Made by a program: the position numbers and the translations under genes. Positions 1 to 64,000 of a DNA stretch of 64,000 nt are shown piece after piece. Numbering within the stretch: position 1 is the stretch's first letter; the number at the start of each line of letters is the position of its first letter. The notes under the pieces are model-generated. The model saw nothing but the letters and a program-made list of their open reading frames with translations. It ran no database searches and was not told the DNA's origin. The DNA lies in IMG/VR virus record IMGVR_UViG_3300010354_000057, positions 24,109 to 88,108 of that record; one strand, 5' to 3'. Origin of the DNA: a virus.

Positions 1-1
1 A

Positions 2-1309
2 CAATCAGCATCTATTCTTAATGCTTTGAGGGAAGAATCTAATAAGAAACCTATTTCGGGTCCAGATAAAAGTGATCCTACATTAGAAGATGATGAAGAT
101 GGTGGTGGTGGCGGTATGACCGAAGGTACATGGGGACCTTTGCTAGATCTTATTGCTGGAAAAGAATCTGGTGGTAATTATGAGGCAATGTATCCAAGCA
201 CCAAACTTCCTGGTGCTACCAAAATGACAATTGCTGAAGTTGCCAGAAGAGCAACAGGTGCTGTTGGTAAGTATCAACAACTTCCACAATATCTTGTTAA
301 CAGGGCTAGGGCAGCTGGACTGGATCCAAATAAAGATCTCTATAGTCCAGAAAATCAAGAAAAGATTATTATTAATGTTAATATTAAGGGAAGAGGTGGT
401 CAAAAATGGTTGGATAATAAAATAAGTGATGAAGAATTTATGCAAGGATTGTCACAAGAGTTTGCATCTTTACCAAACGCACAAGGTAAATTTTATTATC
501 CTGGACAAAGAAGTTCAATGACTGCTGCAAAAGTAAAAGCTGCTCTTGCTAAAGTTAAGAAAGGTGGATATTCTCAAGCAGAACTAGCATCTGGTAAAGG
601 TGGTGGTACTGATACTGGAAGTTACACGCAACTTTCAAATAACCCAGATGCTAAAAGAGGGTCAAAACTTGCTGGAGAACTTGGTAGATTTTTGGATAAA
701 AAAGGTTTAGGTAATTGGGGATCTGGTGTGCATCAACACCCAGAACACCCTCCATGGCCAAGAGAAAGTGGTCATAGTCCTGGATCTTTACATTATGCAT
801 CTAAAGGAGCAAGAGCAATTGATATTGGTGGATATGGAAGAAGTCGTGGTTACTCTGATCAAGAGCAAATTCTTGCAGGGATTGCTCAATTTAATAAGAT
901 GAAGGGTGTAAAACCAGTTCAACTACTTAAGGATGGATATCCTGGTCATGATAATCATGTTCACGTTGCTTATAAGCATGGTGGATTGGTAACAAAACCA
1001 ACACATGCTTTAATTGGTGAAACTGGAAAACCTGAAATGGTATTAGATCCAGATACAACTAAAACAATGAATAAAGAATATCCTGGAATGTTAGCAAAAT
1101 TAAATGCTGCAAAAAATAAAAAACAAATATCTGATGTTTTAAATTCATACGCTTCTTATGAAAATAATGATAATAATGTTACTTTAGTTTTAGTTCCAAT
1201 AGAAAAAGTTGTAAATAATACTATAACTAAACAATCTCCACCAGGACCACCAAGATTTGGTAGTACCTTTTCTTCTGATGCATTAAACATCGAAACTTTA
1301 CTAGCATGA
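2..1309 (+). CDS. Baseplate/tail-associated muralytic protein (lysozyme-like + peptidase M15-like domains), 5'-truncated by window edge
   Basis: Frame open from position 2; LLDLIAGKESGGNY...GKYQ...QEFASLP lysozyme-like motif; HSPGSLHY...AIDI...GHDNHVHV Zn-peptidase M15 motif; HALIGETGKPE tail-protein motif. Confidence 0.7.
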   Translation, partial: QSASILNALREESNKKPISGPDKSDPTLEDDEDGGGGGMTEGTWGPLLDLIAGKESGGNYEAMYPSTKLPGATKMTIAEVARRATGAVGKYQQLPQYLVNRARAAGLDPNKDLYSPENQEKIIINVNIKGRGGQKWLDNKISDEEFMQGLSQEFASLPNAQGKFYYPGQRSSMTAAKVKAALAKVKKGGYSQAELASGKGGGTDTGSYTQLSNNPDAKRGSKLAGELGRFLDKKGLGNWGSGVHQHPEHPPWPRESGHSPGSLHYASKGARAIDIGGYGRSRGYSDQEQILAGIAQFNKMKGVKPVQLLKDGYPGHDNHVHVAYKHGGLVTKPTHALIGETGKPEMVLDPDTTKTMNKEYPGMLAKLNAAKNKKQISDVLNSYASYENNDNNVTLVLVPIEKVVNNTITKQSPPGPPRFGSTFSSDALNIETLLA

Positions 1310-2610
1310 GCACTCCAAATATTGCTGCAAATCCAGCAAACATTTCAATATTTAAAATATACTCTAATATAAATGGTAATTCTTCTGATGTAAAAGGTGG
1401 AGTTGTAAATTTATCTTATTATGAAAGCGTACTTGAAAATACTGTTAGAGTTACCGCTACAATCGTAGATACTGGGAACTCTGGTGAAGGATCTAATACA
1501 TCTAATGTATTACAATTATTACAATTATCTGGTTTTGAAAGAGTTGAACTTGAATTTATTGATAATCAACCAGAAGAAAATAAAATTAGATTTACTGGGG
1601 ATAAATCTCTTTACATATCGAAGATAAGAAATATATTTTCCCACACACAGAAGACTGCTTTTACTATAGATCTCGTTACAAAAGAGTTTTTAATCAACGA
1701 GCAAGAAAGCAGTCTTGTATATAAAAGATACGATGGAGAAATATCTAGTTCGGTCAAGAAAATAGTAAAAGATTATTTAAAAAGCAGTAAAACAGTTTTT
1801 ACTGATACTACTATTAACAAATATAATTTTATTGGTGATGCAAAAAAACCAATGAGATTATGTACTGAAATGGCAAGATTTTGTATACCAGATGGTGTCC
1901 CTAATGCAAAAGGAAAGGTTGCTGGATATTTATTTTTTGAAACATATGATGGATATAATTTTAAGTCGATTGATAAGTTATTTGATTCTAAAAGAGGATA
2001 TAAATCATACATTTATAATATGAATACTGGTCTTCCTTCTGGATACACTGGGAAGATATTGGAATATTATGCTGATAAAACGATAGATGTTCAAAAAAGA
2101 ATGGTTGTTGGTGGATATGGAACTAAACTTGAAGGTTTTGATCCTTACACAGACAGATTTGGATATGCATTAGTTGATTCTGAAAAACAACCACAATTAG
2201 GTGGAAAAACAATGCCAAAATTGGCATCTGGTTTTAGTGGACCATCTAGAAAATCTATAAGAAGATTGGATGTTGGACAATTGCCAGATGGATCATCAAG
2301 TCAAGAACAATTAAAAGGTGCATTTGTTCAAAATTTAGACGCTGGTAATGTCATTGCACAATCTGCAATGAGATATAATCAATTATTTACTTTAGTGATG
2401 ACAATAACTATTGCTGGTGATATTTCAATCAGAGCTGGAGATTTAATATACTGTGATTTCCCTGGAACTACACCAAAGGATAATCCTCAACCAGATAAGG
2501 AAATAAGTGGTATATATATGATATCCGATGTTTGCCATTTTATAGAACCAAAAAGAACATTTACAAAGATGAATCTGGTTCGCGGATCATTTGGAAGAAC
2601 ACCAAAATAA
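1306..2610 (+). CDS. Baseplate hub/tail protein (gp27-like)
   Basis: 434 aa; YYESVL, GYLFFETYDGYNFKSID, SGIYMISDVCH motifs typical of cyanomyovirus hub proteins; lies upstream of gp5. Confidence 0.65.
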   Translation: MSTPNIAANPANISIFKIYSNINGNSSDVKGGVVNLSYYESVLENTVRVTATIVDTGNSGEGSNTSNVLQLLQLSGFERVELEFIDNQPEENKIRFTGDKSLYISKIRNIFSHTQKTAFTIDLVTKEFLINEQESSLVYKRYDGEISSSVKKIVKDYLKSSKTVFTDTTINKYNFIGDAKKPMRLCTEMARFCIPDGVPNAKGKVAGYLFFETYDGYNFKSIDKLFDSKRGYKSYIYNMNTGLPSGYTGKILEYYADKTIDVQKRMVVGGYGTKLEGFDPYTDRFGYALVDSEKQPQLGGKTMPKLASGFSGPSRKSIRRLDVGQLPDGSSSQEQLKGAFVQNLDAGNVIAQSAMRYNQLFTLVMTITIAGDISIRAGDLIYCDFPGTTPKDNPQPDKEISGIYMISDVCHFIEPKRTFTKMNLVRGSFGRTPK

Positions 2611-2622
2611 AGGTTTAATCCT

Positions 2623-2835
2623 ATGGATAATATTAACAATCACATAGAACACGATAAAAAATTGCTTGATGATCCAACTATTTCTTCACAAGCAAGAAGA
2701 CATACACAGGAGGAATTAACCTCTTTAGAAAAATATAAGGAACGTCATCCAGAAGATGACCACGATCCAACTGCTCTAGAACTTTATTGTGATGAAAATC
2801 CAGAAGCTCTTGAATGTAGGATTTACGAAAACTGA
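2623..2835 (+). CDS. cp12: CP12 Calvin-cycle inhibitor (picocyanobacterial/phage type)
   Basis: C-terminal HDPTALELYCDENPEALECRIYEN with the CP12 Cys pair. Confidence 0.9.
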   Translation: MDNINNHIEHDKKLLDDPTISSQARRHTQEELTSLEKYKERHPEDDHDPTALELYCDENPEALECRIYEN

Positions 2836-5195
2836 TGGAATTTACTGGATCTCTTTTTGATACTAATGCCCATGTTAATTACTGGGAAGGTATTGTAGTT
2901 GATAGAAATGAATGGCCAAGAACAGATAACCCAATAAAAGATGCTAAAGAACTTAATAATTGGGGTTATCGTGTCAAGGTAAGAATACAAGGAATTCATC
3001 CTGCAGATAAAAATATATTACCAGATTCTAAATTACCATGGATAGAACTTCCTGGAAGTTTTTTTGGTAGTGGGCATAGAGGAACTGGATTAACACCAGG
3101 CGTTACTCAGGGATCAATTGTCTGGGGAATTTGGGCAGTACCTTCACTTAAAAAAACTCCAATCATTCTTGGAGTAAAACAAAATAATGAGCAGACTAAT
3201 TTAAAGAGGAAGCAAGAGGGTGGATTTGATCCTTTCAGTGGATTTAGTGATACTGATACTGTTCCAGGTTATTCTGTTCCATTAGTTGAAGGAAATCCAT
3301 TAGAGGGAATTGCTTTTGGTAATTACTGGAACCAGTCTGATGCTGGTAAAATGGAGGAATATACTTTTGGTATAGATTCTCCCAAACCATGTACAACAAC
3401 TCCTTTGTCAGAAATACAACTTACCATACAATCTTTGATACAAAAAATTGAAAAGGTGCAGAGGCAGTTATCTACATGGAAAAACGCTGCACAAAGTTGG
3501 ATTTCCGACAAGCAAGCCTATATTAATAACTTAATTGAACAAGCAGCAAAAAAAGTTGCTGAAGGTATTAGGTGGTTAATGGAAACCATCAGAAAATATG
3601 TGATGGAATATGTGCAAGATAAGATTAAAAAGTTATACTTTTTAATTAACCCTTCTGATAGAGATAAGGCAAAAACTGCTCAAGATAAAGTAGTTGAATT
3701 AATAACATGTCTATTCAATAAGATTATTAATGGTTTATTGGGAATAGTATTGGGTTTATTGAAAAATGCTGTAGGTAAATTTATTAATGTTCCTCAATGT
3801 GTTGTTGAAAATATTATGTCTTCACTGTTAGGAAATCTTTTTGGATTTTTAGGTGGAGCAATAGACAATATATTAAGTTCTATATCATCTTTAGTTGGTA
3901 GTGCTATTAGTGTTGCTGAGGGTATTCTTGGATTAATCAAATCTATTCTTGGATTTTTCTCATGCGATGATCAGAATGAATGCCCAGAAACAACACAATG
4001 GAATTTATGGGATGGTGGAAAACCCGCTACAACTTTTGATTTAGAATCTATATTTAATGAGGCAAAAAATATTGCTTCTAGTGTTCAAAATATTGTAGAT
4101 CCAGATAATTTTACTTTTGATTTTAGTGGTTTATTCTCTCAACTTTCAAGTGGAGTTAATAGTTGCTTTACTGGACCTGTTTTGTGTGGTCCACCCAGAG
4201 TAGAATTTTTTGGTGGTGGTGGAAAAGGTGCTACTGCAAATGCAATAGTGAGTGCTGCTGGTGAGATATTAGGTGTTGATGTTATCACTCCTGGATCTGG
4301 ATACACTAAAGCACCTTTTGTGAATATTGTTGATGACTGTGGTAAAGGAAAAGGTGCTGTTGTAAAAGCTGTTATTGGAACTCCTGCTGGAGGTTCTGGT
4401 GATGGGACTGGTGATGGTGGTGGAACTGGAGGAAATGGTACTGGTACGGGTACTGGAACTGGTACTGGAACTGGAGGAACTGGTGCTGGTACTGGTACTG
4501 GAACTGATGGGACGGGAACTGGGGTAGGGGCAACTACCACAACAGATGGAACATTTGGTGTTATTGCTGTAATTGTTGAAGAACCTGGTTTCGATTATAT
4601 TAGTTCTCCTGATGGAGACTTGGGTGGTGATGGTAGAATATGGGCTACATCGGACCAAACAATAGTTAGAAGAAGTGATGGTACTTATGACGAACCATAT
4701 AATACTGCTGATGAAATATTATATTTAACTGACGGTGATTTAGTGAGCACCCCAGAAGATAGAAGTGGAATTAATTTATTAACTGGCGGTAGAGGGGGTG
4801 TTGGTGATGAAGGTGATTTTGTTATTCGCAAATTTCCTAGTAGTACTATAGGGGAATATCCAGTTTTTCTTTATCTTTGTGGTGTTGATGTAGTTAGGTC
4901 TGGTATTAATTATTCACCAACAGATAAAATTATAATTGAACCTAATATTAATGGTGCTATTCTTCAACCTGTTTGGGGTCCTTTTGGGGTATTAGAAAAA
5001 GTAAATGTCCTATCTCCTGGAATAGGATTTACAGAGAGACCACAAATATATGTTGAAAGTGATACTGGATATAATGCTCAACTTAATCCAGTATTCTGTG
5101 TAAATAGAGTAGGTGATGATACTGTTGGATCTTTACCACCAGATCTTACTCCAGATAAAATAGTAAAAGTTGTAGACTGTGTTGGAATAGTTTAA
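2835..5195 (+). CDS. gp5: Baseplate hub subunit gp5 (cyanophage type)
   Basis: N-terminal OB-fold motif WGYRVKVRIQGIHP...LPW; CGPPRVEFFGGGG; Gly/Thr linker; C-terminal VVDCVG. Confidence 0.8.
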   Translation: MEFTGSLFDTNAHVNYWEGIVVDRNEWPRTDNPIKDAKELNNWGYRVKVRIQGIHPADKNILPDSKLPWIELPGSFFGSGHRGTGLTPGVTQGSIVWGIWAVPSLKKTPIILGVKQNNEQTNLKRKQEGGFDPFSGFSDTDTVPGYSVPLVEGNPLEGIAFGNYWNQSDAGKMEEYTFGIDSPKPCTTTPLSEIQLTIQSLIQKIEKVQRQLSTWKNAAQSWISDKQAYINNLIEQAAKKVAEGIRWLMETIRKYVMEYVQDKIKKLYFLINPSDRDKAKTAQDKVVELITCLFNKIINGLLGIVLGLLKNAVGKFINVPQCVVENIMSSLLGNLFGFLGGAIDNILSSISSLVGSAISVAEGILGLIKSILGFFSCDDQNECPETTQWNLWDGGKPATTFDLESIFNEAKNIASSVQNIVDPDNFTFDFSGLFSQLSSGVNSCFTGPVLCGPPRVEFFGGGGKGATANAIVSAAGEILGVDVITPGSGYTKAPFVNIVDDCGKGKGAVVKAVIGTPAGGSGDGTGDGGGTGGNGTGTGTGTGTGTGGTGAGTGTGTDGTGTGVGATTTTDGTFGVIAVIVEEPGFDYISSPDGDLGGDGRIWATSDQTIVRRSDGTYDEPYNTADEILYLTDGDLVSTPEDRSGINLLTGGRGGVGDEGDFVIRKFPSSTIGEYPVFLYLCGVDVVRSGINYSPTDKIIIEPNINGAILQPVWGPFGVLEKVNVLSPGIGFTERPQIYVESDTGYNAQLNPVFCVNRVGDDTVGSLPPDLTPDKIVKVVDCVGIV
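4388..4530 (+). repeat. Gly-Thr low-complexity coding repeat (GGAACT/GGTACT units) in gp5
   Basis: Degenerate 6-nt repeats encoding GTGTGTGTG. Confidence 0.85.
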
Positions 5196-5773
5196 TGGCA
5201 AAACCTAAAACAGAAGCAAGAAGATTTGGCACACATGAAGGTGAAATAAAATTTGGTCATGTTGACATGAATGGTTCAATGTCTGGGGTTCAATTAAGAA
5301 ATGGACCACCAGGACCAGAAGCAGAACATTTTATGCAGTTTTGTTCTACTGGTAAGATGAAAGGTGGAACAATTAATCGTTGCCCAACAGTATATCAAAT
5401 ACATTGTGCTGAAAAATCTGTTGATGGGATAGGATTTATATTAAACGTTGCTGATGGTGACATTGTTTTACGTGCTGCCAACGGAAGAATAAGATTAATA
5501 GCAGATAATATTGATCTAAAAGCAAGAGGAAAGAATGGTAAAAATGGTTTTATAAACTTTGATGCCGATGAAAAAGTTGTAATGAGAGCAAAAAATATAG
5601 AAGTAAATGGAACATCAGTTGTTAAATTCTTTTCTTCTGGATTGTGTGAAATCGTTGGTAAAAATACTTTAAATTTTTACGGTGGATTAGTTGACTGTGC
5701 TGATGGTGCAACAACTGGATTAAATTCTAAACATACTTCTGGCTTAGAACTTCAAGAAATGCTTACCTTATAA
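5195..5773 (+). CDS. Baseplate spike/gp5 C-terminal-like protein
   Basis: Beta-rich GDIVLRAANGRIRLIADNIDL; coupled to gp5. Confidence 0.55.
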   Translation: MAKPKTEARRFGTHEGEIKFGHVDMNGSMSGVQLRNGPPGPEAEHFMQFCSTGKMKGGTINRCPTVYQIHCAEKSVDGIGFILNVADGDIVLRAANGRIRLIADNIDLKARGKNGKNGFINFDADEKVVMRAKNIEVNGTSVVKFFSSGLCEIVGKNTLNFYGGLVDCADGATTGLNSKHTSGLELQEMLTL

Positions 5774-5777
5774 AAAT

Positions 5778-6461
5778 ATGAAACTACCAGACATAGAAAT
5801 AGGAAAAAGATTATTCCTCGGTAAAGGTAATCCAACTCAAGTTTTAGGTGTTGGACCAACTGAGGTAAGAGGATCTGGATATTTGGAGGGTCCGACTGTA
5901 ACTGGAGACCCATCACTATTTAAACCACTACCGCAAGAAATGGCCACTGTTATGTGTGGTCCAACTAAGAACCCAGACGTTGTGAAAGTTGGGACAATAC
6001 CATTTCTTTCTCTTTTTGTTCAAACTTATGCCAGAATAAAATCGTTTTTAAAAGTTGATTTATTGTTATCAGTGAAATTAATCAAAGCTGATATAATTTA
6101 TACTAATGTTTTGATGGCAAATACTAAAAATTTTGTAATAGATCATCCATTAAAAGAAGGTAAGAAATTAGTTCATGGATGTCTTGAAGGTCCAGAACAT
6201 TCGGTATATGTGAGAGGTAGATTAATTGATAAAAACGTGATAGAATTGCCAGATTATTGGGTTGGTTTAGTTGATGAGAGTACAATAACTGTATCATTAA
6301 CACCAATTTCTGCTGAGCAATCCTTATTTGTTAAAAATATACAAAACAATACTATTACAATTGGTGGATATGATACTGAATTTGGTCCGCTACCAATCAA
6401 TTGTTTTTATCATGTATTTGCTGAAAGAAAAGATGTAAATAAATTAGAAACTGAGATATAA
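5778..6461 (+). CDS. Tail/baseplate protein with C-terminal chaperone-like domain
   Basis: KNFVIDHP...LVHGCLEGPE...LPDYW...AERKD; paralogue of next gene. Confidence 0.6.
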   Translation: MKLPDIEIGKRLFLGKGNPTQVLGVGPTEVRGSGYLEGPTVTGDPSLFKPLPQEMATVMCGPTKNPDVVKVGTIPFLSLFVQTYARIKSFLKVDLLLSVKLIKADIIYTNVLMANTKNFVIDHPLKEGKKLVHGCLEGPEHSVYVRGRLIDKNVIELPDYWVGLVDESTITVSLTPISAEQSLFVKNIQNNTITIGGYDTEFGPLPINCFYHVFAERKDVNKLETEI

Positions 6462-6463
6462 TT

Positions 6464-7264
6464 ATGCCAGGATTTCCATTTAAAAATTATGGTACTTTCA
6501 CAGGACCAGCAAAAAATTATGTTTTTAATGATAGTGATGCTACTTGGTGGAGTGACATTCCCATTGACACTTCTTTTAAATTAACTGATATTGGAGTTTT
6601 ATTTTTTAATAACCAGGCGGATTATGCGTATTTTCACCTCTATGGTGTGTCAACAGCGTTAGTTACATTTGAAAAGAATAGTGGAGACTTACCCAATTTA
6701 CTTGCAAATATTCAAAATACAATATTTAATGGGAATATAATTATCAATGGAACAACAGTAGCGAATGATAATATCGTATGTAATGCTAACGTTGCCTGTA
6801 ATGGAGTTTTAAATCTATCTGGAGTTGGAAATGCTGCTTCATACATGACAACTACCAGAACAATTGCACAATCTAAAAAATCTTTTGACATTCCTCATCC
6901 ATCAAAAGATGATCATAGACTTAGGTATGTTTGTTTAGAAGGTCCAGCAGCAGAAGTTTATATTAGAGGTAAATTGGAGAATGAGAATGTTATATCTTTA
7001 CCAGAATATTGGACCGACTTAATTGATCAGGAAACAATAGGTGTGTCACTAACACCTATTGGGTATCATCAAGAATTGTTTGTAGAAAAAATAGAATGGG
7101 GATCTAGAATTATTATTAAAAACAATTCTGGTGGATCTGTAAACTGTTATTATACTGTTACTGCAGAAAGAAAAGATACTCCAAAAAATATTCCAGAATA
7201 CAAGGGGTTGACACCTAATGATTATCCAGGAGATAATAGTACATATAATGTAAATGGTTTATAG
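6464..7264 (+). CDS. Tail/baseplate protein with C-terminal chaperone-like domain (paralogue)
   Basis: KSFDIPHP...LRYVCLEGP...LPEYW...AERKD. Confidence 0.6.
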   Translation: MPGFPFKNYGTFTGPAKNYVFNDSDATWWSDIPIDTSFKLTDIGVLFFNNQADYAYFHLYGVSTALVTFEKNSGDLPNLLANIQNTIFNGNIIINGTTVANDNIVCNANVACNGVLNLSGVGNAASYMTTTRTIAQSKKSFDIPHPSKDDHRLRYVCLEGPAAEVYIRGKLENENVISLPEYWTDLIDQETIGVSLTPIGYHQELFVEKIEWGSRIIIKNNSGGSVNCYYTVTAERKDTPKNIPEYKGLTPNDYPGDNSTYNVNGL

Positions 7265-7941
7265 TGAATAAAGTTCATGAATTGTTTCCCTTGGTTGTTT
7301 ATCAGGGGACTATAGATTGTCATAATGAATTTAAAGAGAAACATATAAATTCATTACGTGATTATTGGTTTAATGGATATCAAAATGAAAGTCCAGAATA
7401 TTCTGGACGTATATTTGTTCATCATAAAAAAGAATATAAAATGTTTTTTGATGATCTTAAAAAAAATTTAGATCAATATATGGAACATTTGAATGTTGAC
7501 TATAATAAATTGAGTTATCATATAATTAAAGCGTGGGTTGGGTATCACAAAGATGATGAAACACCATCTATTCAACCACATTATCATAATGAATCTAACA
7601 TTAGTTTTGTATATTATTTAAAAACTGATGATACCTCAGATAAACTCTGTATTCAACAGCAAACAAATCGTAATGAAGTTGCTGGTGGATTATTTGAAGT
7701 TGCCCAACAAAGAAATACTTTGTTGGGATATAACAAATATAATTGCAATTACTACACGATCACACCAACTGAGGGAACGGTTGTAATGTTTCCGAGTGAT
7801 GTGTATCATTTCACTCAAAAAACAACCGAAAGAAAAGGTGAAAGAATTGTTATTCCTGGCGACATTAGGATAACTTTAAAAGAAGATAATCCAGATTATC
7901 ATCAAGGATCTACACACCCATCTCAGTGGTTGGAACTTTAA
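7264..7941 (+). CDS. 2OG-Fe(II) oxygenase (TIGR02466-like)
   Basis: PHYHNES..SFVYYL, MFPSDVYH, ERI motifs. Confidence 0.75.
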   Translation: MNKVHELFPLVVYQGTIDCHNEFKEKHINSLRDYWFNGYQNESPEYSGRIFVHHKKEYKMFFDDLKKNLDQYMEHLNVDYNKLSYHIIKAWVGYHKDDETPSIQPHYHNESNISFVYYLKTDDTSDKLCIQQQTNRNEVAGGLFEVAQQRNTLLGYNKYNCNYYTITPTEGTVVMFPSDVYHFTQKTTERKGERIVIPGDIRITLKEDNPDYHQGSTHPSQWLEL

Positions 7942-8659
7942 CTAAAGTTTCTGGGCAAATTTTTTCATATAACTTTCTTTGTTCAGAAGCCCACATCTCG
8001 TTTCTTAACATCCAGTCTATTTCATAATCAAATGAAATATGTTCTTTACCAATGTAACGATCTAAATATGATTTGATTAAAGTTTCTCCAAGAGAAACAT
8101 CACACCAATCATTATCATGCATTTCTTTTATATGTTCATATAGTTTCATATATTTTTTCATCCAATAACCATTACCATAAGCAAAATAATCAACATAAGA
8201 ATCTCCTGGTTCACATGGACCTGGATGTACTTTCCATGCTGGAATTACCAAATCTTTGTTTTGTTTTATATTGAAATTTTTTGTAGAAAAATCGCTTCTA
8301 CATTTAATAACAATATCATAATCCATTGGATTAAAAAGTCTTAGTCCCAAATAAATGCAATACCATTGTCTCAAAATTCTATAAGACCAATCTCTTCCAT
8401 TTATTTCAAGACCATTTAGTTTAAAATCAAATTCTGGTAATGTTTCTTTTTCTCTAAAAATATAATTTTCTGGTTTATACAAATCTATTAATTTATTAGT
8501 GTCAATGTTTATTGTCCCAGAACCCATGTAAAGTTCTGAATATGTGTATGAACTAATAAAAACATCTGTAGAATATTTTTCAATAATATTTTTTTTTGTG
8601 TTTGGATAGTGTTCTTCCCAATTTCTCATGTAACCAGTTAAAATCAAAGCAACTTTCAT
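7910..8659 (-). CDS. Putative glycosyltransferase-like protein
   Basis: KVALILTGYMR...YDIVIKCRSD...DYFAYG...GETL pattern seen in viral glycan-related proteins. Confidence 0.5.
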   Translation of the reverse strand: MKVALILTGYMRNWEEHYPNTKKNIIEKYSTDVFISSYTYSELYMGSGTINIDTNKLIDLYKPENYIFREKETLPEFDFKLNGLEINGRDWSYRILRQWYCIYLGLRLFNPMDYDIVIKCRSDFSTKNFNIKQNKDLVIPAWKVHPGPCEPGDSYVDYFAYGNGYWMKKYMKLYEHIKEMHDNDWCDVSLGETLIKSYLDRYIGKEHISFDYEIDWMLRNEMWASEQRKLYEKICPETLVKVPTTEMGV

Positions 8660-8695
8660 ATTAAAAAATAAATAACTTAACAGTACAATATAGTT

Positions 8696-9895
8696 ATGAC
8701 CACATTATCAACAGTTGGACAAACAGTTGTTTCTGGATTAACTTCAGAATCTTCAAATAGAACGGAAAGTAATTCTACATTTTCTGTTCCATTGGGGATT
8801 GCTGGTACTTCTATTAGTCAATATCAATTGCCTGCTAGAGAATTAGATCTTGAAATACTTGAAAATGTTCAACCAATATTAGATCAGATAAATTCTAAAA
8901 AATCACAAATAGTTGCTATATGTAATCAGGTAATGTCCTCTTACATTCCAGGAATAGCACCTCCATTGTGTGCAGTTGAACCAGATAAATCAAATTTGGA
9001 TTCGCCTGTCACATCTGATAAGGGTGAATATCCTGCGGTAATAGGTGGATTTAGTGGTGCTGGAACTCCTAATCCAGGAACACCTCAGATTGCATATGCT
9101 AATGTTAGACCAGATAATATAAGAATATTAAGATATCCTAATCTAGAAAATAGAGTTGCTCCTAATGATAATGCTTTAGAAAACTATAAATTTCCTGTAT
9201 TGACATCTCAGAATGCTGGACAAGGAAAGATAGATTCTTTTTTCAAAAATTCAAAGTATAATGATGGCGTTCTTACTTATTACGTCACTAGTGATTCTGG
9301 TAATTGGAGTAGTGAAGATTGGAACAGTAATAGTAATGTAATAGGTCAATATGTAAAAGTTACTGGACCAGGAATTGGTACTGTTGGTGTTCCTGGTGCC
9401 TATGATCATCCATCCAAAACATTTACGCCAGAACCAGAGTATTCTGCTATAGTATCTGGTTTAACTGGTATTACTACTGGAACATTTAATGGCACTAGCG
9501 TTAATTTTAATCCAACAACATTAAAAATGGAATCGACTGGGATATTTCCACTGTTTATTTCTACTCCTGGAACTCTTGTAATTGCTGCTGGTGCTAACGC
9601 TACAACAATAATCAACAATATTAGTACTTTAGAGTCTGAAATTGAAGCATTACGAGTTGGAATTAGTACATGGTTTAGTGAAGTAAATAGTTTAAAAGAA
9701 AGAAGGCATGGGCAACAATTAAGAGTATGGAGTTATAAGAGAGTACAAACTAGAAATAGTAGTGAAAATGTTAATATTGGATTGGGTGTTTCATCAGTTG
9801 AAAGAGTTGATCCTAGGTTGCCAACAACAATTTACAAATTTGATAGTGAAGATTATAGATTTGATGATACAAGTATAAAATTCGATGCTAATTGA
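8696..9895 (+). CDS. Virion structural protein (baseplate-associated)
   Basis: Ser/Thr/Gly rich; C-terminal FDS..RFD..KFD motif; late-promoter-like AATAAATA upstream. Confidence 0.55.
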   Translation: MTTLSTVGQTVVSGLTSESSNRTESNSTFSVPLGIAGTSISQYQLPARELDLEILENVQPILDQINSKKSQIVAICNQVMSSYIPGIAPPLCAVEPDKSNLDSPVTSDKGEYPAVIGGFSGAGTPNPGTPQIAYANVRPDNIRILRYPNLENRVAPNDNALENYKFPVLTSQNAGQGKIDSFFKNSKYNDGVLTYYVTSDSGNWSSEDWNSNSNVIGQYVKVTGPGIGTVGVPGAYDHPSKTFTPEPEYSAIVSGLTGITTGTFNGTSVNFNPTTLKMESTGIFPLFISTPGTLVIAAGANATTIINNISTLESEIEALRVGISTWFSEVNSLKERRHGQQLRVWSYKRVQTRNSSENVNIGLGVSSVERVDPRLPTTIYKFDSEDYRFDDTSIKFDAN

Positions 9896-9926
9896 TAATA
9901 AATAATAAGAAAATTATTTTATAATA

Positions 9927-10523
9927 ATGGCAAAATCACTTATTAGCATTGGATCGACATCTAATGATGGAACTGGAGATACACTAAGAGCAGGGGCGGA
10001 AAAAATCAATGCCAATTTTGATGAAATCTACAGTACATTTGGAAATGGAACAACTTTAAGTACGACAGTTGCAAACGCATCATCTTCTTCTTATGCGTCT
10101 GTTGCTGGAATTGCAACTATTGCACAGGGATTGAGTGGTGTTCCTAATATTACCGCTGGTATTGTAACTACGTCTGGTAATTTGAATGTAGTTGGAATTA
10201 TCACTTCATCTGGGGCAACAATTTATAACACAACTACTTTGAGTAATGTAGTTATTAGTGGTGTAAATACTCACAGTGGTGTTTCTAATTTTACCACTAC
10301 TGTTAATTTTAGTGGAACTGCTAATAGTATTAATCAATCAGCAGGAACTGCTGCTATTAATAGATTGGTTGTATCTGGTGTTACTACCTCTGGTGTTGGT
10401 AATACTGCAACACTTGGTACTAACAGCACTATGCAATTCTTCCTTCAAAATGATACAACCCTTAGGGTTGCAGTCAGAGGTAGTGATGGTGTAACTAGAT
10501 ATGGAACAATCGCACTAGCATAA
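9927..10523 (+). CDS. Baseplate wedge/tail-fibre connector (gp9/gp10 N-terminal domain)
   Basis: MAKSLISIGSTSNDGTGDTLRAGAEKINANFDEIY. Confidence 0.75.
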   Translation: MAKSLISIGSTSNDGTGDTLRAGAEKINANFDEIYSTFGNGTTLSTTVANASSSSYASVAGIATIAQGLSGVPNITAGIVTTSGNLNVVGIITSSGATIYNTTTLSNVVISGVNTHSGVSNFTTTVNFSGTANSINQSAGTAAINRLVVSGVTTSGVGNTATLGTNSTMQFFLQNDTTLRVAVRGSDGVTRYGTIALA

Positions 10524-10527
10524 AGAC

Positions 10528-10556
10528 TTGACAGACGGTTTTTGACCATGTATAAT
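10528..10556 (+). promoter_or_regulatory. Sigma70-type early promoter
   Basis: TTGACA-N17-TATAAT, perfect consensus. Confidence 0.8.
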
Positions 10557-10580
10557 GATGAGGTAAACAAAGGTGATGCC

Positions 10581-10781
10581 ATGATTGATTATGAAGATGA
10601 GTATCTCACACGTTGTGTCGTGGATCCCAGCACTCGTACTTTTTTCATTTACTCCAATTTAGGTACTGAAAAAGTAATTGATTGTGCTAATAGTAATGAA
10701 TTCCTGAATGTTCTCAGTTTTGTTCGGAGTATTCTTGGATCAGATACTTTAGTTTACGCCGATCCCCTTGTGAAAGGGTGA
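10581..10781 (+). CDS. Hypothetical protein
   Basis: Start moved to the ATG downstream of the promoter; AAGGTG RBS-like. Confidence 0.6.
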   Translation: MIDYEDEYLTRCVVDPSTRTFFIYSNLGTEKVIDCANSNEFLNVLSFVRSILGSDTLVYADPLVKG

Positions 10782-10786
10782 TCTTT

Positions 10787-10857
10787 GCGGGCATGGTGTA
10801 GCGGTAACATACCATCCTTCCAAGTTGTAGTCACGGGTTCGATCCCCGTTGCCCGCT
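10787..10857 (+). tRNA. tRNA-Gly(TCC)
   Basis: Acceptor GCGGGCA/TGCCCGC, anticodon loop CTTCCAA, T-arm GGGTTCGATCCC; CCA not encoded directly. Confidence 0.9.
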
Positions 10858-10930
10858 TACCAAAATTGGACTTTAATTCCATTTTTGGTCGAAAAAATTT
10901 CCCGCCAAAAATTTGCTAAAAACCCTTTTT

Positions 10931-11140
10931 ATGAATCCTTATCAAATTTCGTATAAAAAACTGAAAGAGGAAACTATTAAAACTACACCTGAAAATGTGA
11001 AAGAAGCAAATGAGGGATTATTTAATTGTACAATGACACTTCCCACTGCTGCTAAGCATTGTGGAATGTCCCAAAAAGAAATGAAATTGACATTTTACGA
11101 ATATCTTAAATATAATCCAAAAACATATGTGGGGGAATAA
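10931..11140 (+). CDS. Hypothetical protein (possible HTH)
   Basis: TLPTAAKHCGMSQKEM helix-turn-helix-like. Confidence 0.6.
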   Translation: MNPYQISYKKLKEETIKTTPENVKEANEGLFNCTMTLPTAAKHCGMSQKEMKLTFYEYLKYNPKTYVGE

Positions 11141-11195
11141 CTAAAGGGATTGAGGATAACTCTCCGCCCCCACCTATATAAAAAAAGAGATTCTT

Positions 11196-11471
11196 ATGGC
11201 GTATAGAATCGATACCACTTATTGTTGGTATACTATTGAGGGTCAGGATACTATTGTTAAAATGTATTTTATCAATGGAGTTCCTTTTACATTTGATGAA
11301 CTCCCATCAATTGCAATTAATGATCCAGAGATACTTTCTATAGCCGATAAAAACACTTCTTTTCAACCAGAAGATTTGTATAGAACATCTTTTTATTTGA
11401 TAGATGAGCAAGTGCATCCTTTTTTATTTCCAGTAGATCTAGAAAACCCAGAGGAATTACCAGATGATTGA
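11196..11471 (+). CDS. Conserved cyanophage-type hypothetical protein
   Basis: 91-aa ORF overlapping cpeT start. Confidence 0.6.
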   Translation: MAYRIDTTYCWYTIEGQDTIVKMYFINGVPFTFDELPSIAINDPEILSIADKNTSFQPEDLYRTSFYLIDEQVHPFLFPVDLENPEELPDD

Positions 11472-11952
11472 AGAATTTTGTAGATACTTTGAAGGTTATT
11501 TTAATAACCAAAAACAAGCATTTGCAAATCCAAGTGAATTTGCTCTTATAGAGATTGAACATCATCAAATTTCTAGTAATAAATTTAAAGCATCTCAAAA
11601 ATATAATACTGATCCAAATCCATATAGAAAAACAATTATTGAAGTAATTGAAAAAAAAGATCATCTTCTTTTAAAAAATTATAAAGATAATGAAGAAATG
11701 AATTATCTTTCTGGTTGTGATGTTATCATGAAATATAAAGATGGTAAGTTTTTTGGTAAAAATTCCTGTAAAGAATGTATTGTACCTTGGGGAGACAAGA
11801 CTACATATTTAATGACTGAAAGTATTCTTGGTGAAAACCTCTATGAAGTCATTGATCAAGGATTTAATGTAGAAAGTGATGGGCAAATCTGGGGATCTTT
11901 TAATGGATTTTTTAGATTTGATAAAATTAAATCGCTTAAAACTGGGGAGTAA
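11464..11952 (+). CDS. cpeT: T-type phycobiliprotein lyase (CpeT/CpcT)
   Basis: GYFNNQKQAFANP, PYR, GCD, CIV, D.GF...QIWGS..G.FRF motifs. Confidence 0.88.
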   Translation: MIEEFCRYFEGYFNNQKQAFANPSEFALIEIEHHQISSNKFKASQKYNTDPNPYRKTIIEVIEKKDHLLLKNYKDNEEMNYLSGCDVIMKYKDGKFFGKNSCKECIVPWGDKTTYLMTESILGENLYEVIDQGFNVESDGQIWGSFNGFFRFDKIKSLKTGE

Positions 11953-11964
11953 TCCTCTATTTTC

Positions 11965-12038
11965 GCCTTCGTAGCTCAGTTGGATAGAGCAGGGCTTTTG
12001 TAAAGCTCAGGTCGCAAGTTCAAGTCTTGTCGGGGGCT
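11965..12038 (+). tRNA. tRNA-Thr(TGT)
   Basis: Acceptor GCCTTCG/CGGGGGC, D-arm AGCTCAGTTGGATAGAGC, anticodon arm GGGCT-TTTGTAA-AGCTC, T-loop GTTCAAG. Confidence 0.93.
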
Positions 12039-12058
12039 TTGAGTTTATAACTCTAATA

Positions 12059-13195
12059 ATGAAAAACGAAGTAAATTTTAAATATATTGATGTATTTGAT
12101 AATAAAGATGTAACTTATGATTTGGAAAAATATCCAATGAATAAGATTATTCTTAGAGAAGTACAAAAATATTATCCAGATGTTCAAGATTTAAGTCTTC
12201 TTCATGAGCATGTTGAAGGGGGAAAAGTATCTGATTTGATGTCTAAAGTTAGTAAAGATCTAACTAAGACTGAATTTTATGAATATTTTGATGATATCGT
12301 TAAGCAATATGTGGTATCTCAAATTGATCGTGATGTTTTAATTCAGAAGTTTGGTAACGTTAGGGCAGTTATCCCAAATCAAGATAAAATTGGTGCTCTT
12401 CTTCATTTTCACCAAGGAAGATGGGTTGGTAACGGTCTTGGATTGAGAACTGTCTGGATGGCATTTACTGATTGTTATGAAAGCAATAGTTTACAAATTC
12501 TTCCCTTAGAGGAGAGTAGAAGAATTACAATCGATGCTGTTAAAGATAATTGGTCGTATGAAAAACTCCAGGAAGAGTGTACAAAATACGCATTTCCAGT
12601 AACAATTAAACCAGGACAATTCCATCTGTTCACTCAAGAGCATATTCATGGTAATTTTCCCAATCTTACTAATAAAACTAGAATTAGTATTGATGTAAGA
12701 ATTTTGTTGAAAGATGGTCAACCTCATCGTAAATGGCCTGGTGCATATTTCAGGAGACTTGGGGATCTTGATATTAATTCAACACCAGTAGAAATTAAAC
12801 CTGGAGAATCTACAGCAACTTATGCTGAGTATGAAGGATTTAAAACAAAAGGAATTGATCTCCATTTCCAAACTCTTACCGTAAGAAACTATTGTTCTAG
12901 AATGGGATATGTATTCCCTTATCAACATGCTGATAATGAAGGGACGCATCATGCACATTTAGAGCATTTGATTGAACATGGAAATATTGATCATCTATTC
13001 TTGTTTAGTATTTTTTCACTACCAGATGATCCTCAAAGAAGAAAATATTTGATGGACTTGGCATTAAAAAATAATTGTAAACTTCATTTTGCAAATGAAG
13101 AGTTTGTACTTGACAATGAGAAAATGTTGAGTAAAATAGAGTACTTAAGATCATTTACGAATGATTGGACAAATCCTGTTGATCAAGTTTTATGA
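12059..13195 (+). CDS. StrG-like 2OG-Fe(II) oxygenase fused to 'sporadic carbohydrate cluster' (LIC12192-like) domain
   Basis: N-terminal FHQG..GNG, HIHGN.PN.T..TRISID.R; C-terminal QTLTVRNYC...FSIFSLPDD...LHFANE. Confidence 0.6.
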   Translation: MKNEVNFKYIDVFDNKDVTYDLEKYPMNKIILREVQKYYPDVQDLSLLHEHVEGGKVSDLMSKVSKDLTKTEFYEYFDDIVKQYVVSQIDRDVLIQKFGNVRAVIPNQDKIGALLHFHQGRWVGNGLGLRTVWMAFTDCYESNSLQILPLEESRRITIDAVKDNWSYEKLQEECTKYAFPVTIKPGQFHLFTQEHIHGNFPNLTNKTRISIDVRILLKDGQPHRKWPGAYFRRLGDLDINSTPVEIKPGESTATYAEYEGFKTKGIDLHFQTLTVRNYCSRMGYVFPYQHADNEGTHHAHLEHLIEHGNIDHLFLFSIFSLPDDPQRRKYLMDLALKNNCKLHFANEEFVLDNEKMLSKIEYLRSFTNDWTNPVDQVL

Positions 13196-13374
13196 AAATT
13201 AATTTGTGGTATTGTAATGATATGAAACAATGGCGTTGGACATTATGTGATGATTCTCGTCCAATTTTAAAACAAGAATCTGGACAAAGACCAGATCTTA
13301 GAGATGCTATGAATGATGTTGCTAATACTGTTGAATACATACTTGACAATAAGGTAAAAACTGTTATAATTTAA
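13192..13374 (+). CDS. Hypothetical protein
   Basis: 60 aa, MKINLWYC..QWRWTL, overlaps upstream stop. Confidence 0.6.
   Translation: MKINLWYCNDMKQWRWTLCDDSRPILKQESGQRPDLRDAMNDVANTVEYILDNKVKTVII
13343..13370 (+). promoter_or_regulatory. Sigma70-type promoter
   Basis: TTGACA-N16-TATAAT. Confidence 0.65.
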
Positions 13375-13415
13375 ATGCGATACTAATTCGCGCAGTGACC
13401 CAAAAAGTGTGACTT

Positions 13416-13444
13416 CAAAACCCTCTTTTAGAGGGTTTTGTTGT
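13416..13444 (+). terminator. Intrinsic terminator-like hairpin
   Basis: CAAAACCCTC-TTTTA-GAGGGTTTTG followed by TTGT. Confidence 0.65.
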
Positions 13445-13468
13445 ATGGAAATCATGGTTTTTTATCCG

Positions 13469-13476
13469 AATAAATA
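13469..13476 (+). promoter_or_regulatory. T4-type late promoter
   Basis: AATAAATA about 30 nt upstream of the tail fibre gene. Confidence 0.55.
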
Positions 13477-13505
13477 AAACATAGTAGAAACCTAAGAGTA
13501 ATAAA

Positions 13506-16500
13506 ATGGGTCTTAGCCGCTTAGATAATTTCCTGAAAAATAGTAGAGGAAATACCCTTTATGTTGATCCATCGAGTATAGATGCTACTGATAGTATCGA
13601 AAATCAAGGCAATTCTCTTGCCCGTCCTTTTAAATCAATCCAAAGAGCACTGATAGAAGCCGCAAGATTTTCCTATCAAAGAGGATTTGATAATGATAGA
13701 TTTGGTAGGACGACTATTATAGTTTATCCAGGTGATCATATTATTGATAATAGACCTGGATGGATACCCATACATGAAGCGCCTGTTAGTGGCAGTAATT
13801 GGAGGCAAAGAAGTGGGGCATTATCTAATAATTTTACTGCTTTTAATTTAGATTCAAATTTTGATGTATTTGATGATGAAAATGATTTATATAAGTTCAA
13901 TAGTGTTTATGGTGGAGTAATTATTCCTCGTGGAACTTCTTTAGTTGGACTAGATCTTAGAAAAACAAAAATAAGACCTAGATTTGTTCCAGATCCAACA
14001 AATGATAACATTTCTTCAACAGCAATTTTTAGAGTAACTGGATCTTGTTATTTTTATCAATTTACTCTTTTTGATGCTGATCCAGCGGGAACGGTTTATA
14101 ATTCATATAATACTACAAAATTTGTTCCAAACTATTCTCACCATAAAGTTACTGCTTTTGAATATGCTGATGGTGCAAATCCAGTAAAATTTAATGATAC
14201 ATTTTTAACATATTCTACTGATAGAACGGACTTAGATTTATATTATCAGAAAATTGGATTGGCATATGGTCCATCTAGTGGTAGAGATATTCAAAATGAT
14301 TATCCAAGCACTCTCATTGATGTACAAGCAAAGGTTGATGAATTTAGAATTGTTGGATCTAAAGGACAGGATGTTGGAATTACTAGCATTAAATCTGGTA
14401 ATGGTGTTACTGCTACTACGACTATTACCGTAGATCTTGAAGAGGTAATTCCAGGAATAGACGTAGATACTCCCATTAGAATTGAAGGAGTTCCAGTTTC
14501 TGGATATAATGGACAATATGTAATATCTACTGTTGAATCTCCCACTAGAATTACATATAAAACTTCTGTTGCTCCTGTAAATCCTCTTCCAACTATTGTT
14601 AGTGGATCCCCAACTCTTAATATTGTAGTAGATACAGTTACTTCATCATCACCTTATATCTTTAACTGTTCACTAAGATCAGTTTTTGGTATGTGTGGAT
14701 TACATGCTGATGGAAGCAAAGCAGATGGATTTAAATCCATGGTTGTTGCTCAATTTACTGGTATTGGATTGCAGAAAGATGACAATGCCTTTGTGAAGTA
14801 TAATTCTTCTACGGGTGTTTATGAAGATAGTACTGCTGTAACTAATATTCATACTAATTCATCTGCTTTATACAAACCAACATACGAAAGTTTTCATATT
14901 AAAGCATCTAATGATGCTTTCTTACAGTTAGTATCAATTTTTGCTATTGGTTATGCTAATCACTTCTTAGTAGAAAGTGGTGGTGATCATTCTATTACTA
15001 ATTCAAACTCTAACTTTGGTGCAAAAGCATTAGTTGCTAGAGGATTTAAGAGAGAATCATTCCCAAGAGATGATACTGGATTTATAACTCATATTATCCC
15101 ACCAAAAGAAATTGAAAATTCCGATGTAACAATTGAATTTGATGCTATTGATGTTGGAAGGACAGTTGGAATTGCTTCTACGTCTAGATTATATCTTTAT
15201 AATAGAACTAATCCTAATGATCCCCCAAACCATATTTTAGAGGGATATAGAATAGGTGCTAAAAAAGGTGATAGTCTTCATGTATTAATTAATGATGGTA
15301 ACGGGACTACTCAATCCTTATCTGCTAGAATAGTAATGCCAAATACCCAAAACACGGGTATTTATGAATCAACTTATAGGAAAATAGTTCATGTCGGTAG
15401 AACTAATGCTGGTATTAATAGTATTGCTGCAGATACATTAACTTTTACCACACCTCACAAATTCATAAATGGTGAAACGATTAGAATTTTTAGTAGTACT
15501 GGTGAACTTCCAGATGGATTGAATCACAATCAAGTTTATTATGCAATTACTAGTGGAGTTAATGCCGATCAAATTCAAATAGCACAAACTTTTAATGATA
15601 CTGTTACTGCTGATGCTATTTCTATTAATAATAAAGGTGGAATACTATTAGTAGAGAGTAGAGTATCAGATAAAGTTTCTGGTGATCCTGGACACCCAAT
15701 TCAATTTGATACTAATGTTGGTCAATGGTATTTGACTGTAAGTGGGATATCAACCTTTAATAATTTAACACCAGCAATCGTTGGATTGGGAACTACATCA
15801 CTGGGGAATGCTACATCTAGATCATTTATAAAAAGAAAACCAGATACTAGATCTTTAAGTGATAAAATTTATAAAGCTAGATATGTTATTCCAAGAGATG
15901 CTGTAGTTGTTGCAAGACCACCTCAAGAAGGATTTGTAATTCAAGAATCTAATGATACTATTGGTGGAACATCTGCGGAAATTTTGAAGTATAATAGTGT
16001 AGATTCTGTATCTTTATCCAATAGTTCTGAATTAAGAAACTATAGATTAATATCTAATGCTATTTGGGATAGTTTAGTAGGTATTGCGACTTATACCACA
16101 GAAGTTCCCCATGAATTATCTGTTGGATCTTTAGTTGAAATTAAAAATATTAAAACCACGACAAACACTGCTGGAATTGGTAACAGTGGGTTTAATGGAT
16201 ATTATGAGGTAACTTCTAAACCAACCAGACGATCTTTTACAGTAGGATTAACTACTAATCCTGGAACTTTTATTAGCAATACCTCTTTAAGAAATCAAAA
16301 TTTACCTTATTATCGTAGAGCAAGATTTAATAATACTTTTGTAGTCTATAAGACTAAAGAAATTCAAGAATATGTTCCAAATGATAAAGATGGAATTTAT
16401 CATTTAACCCTTCTAAGTGTTTCTAATTCACCTAATGTTGTACCTTTTGATGGATTAAAATTTTCTCAACCAATCAAAAATCTTTACCCACAATTAGATA

Positions 16501-19391
16501 GAGATAACTCAGATTCTGATCCACCAAAAGCAACTTCGTTTGCTCTACCAAATCCTATTGGATTAGTTGAAATTAACAACCCAGAATATAGCATTACTAG
16601 AGAAACACTAGTAAATCAGTTACATGATTTTGCTGTTGGATTTGGATTAACCGATATTAGATCTTCGTCTGGTGTAGCGCATACTCTGTATACAAAATTA
16701 GATCATGGACTAAACAGAATTACCACTGTTGGTATTGTTAGTACTGGTGTAAATTATGGTACTGGATCTGGAACAGACCAAACTTTATATAATGCTCGTT
16801 TAGTTGGATTCGCTGGATCAACTACTGGAAAATTTGCTACCGCTAATGTAAAGATTAATGCTACTGGTAGAATTACTGCTGTTAATATTGTTGATGGTGG
16901 TAGTGCATATGGAATTGGCAATACTTTAGCCGTTGTTGGTATTGCAACAACTACTGGGCATATTGTTGGTGTTGTATCTGTAACTGGAATATACAATAAT
17001 ATTGGAGATTGTATTGCCATAGAAGGTGTACAAGGGGATACATTTAAAACTTATAATAATCTGTATAGAATTACAAGTATAAATGTAGGGCAAGAAAAAC
17101 AAATACAGGTTTCTTCATCATCAACAGTTACTGCTGATTATGAATTTGTTGGATCATTCCCGATAACTGGTGTTAATACTAATGGATTAATTAATGTTAA
17201 TAGTGATGCTTTGCTTTATACTGCTGCATATGTTTCTGGTAAAACTTTAGGAATTTCATCGATAACATATACCAAAACAACTGGTATTGCTAGTGTTACT
17301 TTTTCTGAACCTCATGGTTATTATGTTGACAATAAAATAAGAATTAGTGGATTTAATGAAGGATTTTATAATGATGATTTTATTGTAAAGAAAATTCATA
17401 GTGTAACGTCTATAGATGTTTTTGTTGGTGTATCTACTATTTCTTTAGGAACGACTTCAACTTCTGGTGCTTATGCTTTTAAACCAGGATTTGGTGCTCA
17501 AGGTGGATTTTTATCGGATAATAATGAAAGAACATCTGGAAGAATAACTCCATATTATGCTGGCATTACAACTACTTTATCTGTAGCATTAACTAACCCA
17601 AGCACAAATGTCCTTACTGTTGGCAATGCTTTAAGACTTAATCTACAAGTTGGAGATTATTTGATAGTTAATAATGAAATTATGAGGGTGTCCTCTACTG
17701 TTACATCTTCAACACAAATTAATGTTTTCCGTGGTTTATTTGGTAGTTCTAAAGAAAGTCACTCTGTAAATTCTGTTATAAGAAGAATTAAATTCTTACC
17801 AATTGAATTTAGAAGAAATTCAATTCTTCGTGCATCTGGACATACATTTGAATACCTTGGATTTGGTCCTGGTAACTATTCCACAGCGTTACCAGAAAGA
17901 CAGGATAGAAAATTCACCGATACTGAAAGAATACTTTCTCAGGCAGTTAGTGATGACGGTGGTGCTCCAATCTACACAGGAATGGATGATCGTGGTAATA
18001 ATTATACTGTTAATGCCGTTACTAATTCGTCAACAGGTCAAGAACTTCTAGTAAATACTCCAATTCCTTCTGTAAGAGGTGAAGATCTAACTTCTGATAC
18101 AACTTCTATTGGATTTGATGTTCAATCTACTTCAGAATTGACGATTGAAAGATCTTTAAAGGTTGAAGGTGGAACTTCTGGGACAATAATTTCCGAATTT
18201 AATGGACCTGTTATATTCAATAATAAATTATCGTCTAATTCTGATGAAGGAATTGAGGCAAACTCTTTATTCCTTCAGGGTGATGCTACTATTTCTAGAA
18301 GATATACTGTGGGTGTATCTCAACCATCTCTTGCAGGTATCCCAGGAGATATTGTATTCTATTCTGATCCACATCCAGGTGGCACCATTGGATGGGTATA
18401 TACTGTAGAAAATGATTGGAAAGAATTTGCACCAATTAAGAATAATAATGGTCATTTTGTAGGTATCTTTAGTGGAACATTTATTGGTGATGGATCTAAT
18501 CTTAGTAGTGTTTCTGATATTTGGGTATTTGATGGGGTTGGTATTTCAACCACTGCAAATGTTGGTATTGAAACTACCTCAGCAAAACCAGGATATTCTT
18601 TATATGCTTCTGGTCCAGTATTATTTGAAAATAACGTAGAGTTTAGATCGCAATCACTTCTCTGGAATATCACTAATGGTTTCTTAGTTAATACTGGTAT
18701 TACCACATTTAATCAACAATTAAATGCTAATACATTCAGAACAGTAGGTGTTGCTACGTTCCAAAATGATGTTATTGTAACTACAAACCCAGCGACAACT
18801 GGTGATACCGCAGGAAATTATTTAAAATTTGTACAAACTGATACTAATATAAACGCTTCTTATTTCTACGGTGGTATTCTTTGGGATGGTAATGATTCTG
18901 GGAATAATGGGACCAGGGGATATATTAGAGGTGAATCTGAGGGAACATCTGGACAATTTGCTATAACTTTTGCCACGCAAGGATCTGGTGCAAGTAATCC
19001 TCAAGAGAGATTAAGACTTGATAGTGCTGGTGATGTAAATGTTATTAATAACTTAAACGTTGGTGTTAATATTGTTGCTGCAGGTGAAATAACCGCTAAT
19101 TCTGATGAAAGAATAAAAACCAATATTAAGACAATTGACAATGCACTCGACAAAGTTCTACAACTTCGTGGAGTTGAGTATGATCGTACAGATATTGACA
19201 AGCATCAAATTGGTGTTATTGCACAAGAAGTTGAAAAAGTCTTCCCAGATCTAGTCCTAGATGGTGAGAAAAAGTCTGTTGCTTATGGTAACATGGTGGC
19301 AGTTCTTATTGAGGCAATCAAAGAGCAACAAAAGCAAATTGATGCTCAATCCAAGCAAATTGAAGAACTGATCAAAAGACTTGACGGTTAA
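13506..19391 (+). CDS. Large tail fibre/virion protein with C-terminal peptidase S74 chaperone domain
   Basis: 1961 aa; MGLSRLDNFLKN...LYVDP..D..DS..NQGNSLARPFKSIQRA; C-terminal SDERIKTNI...IGVIAQEVE...VAYGNMVAVLIEAIKE plus coiled coil. Confidence 0.85.
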   Translation: MGLSRLDNFLKNSRGNTLYVDPSSIDATDSIENQGNSLARPFKSIQRALIEAARFSYQRGFDNDRFGRTTIIVYPGDHIIDNRPGWIPIHEAPVSGSNWRQRSGALSNNFTAFNLDSNFDVFDDENDLYKFNSVYGGVIIPRGTSLVGLDLRKTKIRPRFVPDPTNDNISSTAIFRVTGSCYFYQFTLFDADPAGTVYNSYNTTKFVPNYSHHKVTAFEYADGANPVKFNDTFLTYSTDRTDLDLYYQKIGLAYGPSSGRDIQNDYPSTLIDVQAKVDEFRIVGSKGQDVGITSIKSGNGVTATTTITVDLEEVIPGIDVDTPIRIEGVPVSGYNGQYVISTVESPTRITYKTSVAPVNPLPTIVSGSPTLNIVVDTVTSSSPYIFNCSLRSVFGMCGLHADGSKADGFKSMVVAQFTGIGLQKDDNAFVKYNSSTGVYEDSTAVTNIHTNSSALYKPTYESFHIKASNDAFLQLVSIFAIGYANHFLVESGGDHSITNSNSNFGAKALVARGFKRESFPRDDTGFITHIIPPKEIENSDVTIEFDAIDVGRTVGIASTSRLYLYNRTNPNDPPNHILEGYRIGAKKGDSLHVLINDGNGTTQSLSARIVMPNTQNTGIYESTYRKIVHVGRTNAGINSIAADTLTFTTPHKFINGETIRIFSSTGELPDGLNHNQVYYAITSGVNADQIQIAQTFNDTVTADAISINNKGGILLVESRVSDKVSGDPGHPIQFDTNVGQWYLTVSGISTFNNLTPAIVGLGTTSLGNATSRSFIKRKPDTRSLSDKIYKARYVIPRDAVVVARPPQEGFVIQESNDTIGGTSAEILKYNSVDSVSLSNSSELRNYRLISNAIWDSLVGIATYTTEVPHELSVGSLVEIKNIKTTTNTAGIGNSGFNGYYEVTSKPTRRSFTVGLTTNPGTFISNTSLRNQNLPYYRRARFNNTFVVYKTKEIQEYVPNDKDGIYHLTLLSVSNSPNVVPFDGLKFSQPIKNLYPQLDRDNSDSDPPKATSFALPNPIGLVEINNPEYSITRETLVNQLHDFAVGFGLTDIRSSSGVAHTLYTKLDHGLNRITTVGIVSTGVNYGTGSGTDQTLYNARLVGFAGSTTGKFATANVKINATGRITAVNIVDGGSAYGIGNTLAVVGIATTTGHIVGVVSVTGIYNNIGDCIAIEGVQGDTFKTYNNLYRITSINVGQEKQIQVSSSSTVTADYEFVGSFPITGVNTNGLINVNSDALLYTAAYVSGKTLGISSITYTKTTGIASVTFSEPHGYYVDNKIRISGFNEGFYNDDFIVKKIHSVTSIDVFVGVSTISLGTTSTSGAYAFKPGFGAQGGFLSDNNERTSGRITPYYAGITTTLSVALTNPSTNVLTVGNALRLNLQVGDYLIVNNEIMRVSSTVTSSTQINVFRGLFGSSKESHSVNSVIRRIKFLPIEFRRNSILRASGHTFEYLGFGPGNYSTALPERQDRKFTDTERILSQAVSDDGGAPIYTGMDDRGNNYTVNAVTNSSTGQELLVNTPIPSVRGEDLTSDTTSIGFDVQSTSELTIERSLKVEGGTSGTIISEFNGPVIFNNKLSSNSDEGIEANSLFLQGDATISRRYTVGVSQPSLAGIPGDIVFYSDPHPGGTIGWVYTVENDWKEFAPIKNNNGHFVGIFSGTFIGDGSNLSSVSDIWVFDGVGISTTANVGIETTSAKPGYSLYASGPVLFENNVEFRSQSLLWNITNGFLVNTGITTFNQQLNANTFRTVGVATFQNDVIVTTNPATTGDTAGNYLKFVQTDTNINASYFYGGILWDGNDSGNNGTRGYIRGESEGTSGQFAITFATQGSGASNPQERLRLDSAGDVNVINNLNVGVNIVAAGEITANSDERIKTNIKTIDNALDKVLQLRGVEYDRTDIDKHQIGVIAQEVEKVFPDLVLDGEKKSVAYGNMVAVLIEAIKEQQKQIDAQSKQIEELIKRLDG

Positions 19392-19393
19392 TT

Positions 19394-19452
19394 GACCAGT
19401 TGATAAACTGTCACAAGGGGTCCCCCAGGACCCCTTCTTTTTGCTGTATAAT
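19394..19452 (+). promoter_or_regulatory. Early promoter element: palindrome + hairpin + -10 (copy 1)
   Basis: GACCAGTTGATAAACTGTCAC, hairpin AGGGGTCC-ccca-GGACCCCT, TATAAT. Confidence 0.75.
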
Positions 19453-19465
19453 AATTCTATCGTCA

Positions 19466-20707
19466 ATGAGTTCCATGTTCCAACTTCGCCCCCATCAGAA
19501 ATCTGCTCTTGAGGCGATGCTGCTTCATGCCAAAGGAATTGTCGTTGCTCCGACTGGTGCAGGCAAGAGTATCATTGCTATCTATGATACCATCCGTCAG
19601 TTTGCTCTAGGCAATCAGACTGTGGTAGTCGTTGCTCCTAGGTTGCTGCTTGCTCAGCAGTTGTGCTCTGAGTTTATGGAGCACATCACTGACGCCTCTG
19701 TGATGCATGTTCACTCTGCTAAGGATTGTCATTACTTTGCTACAACTAAACCTTCTGAGATTGGTGACTGGTGTGAAAATACTCAGGGTAACAAACTGAT
19801 CTTCACTACCTATAACTCTCTTCAGCGTGTCGTTGATGCAGGTATTCATGTTAATGCTATCTATTTTGACGAAGCACACAATTCTGTTAAAAAGTCATTT
19901 TTTGATGGCACACGCATTCTATCTAAGTATGCTGATCGTTGCTATTTCTTTACTGCAACTCCGAAGTATTCTGCTACTCCGAAGAAACCAGGAATGAATG
20001 ATCAGGAAGTATATGGTAAGATCATTTTCAATGTTCCTGCCCCTGAACTGATTGCTAACGGTTCTATTCTCCCTCCTAAGATTAATGCTATGAACATTGG
20101 TTTTGTCCGTGATAAGGATCAGAACCCTGCTGAAAGGGATTGTATGACCCTTCTGGACACGATCCTCAATGAGGATCATATGGACAAAGTTCTTGTCGCT
20201 GCACCCAACACTCAGGTTTTGATCCGTATGATTGCTGAGACTGACTTTATGACAGAAGTTCAGTCTTATGGATATGATGTTCTCTGGATTACCGCTAAGT
20301 ATGGTGCGTTCATCAACAACACTAAAATCAGTCGTGAAGAGTTCTTTAACAAAATTTCTGATTTTGGCAAAGATCCCAACAAAAAGTTCATTGTCCTTCA
20401 TTACTCCATCCTTAGCGAAGGTATTTCTGTGCCTGGTCTTACTTCTCTTGTTATGATGCGTCAGATGAATGTGATTGAAATGTGTCAGTCTATTGGTCGT
20501 GTCATCCGTCTCCATCTGGATGATATTAAAGGCATTCAGAATGGACAAATCAAAGCAGGTGATCTGGATGCCTATACCAAGTCTTTTGGTTTGATCCATG
20601 TCCCTGTTTACAGCAACACTGGCATCTCTACTGTGCGTCGCCTGCAATCTGTGGTTGACACCGTGTTTGTTGAAGGTCAACCTGCTATCTCGGTAATCAA
20701 AAAATGA
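19466..20707 (+). CDS. SF2 DEAD/DEAH-like helicase (ResIII-like)
   Basis: LRPHQ, APTGAGKS, DEAH, TAT, SEGI, QSIGR; start reassigned to ATG after the -10 box. Confidence 0.9.
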   Translation: MSSMFQLRPHQKSALEAMLLHAKGIVVAPTGAGKSIIAIYDTIRQFALGNQTVVVVAPRLLLAQQLCSEFMEHITDASVMHVHSAKDCHYFATTKPSEIGDWCENTQGNKLIFTTYNSLQRVVDAGIHVNAIYFDEAHNSVKKSFFDGTRILSKYADRCYFFTATPKYSATPKKPGMNDQEVYGKIIFNVPAPELIANGSILPPKINAMNIGFVRDKDQNPAERDCMTLLDTILNEDHMDKVLVAAPNTQVLIRMIAETDFMTEVQSYGYDVLWITAKYGAFINNTKISREEFFNKISDFGKDPNKKFIVLHYSILSEGISVPGLTSLVMMRQMNVIEMCQSIGRVIRLHLDDIKGIQNGQIKAGDLDAYTKSFGLIHVPVYSNTGISTVRRLQSVVDTVFVEGQPAISVIKK

Positions 20708-21147
20708 GATATGAGTTTATAAAGCAGGGTTTCCTGGAATGTGTTGGATTGACCTGGGAAGACATTGATCTACAGATACAAAATGAAGTTCAAAGGAGAA
20801 AATGTAGAGTTATTGGTGAGAGTTATGAAGATGTGACATATCTTCTTTTAGATAATCAAAGATTTCAACCCAATATTACAAAAGTTCATCGAGAGATGAT
20901 TGAAAAATATAATCTCAATGTTTTACACATATATGCATCGAAAAATTATAAAGGGAAAACCTTTGGTAGGCACTGCGATAATCAGAATGTTTTGATAGTT
21001 CAATCTATTGGTAAAATGGAATATAAATTTGATGATGATCAAATTATTTGTTTGCAACCTGGAGATGGTTTGTATATTCCTAAAGGTATGTATCATGACC
21101 CTATATCAAGTGAACCTAGGGTCACATTAAGTTTTTCTTGGAGTTAA
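20704..21147 (+). CDS. Cupin/JmjC-like oxygenase
   Basis: FGRHCD, LQPGDGLYIPKGMYH, RVTLSF. Confidence 0.75.
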   Translation: MRYEFIKQGFLECVGLTWEDIDLQIQNEVQRRKCRVIGESYEDVTYLLLDNQRFQPNITKVHREMIEKYNLNVLHIYASKNYKGKTFGRHCDNQNVLIVQSIGKMEYKFDDDQIICLQPGDGLYIPKGMYHDPISSEPRVTLSFSWS

Positions 21148-21149
21148 TT

Positions 21150-21323
21150 ATGATTGAAGGATTTGTCACTAAAGATGGGTATGCTGCTGTTCCTTTCGGA
21201 AAACAACTTATGGTTATTTACGATGGACAGCAGTTGAAAGTATGTAGAACTGAAAGTTCTGCTCGTAAATTCATTAAACAACACTCATCTCAACCAAAAT
21301 CAGGCACTGTTTTCGTTAAATGA
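21150..21323 (+). CDS. Hypothetical protein
   Basis: Small cyanophage-type ORF (DGYAAVP..KQL). Confidence 0.55.
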   Translation: MIEGFVTKDGYAAVPFGKQLMVIYDGQQLKVCRTESSARKFIKQHSSQPKSGTVFVK

Positions 21324-21529
21324 TTATGAAGAAAGAAAAGACCAAGTTTATCTGTGTTTCTCCCCTTACAAACAAAGCAAAAATTCATTTTCATCTTGAC
21401 ATGGATAATCTTCATTCTTGTCGCGTAAAAGATGAAAAAGATGGTAGAATGTATCTTGAATCTTTGAATAAAAAACATTATTTTTGGATGGATAAGAAAA
21501 ATGATTCAAATTGGAGGATTGAAAAATGA
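21320..21529 (+). CDS. Hypothetical protein
   Basis: Coupled small ORF. Confidence 0.55.
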   Translation: MIMKKEKTKFICVSPLTNKAKIHFHLDMDNLHSCRVKDEKDGRMYLESLNKKHYFWMDKKNDSNWRIEK

Positions 21530-21735
21530 AAATTAGAGCTACCCCAGACACATTAGTTACAATTACCGTAGATAAAGAAGGATTGGAAACTATGATTAAT
21601 GCTGCATCTGCAGCGATTACATCTATTAATGAATGGAATATGGGTGATGAGTATGATACTGATGTAACCCCATATCATGAACTTTTAGAAGCACTTAGGG
21701 AAAAATATAAAAATGTTTATGGAGAACTTTCATAA
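21526..21735 (+). CDS. Hypothetical protein
   Basis: Coupled small ORF. Confidence 0.55.
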   Translation: MKIRATPDTLVTITVDKEGLETMINAASAAITSINEWNMGDEYDTDVTPYHELLEALREKYKNVYGELS

Positions 21736-22213
21736 AAACTTTTTTATCCACAATGATGAAGTATTAATTTATTTCTGTGCTTTGGTGGATACTCTTCAAA
21801 AAGCATCAAAAAAATATCGTGATGTAACTAATCATTGTTTGTCTCCTAATTGCTTTGCCTCAAATAATCTTATAGAATTACTCAAAGATTATTTGTTTGT
21901 AGACAATATCAACTTGATTTTGGAAGAATGTCAAAATCACCTTCCAGATCAAGTTGATTATTTCTATATGCATATGATAGACTATAAAAATGGTGGTGAT
22001 ATGCTTATCCATAAACATGATCATAATGAAGACTATTCTTTCATTTTATATCTTAACGATTGTGATGATGGGCATACTATTTTATACCTAGATAGACCTA
22101 TTAGAATTAAACCAGAACGGGGAAAAATATTAATTTTTTCTTCAGATGTTTATCATTCGGCAACATTTTCAAAGAATAAAAAGATATTAGTCGGGGGTTT
22201 AAAAATAAAATGA
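21713..22213 (+). CDS. 2OG-Fe(II) oxygenase
   Basis: HKHDHNEDYSFILYLND, FSSDVYH. Confidence 0.7.
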   Translation: MFMENFHKNFFIHNDEVLIYFCALVDTLQKASKKYRDVTNHCLSPNCFASNNLIELLKDYLFVDNINLILEECQNHLPDQVDYFYMHMIDYKNGGDMLIHKHDHNEDYSFILYLNDCDDGHTILYLDRPIRIKPERGKILIFSSDVYHSATFSKNKKILVGGLKIK

Positions 22214-22833
22214 AAAGAAAGTATCCCCCAGACAATAGAAAATATACTACGATGAGTTATTTTGGTAAAACATTGTATCATGCATATAATGTTTTGTCCG
22301 AAGAAGATAGGATTGGATTGTTGGAAGAAATAAATGATGAAATAGATAAAAATTCATCTGGAGAGTACAATATTGTTGAGGCAACTAGCACTTTATCAAC
22401 AAGGAAAATTAAAAATCACAAATGCTGGTTTAATTTTTTCCGAATGGTTAAAGAGCATCTAGTACAATACTCTAAGATAACTAATAACCCAAATGTACAG
22501 ACTTTAAAAGTTGCTGAATATTGGGCTAAAAGAATGAAAGATAATATCAGTGATGAAGATTATCATAATGAAATGTACATATATTATGGTAATCTTCATT
22601 CACATAATAATCTTGATCTTGGATTAATATATTATCTACAAAATCCATCTAGAATTTATGGAACTATTATAGAAGAAGATGGGGTTGAATTTATAGTTCC
22701 TGGAGATCAAAATTCTTTGATTATTCATCATCCAGATATTAATCATGAGGCAGTTCTTCCACACCCATCATTTCTTAAAGATACTTGTAGGTGTGTTTTA
22801 ATTGTTGATTTTAAATATCCCAAGAATATCTAA
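22210..22833 (+). CDS. 2OG-Fe(II) oxygenase-like protein (paralogue of 24677-25315)
   Basis: LHSH..LGLIYYL, INHEA, RCVLIVDF. Confidence 0.6.
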   Translation: MKRKYPPDNRKYTTMSYFGKTLYHAYNVLSEEDRIGLLEEINDEIDKNSSGEYNIVEATSTLSTRKIKNHKCWFNFFRMVKEHLVQYSKITNNPNVQTLKVAEYWAKRMKDNISDEDYHNEMYIYYGNLHSHNNLDLGLIYYLQNPSRIYGTIIEEDGVEFIVPGDQNSLIIHHPDINHEAVLPHPSFLKDTCRCVLIVDFKYPKNI

Positions 22834-22857
22834 ATAAATTTAATTACGAGAATTTTT

Positions 22858-23022
22858 ATGGGTGATACTGATAAGTGGAACAGAGGATTAGATTTGTTTA
22901 TTGAAAGTGTTCATAAACCAGACCATGAACTTAGGCAATGTGCCCACAATCAAAAGTGTTATAATGAACTCATGGCAGTTCGTGAGAATGTGCTAGAATA
23001 TTTAAAAACTCTGAGACGGTAA
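22858..23022 (+). CDS. Small protein, 54 aa (not in ORF track)
   Basis: Translated by hand: MGDTDKWNRGLDLFIESVHKPDHELRQCAHNQKCYNELMAVRENVLEYLKTLRR; recalled as a cyanophage/picocyanobacterial family. Confidence 0.7.
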   Translation: MGDTDKWNRGLDLFIESVHKPDHELRQCAHNQKCYNELMAVRENVLEYLKTLRR

Positions 23023-23024
23023 AT

Positions 23025-23561
23025 ATGAAAAATTATTTTGAATCATTTACTATTCCATATTGGCAATCTAAAATAACTAATTGGGAAGAAAAGAAAAAAT
23101 CTTTATTATCATTATATTATAATAACAAACACAATATGCATGGAGGCGAAGAACAATATACTGATTACAATCATAAAAACAATTATCAATCTCAGGTTCA
23201 AGCAATTTTATTAGATGATCTTTATTCGGCACGTAAAGCATTGAATTTAGAACAACACCCACTTAGAGTGACTACGGCATGGTTTCAATTGTATGAACAA
23301 TATCATCATCACCCTATTCACAATCATGGTGTGAATGGATTCAGTTCAGTTTGTTATATAGAGTATGATAAAAATGAACATGAACCAACAAGGTTTGTGT
23401 GTCCTTTTAATAGTTACATTAATAATGATATGATTGAATTTATTCCAAGTGATATTGAAGAAGGATCTATAGTATTTTTCCCTAGTAATGTTCCACATTA
23501 TGTTGCTCCCAATAAGTCTTTAAAACCTAGATTAATTCTATCATTCAACATATCATATTAA
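23025..23561 (+). CDS. 2OG-Fe(II) oxygenase (TIGR02466-like)
   Basis: HPIHNHG..GFSSVCY, FFPSNVPH, RLILSFN. Confidence 0.8.
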   Translation: MKNYFESFTIPYWQSKITNWEEKKKSLLSLYYNNKHNMHGGEEQYTDYNHKNNYQSQVQAILLDDLYSARKALNLEQHPLRVTTAWFQLYEQYHHHPIHNHGVNGFSSVCYIEYDKNEHEPTRFVCPFNSYINNDMIEFIPSDIEEGSIVFFPSNVPHYVAPNKSLKPRLILSFNISY

Positions 23562-23562
23562 A

Positions 23563-23814
23563 ATGTATCAAGAACAATACTTATTTTACTTGCTTATATT
23601 TTCATTTGTTGCATATTTAATTGTAACAGATGAAAGTGTTGCAAGATTTTTTTTATTATATCTTAAAATAATAAGAGTTAATATAGAAAGACTTTTTTGG
23701 ATGATTAGATTTCATCCACTGGTAACAACAAATAAAATTACCCAGTGGTTTATGATGCGTAAATATATGAAGGAGGTCGAAAAAATGCAAAAAGATTTAT
23801 TTAAAAATGATTAG
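23563..23814 (+). CDS. Hypothetical membrane protein
   Basis: Hydrophobic N-terminus. Confidence 0.55.
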   Translation: MYQEQYLFYLLIFSFVAYLIVTDESVARFFLLYLKIIRVNIERLFWMIRFHPLVTTNKITQWFMMRKYMKEVEKMQKDLFKND

Positions 23815-24628
23815 AATACCTCACGAAGTTCAATTACACATAACACATTCTTGCAATCTAACTTGTGAAGGGTGTACGCATTATAGTAATCATGGTCATT
23901 CTGGAATGCTTTCTTTAGAGGAAGGTTCTAAATGGATGGATCTTTGGAATAAAAGAATAATTCCAGAAAGATTTACTATTCTTGGTGGAGAACCAGCTTT
24001 AAATAAAGATCTTACTAAGTTTATATACCTTGCTAAAGAAAAATGGCCTAATTCCTATTTGGAATTAATTTCTAATGGATTTCATTTGCATCGTCATCCA
24101 GATTTACCTAAAGCATTGATTGATACTCAAACCGTTATAGGTATATCCGTTCACACTAGAGAACATCCAGAGTATATTGAAAAATTCAAACCTGTTTATA
24201 AATTAGCTAAAAAATGGTTATTGATGGGTGTTAAAGTTGAAATGAGGCATTCTTCACTAGATTGGTTGAGGCAGTATCAGGGATATGGCGATAAAATGTT
24301 ACCATATGAAGATAATAATCCAGAGTCTAGTTGGAAGAATTGTGTTTCTAGGGCATGTATTCAATTACATGAAGGTAAAATTTGGAAATGTCCTGCTCTA
24401 GCATATTTACCAATGCAAGCAGAGAAGTTTAATCTTTCCGAAAAGTGGGATCCATATCTAAAATATAAACCTTTATTACCAGAGTGTTCTGATGAAGAAT
24501 TAATAGAGTTTTTTAATCGCAAATCGGAAAGTTACTGTAGTATGTGTCCAGCAGAAAAGGAACATTTTAAACCATCTGCTGATCCTTTATTACCCGTTAG
24601 TTATTGGAAAAAACAATACGATACTTGA
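23807..24628 (+). CDS. Radical SAM protein
   Basis: CNLTCEGC, GGEP, SNG; C-terminal C..C/KCP/CSMC auxiliary Cys. Confidence 0.9.
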   Translation: MIRIPHEVQLHITHSCNLTCEGCTHYSNHGHSGMLSLEEGSKWMDLWNKRIIPERFTILGGEPALNKDLTKFIYLAKEKWPNSYLELISNGFHLHRHPDLPKALIDTQTVIGISVHTREHPEYIEKFKPVYKLAKKWLLMGVKVEMRHSSLDWLRQYQGYGDKMLPYEDNNPESSWKNCVSRACIQLHEGKIWKCPALAYLPMQAEKFNLSEKWDPYLKYKPLLPECSDEELIEFFNRKSESYCSMCPAEKEHFKPSADPLLPVSYWKKQYDT

Positions 24629-24676
24629 TAAATAGGTCGTAAAATATTATAATCATTGAATATAGGATTTTAAAAA

Positions 24677-25315
24677 ATGGCGAAAAAAAAGCAAAAGAGA
24701 ATATATCCACCAGATCCAAGAACTATTACTACAATGAATTACTTTGGTAGAACATTGTATCATGCGTATAATGTTCTTTCCGAAGAAGATGTTAAAGGAT
24801 TAATTGAAGAGATAAATGATGAATTAACTATTAATCCAGATAATAAAGATGGATATATAGAAGCCACTAACGGATTAGCTAAAAGAAAAATAAAAAATAA
24901 ACAATGTTGGTATAATTTTTTTAAAATGGTTAAATCACATTTAAACAATTATGCTGAAATTACAAATAATCCTAGTATAAAAACATTAAAAGTAGCTTCT
25001 TATTGGGCAAAAAGAATGTATAAAGATGTGACAGATGATCAATATGAAGAGCAAATGTATATTAATTACGGTAATTTACATGCTCATACTAATTTAGACT
25101 TGGGTATAATTTATTATTTACAAAATCCATCAAGAATATATGGAACACTAATTGAAGATAAGGGCAGAGAATTTATTGTTCCAGGAGATGAAAATTCTAT
25201 GATTATTCATCATTCTGATATGAATCACGCTGCAGTCTTGCCACCACCTGTTATTACAAAAGATTCTCCTAGAGTTACAATAATTGTAGATTTTAAATAT
25301 GCACATAAATTTTAA
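24677..25315 (+). CDS. 2OG-Fe(II) oxygenase-like protein (paralogue of 22210-22833)
   Basis: LHAH..LGIIYYL, MNHAA, RVTIIVDF; GATAAATA late-like promoter upstream. Confidence 0.6.
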   Translation: MAKKKQKRIYPPDPRTITTMNYFGRTLYHAYNVLSEEDVKGLIEEINDELTINPDNKDGYIEATNGLAKRKIKNKQCWYNFFKMVKSHLNNYAEITNNPSIKTLKVASYWAKRMYKDVTDDQYEEQMYINYGNLHAHTNLDLGIIYYLQNPSRIYGTLIEDKGREFIVPGDENSMIIHHSDMNHAAVLPPPVITKDSPRVTIIVDFKYAHKF

Positions 25316-25318
25316 AAA

Positions 25319-25729
25319 ATGATAGATAAAAAAAAATTAGAAACTATTATTACTAAAATTAATAATAGATGTAATCCATACGAATATGAAAGTTTTGATG
25401 ATTTATTGGATGAAATTGAAGAAACCTCTACTGGGCGGGCAACATTTTTTACTGAACAAGAAGTTGAATGGGTTCAATCTAATCCAAAGATAGAACTGAA
25501 CATATTAAAAATGTGTCAAAAAATTTGGGATTATAAACTCAAAACAGTAAATACTGATAGTGCAACACTTTCTTCTATATTACATTCTTTAGATTTAGTT
25601 TGTAATAATAAACAGTTTCCTCCTGCTAAAAATATTGAATTTTTAGCAAGTGAAAAATCAGTCTTAATTAGAGAAACTATAGAAGAAACTTTATTGATGT
25701 TAGATTTAAGTATTATACCTTATAGATGA
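25319..25729 (+). CDS. Hypothetical protein (paralogue of next)
   Basis: RCNP..Y..F.DLL...DLS..PY shared with 25726-26163. Confidence 0.6.
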   Translation: MIDKKKLETIITKINNRCNPYEYESFDDLLDEIEETSTGRATFFTEQEVEWVQSNPKIELNILKMCQKIWDYKLKTVNTDSATLSSILHSLDLVCNNKQFPPAKNIEFLASEKSVLIRETIEETLLMLDLSIIPYR

Positions 25730-26163
25730 TGAATAAAATAGTTTTCTATAAAAAATTAAGATCTATAATACAAAAAATTATTCATAGATGTAATCCCTCA
25801 GACTATGATACTTTTGAGGATTTGTTACTTGATATTAATGGTAGTGTTTTTGATGAAGATCATGGATCTACTTTTTTGACTGATGATGAAATTAATTGGA
25901 TAAATTCTGATATTGAAATAAAGGAAAATATAATTGAATTGTGTTTAATTCACGCTCAAGAAAATAAAAATAATATTGATGGGACAATAGAATCATTATT
26001 AACGGAATTGGATTTGATATATCAACCAGAAGCAAAAATTTTAAATATATCATTTGATTTTAAAAATCTTTCATACTTAAAAGAGCACACTATGGAATTA
26101 TCTGATTTAATTGAATCACAATTATTAATGAACGATTTAAGTGTATTACCTTATAAAAAATAA
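25726..26163 (+). CDS. Hypothetical protein (paralogue of previous)
   Basis: Same motifs as 25319-25729. Confidence 0.6.
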   Translation: MMNKIVFYKKLRSIIQKIIHRCNPSDYDTFEDLLLDINGSVFDEDHGSTFLTDDEINWINSDIEIKENIIELCLIHAQENKNNIDGTIESLLTELDLIYQPEAKILNISFDFKNLSYLKEHTMELSDLIESQLLMNDLSVLPYKK

Positions 26164-26223
26164 GGACACTTTATAAAGTGTCCACTTTATATTGCAGAAA
26201 GTTCAAATCTTTGATATTATAAT
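26164..26223 (+). promoter_or_regulatory. Early promoter element (copy 2)
   Basis: Perfect 20-bp palindrome GGACACTTTATAAAGTGTCC, then TATTATAAT. Confidence 0.75.
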
Positions 26224-26242
26224 CTCATAACAATTTTTTACC

Positions 26243-27418
26243 ATGTTTCGTTATCAATTCCCACAAATTAATAGTATTGATGATGTAATTCCTTATATTG
26301 AAGGTAGGAATGAATATAAGGTATCAGTTAAAGATTGGTATACTGTCATTAACTATATGGTTGCCTTTGAAGATACATTTCAATGGGACAGTGGTGATCC
26401 AGTAGGATCTTCTATTCGTAGGGAATGTAGGGGGATGATCTTTAATTCTGAAACTGGAAAGATTATCTCTCACCCATACCATAAGTTTTTTAATGTTGGT
26501 GAAAAGGAAGAAACTCAAATTAATAAAATTAATCTATATGAACCTCATGTAGTTTTAGAAAAACTTGATGGGTCTATGATCCGTCCAATTCCAACACCAG
26601 AAGGGTTTAGGTTAGGTACTAAAGCAGGTATCACTGATGTTGCTATGAGTGCTGAGGTTTTTATTGCTGATAAACCACAGTATTTTGATTTTATTCATTC
26701 AATGTTTGATGGTGGAATGACACCTATTTTTGAATGGTGCTCTCGTAAGAATAGAATTGTTATTGATTATCCAGAAGATCAACTTATTCTTACTGCAATA
26801 CGCAATACTGTGATGGGTGTATATTTGACATATGAAAATATGGTAGAATTGTCTGAACACTGGAATATCCCAGTGGTAAAGGCAGTTGATGGTCTTGCTG
26901 TTCAAGACATTAATCTTTTTGTAAAGCAAGTTAGGGAGTGGGATGATGGTGAAGGGATCGTTCTCAGATTTAATGATGGTCACATGGTCAAAGTTAAAGC
27001 GGATGACTATGTTGTTCGGCACAGATCAAAAGAGGCTATTAGTCAAGAGAAGAATGTTATTCAGGCAGTTCTGGATGATGTAGTAGATGATCTTATTCCT
27101 TTGTTGGATGAAAAAGATTCAAATAGATTGAAAGAATATCAACGTGCTTTTTGGGATGGTGTTCACCATACTGTGATGGACATGAATGATCTTTATAATG
27201 GTGGAAATCTTATGTATCCAGATAAAAAAGAATTTGCTGTTAATTTTGTACAAAAGATGATCCTTCCTATTCATGCACCTATCATGTATGCTATTAGGGG
27301 AGGCAAACCAACTATTGAAGTCATTAAAGAAATGATCCGTAAATCTCTTAGCTCACAGACTAAAATTGATGAAAATCGTTGGTTGTGGGGAAATTTGGAT
27401 TGGAATTATTATGCCTGA
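26243..27418 (+). CDS. rnlA: T4 Rnl1-type RNA ligase
   Basis: RECRG, KFFN, EKLDGS (motif I), FEW, EGIV, VKVK. Confidence 0.88.
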   Translation: MFRYQFPQINSIDDVIPYIEGRNEYKVSVKDWYTVINYMVAFEDTFQWDSGDPVGSSIRRECRGMIFNSETGKIISHPYHKFFNVGEKEETQINKINLYEPHVVLEKLDGSMIRPIPTPEGFRLGTKAGITDVAMSAEVFIADKPQYFDFIHSMFDGGMTPIFEWCSRKNRIVIDYPEDQLILTAIRNTVMGVYLTYENMVELSEHWNIPVVKAVDGLAVQDINLFVKQVREWDDGEGIVLRFNDGHMVKVKADDYVVRHRSKEAISQEKNVIQAVLDDVVDDLIPLLDEKDSNRLKEYQRAFWDGVHHTVMDMNDLYNGGNLMYPDKKEFAVNFVQKMILPIHAPIMYAIRGGKPTIEVIKEMIRKSLSSQTKIDENRWLWGNLDWNYYA

Positions 27419-27887
27419 ACTTGTAATGCTCTGTGGAATTCCAACTTCTGGAAAATCTACATATGTTAAAAAACTCAAGAAGATTGACTACTGGAAGGAT
27501 GCAGTCGTTCTCTCTACTGATAACTACATTGAAGAATATGCAAAACGTGTCGGACAAACTTATAATGAAGTCTTTGATGATGTAATTCCTGATGCAACCA
27601 GAGAACTTGAACTTCAACTGATCATGGCGAAGGACAAGGGAAAGGACATCATTTGGGATCAGACAAACTTATCAGTCAAGACCCGAAAGAAAAAACTTTC
27701 TAAACTTCCTTCCTTTTATGCCAGAGGTGTGGTATACTTTGAAGTATCCCTAGAGGAGGCACTGGAACGAAACAAACATCGTGAAGGAAAGTTCATTCCT
27801 GAAAGTATTTTGAAACGAATGTGGCATCAATTTGAAATTCCTACTCGCAATGAGGACTTTGATTATGTTGAAAAAGTTGAAAGTTAA
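27411..27887 (+). CDS. Stand-alone polynucleotide kinase domain (AAA_33)
   Basis: MLCGIPTSGKST, STD, WDQTN, RN..R. Confidence 0.8.
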   Translation: MPELVMLCGIPTSGKSTYVKKLKKIDYWKDAVVLSTDNYIEEYAKRVGQTYNEVFDDVIPDATRELELQLIMAKDKGKDIIWDQTNLSVKTRKKKLSKLPSFYARGVVYFEVSLEEALERNKHREGKFIPESILKRMWHQFEIPTRNEDFDYVEKVES

Positions 27888-28095
27888 AGAACAATACAAC
27901 CATCACTTTGAATATCAAAACGACATTGATCGGATTGTGAAGATTTTTGCCGATCGTGGTTATGAGATTTCTCATACTGATGCTGTTCACGCTTGGGAGC
28001 AATACTCTGATAGCATGGCAGCAGGTTGGATGTGTTTAGGTGATGATGAAGAAGTCTTTCAAGACGCTTTTTATTATTTTGAGGAAGTTCAATGA
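27865..28095 (+). CDS. Hypothetical protein
   Basis: AWEQYSDSMAAGW; lies between kinase and phosphatase. Confidence 0.55.
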   Translation: MLKKLKVKEQYNHHFEYQNDIDRIVKIFADRGYEISHTDAVHAWEQYSDSMAAGWMCLGDDEEVFQDAFYYFEEVQ

Positions 28096-28538
28096 CTAAA
28101 CCTGATTGTTACATCTTTGACTTAGATGGAACTATTTGTGATGTTCGTCATCGCCGCCAATACGTTGCAACAAAACCAAGAAATTGGGATGCCTGGAACG
28201 CTGGTCTTGTAAATGATAAACCTCACAAAAGTGTTCTTGGAATTGTTCAGTCACTTACTTATTATTATCCTGTAATTATTGTAAGTGGTCGCTCTGATGA
28301 TTATCGTGAGAAAACTGAAGAATGGTTGAAAAAAAATGAAGTTGAATACAACAAACTCTACATGAGAAAATATAAAGATCATCGTGATGATTCAGTTGTG
28401 AAGGCGGAAATTGCTGATGAAATTGAAAAAGAATATAATATCCTAGGTGTCTTTGATGATCGCCAACGTGTTGTAAATATGTGGATTGAACGTGGTGTTT
28501 GGGTATTTGATGTTGGTCAAGGAAAAGGAAATTTTTAA
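28092..28538 (+). CDS. HAD-family polynucleotide 3'-phosphatase (PseT C-terminal-like)
   Basis: DLDGT, SGR, MR...D.R.D..VK, FDDR. Confidence 0.85.
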   Translation: MTKPDCYIFDLDGTICDVRHRRQYVATKPRNWDAWNAGLVNDKPHKSVLGIVQSLTYYYPVIIVSGRSDDYREKTEEWLKKNEVEYNKLYMRKYKDHRDDSVVKAEIADEIEKEYNILGVFDDRQRVVNMWIERGVWVFDVGQGKGNF

Positions 28539-28540
28539 TC

Positions 28541-29092
28541 ATGTCCTTTATAAAATTAAAAAATAAATTCTTTATTGGACATTATGATGTAATTTCTGGT
28601 AAGTATCAGTATGGTTTAAATACTTCTGATGGATTTTTTGGGATAAAGTATTCATATATTGATCTTTCAAATTATGATGATCTAATTGAAGTAGTTCCAG
28701 AATGTTATAGAGATAGATGTGCTATTTCTTTGATGAATTTAAATTGTAAAGTTCCACCTCATACTGATAGTGGAATTGAGGCAATTATTAATTTCTATGT
28801 TAAGAGTGATAATTGTAAAACTCATTTTTATGAGTTTAAAAATTCAACTCCTAAAACATTTAAATTACCAACACAAAAAGATGGATCTATATTTGATGAA
28901 GATGATTTACATGAAACTGGTAGTTTTATATCCGAAGATGGTGATGCTTATTTACTAGATGTATCAAAACCACATTCAGTAACTCCACTTCACTCTGGAC
29001 CTGTAAATAGAAAAGCAATATGCCTTCAACTGTTATATACTACTTTTGATGAAGCAAAACAAATGTTAGAACAATCTAATCAAATTTTATGA
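28541..29092 (+). CDS. 2OG-Fe(II) oxygenase-like protein
   Basis: PPHTD, PHSV, RKAI. Confidence 0.6.
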   Translation: MSFIKLKNKFFIGHYDVISGKYQYGLNTSDGFFGIKYSYIDLSNYDDLIEVVPECYRDRCAISLMNLNCKVPPHTDSGIEAIINFYVKSDNCKTHFYEFKNSTPKTFKLPTQKDGSIFDEDDLHETGSFISEDGDAYLLDVSKPHSVTPLHSGPVNRKAICLQLLYTTFDEAKQMLEQSNQIL

Positions 29093-29924
29093 ATTGGTTT
29101 TTAAATAAATCTTCTGATTCTTTTACAGACATCAGAGGATTTTTTGTATTATGAATATAATTTTTATGTGCTGGACACATACTACAAACTGATTCTGATT
29201 TTCTATTAAAGAATTCTATAATCTGATCTTGATTGCAATTAGGATCTAAAGGTTTATATTTTAAATAAGGATCCCATTTTTCTGACAACTTATATTTCTT
29301 TGCCATTAATGGTAAATATGCGAGAGGTGGACACTTCCAAATCATTCCTTCGTGTAATTGGAAACATGTTCCTTCCATAAAACAATTATTCCAACTTGCT
29401 TCAGCATTGTTATCTTCAAATGGTAATATATTTTCACCATATCCTTTGTAAATTTGTGTCCAATACTCGTGGGTTGTATTTACAGACACATTGATTCCAA
29501 GTTCATTTTTCCATTTTAAACATAATTTTAAATTGTCTTTTATCCTATTAATATAATCTTTTGATTTGCTGTGTATAGATAGTGATAGATTTATATTATT
29601 ATCTTTCAGTGCTTCTCCTAAGTTATTATGGGTGTGTAAGAAAAAACCATTAGTGGTTAATTTTATATAAGTATCTCCCCACATTTCTCTCGATAGATAC
29701 AGGAAATCAATCAAATTTTTATGTAATGTTGGTTCTCCACCAAGTAATATAAATTGTTTTGGTTGAATTCTATTATTCCAATTTCCCATCCACAATCTAC
29801 CTTCTTCAAGACTTATCATTCTAGAGTGTCCATGATTGGTAAAGTCAGAACAACTTTCACATGTTAAGTTGCAATTATGGGTGATGTGAAAGTCTATAAT
29901 TGGTACACTTACTTTTGAATGCAT
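29076..29924 (-). CDS. Radical SAM protein (paralogue of 23807-24628)
   Basis: CNLTCESC, GGEP, TNG, KCP, CSMC. Confidence 0.9.
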   Translation of the reverse strand: MHSKVSVPIIDFHITHNCNLTCESCSDFTNHGHSRMISLEEGRLWMGNWNNRIQPKQFILLGGEPTLHKNLIDFLYLSREMWGDTYIKLTTNGFFLHTHNNLGEALKDNNINLSLSIHSKSKDYINRIKDNLKLCLKWKNELGINVSVNTTHEYWTQIYKGYGENILPFEDNNAEASWNNCFMEGTCFQLHEGMIWKCPPLAYLPLMAKKYKLSEKWDPYLKYKPLDPNCNQDQIIEFFNRKSESVCSMCPAHKNYIHNTKNPLMSVKESEDLFKNQFIKFD

Positions 29925-29964
29925 CTTTATTATGATATAATCAGTATATAGTTAGAATATTAAT

Positions 29965-31167
29965 ATGAATAAACCTCATTGTATAGTTCCTTGGGTATAC
30001 TTTTTTGCTGAAGCAAATGGTGATGTTGTTCCATGCTGTGTGAATGATACATTTTTAGGAAATGTTCTAGAACAAGATTACAAAAAAATATGGAACTCTA
30101 GAAAAATGAATAGATTTAGGAGAAGTATGTTAACTCCAGGACCACTTCCAAAATCTTGTCAAATATGTATAGAGAATGAGTTATTAACTAGCGACTATAA
30201 CAACACTTATAATCTTAGAGAATACTATAACAATTTTTTTAAAGACACTTTTGATGAAATTCAATATATTACTAACACTGATGGATCTATAAAGGAAGAT
30301 AAGATAAAATTTAAATCTTTTGTTTTCAAAGTTAGTAATAAATGTAATTTTCAGTGTAGAATGTGTAATGCTAGTAATAGTTCTTTGATAGCTGGAGAAG
30401 TAATAGAAAATCCAAAATTTTATAGAAAATTTGTTGAGGAAAACATAGATGATTTGGAATTAATAGAATTTATTGGTGGGGAATCATTATTAATGAATGA
30501 AACTTATGAATTATTGGAATTTTTAATTCAAAGAAATAAACCACATCCATATCTACATTTTAATACAAATATGTCTATTTTAGGTTTGGGTGGTAAAAAT
30601 ATTTTGGAGTATTTAAATAAATTAAATAAAGATAAGATCGAAATAGTTGCAAGTATAGATGAGATTGACGAGAGATCAGAATATATAAGAAAAAATTGCA
30701 ATTGGAAAACAGTAGAAAAAAACTTACAATTAATTTCTAAACAAAGTTTTAAAACTAACACAAATATTGTTGCTAGTTGTTATAATGTGTTTAGACTTCC
30801 AAAAATAATAGAGCGTCTTGTTGAGATTGGATATATAAATCAAAGAAATAATTACCAAAACTTTATGTTTAATCCAGTTATTGGAGATTGTGATATTTCA
30901 TTGTTAAGTAAAAAATTTAGAAAAAAAATAGATGATGAAATTTATGATTTTCTTTTATATTATAATAAAAAATATAATGTTGATGTCACATATAAATTTA
31001 AAATAATTTTTAGTAAATTAAATCGTGAAGAACCAGAAAATATAGATGATATGAGATTAGAATTTCTAAAAGAAACTTCTAAAAAGGATAAAATAAGAGG
31101 TGAAAAATTATTAAAAGTAATTCCAGAACTTAGAGATATTATTGAATTAATGAGAAATGGAAACTGA
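29965..31167 (+). CDS. Radical SAM protein with N-terminal SPASM/twitch domain
   Basis: CIVPW..GDVVPCC..CQIC, then CNFQCRMC, GGE, NTN. Confidence 0.88.
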   Translation: MNKPHCIVPWVYFFAEANGDVVPCCVNDTFLGNVLEQDYKKIWNSRKMNRFRRSMLTPGPLPKSCQICIENELLTSDYNNTYNLREYYNNFFKDTFDEIQYITNTDGSIKEDKIKFKSFVFKVSNKCNFQCRMCNASNSSLIAGEVIENPKFYRKFVEENIDDLELIEFIGGESLLMNETYELLEFLIQRNKPHPYLHFNTNMSILGLGGKNILEYLNKLNKDKIEIVASIDEIDERSEYIRKNCNWKTVEKNLQLISKQSFKTNTNIVASCYNVFRLPKIIERLVEIGYINQRNNYQNFMFNPVIGDCDISLLSKKFRKKIDDEIYDFLLYYNKKYNVDVTYKFKIIFSKLNREEPENIDDMRLEFLKETSKKDKIRGEKLLKVIPELRDIIELMRNGN

Positions 31168-31654
31168 TATTTTATTGGAACTATCTGCGAAATATGCGAG
31201 ATACAATTTTCATAAAGAAGAAGAACCAGTTTTTAAAGCATTCTCTGAAACTTCTTCATTAATGTCCTTTGAAGAATATAAAAAATGGGTTAAGCAAAAG
31301 TTTGAAAATTATTATTCTATTATTTGCTTAATGTGGAAAGGTGATGAAAATAGAATTGAAACACAACTATTAGATGACTATACAAATTTGGTTGATCTTT
31401 ATTCTGAAAAAAATGAAAATGTTAATCCAATAATAGGTGAAGATATGAGAAATCTTAAAGATCTATTATCATTTGCAATATATTTTTGTGAATATAGAAT
31501 ACAGCATATTACATTTGATAAATTTTCTGAAGGAAAAAGTTATCAAGAAATATTATACGATACTCAGTATTTTAGGGAGAAAAAAGATTTATGGTTAACC
31601 CAATATGATAAAGTAATGGAAAAAATTCATGCCGATCTTACCCATTCAGCATAA
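31157..31654 (+). CDS. Hypothetical protein
   Basis: 165 aa, overlaps the radical SAM gene end. Confidence 0.6.
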   Translation: METDILLELSAKYARYNFHKEEEPVFKAFSETSSLMSFEEYKKWVKQKFENYYSIICLMWKGDENRIETQLLDDYTNLVDLYSEKNENVNPIIGEDMRNLKDLLSFAIYFCEYRIQHITFDKFSEGKSYQEILYDTQYFREKKDLWLTQYDKVMEKIHADLTHSA

Positions 31655-32148
31655 ATTCTATGGTTACTATCATATTTCAAATCTACACATGTAAATTTGA
31701 AATGTTCTGCAAACTTTAAATGTAAATCATAAGACCAAGGAAAAAAGTCTATTTTTTGACATTCTTTATTTTCATGATCTTGTCTACCTGGATTACATCT
31801 CCAGTAAATTCTTGATGTTGGTTTTAGTAACTTTACTACAGAACTAATTTCTGATATAATTTTGTCTCCTGGTCCAAAATTAATACTACCAAGACAAAAA
31901 GCAACATCAAATCTTTGATCTGTTTTGAATTTATCTATAGTAACTTTATAATCTGCTTCATCAAATGCGGGATCTATTCCAATTAAATTTTTAATTTTAC
32001 TTTTGAATGGATTTGGTCCACAACCAACATCTAAAACCCACTCATCATCCGCAATATTGTTTATTAAATTCCAACCAGAATATAAGTATTGATCTAAATT
32101 ACTGGTCCATTTTGTTGCAAAGTATTCATTCAATTGCTCTTGTTTCAT
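31627..32148 (-). CDS. Class I SAM-dependent methyltransferase
   Basis: VLDVGCG, GID, FDVAFCLGSINFG; start placed at MKQEQL (32148). Confidence 0.8.
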   Translation of the reverse strand: MKQEQLNEYFATKWTSNLDQYLYSGWNLINNIADDEWVLDVGCGPNPFKSKIKNLIGIDPAFDEADYKVTIDKFKTDQRFDVAFCLGSINFGPGDKIISEISSVVKLLKPTSRIYWRCNPGRQDHENKECQKIDFFPWSYDLHLKFAEHFKFTCVDLKYDSNHRIYAEWVRSA

Positions 32149-32725
32149 GAAATTACCTAAAAGAATATTTTTTACTGGAGTTCCTGGATCCCGTTGGAGT
32201 GGTATCGCACAGACGCTAGAAATGATGTCTGGTATGAATACCTCTGACCGCACACCTGAGCGTGAATACGTTCATCATAGTTATACTGGACACAAAGGAG
32301 CGTATTTTGGACCTGGCATGGAGTTTGAACCAATTCTTGATCCAGATTATATTGATCAGGCATGGATTGAACCTCAGGGGTGTAAACTTGTTAAAAGTCA
32401 TGAATGGTCTTATTATCTAGGTGAAATCCGTCAGAAGTTTCCAGACGACTGGATAATGATGGTTTATCGTCCTGATATGACTAGTTATGCATGGTGGCAT
32501 GAAGCTGGAGGTTTTCAAATACAATATCCTAATTATTCTCATTATAAAAATAGTAGTGTTATGCTATGTGAAATAATGCAACAAAACTCTTTTATTTTAA
32601 AATTTGGTATGGAAAATAAATGTAGTTGGGAATATTTTAATGAAGAATGGGTGCAGAAAAATTTTAATCAACAGATTATAGTGAATAATGTTCATAATGA
32701 CATTTTAGTAACTTTGATAAAATAA
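32147..32725 (+). CDS. P-loop/sulfotransferase-like protein
   Basis: IFFTGVPGSRWSG, VKSH, MVYRP resembling 5'PSB/3'PB elements. Confidence 0.5.
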   Translation: MKLPKRIFFTGVPGSRWSGIAQTLEMMSGMNTSDRTPEREYVHHSYTGHKGAYFGPGMEFEPILDPDYIDQAWIEPQGCKLVKSHEWSYYLGEIRQKFPDDWIMMVYRPDMTSYAWWHEAGGFQIQYPNYSHYKNSSVMLCEIMQQNSFILKFGMENKCSWEYFNEEWVQKNFNQQIIVNNVHNDILVTLIK

Positions 32726-32729
32726 GAAA

Positions 32730-33602
32730 ATGTCTTTAATAGGAATTCATAAATGGACTGACATAAATTGTCCAGAGTATAAAATATTTGATACGAACAA
32801 ACAGGATGTAGATATTTCTTATTATAACGATCTTGGATATGAAGCATTTGATCCAAATCAAAAAAATGTAATACTTATATTTTTTAAAAGTGGATCTGGA
32901 GGTTTGTTTTTAGGAAATTGTTTATCTCTAAGTGATAATTTTTTATGCAAATACAAGAATATAGATGAGAAATTAAATTTTTTAAAAGAAAGTATTAAAT
33001 CACAAGAAGTATTTTGGAATGATATTTACCTTAGTTCAATAGTAGACTATGGTGATGTTGAAAACACTGAAAAATATTCTTTAGTATATGATCATAATCC
33101 TAAAACCATAAAGTATCATTTTAAACATTGGAAAAATTTAAATGTTATATATTTTAAAAATCCAGATCTTTTTTGTAGAGTAAGAAGAGTTTTAAAGAAT
33201 TTTAATGGATATATTTCACATACTAGTTCAGAAAAAATAAAAAAAGTAGAAGTAAAAGAAATACCAAAATCAATTAAACAATATAGATCTCTTTCTAAAA
33301 AAGATCAAAATTTTTTAAAAGAGCTTTATTTTAGTGATGAAAAACTTTATACGTCTTCATTTTTAAATAACAAGAAACTATTTTACGTTTGGGACACAAA
33401 TTGGTATTTTTCTGAGGAAGATACTGTAACTCATATTAAAGAACTTTATGATCTTTTTAATTTATCTGGGTTTAATGAATATGCTATAAAAGAATATTAT
33501 AAAATATGGATTGAAAAGATAGATGATTTGAGAACTTTGGATTTTAATAGTATTAAACATTTATCCGAAGATCAAAATACATTTGATAGAAGTATTTTTT
33601 AA
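32730..33602 (+). CDS. Sulfotransferase-like/P-loop paralogue family member 1
   Basis: FFKSGSGGLFLGNCLSLS...VWDTNWY. Confidence 0.5.
   Translation: MSLIGIHKWTDINCPEYKIFDTNKQDVDISYYNDLGYEAFDPNQKNVILIFFKSGSGGLFLGNCLSLSDNFLCKYKNIDEKLNFLKESIKSQEVFWNDIYLSSIVDYGDVENTEKYSLVYDHNPKTIKYHFKHWKNLNVIYFKNPDLFCRVRRVLKNFNGYISHTSSEKIKKVEVKEIPKSIKQYRSLSKKDQNFLKELYFSDEKLYTSSFLNNKKLFYVWDTNWYFSEEDTVTHIKELYDLFNLSGFNEYAIKEYYKIWIEKIDDLRTLDFNSIKHLSEDQNTFDRSIF
33369..33458 (+). repeat. 90-bp exact repeat, copy A (identical to 35361-35450)
   Basis: Base-by-base comparison. Confidence 0.9.
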
Positions 33603-33603
33603 T

Positions 33604-33632
33604 TTGACACTAAATAGTTTTTTGATTATAAT
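33604..33632 (+). promoter_or_regulatory. Sigma70 promoter of ferritin-like gene
   Basis: TTGACA-N17-TATAAT, perfect. Confidence 0.8.
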
Positions 33633-33671
33633 AGATTTGTTATCATGATGATTTGAAATAAATCTTTATTT

Positions 33672-33679
33672 TATAAATA
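33672..33679 (+). promoter_or_regulatory. T4 late promoter
   Basis: TATAAATA exact consensus. Confidence 0.7.
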
Positions 33680-33716
33680 ATAATAAATTAAAGTAGGTTA
33701 CTACGGAGTTAAAAAA

Positions 33717-34391
33717 ATGCTTTCTGGAAAAGAATTTGTACAAAAAATCAAGAGAGAGAATGCTGAACTTTTTGAACAATCTCGCGTGAATGTTCGTCGT
33801 TTCTTTGCTTCAAACCCAAGCAAGGAGCACATGGTTGAGCATTTCCGTGGCCGCATGGTAAACGAAGCAATGAACATGAAAGCAATCGCTGCTGAGGTTG
33901 CTGCTGCTCCAGCATCTATGGATGTTACCGAACTTGAACTGCTGACTAAGCAAGCACAAGATGAGGCAAAGCACTTCCGTATGGTGAAGGAAGTTATTGA
34001 GCACATTTCTGGTGAGAAAGTAGATGTTGATGCTGCTTTCGCCGCAGAAGCTGCTGCTCCACAAGCAAAAGGTGCTACTCTACTCGATAAGTATGGTGCA
34101 TCTGAGGATCCTGCTGCTCTTGCTGCATATCAACTCGTCGCTGAGGGTCGTGCAGAGGCAGTCTGGAACGAAATGGCAGAGTGTGTAGAAGATGAATTCA
34201 TTTCTTCACGTTATGCTGCTATTGCTAAGGACGAAGGTTTCCACGCTAATATTGGTGGTTGGAAACTTGAGAAACTTGTAGAAGGTGCTGCTGACCTCCA
34301 GGAGCGCATTCTTGCAATGGTTGCTCAAATGCGTTCGGATCTTCTTGAAATCAGCAACAAGAACACCGCTGTTCCTTTTGCTGCTATCTGA
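33717..34391 (+). CDS. Ferritin-like di-iron carboxylate protein
   Basis: E...DEAKH...E...DEGFH ligand pattern; GGAG RBS. Confidence 0.8.
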   Translation: MLSGKEFVQKIKRENAELFEQSRVNVRRFFASNPSKEHMVEHFRGRMVNEAMNMKAIAAEVAAAPASMDVTELELLTKQAQDEAKHFRMVKEVIEHISGEKVDVDAAFAAEAAAPQAKGATLLDKYGASEDPAALAAYQLVAEGRAEAVWNEMAECVEDEFISSRYAAIAKDEGFHANIGGWKLEKLVEGAADLQERILAMVAQMRSDLLEISNKNTAVPFAAI

Positions 34392-34407
34392 TAGATAAAA
34401 ATATATT

Positions 34408-34662
34408 ATGAGTACTTTTGAAACAAGGCAACGTAAAGATAAAACTCGCATAATTAAGTGGGTTAGTGCCAGTACAATACTCATCGCAATGGTGTTTCAT
34501 GTATTGGGGCTAACCCCTTGGAATAGCATCCTACAATTAATTGGTGCATCTGGTTGGACTTATGTTGGATTTAAATGGAAGGAACGTTCAATCATAATGA
34601 ACTTCCTTCCACAATTTTTTATTATCATACCTGGATTATTTTATTTGTTTTTTATAAAATGA
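34408..34662 (+). CDS. Small membrane protein (about 3 TM)
   Basis: IKWVS..hydrophobic..PWN..G..GW..G..W.ERS. Confidence 0.65.
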   Translation: MSTFETRQRKDKTRIIKWVSASTILIAMVFHVLGLTPWNSILQLIGASGWTYVGFKWKERSIIMNFLPQFFIIIPGLFYLFFIK

Positions 34663-35615
34663 CTAAAGAGGTTGATGAATTAAAAAATTCTTTAGATTTT
34701 AGTAAAATTAGGATAGGTTCACATCGATGGAATGTTCAGTCTGGTAGAGACCTTGAATATATTGAATGGGATAGTCTTCCAGAAGATGTAGATGAACAGA
34801 GAGATAATCTATCAAGATATTTTTACGATCGTGATTATGAGAATGTTTTACTAATATTTTTTAAAAGTGGTGCTGGTGGATTATTTCTATCAAATTGTTT
34901 AGCATTGAGTGATAGTGTTGGTAGTATTTTTATAGACATAGAAGAAAAAATAAGATTTTTTAATAAGTACCTTGAATCTCAAAAAGTTTTTTGGAATGAT
35001 TGTTATATAAACAATACTTCTCCAGAAATTCATCAAAATAACAAAGAATATTTTAGAAAAAAATATCATTTTATTTACGAACATAATCCAAAATATATAA
35101 AAAGACATTTAAAGTTTTGGAGTAAATGTAACGTAATATACTTTACAAATCCAGATTTATTCTGTAAAATAAGGCAGTTATTAAAAAATATAGATGGTAA
35201 TCTAGGATATATTAGTTATGAACATGTTAAACCTGATTTAACTGGGTATTCTGTACCAAAAAGTTTTAAAGACTTTTTTAATCTTCCCAAAGAAAGACAA
35301 GAAATTTTAAAAAATGTCTACAAGAGTGAAGAAAATATAAATTCTTTTTGTTTTTCAAAGAACAAGAAACTATTTTACGTTTGGGACACAAATTGGTATT
35401 TTTCTGAGGAAGATACTGTAACTCATATTAAAGAACTTTATGATCTTTTTGGATTTAATGATTTTAACGCTGATGTAGTATCTCAGTTTTATAGAAAGTG
35501 GATTTCTAAATTAGATGAACTTTCCATAAGAGAAATTCCTGATAATATACAAGAGTTACTTAAAAATGAAAAAAATTTTGATAAATCTATAACCTCTTTT
35601 TGGGACTTATACTAA
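34659..35615 (+). CDS. Sulfotransferase-like/P-loop paralogue family member 2
   Basis: FFKSGAGGLFLSNCLALS; start at MTKEV. Confidence 0.5.
   Translation: MTKEVDELKNSLDFSKIRIGSHRWNVQSGRDLEYIEWDSLPEDVDEQRDNLSRYFYDRDYENVLLIFFKSGAGGLFLSNCLALSDSVGSIFIDIEEKIRFFNKYLESQKVFWNDCYINNTSPEIHQNNKEYFRKKYHFIYEHNPKYIKRHLKFWSKCNVIYFTNPDLFCKIRQLLKNIDGNLGYISYEHVKPDLTGYSVPKSFKDFFNLPKERQEILKNVYKSEENINSFCFSKNKKLFYVWDTNWYFSEEDTVTHIKELYDLFGFNDFNADVVSQFYRKWISKLDELSIREIPDNIQELLKNEKNFDKSITSFWDLY
35361..35467 (+). repeat. Exact repeat, copy B
   Basis: 35361-35450 = copy A; 35376-35467 = copy C. Confidence 0.9.
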
Positions 35616-36556
35616 TGAATAAAAAAATTAATTTAGGATCTCATAGGTGGAATCCTTTGTCAAATAGAAGTCTTGAATACATTAAATGGGATAAAGTTCC
35701 AGAAGATGTGCAATATCAAAGAAAAAACCTCAAAAGATCTTTTTATGATCGTGATTATGAAAAAGTTATAGTTTTGTTTTTTCAAAGTGGGTCTGGTGGG
35801 TTATTTTTAGCTAATTGTCTATCATTAAGTAATTCTGTTTGTAGTTCATTTGTACACGTAAATGAAAAAATACAATTACTTAATAATTATTTGAAGAGAC
35901 AGAAAGGAACTTTTTGGAATGATCTTTATATTAATAATTATTATCCAGAATTATTTCAAGAAGATGGAGAAAATAAAGAAGAGGGAATATGGCATACTAC
36001 AGATGGGTACTTCTTTATTCATGAACACGAAGCTAAAAATATACCAATTCATTTAGAATTTTGGAATAATGCTAATATGATATATTTCAAAAATCCAGAT
36101 CTTTTTTGTAAGATTAGGAAACTCCTTAAGAATATTGATGGTAGACTTGGGTATATGAGTTACGAACCACTTAAACAAACTAAAGAACAATATCCAATTC
36201 CATCGAGTTTTTCTGAATTTTTTAAATTATCTAAAAAAGAACAGGAAGAGTTAAAAGATGTATATAAAAGCGCAGACATATATACATCATCATTTTTAAA
36301 GAATAAAAAATTATTATACGTTTGGGACACAAATTGGTATTTTTCTGAGGAAGATACTGTAACTCATATTAAAGAACTTTATGATCTTTTTGGATTTAAT
36401 GATTTTAATAAAAAGGCAATAATTAACTATTACAATCAGTGGATCGAAAAATTGGATGAATTAAGTTCTAGACCAATACCTAATAATTTGCCAGAACTGA
36501 TTGGAAATAAAACTAATTATGATGTTCCTATAAGTAACTTTAAAGATTTAAAATGA
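35615..36556 (+). CDS. Sulfotransferase-like/P-loop paralogue family member 3
   Basis: FFQSGSGGLFLANCLSLS. Confidence 0.5.
   Translation: MNKKINLGSHRWNPLSNRSLEYIKWDKVPEDVQYQRKNLKRSFYDRDYEKVIVLFFQSGSGGLFLANCLSLSNSVCSSFVHVNEKIQLLNNYLKRQKGTFWNDLYINNYYPELFQEDGENKEEGIWHTTDGYFFIHEHEAKNIPIHLEFWNNANMIYFKNPDLFCKIRKLLKNIDGRLGYMSYEPLKQTKEQYPIPSSFSEFFKLSKKEQEELKDVYKSADIYTSSFLKNKKLLYVWDTNWYFSEEDTVTHIKELYDLFGFNDFNKKAIINYYNQWIEKLDELSSRPIPNNLPELIGNKTNYDVPISNFKDLK
36317..36408 (+). repeat. 92-bp exact repeat, copy C
   Basis: Identical to 35376-35467. Confidence 0.9.
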
Positions 36557-36581
36557 TTAGTAAAGTATTTTGGTGTTTCAA

Positions 36582-37208
36582 ATGAAAAAAATGGTAATTC
36601 TTACTGGACCTCAAGGATCTGGTAATCATCTATGGTCTAAGATATTTTCACTACATCCAAATGTATTTGGATGGAAAACTTTACTTGAAAACTACTGGGA
36701 AGCGCATAGATTTGCTGAACCATTTTGTGAATATTGGAAAGATATAACAAAACTCAAAGATTTTGATTGGTCTACACATGATTATTTTTTTACCAGTATT
36801 AGTGTTCCTCTGGGAATTAAAGAAACAAAATGGGAACCTAATATTATGAAGTTTTCTAATGAAGTAGAAAATTTGGGCATTAAAACTCAAATAGTTGTAG
36901 TTGGTAGAGATCAAAATATTCTGAGGCATCAGCAAAATCGCCTTAGAAAGGAGAGTACTCTTCCGCATTTCATGAAACAACTTCCAGAGTTTCCTAATCC
37001 TATATTTTTAAGTTATGAACTTCTTTATCTTTATAAGCAGGATTATTTGAAGTCTTTGGATGTTGGGATTCCAATCGCTTGGGATGATCCAAGAATTGAT
37101 GATATATTAACTAATGACCCTAATGATAAGTATGTTCATCATGTGGAAGAGTATTTTTTAGATAGATGTAATAGAACGGGAATTCCATTAAAACAGATAA
37201 ATGAGTAA
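36582..37208 (+). CDS. P-loop/sulfotransferase-like protein (paralogue of 39123-39776)
   Basis: ILTGPQGSGNHLWSK, GRD.NI...Q.R.R, SYE. Confidence 0.55.
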   Translation: MKKMVILTGPQGSGNHLWSKIFSLHPNVFGWKTLLENYWEAHRFAEPFCEYWKDITKLKDFDWSTHDYFFTSISVPLGIKETKWEPNIMKFSNEVENLGIKTQIVVVGRDQNILRHQQNRLRKESTLPHFMKQLPEFPNPIFLSYELLYLYKQDYLKSLDVGIPIAWDDPRIDDILTNDPNDKYVHHVEEYFLDRCNRTGIPLKQINE

Positions 37209-38049
37209 TTATGATCTAGATTTATCAAATTATATAAAATTACAACTCATAGAATCTACTGATGATGAGTATATAATTTATAAGCAAAGTGAAAATTTTT
37301 TTCCAGAAGGAAATTTTCACTTTGTTCATAAAAATTATGATAAGATTATTTTGGTTATATATCCCTTTGCTTCTGGTGGAAATTTTTTAATTAATTGTTT
37401 ATCGTTGAGTAACGATATTGCATCATCTCTTAAATCTTTATCAGACAAGATTAAATTTTTGGATAGTTCTCTTTCTTCTCAAGAAAAACACTGGGAAGAT
37501 TTTCTTATCAATGACAAATTTTTTACTTATAGTGATGTAAAGAGTAAAAAAAAGGAAAAATATTTTTTTATAAAAACGCATTTAGTAAATAAAATAAAAA
37601 ATCAGTCTACTAATCTTTCGGATACATCAAATAATATAAATTATCACTTAAAAAATTGGAAAAACTGTAAAAAAATAATATACATAAAAAACACAAGACT
37701 ATTTTGTAATCTTAGAAGATGTATTTTAAAAAAATCTGTGGAAAATGGATTATACGAAAAAATACCCTTACAAATTGGGGATTATTTTAAATTATCGGAT
37801 GATAAGAAAGAATTATTGAAGAAAATATACAACGATAAAATTCAAAAATATTCTTATTGTGATATTCAATCTAAAATTGAATATTATGTATGGGATGCTA
37901 ATTGGTATTTGTCAGAACAAGATACTATTTTTAACATTAGACAATTTTATGATGCTATTGGACTGTCTCAATTTAATGAAAAATATTTAAAACATTTTTA
38001 TAACTCTTGGATGAATACTATCATAAGACTTAGAAAAATTGATTTGTAA
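37201..38049 (+). CDS. Sulfotransferase-like/P-loop paralogue family member 4
   Basis: YPFASGGNFLINCLSLS, KTH, VWDANWY. Confidence 0.5.
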   Translation: MSNYDLDLSNYIKLQLIESTDDEYIIYKQSENFFPEGNFHFVHKNYDKIILVIYPFASGGNFLINCLSLSNDIASSLKSLSDKIKFLDSSLSSQEKHWEDFLINDKFFTYSDVKSKKKEKYFFIKTHLVNKIKNQSTNLSDTSNNINYHLKNWKNCKKIIYIKNTRLFCNLRRCILKKSVENGLYEKIPLQIGDYFKLSDDKKELLKKIYNDKIQKYSYCDIQSKIEYYVWDANWYLSEQDTIFNIRQFYDAIGLSQFNEKYLKHFYNSWMNTIIRLRKIDL

Positions 38050-38051
38050 TT

Positions 38052-38771
38052 ATGTGGCAACCATTCTTCCCTTCACTATATGATTTTAGTTATACTAATC
38101 ATAATGATAGAATAAAAAATTTTTATTCCACATTCAAATTTAAAAATAATAAAAATTCTATTATAGTTATTTTTGATGGAGGATCTGGTGGAGGATTTCT
38201 TGTCAATTGTTTATCTTTAAGTGATAAGATAGGATCTACTATTAATAATAAAATTGATTTTCTTTTAGGGAAATTAGATAATATGGGTGTTGTTTGGGAA
38301 GACTTTCATTTAAATAATATTATTGAAGATGGTAAATATTTTTTTATTTTAGATCACCCCTTTACCTCAAAAGTTCTCAAATATCACCTAAAAACGTGGA
38401 ATAGTAAAATAGTAATATTATTTAAAAATACTAATTATTTTTGTAAACTTAGAAGATGTGTTTGGAATGTTAATGGTGAAATATGTTATGATGAAGAATA
38501 TAAAGATGGAATTATTAAAACTGAAAATAAATTAGAGAGATACAATGATAAAAATCAAACATATTCTTTTTGTGATTTAGATAATAAGATTAATTTTTAT
38601 ATTTGGGATACTAATTGGTATTTTTCTTTTGAAGAAACTATTTTTAATTTAAATCAATTATATAATTTATTGGAATTGGGGAGTATTGACGAAAAAGCAA
38701 TAAAGAAGTATTATAATGTTTGGATAAAAAAAATTAATGATCTAAAAAATATATCTGTAAAACATGGATAA
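38052..38771 (+). CDS. Sulfotransferase-like/P-loop paralogue family member 5
   Basis: FDGGSGGGFLVNCLSLS, IWDTNWY. Confidence 0.5.
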   Translation: MWQPFFPSLYDFSYTNHNDRIKNFYSTFKFKNNKNSIIVIFDGGSGGGFLVNCLSLSDKIGSTINNKIDFLLGKLDNMGVVWEDFHLNNIIEDGKYFFILDHPFTSKVLKYHLKTWNSKIVILFKNTNYFCKLRRCVWNVNGEICYDEEYKDGIIKTENKLERYNDKNQTYSFCDLDNKINFYIWDTNWYFSFEETIFNLNQLYNLLELGSIDEKAIKKYYNVWIKKINDLKNISVKHG

Positions 38772-39120
38772 TTATTCAAAATTAATAAATGTATCTGAAA
38801 GTATAGATGCGACTGAAGAACAATTATTAAAATTGTCTAACCATAAACATTATGGAATAAGATATAGAGTTGCAAAAAATGTAAATACAACAGAAAGTAT
38901 TTTGTCTAATCTTGTTGATGACAATACTATATCTGTTAGATACGAAGTTGCTAGAAATAAAAATACAAATCTCAGGGATTTGGTAAAATTATTAAAGGAT
39001 AAAAGTTCTATAGTTGTTATTGCTGCCAAAAATAATTTAGAAGAAAGAACAAAAAAAGAAATAACAACTCCAGATACTATAGGAATAAGAAAAGTTAAAT
39101 TAATAACCGAACATTTTTGA
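38764..39120 (+). CDS. LRV/HEAT-like repeat protein
   Basis: Repeats of L..D....VR..VA.N.NT. Confidence 0.7.
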   Translation: MDNYSKLINVSESIDATEEQLLKLSNHKHYGIRYRVAKNVNTTESILSNLVDDNTISVRYEVARNKNTNLRDLVKLLKDKSSIVVIAAKNNLEERTKKEITTPDTIGIRKVKLITEHF

Positions 39121-39122
39121 AA

Positions 39123-39776
39123 ATGAAAAAACTTTTAATCATCACAGGACCACAAGGATCTGGTAATCATTTCTTTAGTAGAGTATTCAGTACACATCCA
39201 GAAGTTGGTGGATGGAAAAGTCTTCTTGAAAAGTATTGGGTTCCTAGTGATGAAGAATACTTTGCAAGATACTGGGTTTATCCTGAGGAACTTACGAAAA
39301 AAGATTTTGAAGGATATGATTATTGGTTGGCAAATGTAAGTTGCCCATTCTTTTATGATGGGGTCAGGTATGTCCCAAAGATTAAAGAAGTTGCAGAGAA
39401 AGCACAATCATTTGGAATTGATGTTCAGATTGCAATTATTGTAAGAGATCCGAATATCAATGGTCAGCAGCAACTGAGAGTTCGTGGAGAAATTACAATT
39501 CCTATTGCACAAGATTACTACTACAATACTCTTATTCCTGCAGGATTTAAAGTTCACTTCCTAGATAATGAGGCGTTTTTCTTACACAGAGGACATTATC
39601 TCAAATGGGTAAGTGAACTTTTAGATTTCCCTGTGGACTATAACAATCCTGATATTTTTAAGTTTATTACTGAAGATCCTAATAAAAAATATGTGAATTA
39701 TGTTGATGAATATTGGCTTGACAAAGAGGTGTGGGATGGGATAAGATCTAAGAAAGATAGGAATTTACATTCATGA
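39123..39776 (+). CDS. P-loop/sulfotransferase-like protein
   Basis: IITGPQGSGNHFFSR, VRDPNI. Confidence 0.55.
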   Translation: MKKLLIITGPQGSGNHFFSRVFSTHPEVGGWKSLLEKYWVPSDEEYFARYWVYPEELTKKDFEGYDYWLANVSCPFFYDGVRYVPKIKEVAEKAQSFGIDVQIAIIVRDPNINGQQQLRVRGEITIPIAQDYYYNTLIPAGFKVHFLDNEAFFLHRGHYLKWVSELLDFPVDYNNPDIFKFITEDPNKKYVNYVDEYWLDKEVWDGIRSKKDRNLHS

Positions 39777-39952
39777 ATACTAATCCTGAATTTCCATATG
39801 AAAATTTTCCTTACAAATTAGAATATAAAGATGGTAAAGAAAAAAGAGTTTGTTACTTTGAATGTAAAGAACATTTGGATAAATATCTAGTTCGTTATAA
39901 TATCAAAAAGAAGGATGCTGATATTCACATTAATAAAAAAAAGGTTAAGTGA
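39773..39952 (+). CDS. Small hypothetical protein, 59 aa (not in ORF track)
   Basis: MNTNPEFPYENFPYKLEYKDGKEKRVCYFECKEHLDKYL... Confidence 0.6.
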   Translation: MNTNPEFPYENFPYKLEYKDGKEKRVCYFECKEHLDKYLVRYNIKKKDADIHINKKKVK

Positions 39953-40025
39953 AATAAAAGATTACATTTATTTACGAAAATTGAGAAAAAGATTAAATAA
40001 GAAAGATCCCTTTATATACAAATGA
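39915..40025 (+). CDS. 36-aa basic micropeptide ending DPFIYK
   Basis: MLIFTLIKKRLSEIKDYIYLRKLRKRLNKKDPFIYK; ATGA overlap with carbamoyltransferase start. Confidence 0.6.
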   Translation: MLIFTLIKKRLSEIKDYIYLRKLRKRLNKKDPFIYK

Positions 40026-41446
40026 TAACCTGGGGAATTTCATCGGAAAGTCATAATGCAGCACTTTCAGTATTCGTAAGTGATAGACTTGTATTTGCAA
40101 GTGAAAGTGAGAGGTTTAGTGGTATTAAAAACGACCCATACTTAAATGATGGCATAATTAACTATGCACTTAAGTTTGGAAACCCTGAATTGGTCTGTTG
40201 GTATGAAAATCCGTATAAGAAAACACTTCGACAACTTCTTGCGGGACAGGGATGGATACAAAACGTCAAGAAGTATGTTGATGCTCCAATCAAGTATTAT
40301 GATCATCACTATACTCATGCTTGTGCTGGTTATTTCACCAGCAAGTTTGATGAATGTTGTGTGGTGGTTATTGATGCTATAGGAGAATTTCAAACACTCA
40401 CAATATGGGAAGCGAAAGGAAATAAACTAAAACTTAAATTTCAACGTAGATATCCACACAGTATAGGACTTTGGTACTCTGCAATGACCCAAAGATGTGG
40501 ATTAAAACCAAATGAAGAAGAATATATCCTCATGGGCATGTCTGCTTATGGGGATAAAAGAGTATGTGAAGATGCAATATATGATGATTTCATTGGATTT
40601 AGAACATCAACTTTTAAGAAAAATTTACATAAAGGATGTGAAGATTGGAGACCAAATATAAAAAACAATTTTCATATTGCTGCAGCAACTCAAAGCGTTT
40701 ATGAAACAATGTTTAGAGATGTTCTTCAGAGAGCATCTAATATTGTAAAAAGTAATAACTTAGTTCTTATGGGTGGATGCGCCTTAAATTGTGTTGCAAA
40801 TCCTATTGCATATTATTACTATGATAATGTGTGGATTATGCCTGCTCCTGGTGATAATGGATCTGCAATTGGTGCAGTTCTTGCACATAAGAAACATCAT
40901 ATTGATTGGCATGGACCATACTTGGGTTATCGCATTCAACCAGTTTCAACAAATGAAGAGATTGTTGATCATCTTTTAGAACATAAGTTGTGTGGACTTG
41001 CCAGAAATCGTGCAGAGTTTGGTCCTAGATCTTTAGGTAATCGTAGTTTACTCGCAGATCCTCGTGATCCTAATATTAAATCTGTTGTGAATGATATAAA
41101 ACAAAGGCAACAGTTTAGACCATTTGCACCAGTAATTATGGAAGAGTATGTTGAACAATATTTTAGAATGCCTATGAAAACATCTCCTTATATGCAATAT
41201 GCAGTGAGATGTAAACAGTCTAAAAATTTCCCTGCAATTGTCCATATAGATAAAACAAGTAGAGTTCAGACTGTAAATAAATCTCAGAATGTAGAACTTT
41301 ATAATCTTTTGAAGTTATGGTATGAAAAAACTGGTTGCCCAATGCTTTTGAATACAAGTTTAAATATTAAAGGAAAACCAATTGTTAATGATGAAAAAGA
41401 TTGTAAAGAATGGGAAGAAACATATGGAGTTAAAGTATTCTCATGA
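40022..41446 (+). CDS. Carbamoyltransferase (NodU/CmcH family)
   Basis: HNAA, ERFS, HH..HA, DAIGE, GGCALN, EFGPRSLGNRS, FRPFAP, LLNTSLN. Confidence 0.92.
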   Translation: MITWGISSESHNAALSVFVSDRLVFASESERFSGIKNDPYLNDGIINYALKFGNPELVCWYENPYKKTLRQLLAGQGWIQNVKKYVDAPIKYYDHHYTHACAGYFTSKFDECCVVVIDAIGEFQTLTIWEAKGNKLKLKFQRRYPHSIGLWYSAMTQRCGLKPNEEEYILMGMSAYGDKRVCEDAIYDDFIGFRTSTFKKNLHKGCEDWRPNIKNNFHIAAATQSVYETMFRDVLQRASNIVKSNNLVLMGGCALNCVANPIAYYYYDNVWIMPAPGDNGSAIGAVLAHKKHHIDWHGPYLGYRIQPVSTNEEIVDHLLEHKLCGLARNRAEFGPRSLGNRSLLADPRDPNIKSVVNDIKQRQQFRPFAPVIMEEYVEQYFRMPMKTSPYMQYAVRCKQSKNFPAIVHIDKTSRVQTVNKSQNVELYNLLKLWYEKTGCPMLLNTSLNIKGKPIVNDEKDCKEWEETYGVKVFS

Positions 41447-41652
41447 AATATTTTAAAGAAAATGATATTGTAGTGTATATTGGGTGTTCTCAAGAACAGA
41501 TAAATTGGGGATCTAATGATGATCCAAGAACAATACTTGTTGAAGGAAATGAATATGAAATAGAAGTTGTTGATATTCATTCTCAACATACTAAATTGAC
41601 ATTGAAAGGAATTCCTGGTAGATTTAATAGTGTCTGCTTTGATAAACTATGA
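41443..41652 (+). CDS. Hypothetical protein
   Basis: Coupled ORF. Confidence 0.6.
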   Translation: MKYFKENDIVVYIGCSQEQINWGSNDDPRTILVEGNEYEIEVVDIHSQHTKLTLKGIPGRFNSVCFDKL

Positions 41653-41792
41653 CAATTCGCACTCATGTTCAAAAAGATGGTACTATTTGGGAATGGGAAG
41701 AAACAAAGGAATTGAAAGAATGGATTTCCCTACAAATCGCTAAAAAAGCAATGGCACAATATGATGGTGCATTAAAGGAGCTTGCTGACTGA
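41649..41792 (+). CDS. Small hypothetical protein (47 aa)
   Basis: Translated by hand; coupled on both sides. Confidence 0.5.
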   Translation: MTIRTHVQKDGTIWEWEETKELKEWISLQIAKKAMAQYDGALKELAD

Positions 41793-41986
41793 TGATTGAT
41801 GATGCTTTTTATGTTGAGCAGAAAAAATGGGGAACTTGGCAATCTTATGATAAAGATGGTAATGGGTTAGTTACTTCTCTTACTGAAGAGCAATGTATAT
41901 CAGCAACCCGTTTTATTCTTAAAGGGAGACAAGAAGGTTTTATAGAATCAAAAGTCTATGATGGTGAAGTTGGTGGAAAACTCTAA
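41792..41986 (+). CDS. Hypothetical protein
   Basis: Cyanophage-type C-terminus YDGEVGGKL. Confidence 0.6.
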   Translation: MIDDAFYVEQKKWGTWQSYDKDGNGLVTSLTEEQCISATRFILKGRQEGFIESKVYDGEVGGKL

Positions 41987-42005
41987 TGTAAAGTAACTAT
42001 TCTTT

Positions 42006-42794
42006 ATGTCTACTTTTAAATGGATAAAAAACAAACAATTCTTATCAAAACCTAATACATATTGTATTCATAATCTTGGTGATAAACCATTATATGAAAA
42101 TATATATGAAAATAAAGAAAATATAAAGGGTGTTTGGGATTTTTGTACATCAGATTGTCAATCAAAATATGAAAAAGTGTTAGAATATAAACCAAAAAAT
42201 TGGTACTATAGAAATAATAAAGTTAAATATACTTTAAATTCTGAAGGTTATAGAACAAAAGAATTTGATGAAATTGATTGGAAAAATTCTATAGTAATGT
42301 TTGGGTGTTCTCATGTTTTTGGTACAGGTAATGATGATGATTTTACTATACCATCTTTGTTAGAAAATAAAGTAAAAATTCCCGTAATTAACATGGGAAT
42401 TAATGGTTCATCTATAAAATCTACGGCACATAATTCTTTTTCTTTGTACCATTCATACGAAACACCAAAAATGGTAATTTTTGGATGGACATATTTATCT
42501 AGAAGAGGTGAATATAGTGAAGATGGTATTAATGGAGATCATACTTATAGAAGTTTAGAAAATGCTACTGATAGTGTGTTAACAAACATGTTATTGAGTA
42601 ATTTAATAAAAACTATTTGGGTCAATAAGTGCCCAATATATGAATTTTCATTCTCTCAAAATACCTCAAAACTATTAGGTTGTGACTATTATAAAAATAT
42701 AGATTATGCGAGAGATGATGTTCATTATGGGATTAAAAGTCATCATATTATATCTGAAAAAATATATAATAAGATAAAAGATAACATAAAATGA
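42006..42794 (+). CDS. SGNH/GDSL-like protein
   Basis: NSEGYR..EF, FGCSHVFG, NMGINGSS, D..H. Confidence 0.65.
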   Translation: MSTFKWIKNKQFLSKPNTYCIHNLGDKPLYENIYENKENIKGVWDFCTSDCQSKYEKVLEYKPKNWYYRNNKVKYTLNSEGYRTKEFDEIDWKNSIVMFGCSHVFGTGNDDDFTIPSLLENKVKIPVINMGINGSSIKSTAHNSFSLYHSYETPKMVIFGWTYLSRRGEYSEDGINGDHTYRSLENATDSVLTNMLLSNLIKTIWVNKCPIYEFSFSQNTSKLLGCDYYKNIDYARDDVHYGIKSHHIISEKIYNKIKDNIK

Positions 42795-42892
42795 AAAAAA
42801 TAATTAATAAAATAAAGAAGTATTTTGAAAAAAGATACATGGAAAAATTAAAAAGAGATCTAATGAAAGAAGATCCATTTATATACAAGTGA
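42791..42892 (+). CDS. 33-aa basic micropeptide ending DPFIYK
   Basis: MKKIINKIKKYFEKRYMEKLKRDLMKEDPFIYK; ATGA overlap with SGNH stop. Confidence 0.65.
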   Translation: MKKIINKIKKYFEKRYMEKLKRDLMKEDPFIYK

Positions 42893-42895
42893 ATT

Positions 42896-43039
42896 ATGAT
42901 TTATCACGTATTAGATCCTACTACTCCATGGTTTGAATGGTTGTCATATTGTGAGTGTTGTGCTAGTCTAGGTGTTGAACCCAGACTTGGAAGGTTCATG
43001 CGTTACCGTGAGTATTTAAATGAAGTTGGAATTTTATGA
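42896..43039 (+). CDS. Small hypothetical protein (47 aa)
   Basis: MIYHVLDPTTPWFEWLSYCECC... Confidence 0.5.
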   Translation: MIYHVLDPTTPWFEWLSYCECCASLGVEPRLGRFMRYREYLNEVGIL

Positions 43040-43251
43040 CTGAACAACATAAAAAAATCATCTTTTTTTCGTCCATTGGATGGGCATTTTTCATGACTAT
43101 TATTAGTCTTAATCTTATGAATAGGGTAGTTGCATTAGAATTAAACCAATCATTCAACGATGGTGATATTAGATCATCAATCCAAAGACTTTCTGAAGAT
43201 GTTCATCAACTTAAAAGTAGTGAAAATCAATACAGTGGTACATTTGAATGA
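43036..43251 (+). CDS. Small membrane-anchored protein
   Basis: N-terminal TM plus coiled coil. Confidence 0.5.
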   Translation: MTEQHKKIIFFSSIGWAFFMTIISLNLMNRVVALELNQSFNDGDIRSSIQRLSEDVHQLKSSENQYSGTFE

Positions 43252-43508
43252 AGAAGATCATTCTTTGGATTCTAGGACCAATAAAAGAAAAAAAACATCC
43301 CATTAGTTGCATTGATGAAAATTTAGGAAAAAATACATCTTTAATAGAATTAATTTCCAAATTAGAAACTAGAATTGAAAATTTGGAACAAGAAAATATT
43401 GGTCTCACTAATGCTTTGTATGAGACTGAAAACAGGTTACAATCTCAAATTGACAAATTAAACCCACCTACATATAATTTACATAACTATAATCTAGGAG
43501 AACGTTAA
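43248..43508 (+). CDS. Coiled-coil hypothetical protein
   Basis: Heptad pattern. Confidence 0.55.
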
Positions 43509-43509
43509 C

Positions 43510-43800
43510 ATGGCTTTTGATATTACGCTTATTGCTGCCGATGGAACTGAGACTGTAGTTCCTTGTGAAACTGATCAGTATATTCTTGATGCTGCTGAAG
43601 AGGCAGGTATTGACCTTCCTTCCTCTTGTCGTGCTGGTGCTTGCTCTGCTTGTGCTGGAAAAGTTGTGGAAGGTGAAGTTGATAATTCTGAGCAATCTTT
43701 TCTTGATGATGATCAAATGAACCAAGGATTTACCATGCTTTGTGTGGCATATCCCCTTTCCGATTGCAAAATTCTTACTGAACAAGAGGAAAATCTCTAA
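43510..43800 (+). CDS. petF: Plant-type [2Fe-2S] ferredoxin
   Basis: [14 protein letters not shown]...QSFLDDDQ...LCVAYP.SDC. Confidence 0.97.
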
Positions 43801-43982
43801 TGTATGAAGATCTCGATAAATTTGAAACTGCTCTTGCTCATTTTGGTACAAGGGTTGATATTATCTGTGCAATGGAGTTAGGGGGAAAAATAAATGCTGA
43901 AACTGCTTATAAGCAAATTAAAGAAGAGCTTAAAGAAGTCAGAAAAATTAGAAAGAGATCAAAAAAAGAACAGGATTTGTGA
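43800..43982 (+). CDS. Conserved hypothetical protein
   Basis: FG.RV.IICA.E.GGKI.AE.AY..IK. Confidence 0.6.
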   Translation: MYEDLDKFETALAHFGTRVDIICAMELGGKINAETAYKQIKEELKEVRKIRKRSKKEQDL

Positions 43983-44138
43983 CAAATGTGGTGTAGAAAA
44001 ACCATTAACTGTAGAATATTTTTCGGTTGTTAAGTATTTTAGAGATGGATTTTCTTATTATTGTCATGATTGTTCAACTCCAAGTAACAAGTCTAAATAA
44101 CAATAAATAAGTAAATAACAAAGAAATCTTGAGATAAG

Positions 44139-44699
44139 ATGGCAGTATTAACCGCAACTGGTGTTACATTTAGTGATGCCACATCATTAACATCAAAATA
44201 TGGAGTTATACCGCAATCCACTGTGGCAGTATTTTTCCAAGCAGCTGCTCCAACAGGATGGACTAAAAGTACAACTCATGATGATAAAACTCTTAGGGTT
44301 GTAAGTGGAACTGGTGGTGGTTTTGGTTCTGGCGGAACTGCTGGGGCTGGAGGCATTTCATTCACTGCAGCATTTCCAGCAACTGCAAAACCAATCGCAG
44401 TTCCTATTTCTGTAACGTCACCAGTTAGTGCTACGATCGGAAATACAACTCTTACTACTGCACAAATTCCACAACATACTCATAATAGTTTAACTGGATC
44501 TGATGCCGCTGCTGCAACAGGATCTGCTCAATTTAGAACACCTGGTAATACTGCTACTGGTGGTGTTGATAGTCCTTTAGGAACTGGTGGAGCACACACT
44601 CACCCATGGTCTGGTAATGTTACCTTGACAACTACTGGAAATACAACAATGGACTTAAGAGTTCAATATGTTGATGTAATTCTTTGCTCATTTAACTAA
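44139..44699 (+). CDS. Short tail-fibre/collar-like protein
   Basis: FFQAAAPTGWTK, TLT..QIP.H.H, GGAH.H, LRVQYVDVI.C; AATAAATA upstream. Confidence 0.7.
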   Translation: MAVLTATGVTFSDATSLTSKYGVIPQSTVAVFFQAAAPTGWTKSTTHDDKTLRVVSGTGGGFGSGGTAGAGGISFTAAFPATAKPIAVPISVTSPVSATIGNTTLTTAQIPQHTHNSLTGSDAAAATGSAQFRTPGNTATGGVDSPLGTGGAHTHPWSGNVTLTTTGNTTMDLRVQYVDVILCSFN

Positions 44700-44700
44700 G

Positions 44701-45270
44701 ATGGCAGTTTTAACAAGTACTGGCATACGATTTGCCGTTTCTGATGAAATAAATTCAAGATATTGGTTGTACCCATCTGGAACAAAAAAACTTTTTGTTC
44801 AATCTGCAGCTCCTACTGGATGGGTTAAAGATACTACTCACGATAATAAAGCATTAAGAGTTGTATCTGGAACTGGTGGGGGTTCTGGTGGAACTAATTC
44901 GTTCACTGCAACATTTACTGCTTCTGCAATTCCAATCTCCGTTCCATTCAGTTCAACACCTCAAGTAACTTCTCCAACTGGTCAAACTTCATATACAGTT
45001 GGACAAACTACACTTTCTATTACACAAATACCAGATCACACTCATAGTAGTCTTCAAGGTGTATCTGGTGGTTCTGCATCTAATCCATTTAGTAATGCTG
45101 GTACTTTTAGAGTTGCTGGTAGTACTGCAACATCTGGAATGAATGAATCTACTGGTGGTGGTGCTCACGATCATTCTTTTAGTGGAACTGCTTCCGTGAC
45201 AACTACTGGATCCACTACTATGGATCTTAGAGTTCAATATGTGGATGCTATAATTTGCACATTGAGCTAA
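44701..45270 (+). CDS. Short tail-fibre/collar-like protein (paralogue)
   Basis: Same motifs as 44139-44699. Confidence 0.7.
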   Translation: MAVLTSTGIRFAVSDEINSRYWLYPSGTKKLFVQSAAPTGWVKDTTHDNKALRVVSGTGGGSGGTNSFTATFTASAIPISVPFSSTPQVTSPTGQTSYTVGQTTLSITQIPDHTHSSLQGVSGGSASNPFSNAGTFRVAGSTATSGMNESTGGGAHDHSFSGTASVTTTGSTTMDLRVQYVDAIICTLS

Positions 45271-45305
45271 ATATGTTATAATTTTTATTATCTATTGATA
45301 TCATT

Positions 45306-45644
45306 ATGCAAGTAAAACAGGGTAATTATTGTCCATTAATTAAAAAAGATTGTATCGGACTTAAGTGTGCTTGGTATACTCATGTCCGTGGTATGAATCC
45401 AAATACGGGACAAGAAGTTGATGAATGGTCTTGTGCTATTAATTGGTTACCAATGATGCTTATTGAAAATTCACAGCAACAAAGATCGACTGGTGCTGCT
45501 GTTGAATCTTTTAGGAATGAAATGGTTAAAGCAAATGAAACAAACATCAATGTTTTATCTGCTGCTGCTCAAATGCTACAGGCATCTCTTGATGAGCGAA
45601 ACACAAAAATTCTTCCTACAGAAGTCAGAGAGGTAAACGAATGA
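45306..45644 (+). CDS. Tail-fibre-associated protein
   Basis: CPLIKKDCIGLKCAW...AAVESFRNEMV, commonly found beside such fibres. Confidence 0.6.
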   Translation: MQVKQGNYCPLIKKDCIGLKCAWYTHVRGMNPNTGQEVDEWSCAINWLPMMLIENSQQQRSTGAAVESFRNEMVKANETNINVLSAAAQMLQASLDERNTKILPTEVREVNE

Positions 45645-46450
45645 GATTAACAGTTATTTACGACGATCATTATATATCAGTAGATGGATATGGTATTCAT
45701 TTTGTAGATAATTGGCCTTTTGACGAAGAAAATGTCCATGCAATACAATGGTATGAGGATCATGGAGAATTAGAATATAAAAACACAGATCCAAATTTAG
45801 AATTTACTGACTATGTAAGAATAGAAAAATATGTCAGTCACTTTAATACTGAAAAAGACAGAATTGAAGAAGAACAAAGAAAGCGTGAAGAAGAAGAAAG
45901 AAAACGCCAAGAAATGTGGCATTTGGCAATGCAAGAACTTCAACAAGAGTTGAATGAGACTAAAATGAATTATGAGATGGCACTTAATAATAACAAACAA
46001 CTTGGTAATAATTTGGAATTAATGTCAAAAAGCTATAGAGAAGCGCAAGAAAATATAGTTACAATGGCTAAAAGTTATGAAGAAACCCAGACACATTTAC
46101 AAATTGCTAATCAAATAAATGAAGAAATTCAAAAAATGCAATTAGAGATTGCAAGTGTGTCTAACCCAGATAATCAAATATTCAATCTTATTCATCCAAA
46201 TGTAATTGATTCAATATCAGAATTTAGTGATGGGGTAGACATGTCACTATTTGAGGATGACACATCAATCGTTAAAGATATTGAAGAACTACAAAACAAT
46301 GTTTCTGGAACTGAGTTTGATTTGTCCTTACTTGAAGATGAATTTGATATTGAGTTAATGGAGGATAGTAATTTGGTTAATCCTCAAGAAAATGAGGAAG
46401 ATTATATTCTTTCTATTGAAGCTTTACTATCTGAGTTAGAAGAAGAATAG
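45641..46450 (+). CDS. Tail-fibre-associated coiled-coil/acidic protein
   Basis: VHAIQW...GELEY N-domain, coiled coil, acidic tail. Confidence 0.55.
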   Translation: MRLTVIYDDHYISVDGYGIHFVDNWPFDEENVHAIQWYEDHGELEYKNTDPNLEFTDYVRIEKYVSHFNTEKDRIEEEQRKREEEERKRQEMWHLAMQELQQELNETKMNYEMALNNNKQLGNNLELMSKSYREAQENIVTMAKSYEETQTHLQIANQINEEIQKMQLEIASVSNPDNQIFNLIHPNVIDSISEFSDGVDMSLFEDDTSIVKDIEELQNNVSGTEFDLSLLEDEFDIELMEDSNLVNPQENEEDYILSIEALLSELEEE

Positions 46451-46489
46451 AATAATATTAACTTTATTTTGATTTGTAATTAATAAAAT

Positions 46490-47701
46490 ATGATAAAAGA
46501 ACTACTTGAAAACAACTATATTGTTGTACCAAACTTTATTGAAAAGGATAATGCAATTAAATTATCCAATGAATTTAAATTATATTCTGAAAAGAATTCT
46601 CTTGTTGGTGATAGTCAGGTAGAGAATTCTCACTCAAAATATGATTATATTTCTTTTTTGGAACTTTTGTGTGAAAAAACTCCAGAAGTTTCTAGAATTA
46701 TTGGTGAAACTGTTTTACCAACTTATTCTTATGCTAGAGTATATAAACACGGAAATATTCTTCCACCTCATGTTGATAGAAAAGCATGTGAAATATCACT
46801 AACTGTAAATTTAGATTGTGATATTATTTGGGATATTTGGATTTCGACGCCAACTGGTGAAAAAAGATCTATTAAGTTAGGTCCTGGTGATGCTATGATA
46901 TATCTTGGGTGTGCTGCAACACATTGGAGAGAAGAATTTAATGGTGAGTTTTGCTCTCAGGTATTTCTTCATTATGTTAGAAGTCGTGGTCCTTATTCAA
47001 ATGTATATTTTGATAAGAAAGAATGTAAAGTATCCAATGATATTTTAGAAGAAAAAGATATCCAGCAAGAAACAAATACTTCACCGACTTTAATTGTTAA
47101 AGATGATGTAAGAAAAGAAGCAATTATCACTTATAAAAGTAAGACACCTTTAGATGAGTACATTAAAATATTTTATAATGTAGTTTCTGATGAAGATTGT
47201 AATCTTATTCTTGACGAGTATGCTTCAAGTAGTGATTGGGTTGAGAGTAGAACTGGTGATGGTAATGTTAACAAACATATAAGAAATTGCGATATCATAA
47301 GTATTTCGCAAGCAAATACCATCATTAAAAATCCAGAAACAAGACAAAAGATTGATCACTTGTTGTTTAATGCTTCTGGAAAAGCATTAAAAGAATACAT
47401 TCAATTATTTCCTCATTGTGAAGTGAATACTGACAGTGGATATGATTTATTGAAATATGAAGTTGGTGGGTATTATTCTTTGCATACAGATTCATTTAAA
47501 GATATTCCACGATCAGTATCTTGCTCATTTAATCTAAATGACAATTATGAAGGTGGTGAGTTTGCATTTTTTGATAAAGAATTAGTTATTCGCGCTCCAA
47601 AAGGTTCTGCAATAGTATTTCCATCAAATTTCATGTATCCTCATGAAATAATGGAAGTTAAAAAAGGAACTAGATATTCCGTGGTAACCTGGTTTATTTG
47701 A
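46490..47701 (+). CDS. Two-domain 2OG-Fe(II) oxygenase (prolyl-4-hydroxylase-like)
   Basis: Domain 1 HVDR..CE, HWRE, FLHY; domain 2 HTD, YEGGEF, FPSNFMYPH, RYS. Confidence 0.85.
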   Translation: MIKELLENNYIVVPNFIEKDNAIKLSNEFKLYSEKNSLVGDSQVENSHSKYDYISFLELLCEKTPEVSRIIGETVLPTYSYARVYKHGNILPPHVDRKACEISLTVNLDCDIIWDIWISTPTGEKRSIKLGPGDAMIYLGCAATHWREEFNGEFCSQVFLHYVRSRGPYSNVYFDKKECKVSNDILEEKDIQQETNTSPTLIVKDDVRKEAIITYKSKTPLDEYIKIFYNVVSDEDCNLILDEYASSSDWVESRTGDGNVNKHIRNCDIISISQANTIIKNPETRQKIDHLLFNASGKALKEYIQLFPHCEVNTDSGYDLLKYEVGGYYSLHTDSFKDIPRSVSCSFNLNDNYEGGEFAFFDKELVIRAPKGSAIVFPSNFMYPHEIMEVKKGTRYSVVTWFI

Positions 47702-48279
47702 TAGTGGAAGAGTATAACGATTTTATTGGAATTTATAAAAATGTCATATCAAAAATTGAATGTGATGAATTTGTAAAGACCATAGAAAATTATTTTGATA
47801 CTTGCAATCAAAATAATTTAATTTACGGTGTTACCCAATTTGAAAATACTGAGTTGGGTAGACATGATTTTTCTATAAATGGACTTGTAAACCTTCCTTA
47901 CGAATCTATAATTATACACAATAAATTAAATGAGTGTATGTACAAATACGCTCATAAGTATTTTACTGTTAAACAATTGACAGCATCTTCAAAAGAAGTT
48001 AAAATACAAAAAACACCTCCGAGAGGTGGATATCACCATTGGCATTGTGAACAATGTAATACTCATACTTCTGGTAGAGTATTAGGGTGGATGGTTTATC
48101 TTAATGATATTCCTGATGGAGAAGGTGAGACTGAATTCATTTGGCAAAAGTTAAGAATTAAACCAGAAGCAGGTAAATTTGTAATTTGGCCTGCTTATTT
48201 TACACACACTCATAGAGGAAATCCAGTTTACTCTTGTAATAAGTATATTGCTACTGGATGGTACACATTTGACACTTAA
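47698..48279 (+). CDS. 2OG-Fe(II) oxygenase
   Basis: GGYHHWHCE, YLND, GETEF, THTHRGN, KYIATGW. Confidence 0.88.
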   Translation: MIVEEYNDFIGIYKNVISKIECDEFVKTIENYFDTCNQNNLIYGVTQFENTELGRHDFSINGLVNLPYESIIIHNKLNECMYKYAHKYFTVKQLTASSKEVKIQKTPPRGGYHHWHCEQCNTHTSGRVLGWMVYLNDIPDGEGETEFIWQKLRIKPEAGKFVIWPAYFTHTHRGNPVYSCNKYIATGWYTFDT

Positions 48280-48294
48280 AATTTAAAGAAAATT

Positions 48295-48516
48295 ATGGCA
48301 CTTTCTAAATCTGTTGAAGAATCCTTAAAAGAAGCAGAAGCATCACTTCGTAATGCTCTTGCATTCGCTGCTCGTCAAGAAAAACCTTTTGTTGCTAAAC
48401 ATATTGCATGTATGATTGCCGACATTGATAATCTTATCAAAGCAGATGAATTAATGGATAAATTAGAAGAACGTATGAAAGGTGATAGAGGAACTTGGGG
48501 TCCATTTGGAGAATAA
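48295..48516 (+). CDS. Hypothetical protein
   Basis: Cyanophage-type MALSKSVEESL..A...LRNALAFAAR. Confidence 0.6.
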   Translation: MALSKSVEESLKEAEASLRNALAFAARQEKPFVAKHIACMIADIDNLIKADELMDKLEERMKGDRGTWGPFGE

Positions 48517-48519
48517 TAT

Positions 48520-49806
48520 ATGAGAACTACACCTTGGTGCGTAATGCCCTGGACGTATCTTGAAATTTTAACTACAGGAGATATTACTCCATGTTGTGCT
48601 AGTTATTATCTCTATGGTAATGTTAAAGAAAAAAGTGTAGAACAAATATGGAATGATGAACCAATAAAAAAACTTCGTCTTGATATGTTCAATGACCAAC
48701 TACCAGAAGCATGTAGAGTATGTAAAGAAATTGAAGATACTGGTAGTGAATGTAGTTTAAGGATTGCAAATAATAAGAAATTGAAGTCAACATTTGATGA
48801 TATAAAAAACATTACAAATGAAGATGGATCTATTTCTCAACTAAAGTTTAGAGGATGGGATTTTAAACTAAAAAATAAATGTAACTTTAAATGTAGGACA
48901 TGTACTCCTTGGGAAAGTGAGTTAATAGCAAAAGAAAACAAGGAAATAGTTGATAGAAAGGATCATTTTACTTCGGTAAAGGGGTCCTTTGATTCTGATG
49001 AAGTTCCTACACTAGAAAATACTTGCCAATCAGTAACAGATCATTTTGATTTTCGTCAATTTGCTTTGGATCAAATTGATAATTTGGAAATGATTGAATT
49101 TGCTGGAGGTGAAACACTTATAATGGATGAACATTATGAGTTGCTTGACATTTTATTAGAACACAGCAAAACTGATATTCACTTGTCATATAATACTAAT
49201 ATGTCAATTATGAAATACAAGTCTTATCATGTATTAGATTATTGGCGTAAATGGAACCCAGAAAAATTAACTGTAATTGGTAGTATTGATGAAATTGGAA
49301 CTAGGGCAGAATATATTAGAAAGGGAACCGTGTGGAGTGTTGTTGAGAAAAACTTAAAGACTATAGTTTCTGAAGGATTTCAAAGAAGAACTAATAGTGT
49401 TATAGGATGTCATAATGTATTCAGATTGCCAGAGTTAATTACATATTTGACAGATATAGATTACATTTCACCAAAATTTGATTGTTTAAATTTTGATTTA
49501 TCTGTGGAAATATGTAATTATGACCTAAGAGTATTATCAAATGAATTTAAGGATAATATTATAATTAAACTTAAAAATTTCATAGAAGATTACAACATTA
49601 AATATAAAACTGATATTACTAGTAAATTTGTCCATGTTATAGAAACTCTTAAAGAACCTCATCATATAAAGTATGCAATGAGATATCTCAAAGAAACTAT
49701 TAAGAGGGATAAATTTAGAAAAGAAAATACATTTCAGATCATTCCAGAGATGGAAGATGTCAAACGAAGTGTAAAAAGATATAAAGAACAATATAATGTA
49801 AAGTAA
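48520..49806 (+). CDS. Radical SAM protein with N-terminal SPASM/twitch domain (paralogue of 29965-31167)
   Basis: CVMPW..PCC..CRVC; CNFKCRTC; GGE; NTN. Confidence 0.88.
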   Translation: MRTTPWCVMPWTYLEILTTGDITPCCASYYLYGNVKEKSVEQIWNDEPIKKLRLDMFNDQLPEACRVCKEIEDTGSECSLRIANNKKLKSTFDDIKNITNEDGSISQLKFRGWDFKLKNKCNFKCRTCTPWESELIAKENKEIVDRKDHFTSVKGSFDSDEVPTLENTCQSVTDHFDFRQFALDQIDNLEMIEFAGGETLIMDEHYELLDILLEHSKTDIHLSYNTNMSIMKYKSYHVLDYWRKWNPEKLTVIGSIDEIGTRAEYIRKGTVWSVVEKNLKTIVSEGFQRRTNSVIGCHNVFRLPELITYLTDIDYISPKFDCLNFDLSVEICNYDLRVLSNEFKDNIIIKLKNFIEDYNIKYKTDITSKFVHVIETLKEPHHIKYAMRYLKETIKRDKFRKENTFQIIPEMEDVKRSVKRYKEQYNVK

Positions 49807-49895
49807 TATTACTACAATATAAAAACATAATTAAGAAACGTGGATTTTAATTAAATACTGTTAGAATACCCACACACAACAAACCCGAGGTATCA

Positions 49896-50102
49896 ATGTC
49901 CTTTTCTTCAAATCGTTCAGAAGATCTTACCACAGACGAGTGGAATGAATTAGTTGCTCTTAAAGATGCAATTAATCAAAATCCTGCATCTGTTCATCCA
50001 GAAAAAATGGAACTTTTTACTGAGCTTCTAGTTCGTTCACTTGAAGGAAAGTGTGATCCTCCAGCACCTACAAATTGGCGTGGAAGACCTTTATCTGAAT
50101 AA
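49896..50102 (+). CDS. Hypothetical protein
   Basis: GAGG RBS, 68 aa. Confidence 0.6.
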   Translation: MSFSSNRSEDLTTDEWNELVALKDAINQNPASVHPEKMELFTELLVRSLEGKCDPPAPTNWRGRPLSE

Positions 50103-50135
50103 TTTAATACATAATATTATTAGTGTTTAGGGTAA

Positions 50136-50573
50136 ATGGACGAAAATTATTACTCTCTATTTCCAGAAAAAAGAGTACAGGTTTTAGAAAAAATACAAAA
50201 AATTATTGATAACACAGAAAAATTATGTGAACAATTGAATAAAGACTATTGTAATGAAACCTTGAGAATATCTTCTAGATTAGCATCTTCTGGTGTGGAT
50301 ATTGAAAAAAATGAAAAGTTAATATCTGATATAAAGTCTGGTAATTATTTAAAATTTAGATATGAACAGGGTAAGAAGTATTATAAAGTAGTTCAGGATG
50401 GTGAAGACGGAACTACTAATACTCATTGCTTCATTGATATGGAAACTGGTGATCTTTATAAACCAGCGTCACAATCATCTCCATACAAAAATAGAGTTTA
50501 TGATCTGGAGAAATCGATCTCTATATCTGACTGGAGAGGGAATTATTTGAGATTGTATGATGTGACAGATTAA
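50136..50573 (+). CDS. Hypothetical protein (AT-rich paralogue of 51741-52133)
   Basis: GKKYYKV...HCFID..TGDLYKPAS...DW.G.YL. Confidence 0.65.
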   Translation: MDENYYSLFPEKRVQVLEKIQKIIDNTEKLCEQLNKDYCNETLRISSRLASSGVDIEKNEKLISDIKSGNYLKFRYEQGKKYYKVVQDGEDGTTNTHCFIDMETGDLYKPASQSSPYKNRVYDLEKSISISDWRGNYLRLYDVTD

Positions 50574-50619
50574 TAACTGTCCCCTGCCCCTTGACGGGGC
50601 ATTTTTTATGCCGTATATT
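50562..50619 (+). promoter_or_regulatory. Early promoter element (copy 3)
   Basis: GTGACAGATTAATAACTGTCCC, hairpin TGCCCC-TTGAC-GGGGCA containing the -35, TATATT. Confidence 0.75.
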
Positions 50620-50642
50620 ATGGGGGTAAATCAAACACATCA

Positions 50643-50927
50643 ATGATTTCTCTTCCAAACTTTGCTGAATTTGCTGAGAGCGTCAATTCTGACGAAGAAC
50701 TGACCGAAAGTAATTATTGTGATCAGCAACCAGTCACGATGGAATTCACTTTTGAAGAGCATGATCTTCTGAACTCTATCTTGTGTCATGCCTCTGATAG
50801 CATGGATCTAGCAATTCCATGTGTTTTTGACCTTCCAGAAGATTCTGAGATCCGACAGCGTTACGAAATGCTTAGTCGAATGAAAACTTATTCTTATTCA
50901 CTCTGGTCCACTCGATTTGGTAACTGA
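50643..50927 (+). CDS. Early hypothetical protein
   Basis: Follows promoter element. Confidence 0.6.
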   Translation: MISLPNFAEFAESVNSDEELTESNYCDQQPVTMEFTFEEHDLLNSILCHASDSMDLAIPCVFDLPEDSEIRQRYEMLSRMKTYSYSLWSTRFGN

Positions 50928-50930
50928 TTT

Positions 50931-51134
50931 ATGAAAACTTCTACTGATATTGCTACTCTTGCTGGGGCAGCGTTTGGCATCATTGTTGTTGCTATCGTTG
51001 GGATCCTTATTGAAGCATGGTTGCTTAGTCTTATTCTGTCTTGGTTTAGTGTATCTTTGACCTTCTGGCAAAACCTTGCTATCATTGTTCTGGCAAACCT
51101 GATCTTTAAGAACTCTGGAGGTTCTTCCAAATGA
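50931..51134 (+). CDS. Small membrane protein
   Basis: Hydrophobic; LTFWQ motif. Confidence 0.6.
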   Translation: MKTSTDIATLAGAAFGIIVVAIVGILIEAWLLSLILSWFSVSLTFWQNLAIIVLANLIFKNSGGSSK

Positions 51135-51249
51135 TCACTACTATTATGGCAGGATTTGCCTTTGGATATTGTGTGATGGACATTATCCAAAACTATAGGG
51201 CAAAACGCACTCTTAATGAACTACTGAAATCTACTCTGGAGAATGACAA

Positions 51250-51660
51250 ATGAAACAACAAAACGGATTTATTGTTGACGCTACTGCTATTCTGTTTATT
51301 GCTGGTGTATTTGTAGTTGGTGGTCTCATCTTTATTGGTGGTCCCCAATACAATGTGTGGCAACAATCTCTTGCTGGTAAGGCAGAGCTTCAGAAAGCAG
51401 AATATACTCGCCAGGTAGCAGTGTTGGAAGCACAAGCAAAGAAAGATAGTGCTCAACAACTTGCTGATGCTGAAATCATCCGTGCTACTGGTGTTGCTAA
51501 GGCAAACCAAATCATTGGTGACAGCTTGAAGGATAACCGTGAGTATCTCCAGTATCTGTACATCACTGGTCTGGAAGAAGGCAGCAACAAAGGTAATGTT
51601 ACGATCTATGTTCCCACCGAAGGTGGTATGCCTGTACCCACACTGCAAATGAACAAGTGA
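51250..51660 (+). CDS. Membrane protein with SPFH C-terminal-like coiled coil
   Basis: TM + AEIIRA.GVAKANQIIG.SL...YL.Y. Confidence 0.65.
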   Translation: MKQQNGFIVDATAILFIAGVFVVGGLIFIGGPQYNVWQQSLAGKAELQKAEYTRQVAVLEAQAKKDSAQQLADAEIIRATGVAKANQIIGDSLKDNREYLQYLYITGLEEGSNKGNVTIYVPTEGGMPVPTLQMNK

Positions 51661-51714
51661 CACTTTAAAGACTGTCCACACCACCCCCACTGGGGTGGTT
51701 TTTTGCTTTATACT
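51657..51714 (+). promoter_or_regulatory. Early promoter element (copy 4)
   Basis: GTGACACTTTAAAGACTGTCCAC, hairpin ACCACCCC-cact-GGGGTGGT + T-run, TATACT. Confidence 0.75.
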
Positions 51715-51740
51715 GACTTCAGTTCAAACAAACACCTCTC

Positions 51741-52133
51741 ATGTCTGCTTCCACCTTTGACCAGTATGTTGCTGAGCAGGATGCCCGCAACACCATTCAT
51801 CTTAACATTGTTAAGTATGGTTTGATGTTGTGTGATGCACTACAGCAGGATTTTCAGAAGCGTAACTATGGTTACCGTGCTGGTCTTCCTTACTCCAATT
51901 ACTCTTACGAACTGGATAGCAGCGGTCGTAAGTATCATAAAGTCTTCATGTGTATCGATGGTAAGCGTGACAGCATTCACGCTTTTATTGATAAGAAGAC
52001 TGGTGAAGTTTTCAAACCTGCTAGCATCAAAGCTCCTGCCAAAGGTGCTCGTTACAATGTTCTCTCTATTTCTTCTCGTGAAGAGATGTTTGAGCGTTGT
52101 GACTGGGCAGGTGGTTACCTGTACGCTCGATGA
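51741..52133 (+). CDS. Conserved cyanophage early protein
   Basis: GRKYHKV...SIHAFIDKKTGEVFKPAS.KAPAK...DWAGGYLY. Confidence 0.7.
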   Translation: MSASTFDQYVAEQDARNTIHLNIVKYGLMLCDALQQDFQKRNYGYRAGLPYSNYSYELDSSGRKYHKVFMCIDGKRDSIHAFIDKKTGEVFKPASIKAPAKGARYNVLSISSREEMFERCDWAGGYLYAR

Positions 52134-52314
52134 TTATTATTACTTACACGAGTGCCTTTATCATAGGCACTTTTCTTATTCCTTATTTGCTTGACCGTTA
52201 TGTACAAGATGACGATGATTGACAAATTTATTTTTATTGGGTCATTTATTTGGGTTCTTCACTGGGGTGTAAGAGTGATTGAGGAACTTCTAAAATAAAT
52301 AAAACAAAAAATAA

Positions 52315-53364
52315 ATGAAGACAATTTGTGTAACAAGAGATAAATTCGATGAGTTGAATACTTGTTTAGGATACAATTTATTAAAGTGGGCACAAGCATT
52401 TTACCTCTCTTCAAAATTAGATTTTGAATATAAGATAGTTCTTAAAGAAGATGATTGGCCAGAATTAAAATTTTTAAAATTACCTAATACAATTTTAAGA
52501 AAGACATTTTCTTTTAAAAGTATTAGACAAATAAATCACGATAATTATTATGATTTATTTAAAAAAGTTTTAGTTGATGATTCCATAGAGATAATGAAAT
52601 CATCGGATAACTGGATTATTAATGATTTATTTTTTGATAAGATATTTTATTACAACGATCAATATAATTTAAAAAAATCTTTTAATGTTGAACAATCATT
52701 AGAAAATCCATTTATAAAGATTAAATTTAAAAAAAAAGAAATAACTAATTTTTTTGAAGATGAATTTTCTGATTTCGTCGGCATCCATATAAGAAGATTT
52801 TATGGTGTATTAATAAGAACAAGTGATATAGATACACTACCAAATGAAGTGCGCGAAACCTTTTCTAAAAGTTATTTGGATGCATCAATACCTTACTTAG
52901 ACTTATTTAAGAATAATAACTATAATAAGCAAGACTTTATTAATGACATTGAGTATTATAAATTTATAGAGGAAGTTTTAGATTTTAATATTGATCAAAA
53001 TTTTTTTATAAGCACTGACATCCCAATTTTGTGTTACAAATATTATAAAGAGAGATATCGAAACATATATGATAAATATGATTACTTTGAAAAATTTGAA
53101 AATATTATTAAAAAATATTATTCTGAGAAGGATGTTGAAAATTATAGACTAATATTATATACTATTTTCGATCTATTTGCATTGTCTAGAGTAAAATTGA
53201 TTGCTAGAAATAATAAATCGCGTTGGGGTAAAGTTGCAAAAAGAATGAAAGATAAACAAGAGATAGTAGTTCCACTTGATTTAAATAACAGTCAAATTAA
53301 TGTTCCTCTTAAGATAACGTATAAAGGAAAATTGAGATATTCGGAGATTATGTATCATGGATAA
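52315..53364 (+). CDS. Fucosyltransferase-like GT-B protein (GT11/GT23/NodZ-like) 1
   Basis: LGYNL, GIHIRR, FISTD, DLFALS, SRWG. Confidence 0.6.
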   Translation: MKTICVTRDKFDELNTCLGYNLLKWAQAFYLSSKLDFEYKIVLKEDDWPELKFLKLPNTILRKTFSFKSIRQINHDNYYDLFKKVLVDDSIEIMKSSDNWIINDLFFDKIFYYNDQYNLKKSFNVEQSLENPFIKIKFKKKEITNFFEDEFSDFVGIHIRRFYGVLIRTSDIDTLPNEVRETFSKSYLDASIPYLDLFKNNNYNKQDFINDIEYYKFIEEVLDFNIDQNFFISTDIPILCYKYYKERYRNIYDKYDYFEKFENIIKKYYSEKDVENYRLILYTIFDLFALSRVKLIARNNKSRWGKVAKRMKDKQEIVVPLDLNNSQINVPLKITYKGKLRYSEIMYHG

Positions 53365-54541
53365 AACGATAACAGTAATTACTACAAAATCTAATAATCT
53401 AGACGGTTCAGTTGGAAATAGTATATGTAGGTGGGCTCAAGCATATTATTTGAACTCAAAATGCAATTTTGAATATAAAATAATATTGAACAAAGAAAAA
53501 TGGTCAGAATTAAATTTAGTTGAATTTCCTCATACTGAATTAAGATCTATCGATATGACGTTATCTTATCATGTTGTTGATTGTGATTTAATGAGAGAGG
53601 TTATTATAGACAACAAAATAGATAATTTCATAAAACATGATCACTTGATTATAGAGGAATGGATTATATTTGATAATTGTGTAATAATTGATCCTCGTGA
53701 TAGTATTAGGTATAAATTTTTATGGGATGGTCCCGATCCAATAAGTCTAATTAAATTTAAAAGTAAAAATATTGAGAACTTTTTTAAAGATGAGTTTTCT
53801 GATTTTATATCGATACATATCAGAAGATATCATTGTGTTATGATAACACAAAAACAAATTGCAACATTACCTGAAGAGATACGTGAAGATTTTTCTAGGG
53901 ATTACCGAAAACACTCTACTGTATATCTTGAGGGATGGAAACAAACAGCTGAACAAATAGTAGAAATTGTGAATTCTGGTCTTCGTAGTCATTCTACTTA
54001 CTTGCACCCATTTATTCCAGATAAACAATTTTATAGTGTAATTGATCATGTGTTAGATTATAATATTGATCAAAAATTTTACATTAGTACTGATATACCT
54101 AAAAAATATTATCAATATTATAAGGAGAAATATAGAAACATATATGATAAGTATGATTATCTTGAAAAATTTGAAAGTATCGTTAGAGATAATTATAGTG
54201 AAAATATTTTAAATTTTGACACCAAAATAAATGGAATAGAAAATTACTATGACAAAAAAGAGCATTTTGTTTTTGGAAATTTATTAGATCTTTTTGCTTT
54301 ATCTAATTCTAAATTAATTGTGCAGTCTTATCTTTCTTCTTGGGGAAGAATAGCGAAAAGAATGAATGATGTAGAACAAATAATTCTCCCAATATCAAGT
54401 GAAACTAATTCTAGATCTACTAAACCACATCAATTTTATAGTATATTGAGAAAAACTTATAATTATAAACTAAAATACAGTGAAATTGCTAAATTGAAAT
54501 CTTTAAATATTGATACTCTTGATCCGAACTTGGGACAATGA
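53357..54541 (+). CDS. Fucosyltransferase-like GT-B protein 2
   Basis: GSVGN, SIHIRR, YISTD, DLFALS, SSWG. Confidence 0.6.
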   Translation: MDKTITVITTKSNNLDGSVGNSICRWAQAYYLNSKCNFEYKIILNKEKWSELNLVEFPHTELRSIDMTLSYHVVDCDLMREVIIDNKIDNFIKHDHLIIEEWIIFDNCVIIDPRDSIRYKFLWDGPDPISLIKFKSKNIENFFKDEFSDFISIHIRRYHCVMITQKQIATLPEEIREDFSRDYRKHSTVYLEGWKQTAEQIVEIVNSGLRSHSTYLHPFIPDKQFYSVIDHVLDYNIDQKFYISTDIPKKYYQYYKEKYRNIYDKYDYLEKFESIVRDNYSENILNFDTKINGIENYYDKKEHFVFGNLLDLFALSNSKLIVQSYLSSWGRIAKRMNDVEQIILPISSETNSRSTKPHQFYSILRKTYNYKLKYSEIAKLKSLNIDTLDPNLGQ

Positions 54542-54589
54542 TAAAACTGTCCACTGACACAAGGATTTGACCATTATCGCAGGTATACT
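54532..54589 (+). promoter_or_regulatory. Early promoter element (copy 5)
   Basis: GGGACAATGATAAAACTGTCCAC ... TATACT. Confidence 0.7.
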
Positions 54590-54612
54590 ACTGGAGTAGT
54601 CAATCAAACTCC

Positions 54613-55071
54613 ATGTACTACCTGGACATCACTGGTTACGGATACCGCAAGCGGGTCTGTGAGAGCGTTGTGGACTGGTTTATGAACCGATATATGCCTC
54701 GTCATGATATTGGTCTCCGTATCATTCACAGGGGTCTCAAGCGCGAATTTGTCTATGGTTACTGTGACGTTGATGGTGACATGAAACGTCCTCGTGATTT
54801 TGTGATTGAACTCCAGTCGCACATGAACCCAGAACTTTATGTTAAAACACTGATCCACGAACTCGTTCATGCCCGTCAATGGGTATTTGGTGCATTACGT
54901 CAAAAACGTGGTAAAATGTACTATGGATCCACGAAAGTGGAAGACCTTGATTATGAGGATCAACCTCATGAAATTGAGGCACGAGAGCAGGAAGAAACTC
55001 TCTACATCACTTATCTGATCGAAACTGGTCAAATGTTCCCCCGTCAAAATCGTCCCCGTCATCTTCTTTAA
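54613..55071 (+). CDS. Putative Zn metalloprotease (HExxH)
   Basis: TLIHELVHARQ...PHEIEA. Confidence 0.7.
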   Translation: MYYLDITGYGYRKRVCESVVDWFMNRYMPRHDIGLRIIHRGLKREFVYGYCDVDGDMKRPRDFVIELQSHMNPELYVKTLIHELVHARQWVFGALRQKRGKMYYGSTKVEDLDYEDQPHEIEAREQEETLYITYLIETGQMFPRQNRPRHLL

Positions 55072-55072
55072 A

Positions 55073-55672
55073 ATGAAAAAATACGATCCCAACGAGTATC
55101 TTCTCGAAAATCTCCTTCCCAGAATTCTTGCCATCAAACCTGTTACTGATCAAAGTGATATTTTTGAATGTCTTGGTGGAGATCCAGAGTTAATCTCTCA
55201 ATCTTCTTGTCGAATTCAATTTGGAAATCAAATTGAGAGTTTCGGTAATAAAGTAATTTCTGATGTTACTACAAATTTGCTTGAGGAGTCTAATTATGTT
55301 ATTATTGGTGGTAAAAAGAGACAAGTAGACCATCTTTTTATTACTAAAGGTGGTATTATTTGTTATCTTGAAAGCAAATGTAATCTTAATTTTGACAGTG
55401 AAAAAGTAATAATGAGTAATGAGAAAGTTAAAATTCTTGCAGAAAAGTTTGGAAATATAGTACCATATTATTTTGTTCCTGTCAGAAGGCAACCAAGAAG
55501 GGAACACATTGTAAAGTATAAAAAAGAAGGTATCGAAGTCGTTGGTATGGAATGGATATCAAATCAAATTGATCTTCCATTTGGAATTGATCATTATTTT
55601 ACCTTTCTTAAAGAAGTTTGTGGTCCAATTATGGAAGAAAAGGGTATGATTCTTAAGGATCCTAGGAAATGA
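55073..55672 (+). CDS. Putative PD-(D/E)XK endonuclease
   Basis: FGNQIE...QVDHLF...YLESK.N.NFDSEK; stop overlaps the MTase start. Confidence 0.55.
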   Translation: MKKYDPNEYLLENLLPRILAIKPVTDQSDIFECLGGDPELISQSSCRIQFGNQIESFGNKVISDVTTNLLEESNYVIIGGKKRQVDHLFITKGGIICYLESKCNLNFDSEKVIMSNEKVKILAEKFGNIVPYYFVPVRRQPRREHIVKYKKEGIEVVGMEWISNQIDLPFGIDHYFTFLKEVCGPIMEEKGMILKDPRK

Positions 55673-56523
55673 AACCATTAGTTAAATATCAAGGTGGCAA
55701 ATCCCGTGAGATTAAATTCATCAAGGAGATTATGCCACCCTCCTATAATCGAATTATTGAACCGTTTTGTGGAGGGGCAGCGGTGTCCTTCCACTTTGGT
55801 GTTCCAGCATTGCTTACCGATGTTAATTGGCAAGTAATCAATTTGTATGGTGTTGTTGCAAGTCCAGTGTATGAGGATCTTCAACGATTTGTTGATCAGG
55901 TTAAAACATTTGATCATAATCAACTGGAAAAACTCTTCTATCATTCCAGAGATATTATTAACAATTCAAAGGATTATGGTCCCTTTGATAATGCCACTGC
56001 ATACATTGTTGTGAGGCAACTGTGTTTCAGTGGTATGGAACGCTATAGTTCAAAGGGTGATTTCAATGTACCATTTGGTCATTACAAGACCTTTTCATGC
56101 AATCTTTCTGAGGAACATCACAAATTCCTTCTAAATTGTAAGATTTCACATGCATCTTTTGAGCAGTGTTTCAAAGATGACAATGAAAATGACTTTATTT
56201 TCGTTGATCCACCTTACCTGGATCGTCTTGGTTACACTACTGGCGATGGTGGTTTGAACCTACATGAAGAACTTTTAAGTTGCCTCAAGGCAACAAATGC
56301 TAAGTGGATGATTGTTCATTCTGATCATGAGTTTTATCGTGACAGTTACAAAGACTATAACATTATGACTAAAGACTTCCTGTATTCACAGCGATTTGGT
56401 AGAGGTAAAGATCACAGTGGTGCAAGTGTTCAGCATTTGTACATCACAAACTATGATGCTGTGCCAGGTAGCAAAGTGGTACAGCACGTTGCCAATCCAC
56501 TGGCAGATGCCCTATACTCATAA
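55669..56523 (+). CDS. D12-class N6-adenine DNA methyltransferase (Dam-like)
   Basis: KYQGGK, EPFCGGAA, FNVPFG, DPPY. Confidence 0.9.
   Translation: MKPLVKYQGGKSREIKFIKEIMPPSYNRIIEPFCGGAAVSFHFGVPALLTDVNWQVINLYGVVASPVYEDLQRFVDQVKTFDHNQLEKLFYHSRDIINNSKDYGPFDNATAYIVVRQLCFSGMERYSSKGDFNVPFGHYKTFSCNLSEEHHKFLLNCKISHASFEQCFKDDNENDFIFVDPPYLDRLGYTTGDGGLNLHEELLSCLKATNAKWMIVHSDHEFYRDSYKDYNIMTKDFLYSQRFGRGKDHSGASVQHLYITNYDAVPGSKVVQHVANPLADALYS
56461..56518 (+). promoter_or_regulatory. Early promoter element (copy 6, inside the MTase 3' end)
   Basis: GTGCCAGGTAGCAAAGTGGTAC, TGCCA..TGGCA hairpin, TATACT at the same spacing. Confidence 0.6.
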
Positions 56524-56539
56524 CAGTTAATCAATCATC

Positions 56540-57244
56540 ATGGCAACCGAAGGTTACGTCAAATTTGAATACTTCAGTAAGGGTGTTCCCCCTTATTACA
56601 ATAATCGGTCTTTCCCAGAACTTCTTGATGATGAAAGCATCGTCATCAGCACACCTTGTCTTGAGATGAGTTATCATCAATACTTTGCACTATTCAAGAA
56701 GTTTATGATGGCTGTTGGTTTTGATGAGAAAAACATCATGCAAGGTGCATGTAACTTGGCGTTCAATGAAATGAACAATGAGAAAACCATGCGTGAGGTT
56801 GCTGAGGAATATGATCTTATCATGTCTGAACAACTTCCTGATATTATTGCTGATCGTAAAAAGCAGGACAATGAGTGGATTGAAAAGACTAATTCACAAT
56901 GGGAAGAAAGGTATTGGGCATTGTATCGTAGGTTCAAGGGATTTTCTCAATATACTGATGAAGAACTCGATGCAATGTGTGATGCTGCTGAAAAGCAGGA
57001 AGAGCAACGTCAAATGACATATGATGAGGCAATTGCTGCTGGTTGGGAGATGACTGCTGATGGGTTTTGGATTAAAGAACCTAAAGAAAAAGACTTTAAA
57101 ATGTGGAATGGTTTAGTACCTGGATCTCCAGAAGCAGTTGAGAAAGGATGTATGTGTCCAGTTATGGATAATGAGGAAATGCCATCAGATAAAAAATGGG
57201 TTGATGCTGAATGCCCTATTCATGGGAGGAAAAAGAATGACTAA
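56540..57244 (+). CDS. Hypothetical protein
   Basis: 234 aa; C-terminal PGSPEA..GC.CPV.DN...CPIHG Zn-binding-like. Confidence 0.65.
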   Translation: MATEGYVKFEYFSKGVPPYYNNRSFPELLDDESIVISTPCLEMSYHQYFALFKKFMMAVGFDEKNIMQGACNLAFNEMNNEKTMREVAEEYDLIMSEQLPDIIADRKKQDNEWIEKTNSQWEERYWALYRRFKGFSQYTDEELDAMCDAAEKQEEQRQMTYDEAIAAGWEMTADGFWIKEPKEKDFKMWNGLVPGSPEAVEKGCMCPVMDNEEMPSDKKWVDAECPIHGRKKND

Positions 57245-57380
57245 TTATGATATTCTTATGGATGCTGTAGTAAATCAGATTTATCTTTTGTATGCCCAAA
57301 CTGATAGTTGGAATGAGGTAAAAGCAAAAGAGACTGCACACCGTATTCTAGAAATCATAGAGGAATACAAAAGTAAATAA
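57237..57380 (+). CDS. Small hypothetical protein
   Basis: Start at MTNYD. Confidence 0.5.
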   Translation: MTNYDILMDAVVNQIYLLYAQTDSWNEVKAKETAHRILEIIEEYKSK

Positions 57381-57728
57381 ATTATTAAACACATTACAAA
57401 AAAATCAATGAAGTGGATCTGTAGGGCGATAACTTCTGACACCTATCTTGCTGAAGATGGTAGTTGGGTAAAAACTCAACCAGAAGCAAAATTGTTTACT
57501 GATGAAGAAAAAGATGAATTAAATCAAACAAAATATAAAATTTTAGAACCTTATTGGAATAGTATGTGGATTCCAATGGGAGATTGATTGAGAAAAATGA
57601 CTGAAGAAACTAAATTTATTTTTTCTCTCATGCAAGTTGAAAATCTTAGTAAACTTGTAGAAGGCAATGAATATGAAAAATTCTTTGCCTCACATTTAAT
57701 TCCAATCAAAGTCGAACTTGAACGTCAG

Positions 57729-57757
57729 TTGACAAACCTCAAACATTCATCTAAAAT
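57729..57757 (+). promoter_or_regulatory. Sigma70-type promoter
   Basis: TTGACA-N17-TAAAAT. Confidence 0.6.
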
Positions 57758-57780
57758 CAAGGAGTAATTTAACAAACAAA

Positions 57781-58002
57781 ATGAAGTATCTTTACATTGT
57801 TGACTACTGGGTTCCTTTCCCTTCTTCCGAATATGGTGGTGTAATCAATGTCATTGCAGAAAATGATAACGAATGCCATGATATTCTTCTTGAATGGGAT
57901 GATCAGTATGACAATCTTATCATGCAAAATGTCGTAAAAGCACCTAAGTTTGCTCTTGCGAATGAAGAAGAATCCCGTATTGTTGACAGTTTTACTACCT
58001 GA
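57781..58002 (+). CDS. Conserved cyanophage hypothetical protein
   Basis: YIVDYWVPFPSSEYGG...FTT. Confidence 0.65.
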   Translation: MKYLYIVDYWVPFPSSEYGGVINVIAENDNECHDILLEWDDQYDNLIMQNVVKAPKFALANEEESRIVDSFTT

Positions 58003-58007
58003 AGATC

Positions 58008-58205
58008 ATGAGTATTGAAATTGATTTGATGCACGAAGAGTGTATTGCAAATGTAGAAGAATACTTCTGCAATCAAGTTCTTAATCAAATGGATCAAGGA
58101 AATTTGTATAATGCACAATCTCTCCATGAAGAGTTTGTGGTTGATGGTCAAGATGTTGCTGAAAATTGGTTGTTTCTCAACGACCTGACTGGGTATGAAA
58201 TTTGA
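58008..58205 (+). CDS. Hypothetical protein
   Basis: Acidic 65 aa. Confidence 0.55.
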   Translation: MSIEIDLMHEECIANVEEYFCNQVLNQMDQGNLYNAQSLHEEFVVDGQDVAENWLFLNDLTGYEI

Positions 58206-58351
58206 AGAAGGTCTTTATGTAAACTATAAAGGATTTAAAGGACGTATCAGTTTTTTAGATTCATCTTGCATTTGTATTGCAAGTCCTTCTGTAATAGGAA
58301 ATCCTTGGCCCATTACTGTAGTTGTACACCGAAGCGAATTTAAACACATTC

Positions 58352-58510
58352 ATGAAATATCAAGTGATCTATAAAGAACCCAAGACTAAAAAGGGTTTTT
58401 ATTACGAACAAAAAGCAGTATTTCTGGACATTTCAGATGCTATGTTTTGGCAAAAGCATGTTGAGAAGCAAGGTGCTATAGATATAGAAGTTATTCCATT
58501 GTTTTCATGA
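58352..58510 (+). CDS. Hypothetical protein
   Basis: Start at MKYQVIY. Confidence 0.55.
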   Translation: MKYQVIYKEPKTKKGFYYEQKAVFLDISDAMFWQKHVEKQGAIDIEVIPLFS

Positions 58511-58929
58511 GCACTGTACCGTTGACTATGAAACCATTTGATTATTATGATATCAATCAAGTGGTTCAACCAAATATTAAAGATTACATGACGACATATG
58601 TTTATGATAAGGGTCAATTGATTGCTACTATATCACCAGGTACAACAATGGATCAGATCATAAACGACAATAATATTAAACTTTCTACAACAGCAGTAAA
58701 ACAGCAGATCCTAGACACTGAAAGATATGATCTTGATATGAAAAATTATAAAGATCAAATATCTACGAAAGCAAAAGAACTTGGTCTTGACTTGTTTAGA
58801 GAGTTTAATATTGAGGATAACCCCAAAAAAGATAGATGTTTTTCTCTAGCGTACAAGTTTGGCGGTCAATATGGTCCTCAAGGTGTATATGATTGTTTTG
58901 AAAAATTGGTGACGCTAATCAAAGATTAA
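58507..58929 (+). CDS. Hypothetical protein
   Basis: Coupled ORF. Confidence 0.6.
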   Translation: MSTVPLTMKPFDYYDINQVVQPNIKDYMTTYVYDKGQLIATISPGTTMDQIINDNNIKLSTTAVKQQILDTERYDLDMKNYKDQISTKAKELGLDLFREFNIEDNPKKDRCFSLAYKFGGQYGPQGVYDCFEKLVTLIKD

Positions 58930-59453
58930 TGCATAAAGTTAATGTAAGATCAGACAATACAGAGATCTTTATTTGTAAGCATCCTTCTCCGAATGAACTT
59001 AATGTTCAATTGGAGAAGGACATTCGTGTATGTGGTGATCAACAAAATAAAACTACAAATGTTAAAGCCTTGATGACCCATTGGGATATGTTCAATCATA
59101 GTGAAGCATTCGGGCATTTTGTAGAATGGGTTACCGAATGTTTCGGTGAATGTGATTTAATGTCATTTAAAAGGCAGACTGAATATAAATTAAATTCTTT
59201 GTGGGGAATGATATATCACAAAGGTGAACATGCAAATCCCCATGATCATCTACCTTCTTACTTTAGTTTTGTGTATTTTGTGAAAGTTGATGAAACATCA
59301 TCACCTCTCATTTTTGAGGCAAGTAACACTTACATTAAACCAGAAGTTGGAAAGATAGTTATGTTCCCGTCACATTTACGTCACTATGTACCAGAGCAAA
59401 TCAGTAATAGTGAACGTATAACTATAGCAGGAAATATAATTGCGACTGAATAA
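58929..59453 (+). CDS. 2OG-Fe(II) oxygenase (TIGR02466-like)
   Basis: PHDH..FSFVYF, MFPSHLRH, RITIAGN. Confidence 0.8.
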   Translation: MHKVNVRSDNTEIFICKHPSPNELNVQLEKDIRVCGDQQNKTTNVKALMTHWDMFNHSEAFGHFVEWVTECFGECDLMSFKRQTEYKLNSLWGMIYHKGEHANPHDHLPSYFSFVYFVKVDETSSPLIFEASNTYIKPEVGKIVMFPSHLRHYVPEQISNSERITIAGNIIATE

Positions 59454-59618
59454 TATGAAAAATACCGTGCAAACTTGTGGGACATTTGATGGTGATTACT
59501 ACAGTATTACTGTAGCAATTGGTGATACCCATGCAATTACATTAGATGGACTTTCAAAAGATGACATGTTAGAATTAAAATCATGTGTAGATTGTATGTT
59601 GATTGAGGATGAACAAGA

Positions 59619-60410
59619 ATGAGATGTGGATTTATTGATACTCTTTCCGAAGAAGAATTAGATCGTGTAAGTGGACTAGTAGATCTGTTCAAAGAATATT
59701 GGATTCCAAGAGGATTTTATTATCCAGGAACTGGATTTGTATTTGATCCAAAAACTCCTGTAGACTTTTATACTATTGGTGGCGTCACATATATTGATGG
59801 TTTTACTGACCTGAAAGGATATTATGATTATTCTATGCAAGTAAATCCTGTTCTCAAGGAATACTTTGGTTGGTTGTATTCTATCGTAATTGATAAATTA
59901 AGTTCTGAAATAGGACCATGTGAACTGATTGATGAATTGGCGCATCCAGGATTTCATATTTTTGGTCATCAACCAGGTTATTCAGTCTACCCTCACACAA
60001 TTCAGTATGTAACAAAACCTATTGCAACAATTCATTATGATTTACAGCAGAATAAGCATTTAGAAATCTGGGAAAAATATGATGAAGTTGATTTAGATAA
60101 TTGTCTTTCATTCACACTCTGTATAGAAATACCAAAATCTGGTGGTGGATTGAATACATGGAACGAACCACCATTAAGAGAATATGATCCTAAAAATTCT
60201 TATACAATGGAGGTAAAAACACTTGATTATGGTGATATGGGACCTCCAACAGCAGTTGTAACCTATGAAAAAGGTAAGATGTTTTATTTCATCGGTAAAT
60301 TGTTACATCAAATAGCACCAGCAGCACAGACACTAACACCAGAAGAGCGTAGAGTTACTTTACAGGGTCATGGTGTTAAATGTGATGGTATTTGGAGAAT
60401 TTACTTTTAA
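59619..60410 (+). CDS. 2OG-Fe(II) oxygenase
   Basis: PGFHIF, IHYD, LLHQIAP, RVTLQGH. Confidence 0.7.
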   Translation: MRCGFIDTLSEEELDRVSGLVDLFKEYWIPRGFYYPGTGFVFDPKTPVDFYTIGGVTYIDGFTDLKGYYDYSMQVNPVLKEYFGWLYSIVIDKLSSEIGPCELIDELAHPGFHIFGHQPGYSVYPHTIQYVTKPIATIHYDLQQNKHLEIWEKYDEVDLDNCLSFTLCIEIPKSGGGLNTWNEPPLREYDPKNSYTMEVKTLDYGDMGPPTAVVTYEKGKMFYFIGKLLHQIAPAAQTLTPEERRVTLQGHGVKCDGIWRIYF

Positions 60411-60412
60411 CT

Positions 60413-61387
60413 ATGGAAAAAACAATACGATTTATCGACGTTTTTCATCATTTTGTTGATAGTGGATGGGGGCAAAGAGTTTACTCTTTGGAGCAAGCAT
60501 ATCATATAGGATATGAGACTAATTTTAAATATAACATCTTAGTACAAGCTCCTCATTGGCCTGAATTACATTTTTTAAACATTCCAAATGTAACTGGTAT
60601 AGATTGTCAAGATCCAGATGAATTTATTAAATTGGAAAATGGTGAAACTGCGTCTTACCTAGGTCCTGAATTAATGAATGAAATACTAATGAACAAACAA
60701 TACCATCTTCTGGACCAAAGTGATCATTGGTATTTTCATGAATGGATAGAAGAAACAAAAGATTTAGTGAGGCAAACTTATTTTATCAAGGAAATAAAAT
60801 TTAAAGATAATAAAATAGAAGAATATCTAAAAGATAAGTTCAAAGACTTTGTTGGACTTCATTTGCGAAGGAGGTATTGGGTTAAGGTTGAGCGTGAAGA
60901 TCTTAAAACACTGCCAGATCATTTAGCAGATAGATATTGGAATGAAATAGCATTAGATAAAGATACTCCAATTGATCATTATGTCTTTATTCCTGATGAA
61001 GAGTATTACAATGTTCTTGATAAAATTGTTGAAGAAAATGAAAATCAGAAGATATTCATTTCATCAGATTTACCATATGAATTTTATGAATATTATTATG
61101 ATAGATATAAGAACATGTATTCATTCAAAGATTTTGAGGATGAATTTAAAGCAATTTTAAAAGAAACTATTGATGATAGTATTGTAGAAAAGTATCCAGA
61201 TACAGTTACTTCTTTATTTGATTCATTTGCTCTCTCATATTGTAAATTAATTGTAAACACACCATCTTGTTTCTCTATGTTTTCATCTGATAGGAATGAA
61301 GTACCAACTATTACAATTAAAAAGTCTAATCAAAAGTTTATAGTTTTTAACTATCCACATCACAAAGGGTTTTTACACAATAACTAA
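60413..61387 (+). CDS. Fucosyltransferase-like GT-B protein 3
   Basis: SGWGQR, GLHLRR, FISSD, DSFALS, SCFS. Confidence 0.6.
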   Translation: MEKTIRFIDVFHHFVDSGWGQRVYSLEQAYHIGYETNFKYNILVQAPHWPELHFLNIPNVTGIDCQDPDEFIKLENGETASYLGPELMNEILMNKQYHLLDQSDHWYFHEWIEETKDLVRQTYFIKEIKFKDNKIEEYLKDKFKDFVGLHLRRRYWVKVEREDLKTLPDHLADRYWNEIALDKDTPIDHYVFIPDEEYYNVLDKIVEENENQKIFISSDLPYEFYEYYYDRYKNMYSFKDFEDEFKAILKETIDDSIVEKYPDTVTSLFDSFALSYCKLIVNTPSCFSMFSSDRNEVPTITIKKSNQKFIVFNYPHHKGFLHNN

Positions 61388-61388
61388 C

Positions 61389-61619
61389 ATGAAAAAGAAT
61401 ATGAATTGGTGGAGATGGTGGGCAAAGTCTCTTGGGGAAAAGGCAAGTAAGTGTGACAGGGAAAGTGATACTGTCGCTGTAATCAGAACGATTATATTTT
61501 TAACATATCTAATTACTAATTGCTTTATTATTGCTGGTGTCGTGAGACATTGGAATGATAATACTACAATTGAAATTTACATTGATGGTGTTGCACCTAA
61601 AGAAAGTCCTCTATTATGA
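61389..61619 (+). CDS. Small membrane protein
   Basis: WR.WAKSLGEKA...AD/SD.VA..RT...ITN.FI.AGV.RHW. Confidence 0.6.
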   Translation: MKKNMNWWRWWAKSLGEKASKCDRESDTVAVIRTIIFLTYLITNCFIIAGVVRHWNDNTTIEIYIDGVAPKESPLL

Positions 61620-61864
61620 ATATTGAAATATTAACTCCATTTAAAGGAGTTTATATTGAATTTAATAGTATAAAGTTCAGACGAATATGGTCAGAGTATG
61701 ATGACATTGTTCTATGGGACTGGTATAATGATCTAAAATGTGAGTGGAAACCTCTCAAATCGACTGATCATGAAAAATTAGAACATTTGTATCATGATAC
61801 TTTAAATAAGAACACACAAAAAGAATTAAGTAGTTTATTGGAGTTTTTAAAAAATGAAATTTGA
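61616..61864 (+). CDS. Hypothetical protein
   Basis: Coupled ORF. Confidence 0.5.
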   Translation: MNIEILTPFKGVYIEFNSIKFRRIWSEYDDIVLWDWYNDLKCEWKPLKSTDHEKLEHLYHDTLNKNTQKELSSLLEFLKNEI

Positions 61865-62009
61865 TGAATGGTTTTGGGAAATTGAGGGTTATCATGTCAG
61901 AGCAGAGCGTTTTTGGGATGATGTAAAATCAGATCGTGGGCAAGAAATCTTAGAATGGTTAAAAACTGCCTACCGTATGGGATATGAAGAAGGTCAGCGT
62001 CTATATGGT

Positions 62010-62068
62010 GGGACAGACTGAAAAGCGTCACACAGACGATCCTGGGTGCCTCTCACAACGCTTATGAT
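62010..62068 (+). promoter_or_regulatory. Early promoter element (copy 7)
   Basis: GGGACAGACTGAAAAGCGTCAC ... TATGAT. Confidence 0.6.
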
Positions 62069-62090
62069 GGATGGGTAAATCATTTTTCAC

Positions 62091-62405
62091 ATGATTGAAA
62101 CTTTAATTGCTGGATTGACTTGTGGCATTGCTACATACTACGGAATTGGAGACGGATTTCATGGTCAAATTACTGCGAACGGTGAGCGGTTTAATGCTTA
62201 TCGTTGGACTGCAGCTCACCCTTATCTACCTATGGGTACACGCATACGGGTGACAAATCAAGATAATGGTAAACAGGTTATTGTCCGCGTAAATGATCGT
62301 GGACCATATTCTCATGCAGATTTGGATCTTAGTTATTCTGCATTTGCTCATATTCAATCAACCAGAAAAGGAAATGCAGTTGTTTGTTGGAGAGTTGTTG
62401 GGTGA
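62091..62405 (+). CDS. rlpA: RlpA-like (DPBB) lytic transglycosylase
   Basis: ATYYG..FHG..TANGERF...TAAH..LPMGT...VRVNDRGP...DLS..AF. Confidence 0.88.
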   Translation: MIETLIAGLTCGIATYYGIGDGFHGQITANGERFNAYRWTAAHPYLPMGTRIRVTNQDNGKQVIVRVNDRGPYSHADLDLSYSAFAHIQSTRKGNAVVCWRVVG

Positions 62406-62538
62406 ACAAATCTGATAAGGATACATTATATGTGATATTACTTTTAGTAATACTTGTACTACTTGACTTATTGGTTATTGGTGGTATATTATTACACGGT
62501 AAAGCAAATTTCTCTGAACTGATCAAACATCTAAAATC

Positions 62539-62919
62539 ATGAAAAAACTGTTTGCTCTTGCTTTTGTTCTGTTTGCTTCTCCTGTTGCTGCACAAGAAAA
62601 GCAAACCTATCGTCCATTTCGTTATGAAACTCCATGTATGGTGGAGCAAGGTATTCAAACCTATCCTGACGTATGTGTTGTGATTGAAACCCGTGAAAAG
62701 GGTGGTGCCCTTCGCACTCGCAATATTTACTCTAATAAACATGGTTTGACTATCAAAGGTCGCTTTGATAAAGAAAAAGGTTATATGACTTGGGATAGTC
62801 ACAACAAGTTTGAGTATAAATGGGAATATAAAGTTGGTGGAACTGGTGGTGCGGATGGTCTTGGTGCCTGGACATATGTTATGCCTGGAGTTTTAGTTCA
62901 AAATGTGAGTTGGGACTGA
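62539..62919 (+). CDS. Putative exported protein
   Basis: Signal peptide MKKLFALAFVLFASPVAA. Confidence 0.65.
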   Translation: MKKLFALAFVLFASPVAAQEKQTYRPFRYETPCMVEQGIQTYPDVCVVIETREKGGALRTRNIYSNKHGLTIKGRFDKEKGYMTWDSHNKFEYKWEYKVGGTGGADGLGAWTYVMPGVLVQNVSWD

Positions 62920-62974
62920 CAGTTCAAAAACTGGCACATGGGGCATCCTGGTTCGCTGGGATGCCCTTTATAAT
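62917..62974 (+). promoter_or_regulatory. Early promoter element (copy 8)
   Basis: TGACAGTTCAAAAACTGGCAC, hairpin GGGCATCC..GGATGCCC, TATAAT. Confidence 0.75.
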
Positions 62975-62999
62975 ATGTGGGTACTCAAGGGAACACCCC

Positions 63000-63191
63000 A
63001 TGGCACTTTCCTTCCCATCCAAAGCACATCACCTCGCTGCTCTGTATGATGCTTGTGCTTTGATCCTGGACACTTACAAAGAAACTGACATCTTCAAAGT
63101 TTATTCTGATGAAGGTCTTGAAGACCACATCGACTTTGCTGCCACTGCCCGTGAGATCATGGGTCTGATCGCTGAAGGTGACATCAAATGA
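63000..63191 (+). CDS. Early hypothetical protein
   Basis: Start reassigned to MALSFP downstream of the promoter. Confidence 0.6.
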   Translation: MALSFPSKAHHLAALYDACALILDTYKETDIFKVYSDEGLEDHIDFAATAREIMGLIAEGDIK

Positions 63192-63364
63192 AACCCTATC
63201 CTCTTGGTCTTGACAATCCTTACGTTATTCGTGGGATCATTGGCAGTTCACGGTGGGCACTGTACCGCCGTGAACCATTTGAGAAAATTGCAGAGTTTCC
63301 AAATGAGTTTGCAGCATATGATGCTCGCCGTGCCATTTTGAAAGCAGAGGGTTACAACGCATGA
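63188..63364 (+). CDS. Small hypothetical protein (not in track)
   Basis: MKPYPLGLDNPYVIRG...; ATGA overlap. Confidence 0.5.
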   Translation: MKPYPLGLDNPYVIRGIIGSSRWALYRREPFEKIAEFPNEFAAYDARRAILKAEGYNA

Positions 63365-63497
63365 GAAAATATGTTATAATTGGTTTAGGTGTAATTGTTG
63401 CATGGAATGCTTTTATCATTCATCGTGACAAACAGTTATTTAAAGCATATGATGCTTGTATGAAGTCTACTAATCATCCAGATTGCCCATATAAAAA

Positions 63498-64000
63498 ATG
63501 ACTATTTCTCAAGGATTGGTTGAAACTGAAAATGAAGATCCTGGATTTGAGATTACTCATCTATCATTCAGGAAAAGAGAATCCTCCCACCTCTATGGTG
63601 GTCCTGTAAATTTCTACATCGGCAACATCGTATTCCGTTTGACTAACGAGGATGTGAAAGGTCGCATGGAATATATCATGAAACAGAATGAAACTATTCG
63701 TGTAGCAACAAGTGAAGAGTTACTAGACAAGTATTACGACGGTCTTCACTTCAAGTTTGACAGAGAAAAAGAAGAAGTAAATGAAGACGGTGAAAAGTTT
63801 TTTAAACTTGATATTATCAACAAAGAAGGTATCAAACATGAAGATGTATTCATCTACGGTTATCGTCGTAACACGGATCCTCTTCACGATTTCATTCAAT
63901 ACAATGAGAAGTTTGATTGTTACAGAATGCACGAATACTTCCAAGACACCCCAGTAGTTCGTGGTATAATCCAGTATCTCCAAGACATGAAAGATGGTAA
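63498..64000 (+). CDS. Hypothetical protein, 3'-truncated by window edge
   Basis: Frame open from ATG 63498 to the end. Confidence 0.65.
   Translation, partial: MTISQGLVETENEDPGFEITHLSFRKRESSHLYGGPVNFYIGNIVFRLTNEDVKGRMEYIMKQNETIRVATSEELLDKYYDGLHFKFDREKEEVNEDGEKFFKLDIINKEGIKHEDVFIYGYRRNTDPLHDFIQYNEKFDCYRMHEYFQDTPVVRGIIQYLQDMKDG

Follow-up and report, generated by a model that had tools for sequence, protein, structure and literature searches.

A widespread six-gene core and its variable neighbours in an uncultured T4-like cyanobacterial virus

Gene content of the stretch

We studied a stretch of about 14 kb (13.8 kb, positions 29076-42892) from the uncultured cyanobacterial virus record IMGVR_UViG_3300010354_000057. 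It lies within a window of 64,000 nt, which is the whole stretch of DNA that was analysed. The window is part of a T4-like cyanomyovirus, since a psbA fragment is present in the 88-kb record and a complete relative carries both psbA and psbD. All ORFs named in a preliminary description of this DNA exist, with correct coordinates (Table 1). There are 22 junctions from rSAM1 to the second, 33-aa micropeptide; at 17 of them the genes overlap or are separated by no more than 4 nt, and the widest gap, 114 nt, is found just before the di-iron gene. The methyltransferase-like gene is arranged head-to-head with C, with an overlap of 2 nt. The core genes have a GC content of 0.29-0.46, against 0.22-0.27 for the family-A paralogues.

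Table 1. Positions and properties of the features in the stretch
Feature	Position	Strand	Properties
rSAM1, radical SAM (flanking accessory)	29076..29924	-	282 aa; CX3CX2C motif; PF04055 39.1 bits; phrog_13987
rSAM2, radical SAM with N-terminal twitch/SPASM (flanking accessory)	29965..31167	+	400 aa; PF04055 38.8 bits
orf165, no assigned family	31157..31654	+	near core in 1/61 contigs
SAM-methyltransferase-like protein (core)	31627..32148	-	173 aa from ATG at 32148
Protein C, GVPGSRWSG (core)	32147..32725	+	192 aa; sulfotransferase-like at sub-threshold level
A1, family-A paralogue	32730..33602	+	290 aa; GC 0.23
Di-iron gene promoter region (predicted)	33604..33679	+	sigma-70 consensus and TATAAATA
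Ferritin-like di-iron protein (core)	33717..34391	+	224 aa; GC 0.46
DUF6552 small membrane protein (core in part of the lineages)	34408..34662	+	84 aa; PF20189 50 bits
A2, family-A paralogue	34659..35615	+	longest ORF from 34575
A3, family-A paralogue	35600..36556	+	318 aa
B1, TGPQGSGNH (core)	36570..37208	+	212 aa
A4, family-A paralogue	37201..38049	+	282 aa
A5, family-A paralogue	38052..38771	+	239 aa
HEAT/LRV-like repeat protein (accessory)	38764..39120	+	118 aa; HEAT E 0.0011, sub-threshold; phrog_20647
B2, TGPQGSGNH (core)	39117..39776	+	219 aa
p59, small protein common in phages	39773..39952	+	phrog_1609, E 2.7e-13
Micropeptide 1	39915..40025	+	36 aa, basic, DPFIYK end; ATAAATA box at 39879
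NodU/CmcH-type carbamoyltransferase (accessory)	40022..41446	+	474 aa; PF16861 177 bits; PF02543 125 bits; phrog_1601, E 3e-100
Three small ORFs: p69, p47, DUF7468	41443..41986	+	phrog_3426; PF24272 85 bits
SGNH/GDSL-like protein (accessory)	42006..42794	+	262 aa; Lipase_GDSL E 0.015, sub-threshold
Micropeptide 2	42791..42892	+	33 aa, DPFIYK end

The core consists of six genes, encoding the SAM-methyltransferase-like protein, C, the ferritin-like di-iron protein, DUF6552, B1 and B2. Many of the labels given in the preliminary description are borne out. Both radical SAM proteins score above the PF04055 cut-off of 29.5 bits; rSAM2 moreover matches NF033640 (N_Twi_rSAM) over its full length with 243.8 bits (cut-off 170) and SPASM with 49.9 bits at residues 6-68. 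Both the N- and the C-terminal domain of the carbamoyltransferase are above threshold, whereas its score against the NodU equivalog is 142 bits with a cut-off of 1000. The 3-TM protein is DUF6552 (cut-off 27 bits), the alignments separate three families (one C, two B and five A), and the two micropeptides share the DPFIYK C-terminus. In contrast, the labels methyltransferase, SGNH, LRV and sulfotransferase found no match above threshold. The SGNH-like protein matches only GDSL, at 15.9 bits with a cut-off of 23.6, and the supposed LRV-repeat protein only HEAT. For orf165 there was no family match in Pfam, PHROG or NCBIfam. An ORF of the kind of micropeptide 1 is conserved in three related contigs.

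Properties of the core proteins and of family A

The di-iron ligands E50, E83xxH86, E143 and E173xxH176 are the same in all 14 of 14 homologues, at identities as low as 65%. An E-ExxH-E-ExxH set is also that of non-enzymatic ferroxidase centres. Matches to Ferritin_2 (E 0.043) and R2-like oxidase (E 0.017) are both sub-threshold, and nothing significant was found in profile searches of PDB sequences. Homologues form 2278 clusters at E<=0.001. Across lineages the identity of the protein is 72-97%, against 30-66% for its neighbours. Upstream of the gene, a perfect sigma-70 consensus (TTGACA-N17-TATAAT) is located at 33604-33632, and TATAAATA at 33672-33679, its sole copy in the window against 12.8 expected, ends 37 nt before the ATG. 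The di-iron gene is thus predicted to have its own early and late promoters.

In the methyltransferase-like protein D40, G42, C43, G44 and G57, D59, P60 are invariant among 32 sequences. The class I label draws on this VLDVGCG/GIDP pattern and on weak PDB profile matches to class I methyltransferases (E 0.11-0.9); the protein has no match in Pfam, NCBIfam or PHROG.

The label "P-loop/sulfotransferase-like" fares differently in the three families. Sulfotransfer_3 is matched by 6 of 18 members of family C (best E 0.0016), the window's own copy not being among them, and a search of two related records with this HMM returned both C paralogues with sub-threshold E-values of 1.2e-4 and roughly 0.01. 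Family B has 39 invariant columns in 28 aligned sequences, and the named clusters nearest to B2 in the ESM Atlas are sulfotransferase families (0.94; 177 and 168 shared features), a lead from a language model. No sulfotransferase family of Pfam matches C, B1 or B2 of the window itself, and profile searches of PDB sequences gave nothing significant for A, B or C. Profile-profile comparison of the three families reached only 7-33% probability, limited to the glycine-rich loop and one strand. Sulfotransferases typically carry Lys or Arg at a loop position where B has Gln and A has Leu, Asn or Gly. Taken together, a sulfotransferase identity of C and B is weakly supported, while that of family A is unsupported.

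The conserved polar residues of family A (S, K, D, H, N, R) suggest that it is an enzyme. All five copies of the 88-kb record lie inside the core; the complete 249-kb relative has a single A copy, between B1 and B2, and in the only locus fetched through a distant member A abuts B. As lineage-specific inserts, the five paralogues occur nowhere but within the core. A2 probably starts at 34659 rather than at 34575.

Linkage of the core in viruses and bacteria

Viral loci were fetched independently via the di-iron protein (129 relatives, 80 kept) and via the B profile (at least 598 pattern matches, 577 relatives, 80 kept). Pooling gave 123 distinct contigs, and the 61 with at least 3 kb of flank were used for counts. 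The retrieval was anchored on the di-iron and B genes, so that their own presence (60 and 61 contigs) is given by construction; the methyltransferase gene is present in 59 and C in 42. Di-iron, B and methyltransferase genes occur all together in 58 of the 61 contigs, with a median span of the set of 4.2 kb, and at least two B genes in 47. Order and orientation vary between lineages (MTase+ Fer+ B2- B1- in one clade, B-Fer or Fer-cupin-B in others), yet the set remains together. Hence the methyltransferase, GVPGSRW, ferritin-like and GPQGSGNH genes, singled out as a core in the preliminary description, do co-cluster elsewhere, and their neighbourhood is among the most consistent measured in this analysis. 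The DUF6552 gene is found in 23 contigs, 17 of 18 family members being inside the module. In other lineages the module has taken up two further genes, as expected of a metabolic cassette. One belongs to the Peptidase_C26/GATase family (Pfam E 8.7e-13), is seen in 24 of the 61 contigs and has 22 of its 25 members located in the module; the other belongs to Cupin_2 (E 1.4e-9), and all 12 of its 12 members are located there.

The other genes behave differently. Near the core, rSAM1, the HEAT-like gene and the SGNH-like gene are each found in 2 of the 61 contigs, rSAM2-like genes in 7, often as a tandem pair after B2, and the carbamoyltransferase in 5. These genes and the small ORFs are common accessory neighbours, not obligately linked, and variable neighbours rather than parts of one fixed pathway.

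The core cassette is very widespread and uncharacterised. The di-iron protein and B2 have no match in 50,697 deposited phage records, which agrees with the earlier remark that no characterised phage pathway has such a composition, and DUF2972 is the only one of these families for which papers were found.

The same core is present in three bacterial genomes, namely Massilia and Janthinobacterium chromosomes (GC 0.60-0.63) and a 1.8-Mb Bacteriovorax MAG contig; the first two are close relatives, which leaves two independent contexts. Di-iron, B and methyltransferase genes occur together in the two related Oxalobacteraceae chromosomes, while the Bacteriovorax locus has C, B and methyltransferase genes and no di-iron gene. 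Genes for a permease, an ABC ATPase and an NMT1-type binding protein (E 5.9e-18 to 1.2e-32) adjoin the core in all three, and two of the loci also have a Sulfatase-family neighbour (E 8.5e-19). These loci were searched for a polysaccharide-type ABC-2 exporter, and none is there. With the NMT1-type uptake system and the sulfatase next to it, the bacterial core suggests a small molecule that is imported no less strongly than a glycan.

Possible roles of the cassette

We tentatively favour, at a little less than even confidence, a conserved enzyme cassette with lineage-specific additions over a single 21-gene pathway, together with the following mechanism. From the observed gene families, linkage, ligand set and bacterial contexts and the predicted promoters, we infer each catalytic step, which donor and acceptor are used, and that B1 partners B2 and A partners B. 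The di-iron protein would oxidise, and probably hydroxylate, a host-derived acceptor, for which a small molecule is likelier than a glycan. The methyltransferase may then cap the new function by methyl transfer, and the putative sulfotransferase-fold proteins (C, and B1 with B2, probably paired) by transfer of a sulfo- or related ester group. Leads to sulfo-chemistry come from the sub-threshold Sulfotransfer_3 matches of C, the ESM Atlas neighbours of B2 and the sulfatase context. As no APS kinase was found in five related records, the host would have to supply the nucleotide donor. The AT-rich paralogues A1 to A5 may be additional enzyme-like proteins, acting together with B to vary the target of modification.

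The preliminary description instead proposed that all of about 21 genes form one dedicated pathway for decorating the host surface, or a glycan or protein of the virion, by sulfo-, methyl- and carbamoyl-transfer and an SGNH esterase, in the manner of Nod factors. The genes are tightly packed and co-directional, and in 6 of 123 contigs, among them the distant lineages L146, L159 and L160, the carbamoyltransferase again lies no more than a few kb from the core. The di-iron gene and the micropeptide/carbamoyltransferase unit have late-type boxes like that of the 1961-aa fibre gene. One viral clade has the core placed between very large ORFs and the gene for a T4 neck protein, an arrangement that would suit a virion target and counts against the reading we favour. 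Moreover, Iyer et al. 2010 (PMC2938197) predicted operons of hydroxylase, sulfotransferase and methyltransferase that act on tail-collar or collagen-like proteins. However, the individual peripheral genes are found with the core in just 1-7 of 61 contigs, the position of the core relative to structural genes differs between lineages, and the bacterial copies adjoin an uptake system rather than an ABC-2 polysaccharide exporter. We consider this pathway unlikely.

Equally unlikely, in our view, is an auxiliary sulfur-metabolism cassette, which would dismantle or re-route a sulfate ester or sulfonate, scavenge sulfur during infection and build no decoration. The NMT1/SsuA-type transport genes and the sulfatase beside the bacterial core presumably resemble the sulfate-ester uptake and arylsulfatase (ats) loci of Pseudomonas, and an oxygenase with a cupin would fit oxidative desulfonation. 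But the phage copies have neither transporter nor sulfatase, a methyltransferase and two or three transferase-like proteins are unexpected in such a route, NMT1-type proteins also serve nitrate, thiamine-precursor and other uptake systems, and only two bacterial contexts are independent.

It is improbable that there is no pathway, the ferritin-like protein being a stand-alone iron or oxidative-stress protein among unrelated passengers of a hypervariable island. Its much higher conservation, its own predicted promoters, its differing composition and a ligand set that fits a ferroxidase centre would agree with this. Nevertheless, the linkage persists in viruses despite inversions and reshuffling and recurs in the Oxalobacteraceae, which is hard to explain without functional coupling.

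Slightly more improbable still is a relative of the Campylobacter O-methyl phosphoramidate (MeOPN) system, in which a nucleotide-activated phosphoramidate-like group is made, transferred by the DUF2972-like family A and methylated. A methyltransferase is present, and the GATase of other lineages is of the class to which we assign Cj1417. In the ESM Atlas, the named cluster closest to A1 is DUF2972 (0.94; 178 shared features), which forms the C-terminus of the MeOPN transferases Cj1421 and Cj1422 (PMC5808241). However, a search of the 88-kb record with the DUF2972 HMM gives no match even at E<=10, none of the aligned A sequences matches this HMM, and the window's own module has no GATase. APS_kinase, PPDK_N and NTP_transf_3, which we take to represent Cj1415, Cj1418 and Cj1416, gave no match in the five related records covered by each search, among them one or two complete genomes. 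Finally, RiPP-like maturation of the basic DPFIYK micropeptides by the two radical SAM enzymes, one with a SPASM/twitch domain, and the transferases is very improbable, as the conserved micropeptides travel with the carbamoyltransferase, radical SAM genes lie close to the core in just 2-7 of 61 contigs, their similarity to peptide maturases is weak (E no better than 1e-4), and no leader/core architecture, peptidase or exporter is recognisable.

The analogy to glycan tailoring by NodH/S/U/Z has no direct support, since Pfam and PHROG searches of the stretch showed no glycosyltransferase and the bacterial copies lie beside NMT1-type uptake and sulfatase genes. MeOPN synthesis, unlike the core described here, involves no di-iron enzyme, which counts against the MeOPN reading.

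Conservation and limits of the core cassette

All ORFs listed in the preliminary description exist and are closely packed. That description picked up something real and under-described, but a single pathway of about 21 genes is drawn too wide, and the enzymes were labelled too firmly. A tentative reading, to which we give somewhat less than even weight, is that the core of five to six genes, consisting of a di-iron oxygenase, a divergent methyltransferase, the glycine-loop proteins B1, B2 and C, and DUF6552, constitutes an undescribed and very abundant cyanophage pathway. In it, a new branch of the sulfotransferase fold, with the rapidly diversifying family A (at least 669 clusters at 50% identity) as partner, would equip a host metabolite or the virion with a group that has been oxidised, methylated and either sulfated or esterified in some other way. 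If true, this would be a chemical modification driven by the phage of a kind that no cultured phage is known to make. The chemistry is inferred. The conserved oxygenase/methyltransferase/sulfotransferase-like cassette would modify an acceptor, a small molecule being likelier than a glycan, with the family A proteins acting as lineage-specific partners of the core and the peripheral genes being ordinary accessory neighbours.

IMG/VR was searched with two queries, and 80 relatives were retained for each: the di-iron protein had 129 relatives, and the B profile had at least 598 pattern hits and 577 relatives. ORFs were called in all retrieved loci and scored with HMMs built from our own alignments. 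The 157 loci collapsed to 123 distinct contigs once those with identical DNA in common were merged, and counts were made on contigs with at least 3 kb (n = 61) or at least 5 kb (n = 40) of flanking sequence. The anchor genes (di-iron, B) are present by construction; the informative results are those for the other families and the reciprocal result.

Occurrence of the gene families on distinct viral contigs
Family	Contigs with at least 3 kb flank	Contigs with at least 5 kb flank
Di-iron gene	60/61	39/40
B	61/61	40/40
Methyltransferase	59/61	39/40
C	42/61	28/40
Di-iron, B and methyltransferase together	58/61	38/40
At least two B genes	47/61	30/40
rSAM1 near core	2/61 (lower bound)	
rSAM2-like near core	7/61 (lower bound)	
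orf165 near core	1/61 (lower bound)	
HEAT-like gene near core	2/61 (lower bound)	
Carbamoyltransferase near core	5/61 (lower bound)	
SGNH-like gene near core	2/61 (lower bound)	

The claim that the genes of the island cluster together elsewhere held for the di-iron/B/methyltransferase core, found complete on 58 of 61 contigs in several gene orders. It did not hold for the periphery, seen on one to seven contigs, and these counts are lower bounds because the peripheral genes of the window lie at distances that 3-5 kb of flank may fail to cover. The core set spans a median of 4.2 kb. In the clade of the window the order is methyltransferase (minus strand), C and di-iron gene (both plus), and further on B1 and B2 (both plus). 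A second clade has C, C, methyltransferase and di-iron gene (the latter two plus), B2 and B1 (both minus), and further clades show methyltransferase (minus), di-iron gene (plus) and later B and C (both plus), or simply B next to the di-iron gene. Genes that stay close to one another despite rearrangement are usually taken to be functionally coupled.

Additional families belong to the module in other lineages. A Peptidase_C26/GATase family (Pfam E 8.7e-13) occurs on 24 of the 61 contigs, with 22 of its 25 members inside the module according to ORF clustering, and a Cupin_2 family (E 1.4e-9) on 12, with all 12 members inside; by the same clustering, 17 of 18 DUF6552 members lie within it. One clade has very large ORFs and a gene for a T4 neck protein in the flanks, another has PhoH and a peptidoglycan-binding lysozyme-like gene, and the window has RNA ligase and 2OG-oxygenase genes. 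Since the flanks vary by lineage, the module has no constant link to structural genes.

With at least 598 B-family stretches in IMG/VR and 2278 clusters of the di-iron protein at 90% identity, from marine and freshwater sources, the cassette is one of the more frequent unexplained gene sets in aquatic T4-like cyanophages. A predicted and presumably strongly expressed oxygenase that is 72-97% conserved and tied to methyl- and ester-transfer proteins suggests that these phages perform a defined chemical step inside the picocyanobacteria they infect. Such a step bears on host metabolism, phage-host recognition, or both.

Protein families of the island

Both radical SAM proteins belong to the superfamily (PF04055, 39.1 bits for rSAM1 and 38.8 for rSAM2, cut-off 29.5), and the CX3CX2C motifs CNLTCESC and CNFQCRMC, respectively, are visible in their translations. 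rSAM2 is a twitch-domain protein (NF033640, 243.8 bits, cut-off 170, model positions 3-397 of 398), with the twitch/SPASM region N-terminal according to the curated model. The carbamoyltransferase falls into the NodU/CmcH family (Carbam_trans_N 125.3 bits, Carbam_trans_C 177.1 bits) and is not NodU proper, scoring 142.3 bits against an equivalog cut-off of 1000 (NF041651). DUF6552 scores 50 bits in the window (cut-off 27) and 39.8 bits in the relative L138, and DUF7468 is likewise supported by a curated model. While the initial labels of the radical SAM proteins and the carbamoyltransferase are thereby borne out, those of class I methyltransferase, SGNH, LRV repeat and, above all for families A and B, sulfotransferase-like protein come from motifs or sub-threshold hits only. 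The SGNH-like gene stays below the Pfam GDSL cut-off (15.9 versus 23.6 bits), with GCSH, GING and DDVH recognised by eye. In the window, two basic micropeptides of 33-36 residues ending in DPFIYK bracket the block from the carbamoyltransferase to the SGNH-like gene, and the micropeptide is conserved in one copy each in three related contigs (L008/L088, L009/L089/L091 and L010/L090).

Positions of the features in the window and in related loci
Feature	Sequence	Position	Remark
Island	Window	29076-42892	
Family A paralogues A1-A5	Window	32730-38771	
TTGACA-N17-TATAAT	Window	33604-33632	Perfect match
Di-iron gene	Window	33717-34391	
DUF6552 3' end in other frame	Window	34575-34658	Read as long A2 N-terminal extension
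Probable A2 start	Window	34659	ATG, overlaps DUF6552 stop
DPFIYK micropeptides	Window	39915-40025; 42791-42892	
Two-part ORF	Window	46490-47701	403 aa
ATAAATA, plus strand	Window	8668, 9898, 13470, 24628, 33673, 39879, 44103, 52295, 53072	
Long family A gene	L089	15883-17250	455 aa
MerR-like, glyoxalase-like and ArsC/LMW-phosphatase-like genes	L174 (Bacteriovorax)	8008-9308	By eye
B12-type radical SAM, two methyltransferases	L174 (Bacteriovorax)	13696-16767	By eye
Glutamine cyclotransferase/5'-nucleotidase fusion	L170 (Massilia)	6220-7878	

Most genes of the core cassette lack a Pfam or PHROG family; a PHROG family is absent for four of the six, and the di-iron protein and B2 have no match among 50,697 deposited phage records. 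The methyltransferase-like protein matches nothing in Pfam, NCBIfam or PHROG. Its motif I (D/E-x-G-x-G) and the acidic residue ending strand 2 are invariant in 32 sequences, and a profile search of the PDB gives weak methyltransferase matches (E 0.11-0.9). The literature found on DUF2972, pelagimyophages, cyanophage sulfotransferase/rubrerythrin and S-SRM01 does not describe the cassette, and we found none on DUF6552, DUF7468 or NF033640.

In the di-iron protein, the predicted ligands E50, E83/H86, E143 and E173/H176, invariant in 14 of 14 homologues, make up the ferritin-like carboxylate set E, ExxH, E, ExxH. The protein scores below curated cut-offs (14.4 bits versus 24.7 for Ferritin_2 and 14.4 versus 194 for the R2-like oxidase), and the JGI labels are "rubrerythrin" and "PaaA". 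Eight of the nine weak PDB hits of its profile (sequence alignment A5, not the paralogue) are phycocyanin beta chains (E 0.07-0.7, about 115 residues aligned); these matches are probably compositional, reflecting Ala-rich helices, though they are curious in a cyanophage.

Several promoter-like elements lie before this gene. TATAAATA is strongly depleted, with a single copy in the window where 12.8 would be expected in 64 kb, and that copy ends 37 nt upstream of the di-iron start codon. The depletion also holds for ATAAATA (12 copies, 47 expected), and eight of its nine plus-strand copies sit about 14-38 nt before listed ORF starts, among them those of a 1961-aa fibre gene, the di-iron gene and the micropeptide/carbamoyltransferase unit. 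The boxes look like a usable late-promoter map for this phage. As the TTGACA-N17-TATAAT site, one of two perfect sites in 15 kb, is also found upstream together with ATAAATA and TATAAATA, the di-iron gene appears to be set up for both early and late transcription.

Families A, B and C are real and distinct glycine-loop families according to their alignments, with five, two and one copies in the island. Pairwise hhalign comparisons give weak matches (probability about 7-33%, with A against B or C at 1-13%), which cover the glycine loop in the A-B and B-C pairs and a histidine-bearing strand in the A-C pair. By eye, the three share a layout of strand, glycine loop and helix, followed about 60-75 residues on by a conserved His or Ser-x-Pro and, about 25-35 residues later, by a strand and R/K-N/D-P/x...Q/R. 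This arrangement resembles that of the 5'-PSB loop, catalytic base and 3'-PB in sulfotransferases. In place of the canonical Lys/Arg of the loop, B has Gln, and the A copies of the window lack the residue.

No significant match came from PDB sequence and profile searches with the di-iron protein, B2, C, two A alignments, the methyltransferase or the GATase; a VlmB homologue (E 0.067) and a designed P-loop protein (E 0.37) were among the best hits. The C protein of the window has no Pfam sulfotransferase match at E<=1, and six of 18 of its relatives match Sulfotransfer_3 (best E 0.0016). In six-frame searches this HMM finds both C paralogues in two of five related records, at up to 18.4 bits with a cut-off of 27, and nothing in the 88-kb record that holds the window. 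These sub-threshold hits, with no model match above cut-off, are no more than suggestive of C being a PAPS-dependent sulfotransferase. APS kinase was found in none of five related records, which include one complete genome.

The B alignment contains 39 invariant columns in 28 sequences. None of the 28 members matches a Pfam sulfotransferase family at E<=1, all their Pfam hits being scattered and attributable to chance, and the sole sulfotransferase lead is an ESM Atlas similarity of 0.94 to sulfotransferase clusters (177 and 168 shared features). A search for B in longer, fused forms was negative, which is weak evidence. B1 orthologues of the second clade (L046, L068, L069, L074, L075, L079, L085 and others; sequence alignment A2) carry a C-terminal extension of 20-70 residues, lacking in the window's B1, that ends in or contains a Cys-Cys pair (e.g. 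...CC, CCP, CCGD...C-H-C) and may be a metal- or lipid-related tail.

Family A is variable. The copies in the window are 33-60% identical to A3, and all five copies of the 88-kb record lie within the island. In a complete 249-kb relative, B1 and B2 enclose a single copy, and the second clade has none in four records that are 55-66% complete. Overall, the family is present on 14 of the 61 contigs (no copy on 47, one on eight, two on four, three on one and five on one). An exhaustive HMMER search yielded 669 representatives at 50% identity with E<=0.001 (484 at E<=1e-10), which makes this a large family; among the 88 hits of a word-indexed homologue search, Pfam domains and informative names were both lacking. 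When three distant members served as queries, they led to zero, zero and one viral loci, and in that one locus A abuts B. GC content splits sharply within the island: 0.46 in the di-iron gene, 0.32-0.34 in C, B1, B2 and DUF6552, 0.29 in the methyltransferase gene and 0.22-0.27 in the A paralogues. The AT-rich A genes, compared with the core (0.29-0.46), would fit later, fast-evolving additions.

None of 35 and none of 76 A members matches a sulfotransferase family in Pfam, where only scattered chance hits were seen, and the best PDB profile hit ("Kinase" 8t8v, E 0.034, over the WDxNWY region) is not significant. The nearest named ESM Atlas cluster of A1 is DUF2972 (0.94, 178 features), which PMC5808241 describes as the C-terminal domain of Campylobacter MeOPN transferases. 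The DUF2972 model (PF11186) matches neither the 88-kb record at E<=10 nor any of the 35 or 76 A members. Similar, apparently "conserved" family A N-termini at related loci are, as for A2 in the window, the DUF6552 3' end in the other frame. The long family A gene of L089, which lies outside the core and downstream of the carbamoyltransferase, apparently contains two A domains in tandem.

Phage lineage and bacterial copies

The window, bases 24109-88108 of the 88-kb IMG/VR virus record, carries baseplate and tail genes, a helicase, an RNA ligase and two tRNAs of a T4-like phage, and belongs to an uncultured lineage of cyanomyoviruses. The tail protein shares no more than 38.5% identity with those of cultured cyanomyoviruses (225 records), the helicase is 58.9% identical to that of the freshwater Synechococcus phage S-SRM01, and megablast of the whole stretch against phage records found no match. 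A psbA-type fragment stands at the start of the 88-kb record (Photo_RC, E 8e-11; estimated completeness 42%), and the complete 249-kb relative has two Photo_RC genes. On account of the T4-like genes, the tail and helicase matches and the Photo_RC hits, the earlier name "cyanomyovirus" proved right; a pelagiphage origin, suggested by the low GC (about 0.25-0.40), was dropped on the psbA/psbD hits and the S-SRM01 helicase match. Outside the island, an ORF combining a ferrochelatase-labelled PHROG (residues 4-184) with a 2OG-Fe(II) oxygenase PHROG (residues 209-402) suggests a fusion of ferrochelatase-like and oxygenase-like parts.

When the B profile was run against one genome per species, six loci emerged: three short MAG contigs, which may be viral, the chromosome of Massilia atriviolacea, a Janthinobacterium contig and a 1.8-Mb Bacteriovorax MAG contig. 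Massilia and Janthinobacterium (Oxalobacteraceae) share a syntenic island at host GC (0.60-0.63), ordered as binding protein, permease and ABC ATPase; methyltransferase and C; a Sulfatase-family gene (E 8.5e-19); a small ORF with two H-x-T/S motifs (by eye); and di-iron gene, cupin and B. The Massilia island also includes a glutamine cyclotransferase domain fused to a 5'-nucleotidase C-terminal domain, absent from Janthinobacterium. The Bacteriovorax locus consists of C, B, ATPase, permease, binding protein and methyltransferase, with no di-iron gene, followed by a B12-type radical SAM gene and two further methyltransferase genes (by eye). On its other flank, likewise by eye, lie a MerR-like regulator, a glyoxalase-like protein with a Cys-rich tail and an ArsC/LMW-phosphatase-like protein. 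These flanks could point to metalloid or other methylation chemistry.

The binding protein is of the NMT1/SsuA type in all three genomes (E 5.9e-18 to 1.2e-32), and this ABC context favours a small imported substrate in bacteria. A polysaccharide exporter was ruled out by the lack of a PF01061 (ABC2_membrane) match at the module loci of the three genomes. The combination of sulfatase and uptake genes is a clue to sulfate-ester chemistry that is independent of sequence similarity. The presence of the set in a cultured bacterium with a complete genome, M. atriviolacea, offers a practical handle, open to deletion and assay.

Comparison with known systems

The flanks of the stretch resemble the hypervariable islands of cyanomyoviruses (carbamoyltransferase PHROG 1601, 2OG-Fe(II) oxygenase PHROG 61). 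In contrast to ordinary islands of this kind, the stretch holds the core, with its four genes outside PHROG and two of these outside all deposited phage records.

The Campylobacter jejuni MeOPN capsule-modification genes are Cj1415-Cj1422. Like them, the module has a methyltransferase-like protein and putative P-loop proteins, a class-I GATase-like hydrolase in other phage lineages, and putative transferase paralogues of variable number in the form of family A, with DUF2972 as nearest named language-model neighbour. Unlike them, it has a di-iron protein in the core, and to our knowledge MeOPN synthesis has no di-iron enzyme; the DUF2972 HMM gave no match, and kinase and cytidylyltransferase domains were not found in the related records searched. 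APS_kinase, PPDK_N and NTP_transf_3, which we take to represent the kinase and nucleotidyltransferase steps of the MeOPN pathway, each matched none of five related records (with one, two and two complete genomes, respectively). With all four models unmatched, an MeOPN-type pathway is not supported.

Nod factors are tailored by the NodH, NodS and NodU set, and the stretch likewise brings together a sulfotransferase-like protein, a methyltransferase-like protein and a NodU/CmcH-family carbamoyltransferase. However, this carbamoyltransferase is below the NodU equivalog cut-off and near the core on only five of 61 contigs, and chitin-oligomer synthesis genes and a glycosyltransferase are missing from the stretch. 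The bacterial copies of the core recall sulfate-ester and sulfonate loci of the ats/ssu type in adjoining an NMT1/SsuA-type binding protein, permease, ATPase and sulfatase, whereas the phage copies have neither transporter nor sulfatase. We know of no di-iron protein, methyltransferase, or B, C or A protein in such loci.

Predicted bacterial operons that combine a hydroxylase, a sulfotransferase and a methyltransferase are described in PMC2938197 (Iyer, Abhiman, de Souza & Aravind 2010). These operons encode dioxygenases of the 2-oxoglutarate/Fe(II) type, sulfotransferases that can be recognised as such and, in many cases, a PAPS synthetase, while the core studied here has a ferritin-like di-iron protein, transferase-like proteins below every family threshold and no APS kinase in the five related records. 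Some of the operons are linked to phage tail-collar-type proteins. What the core would share with them is the logic of an oxygenase that makes a hydroxyl group, which is then sulfated or methylated.
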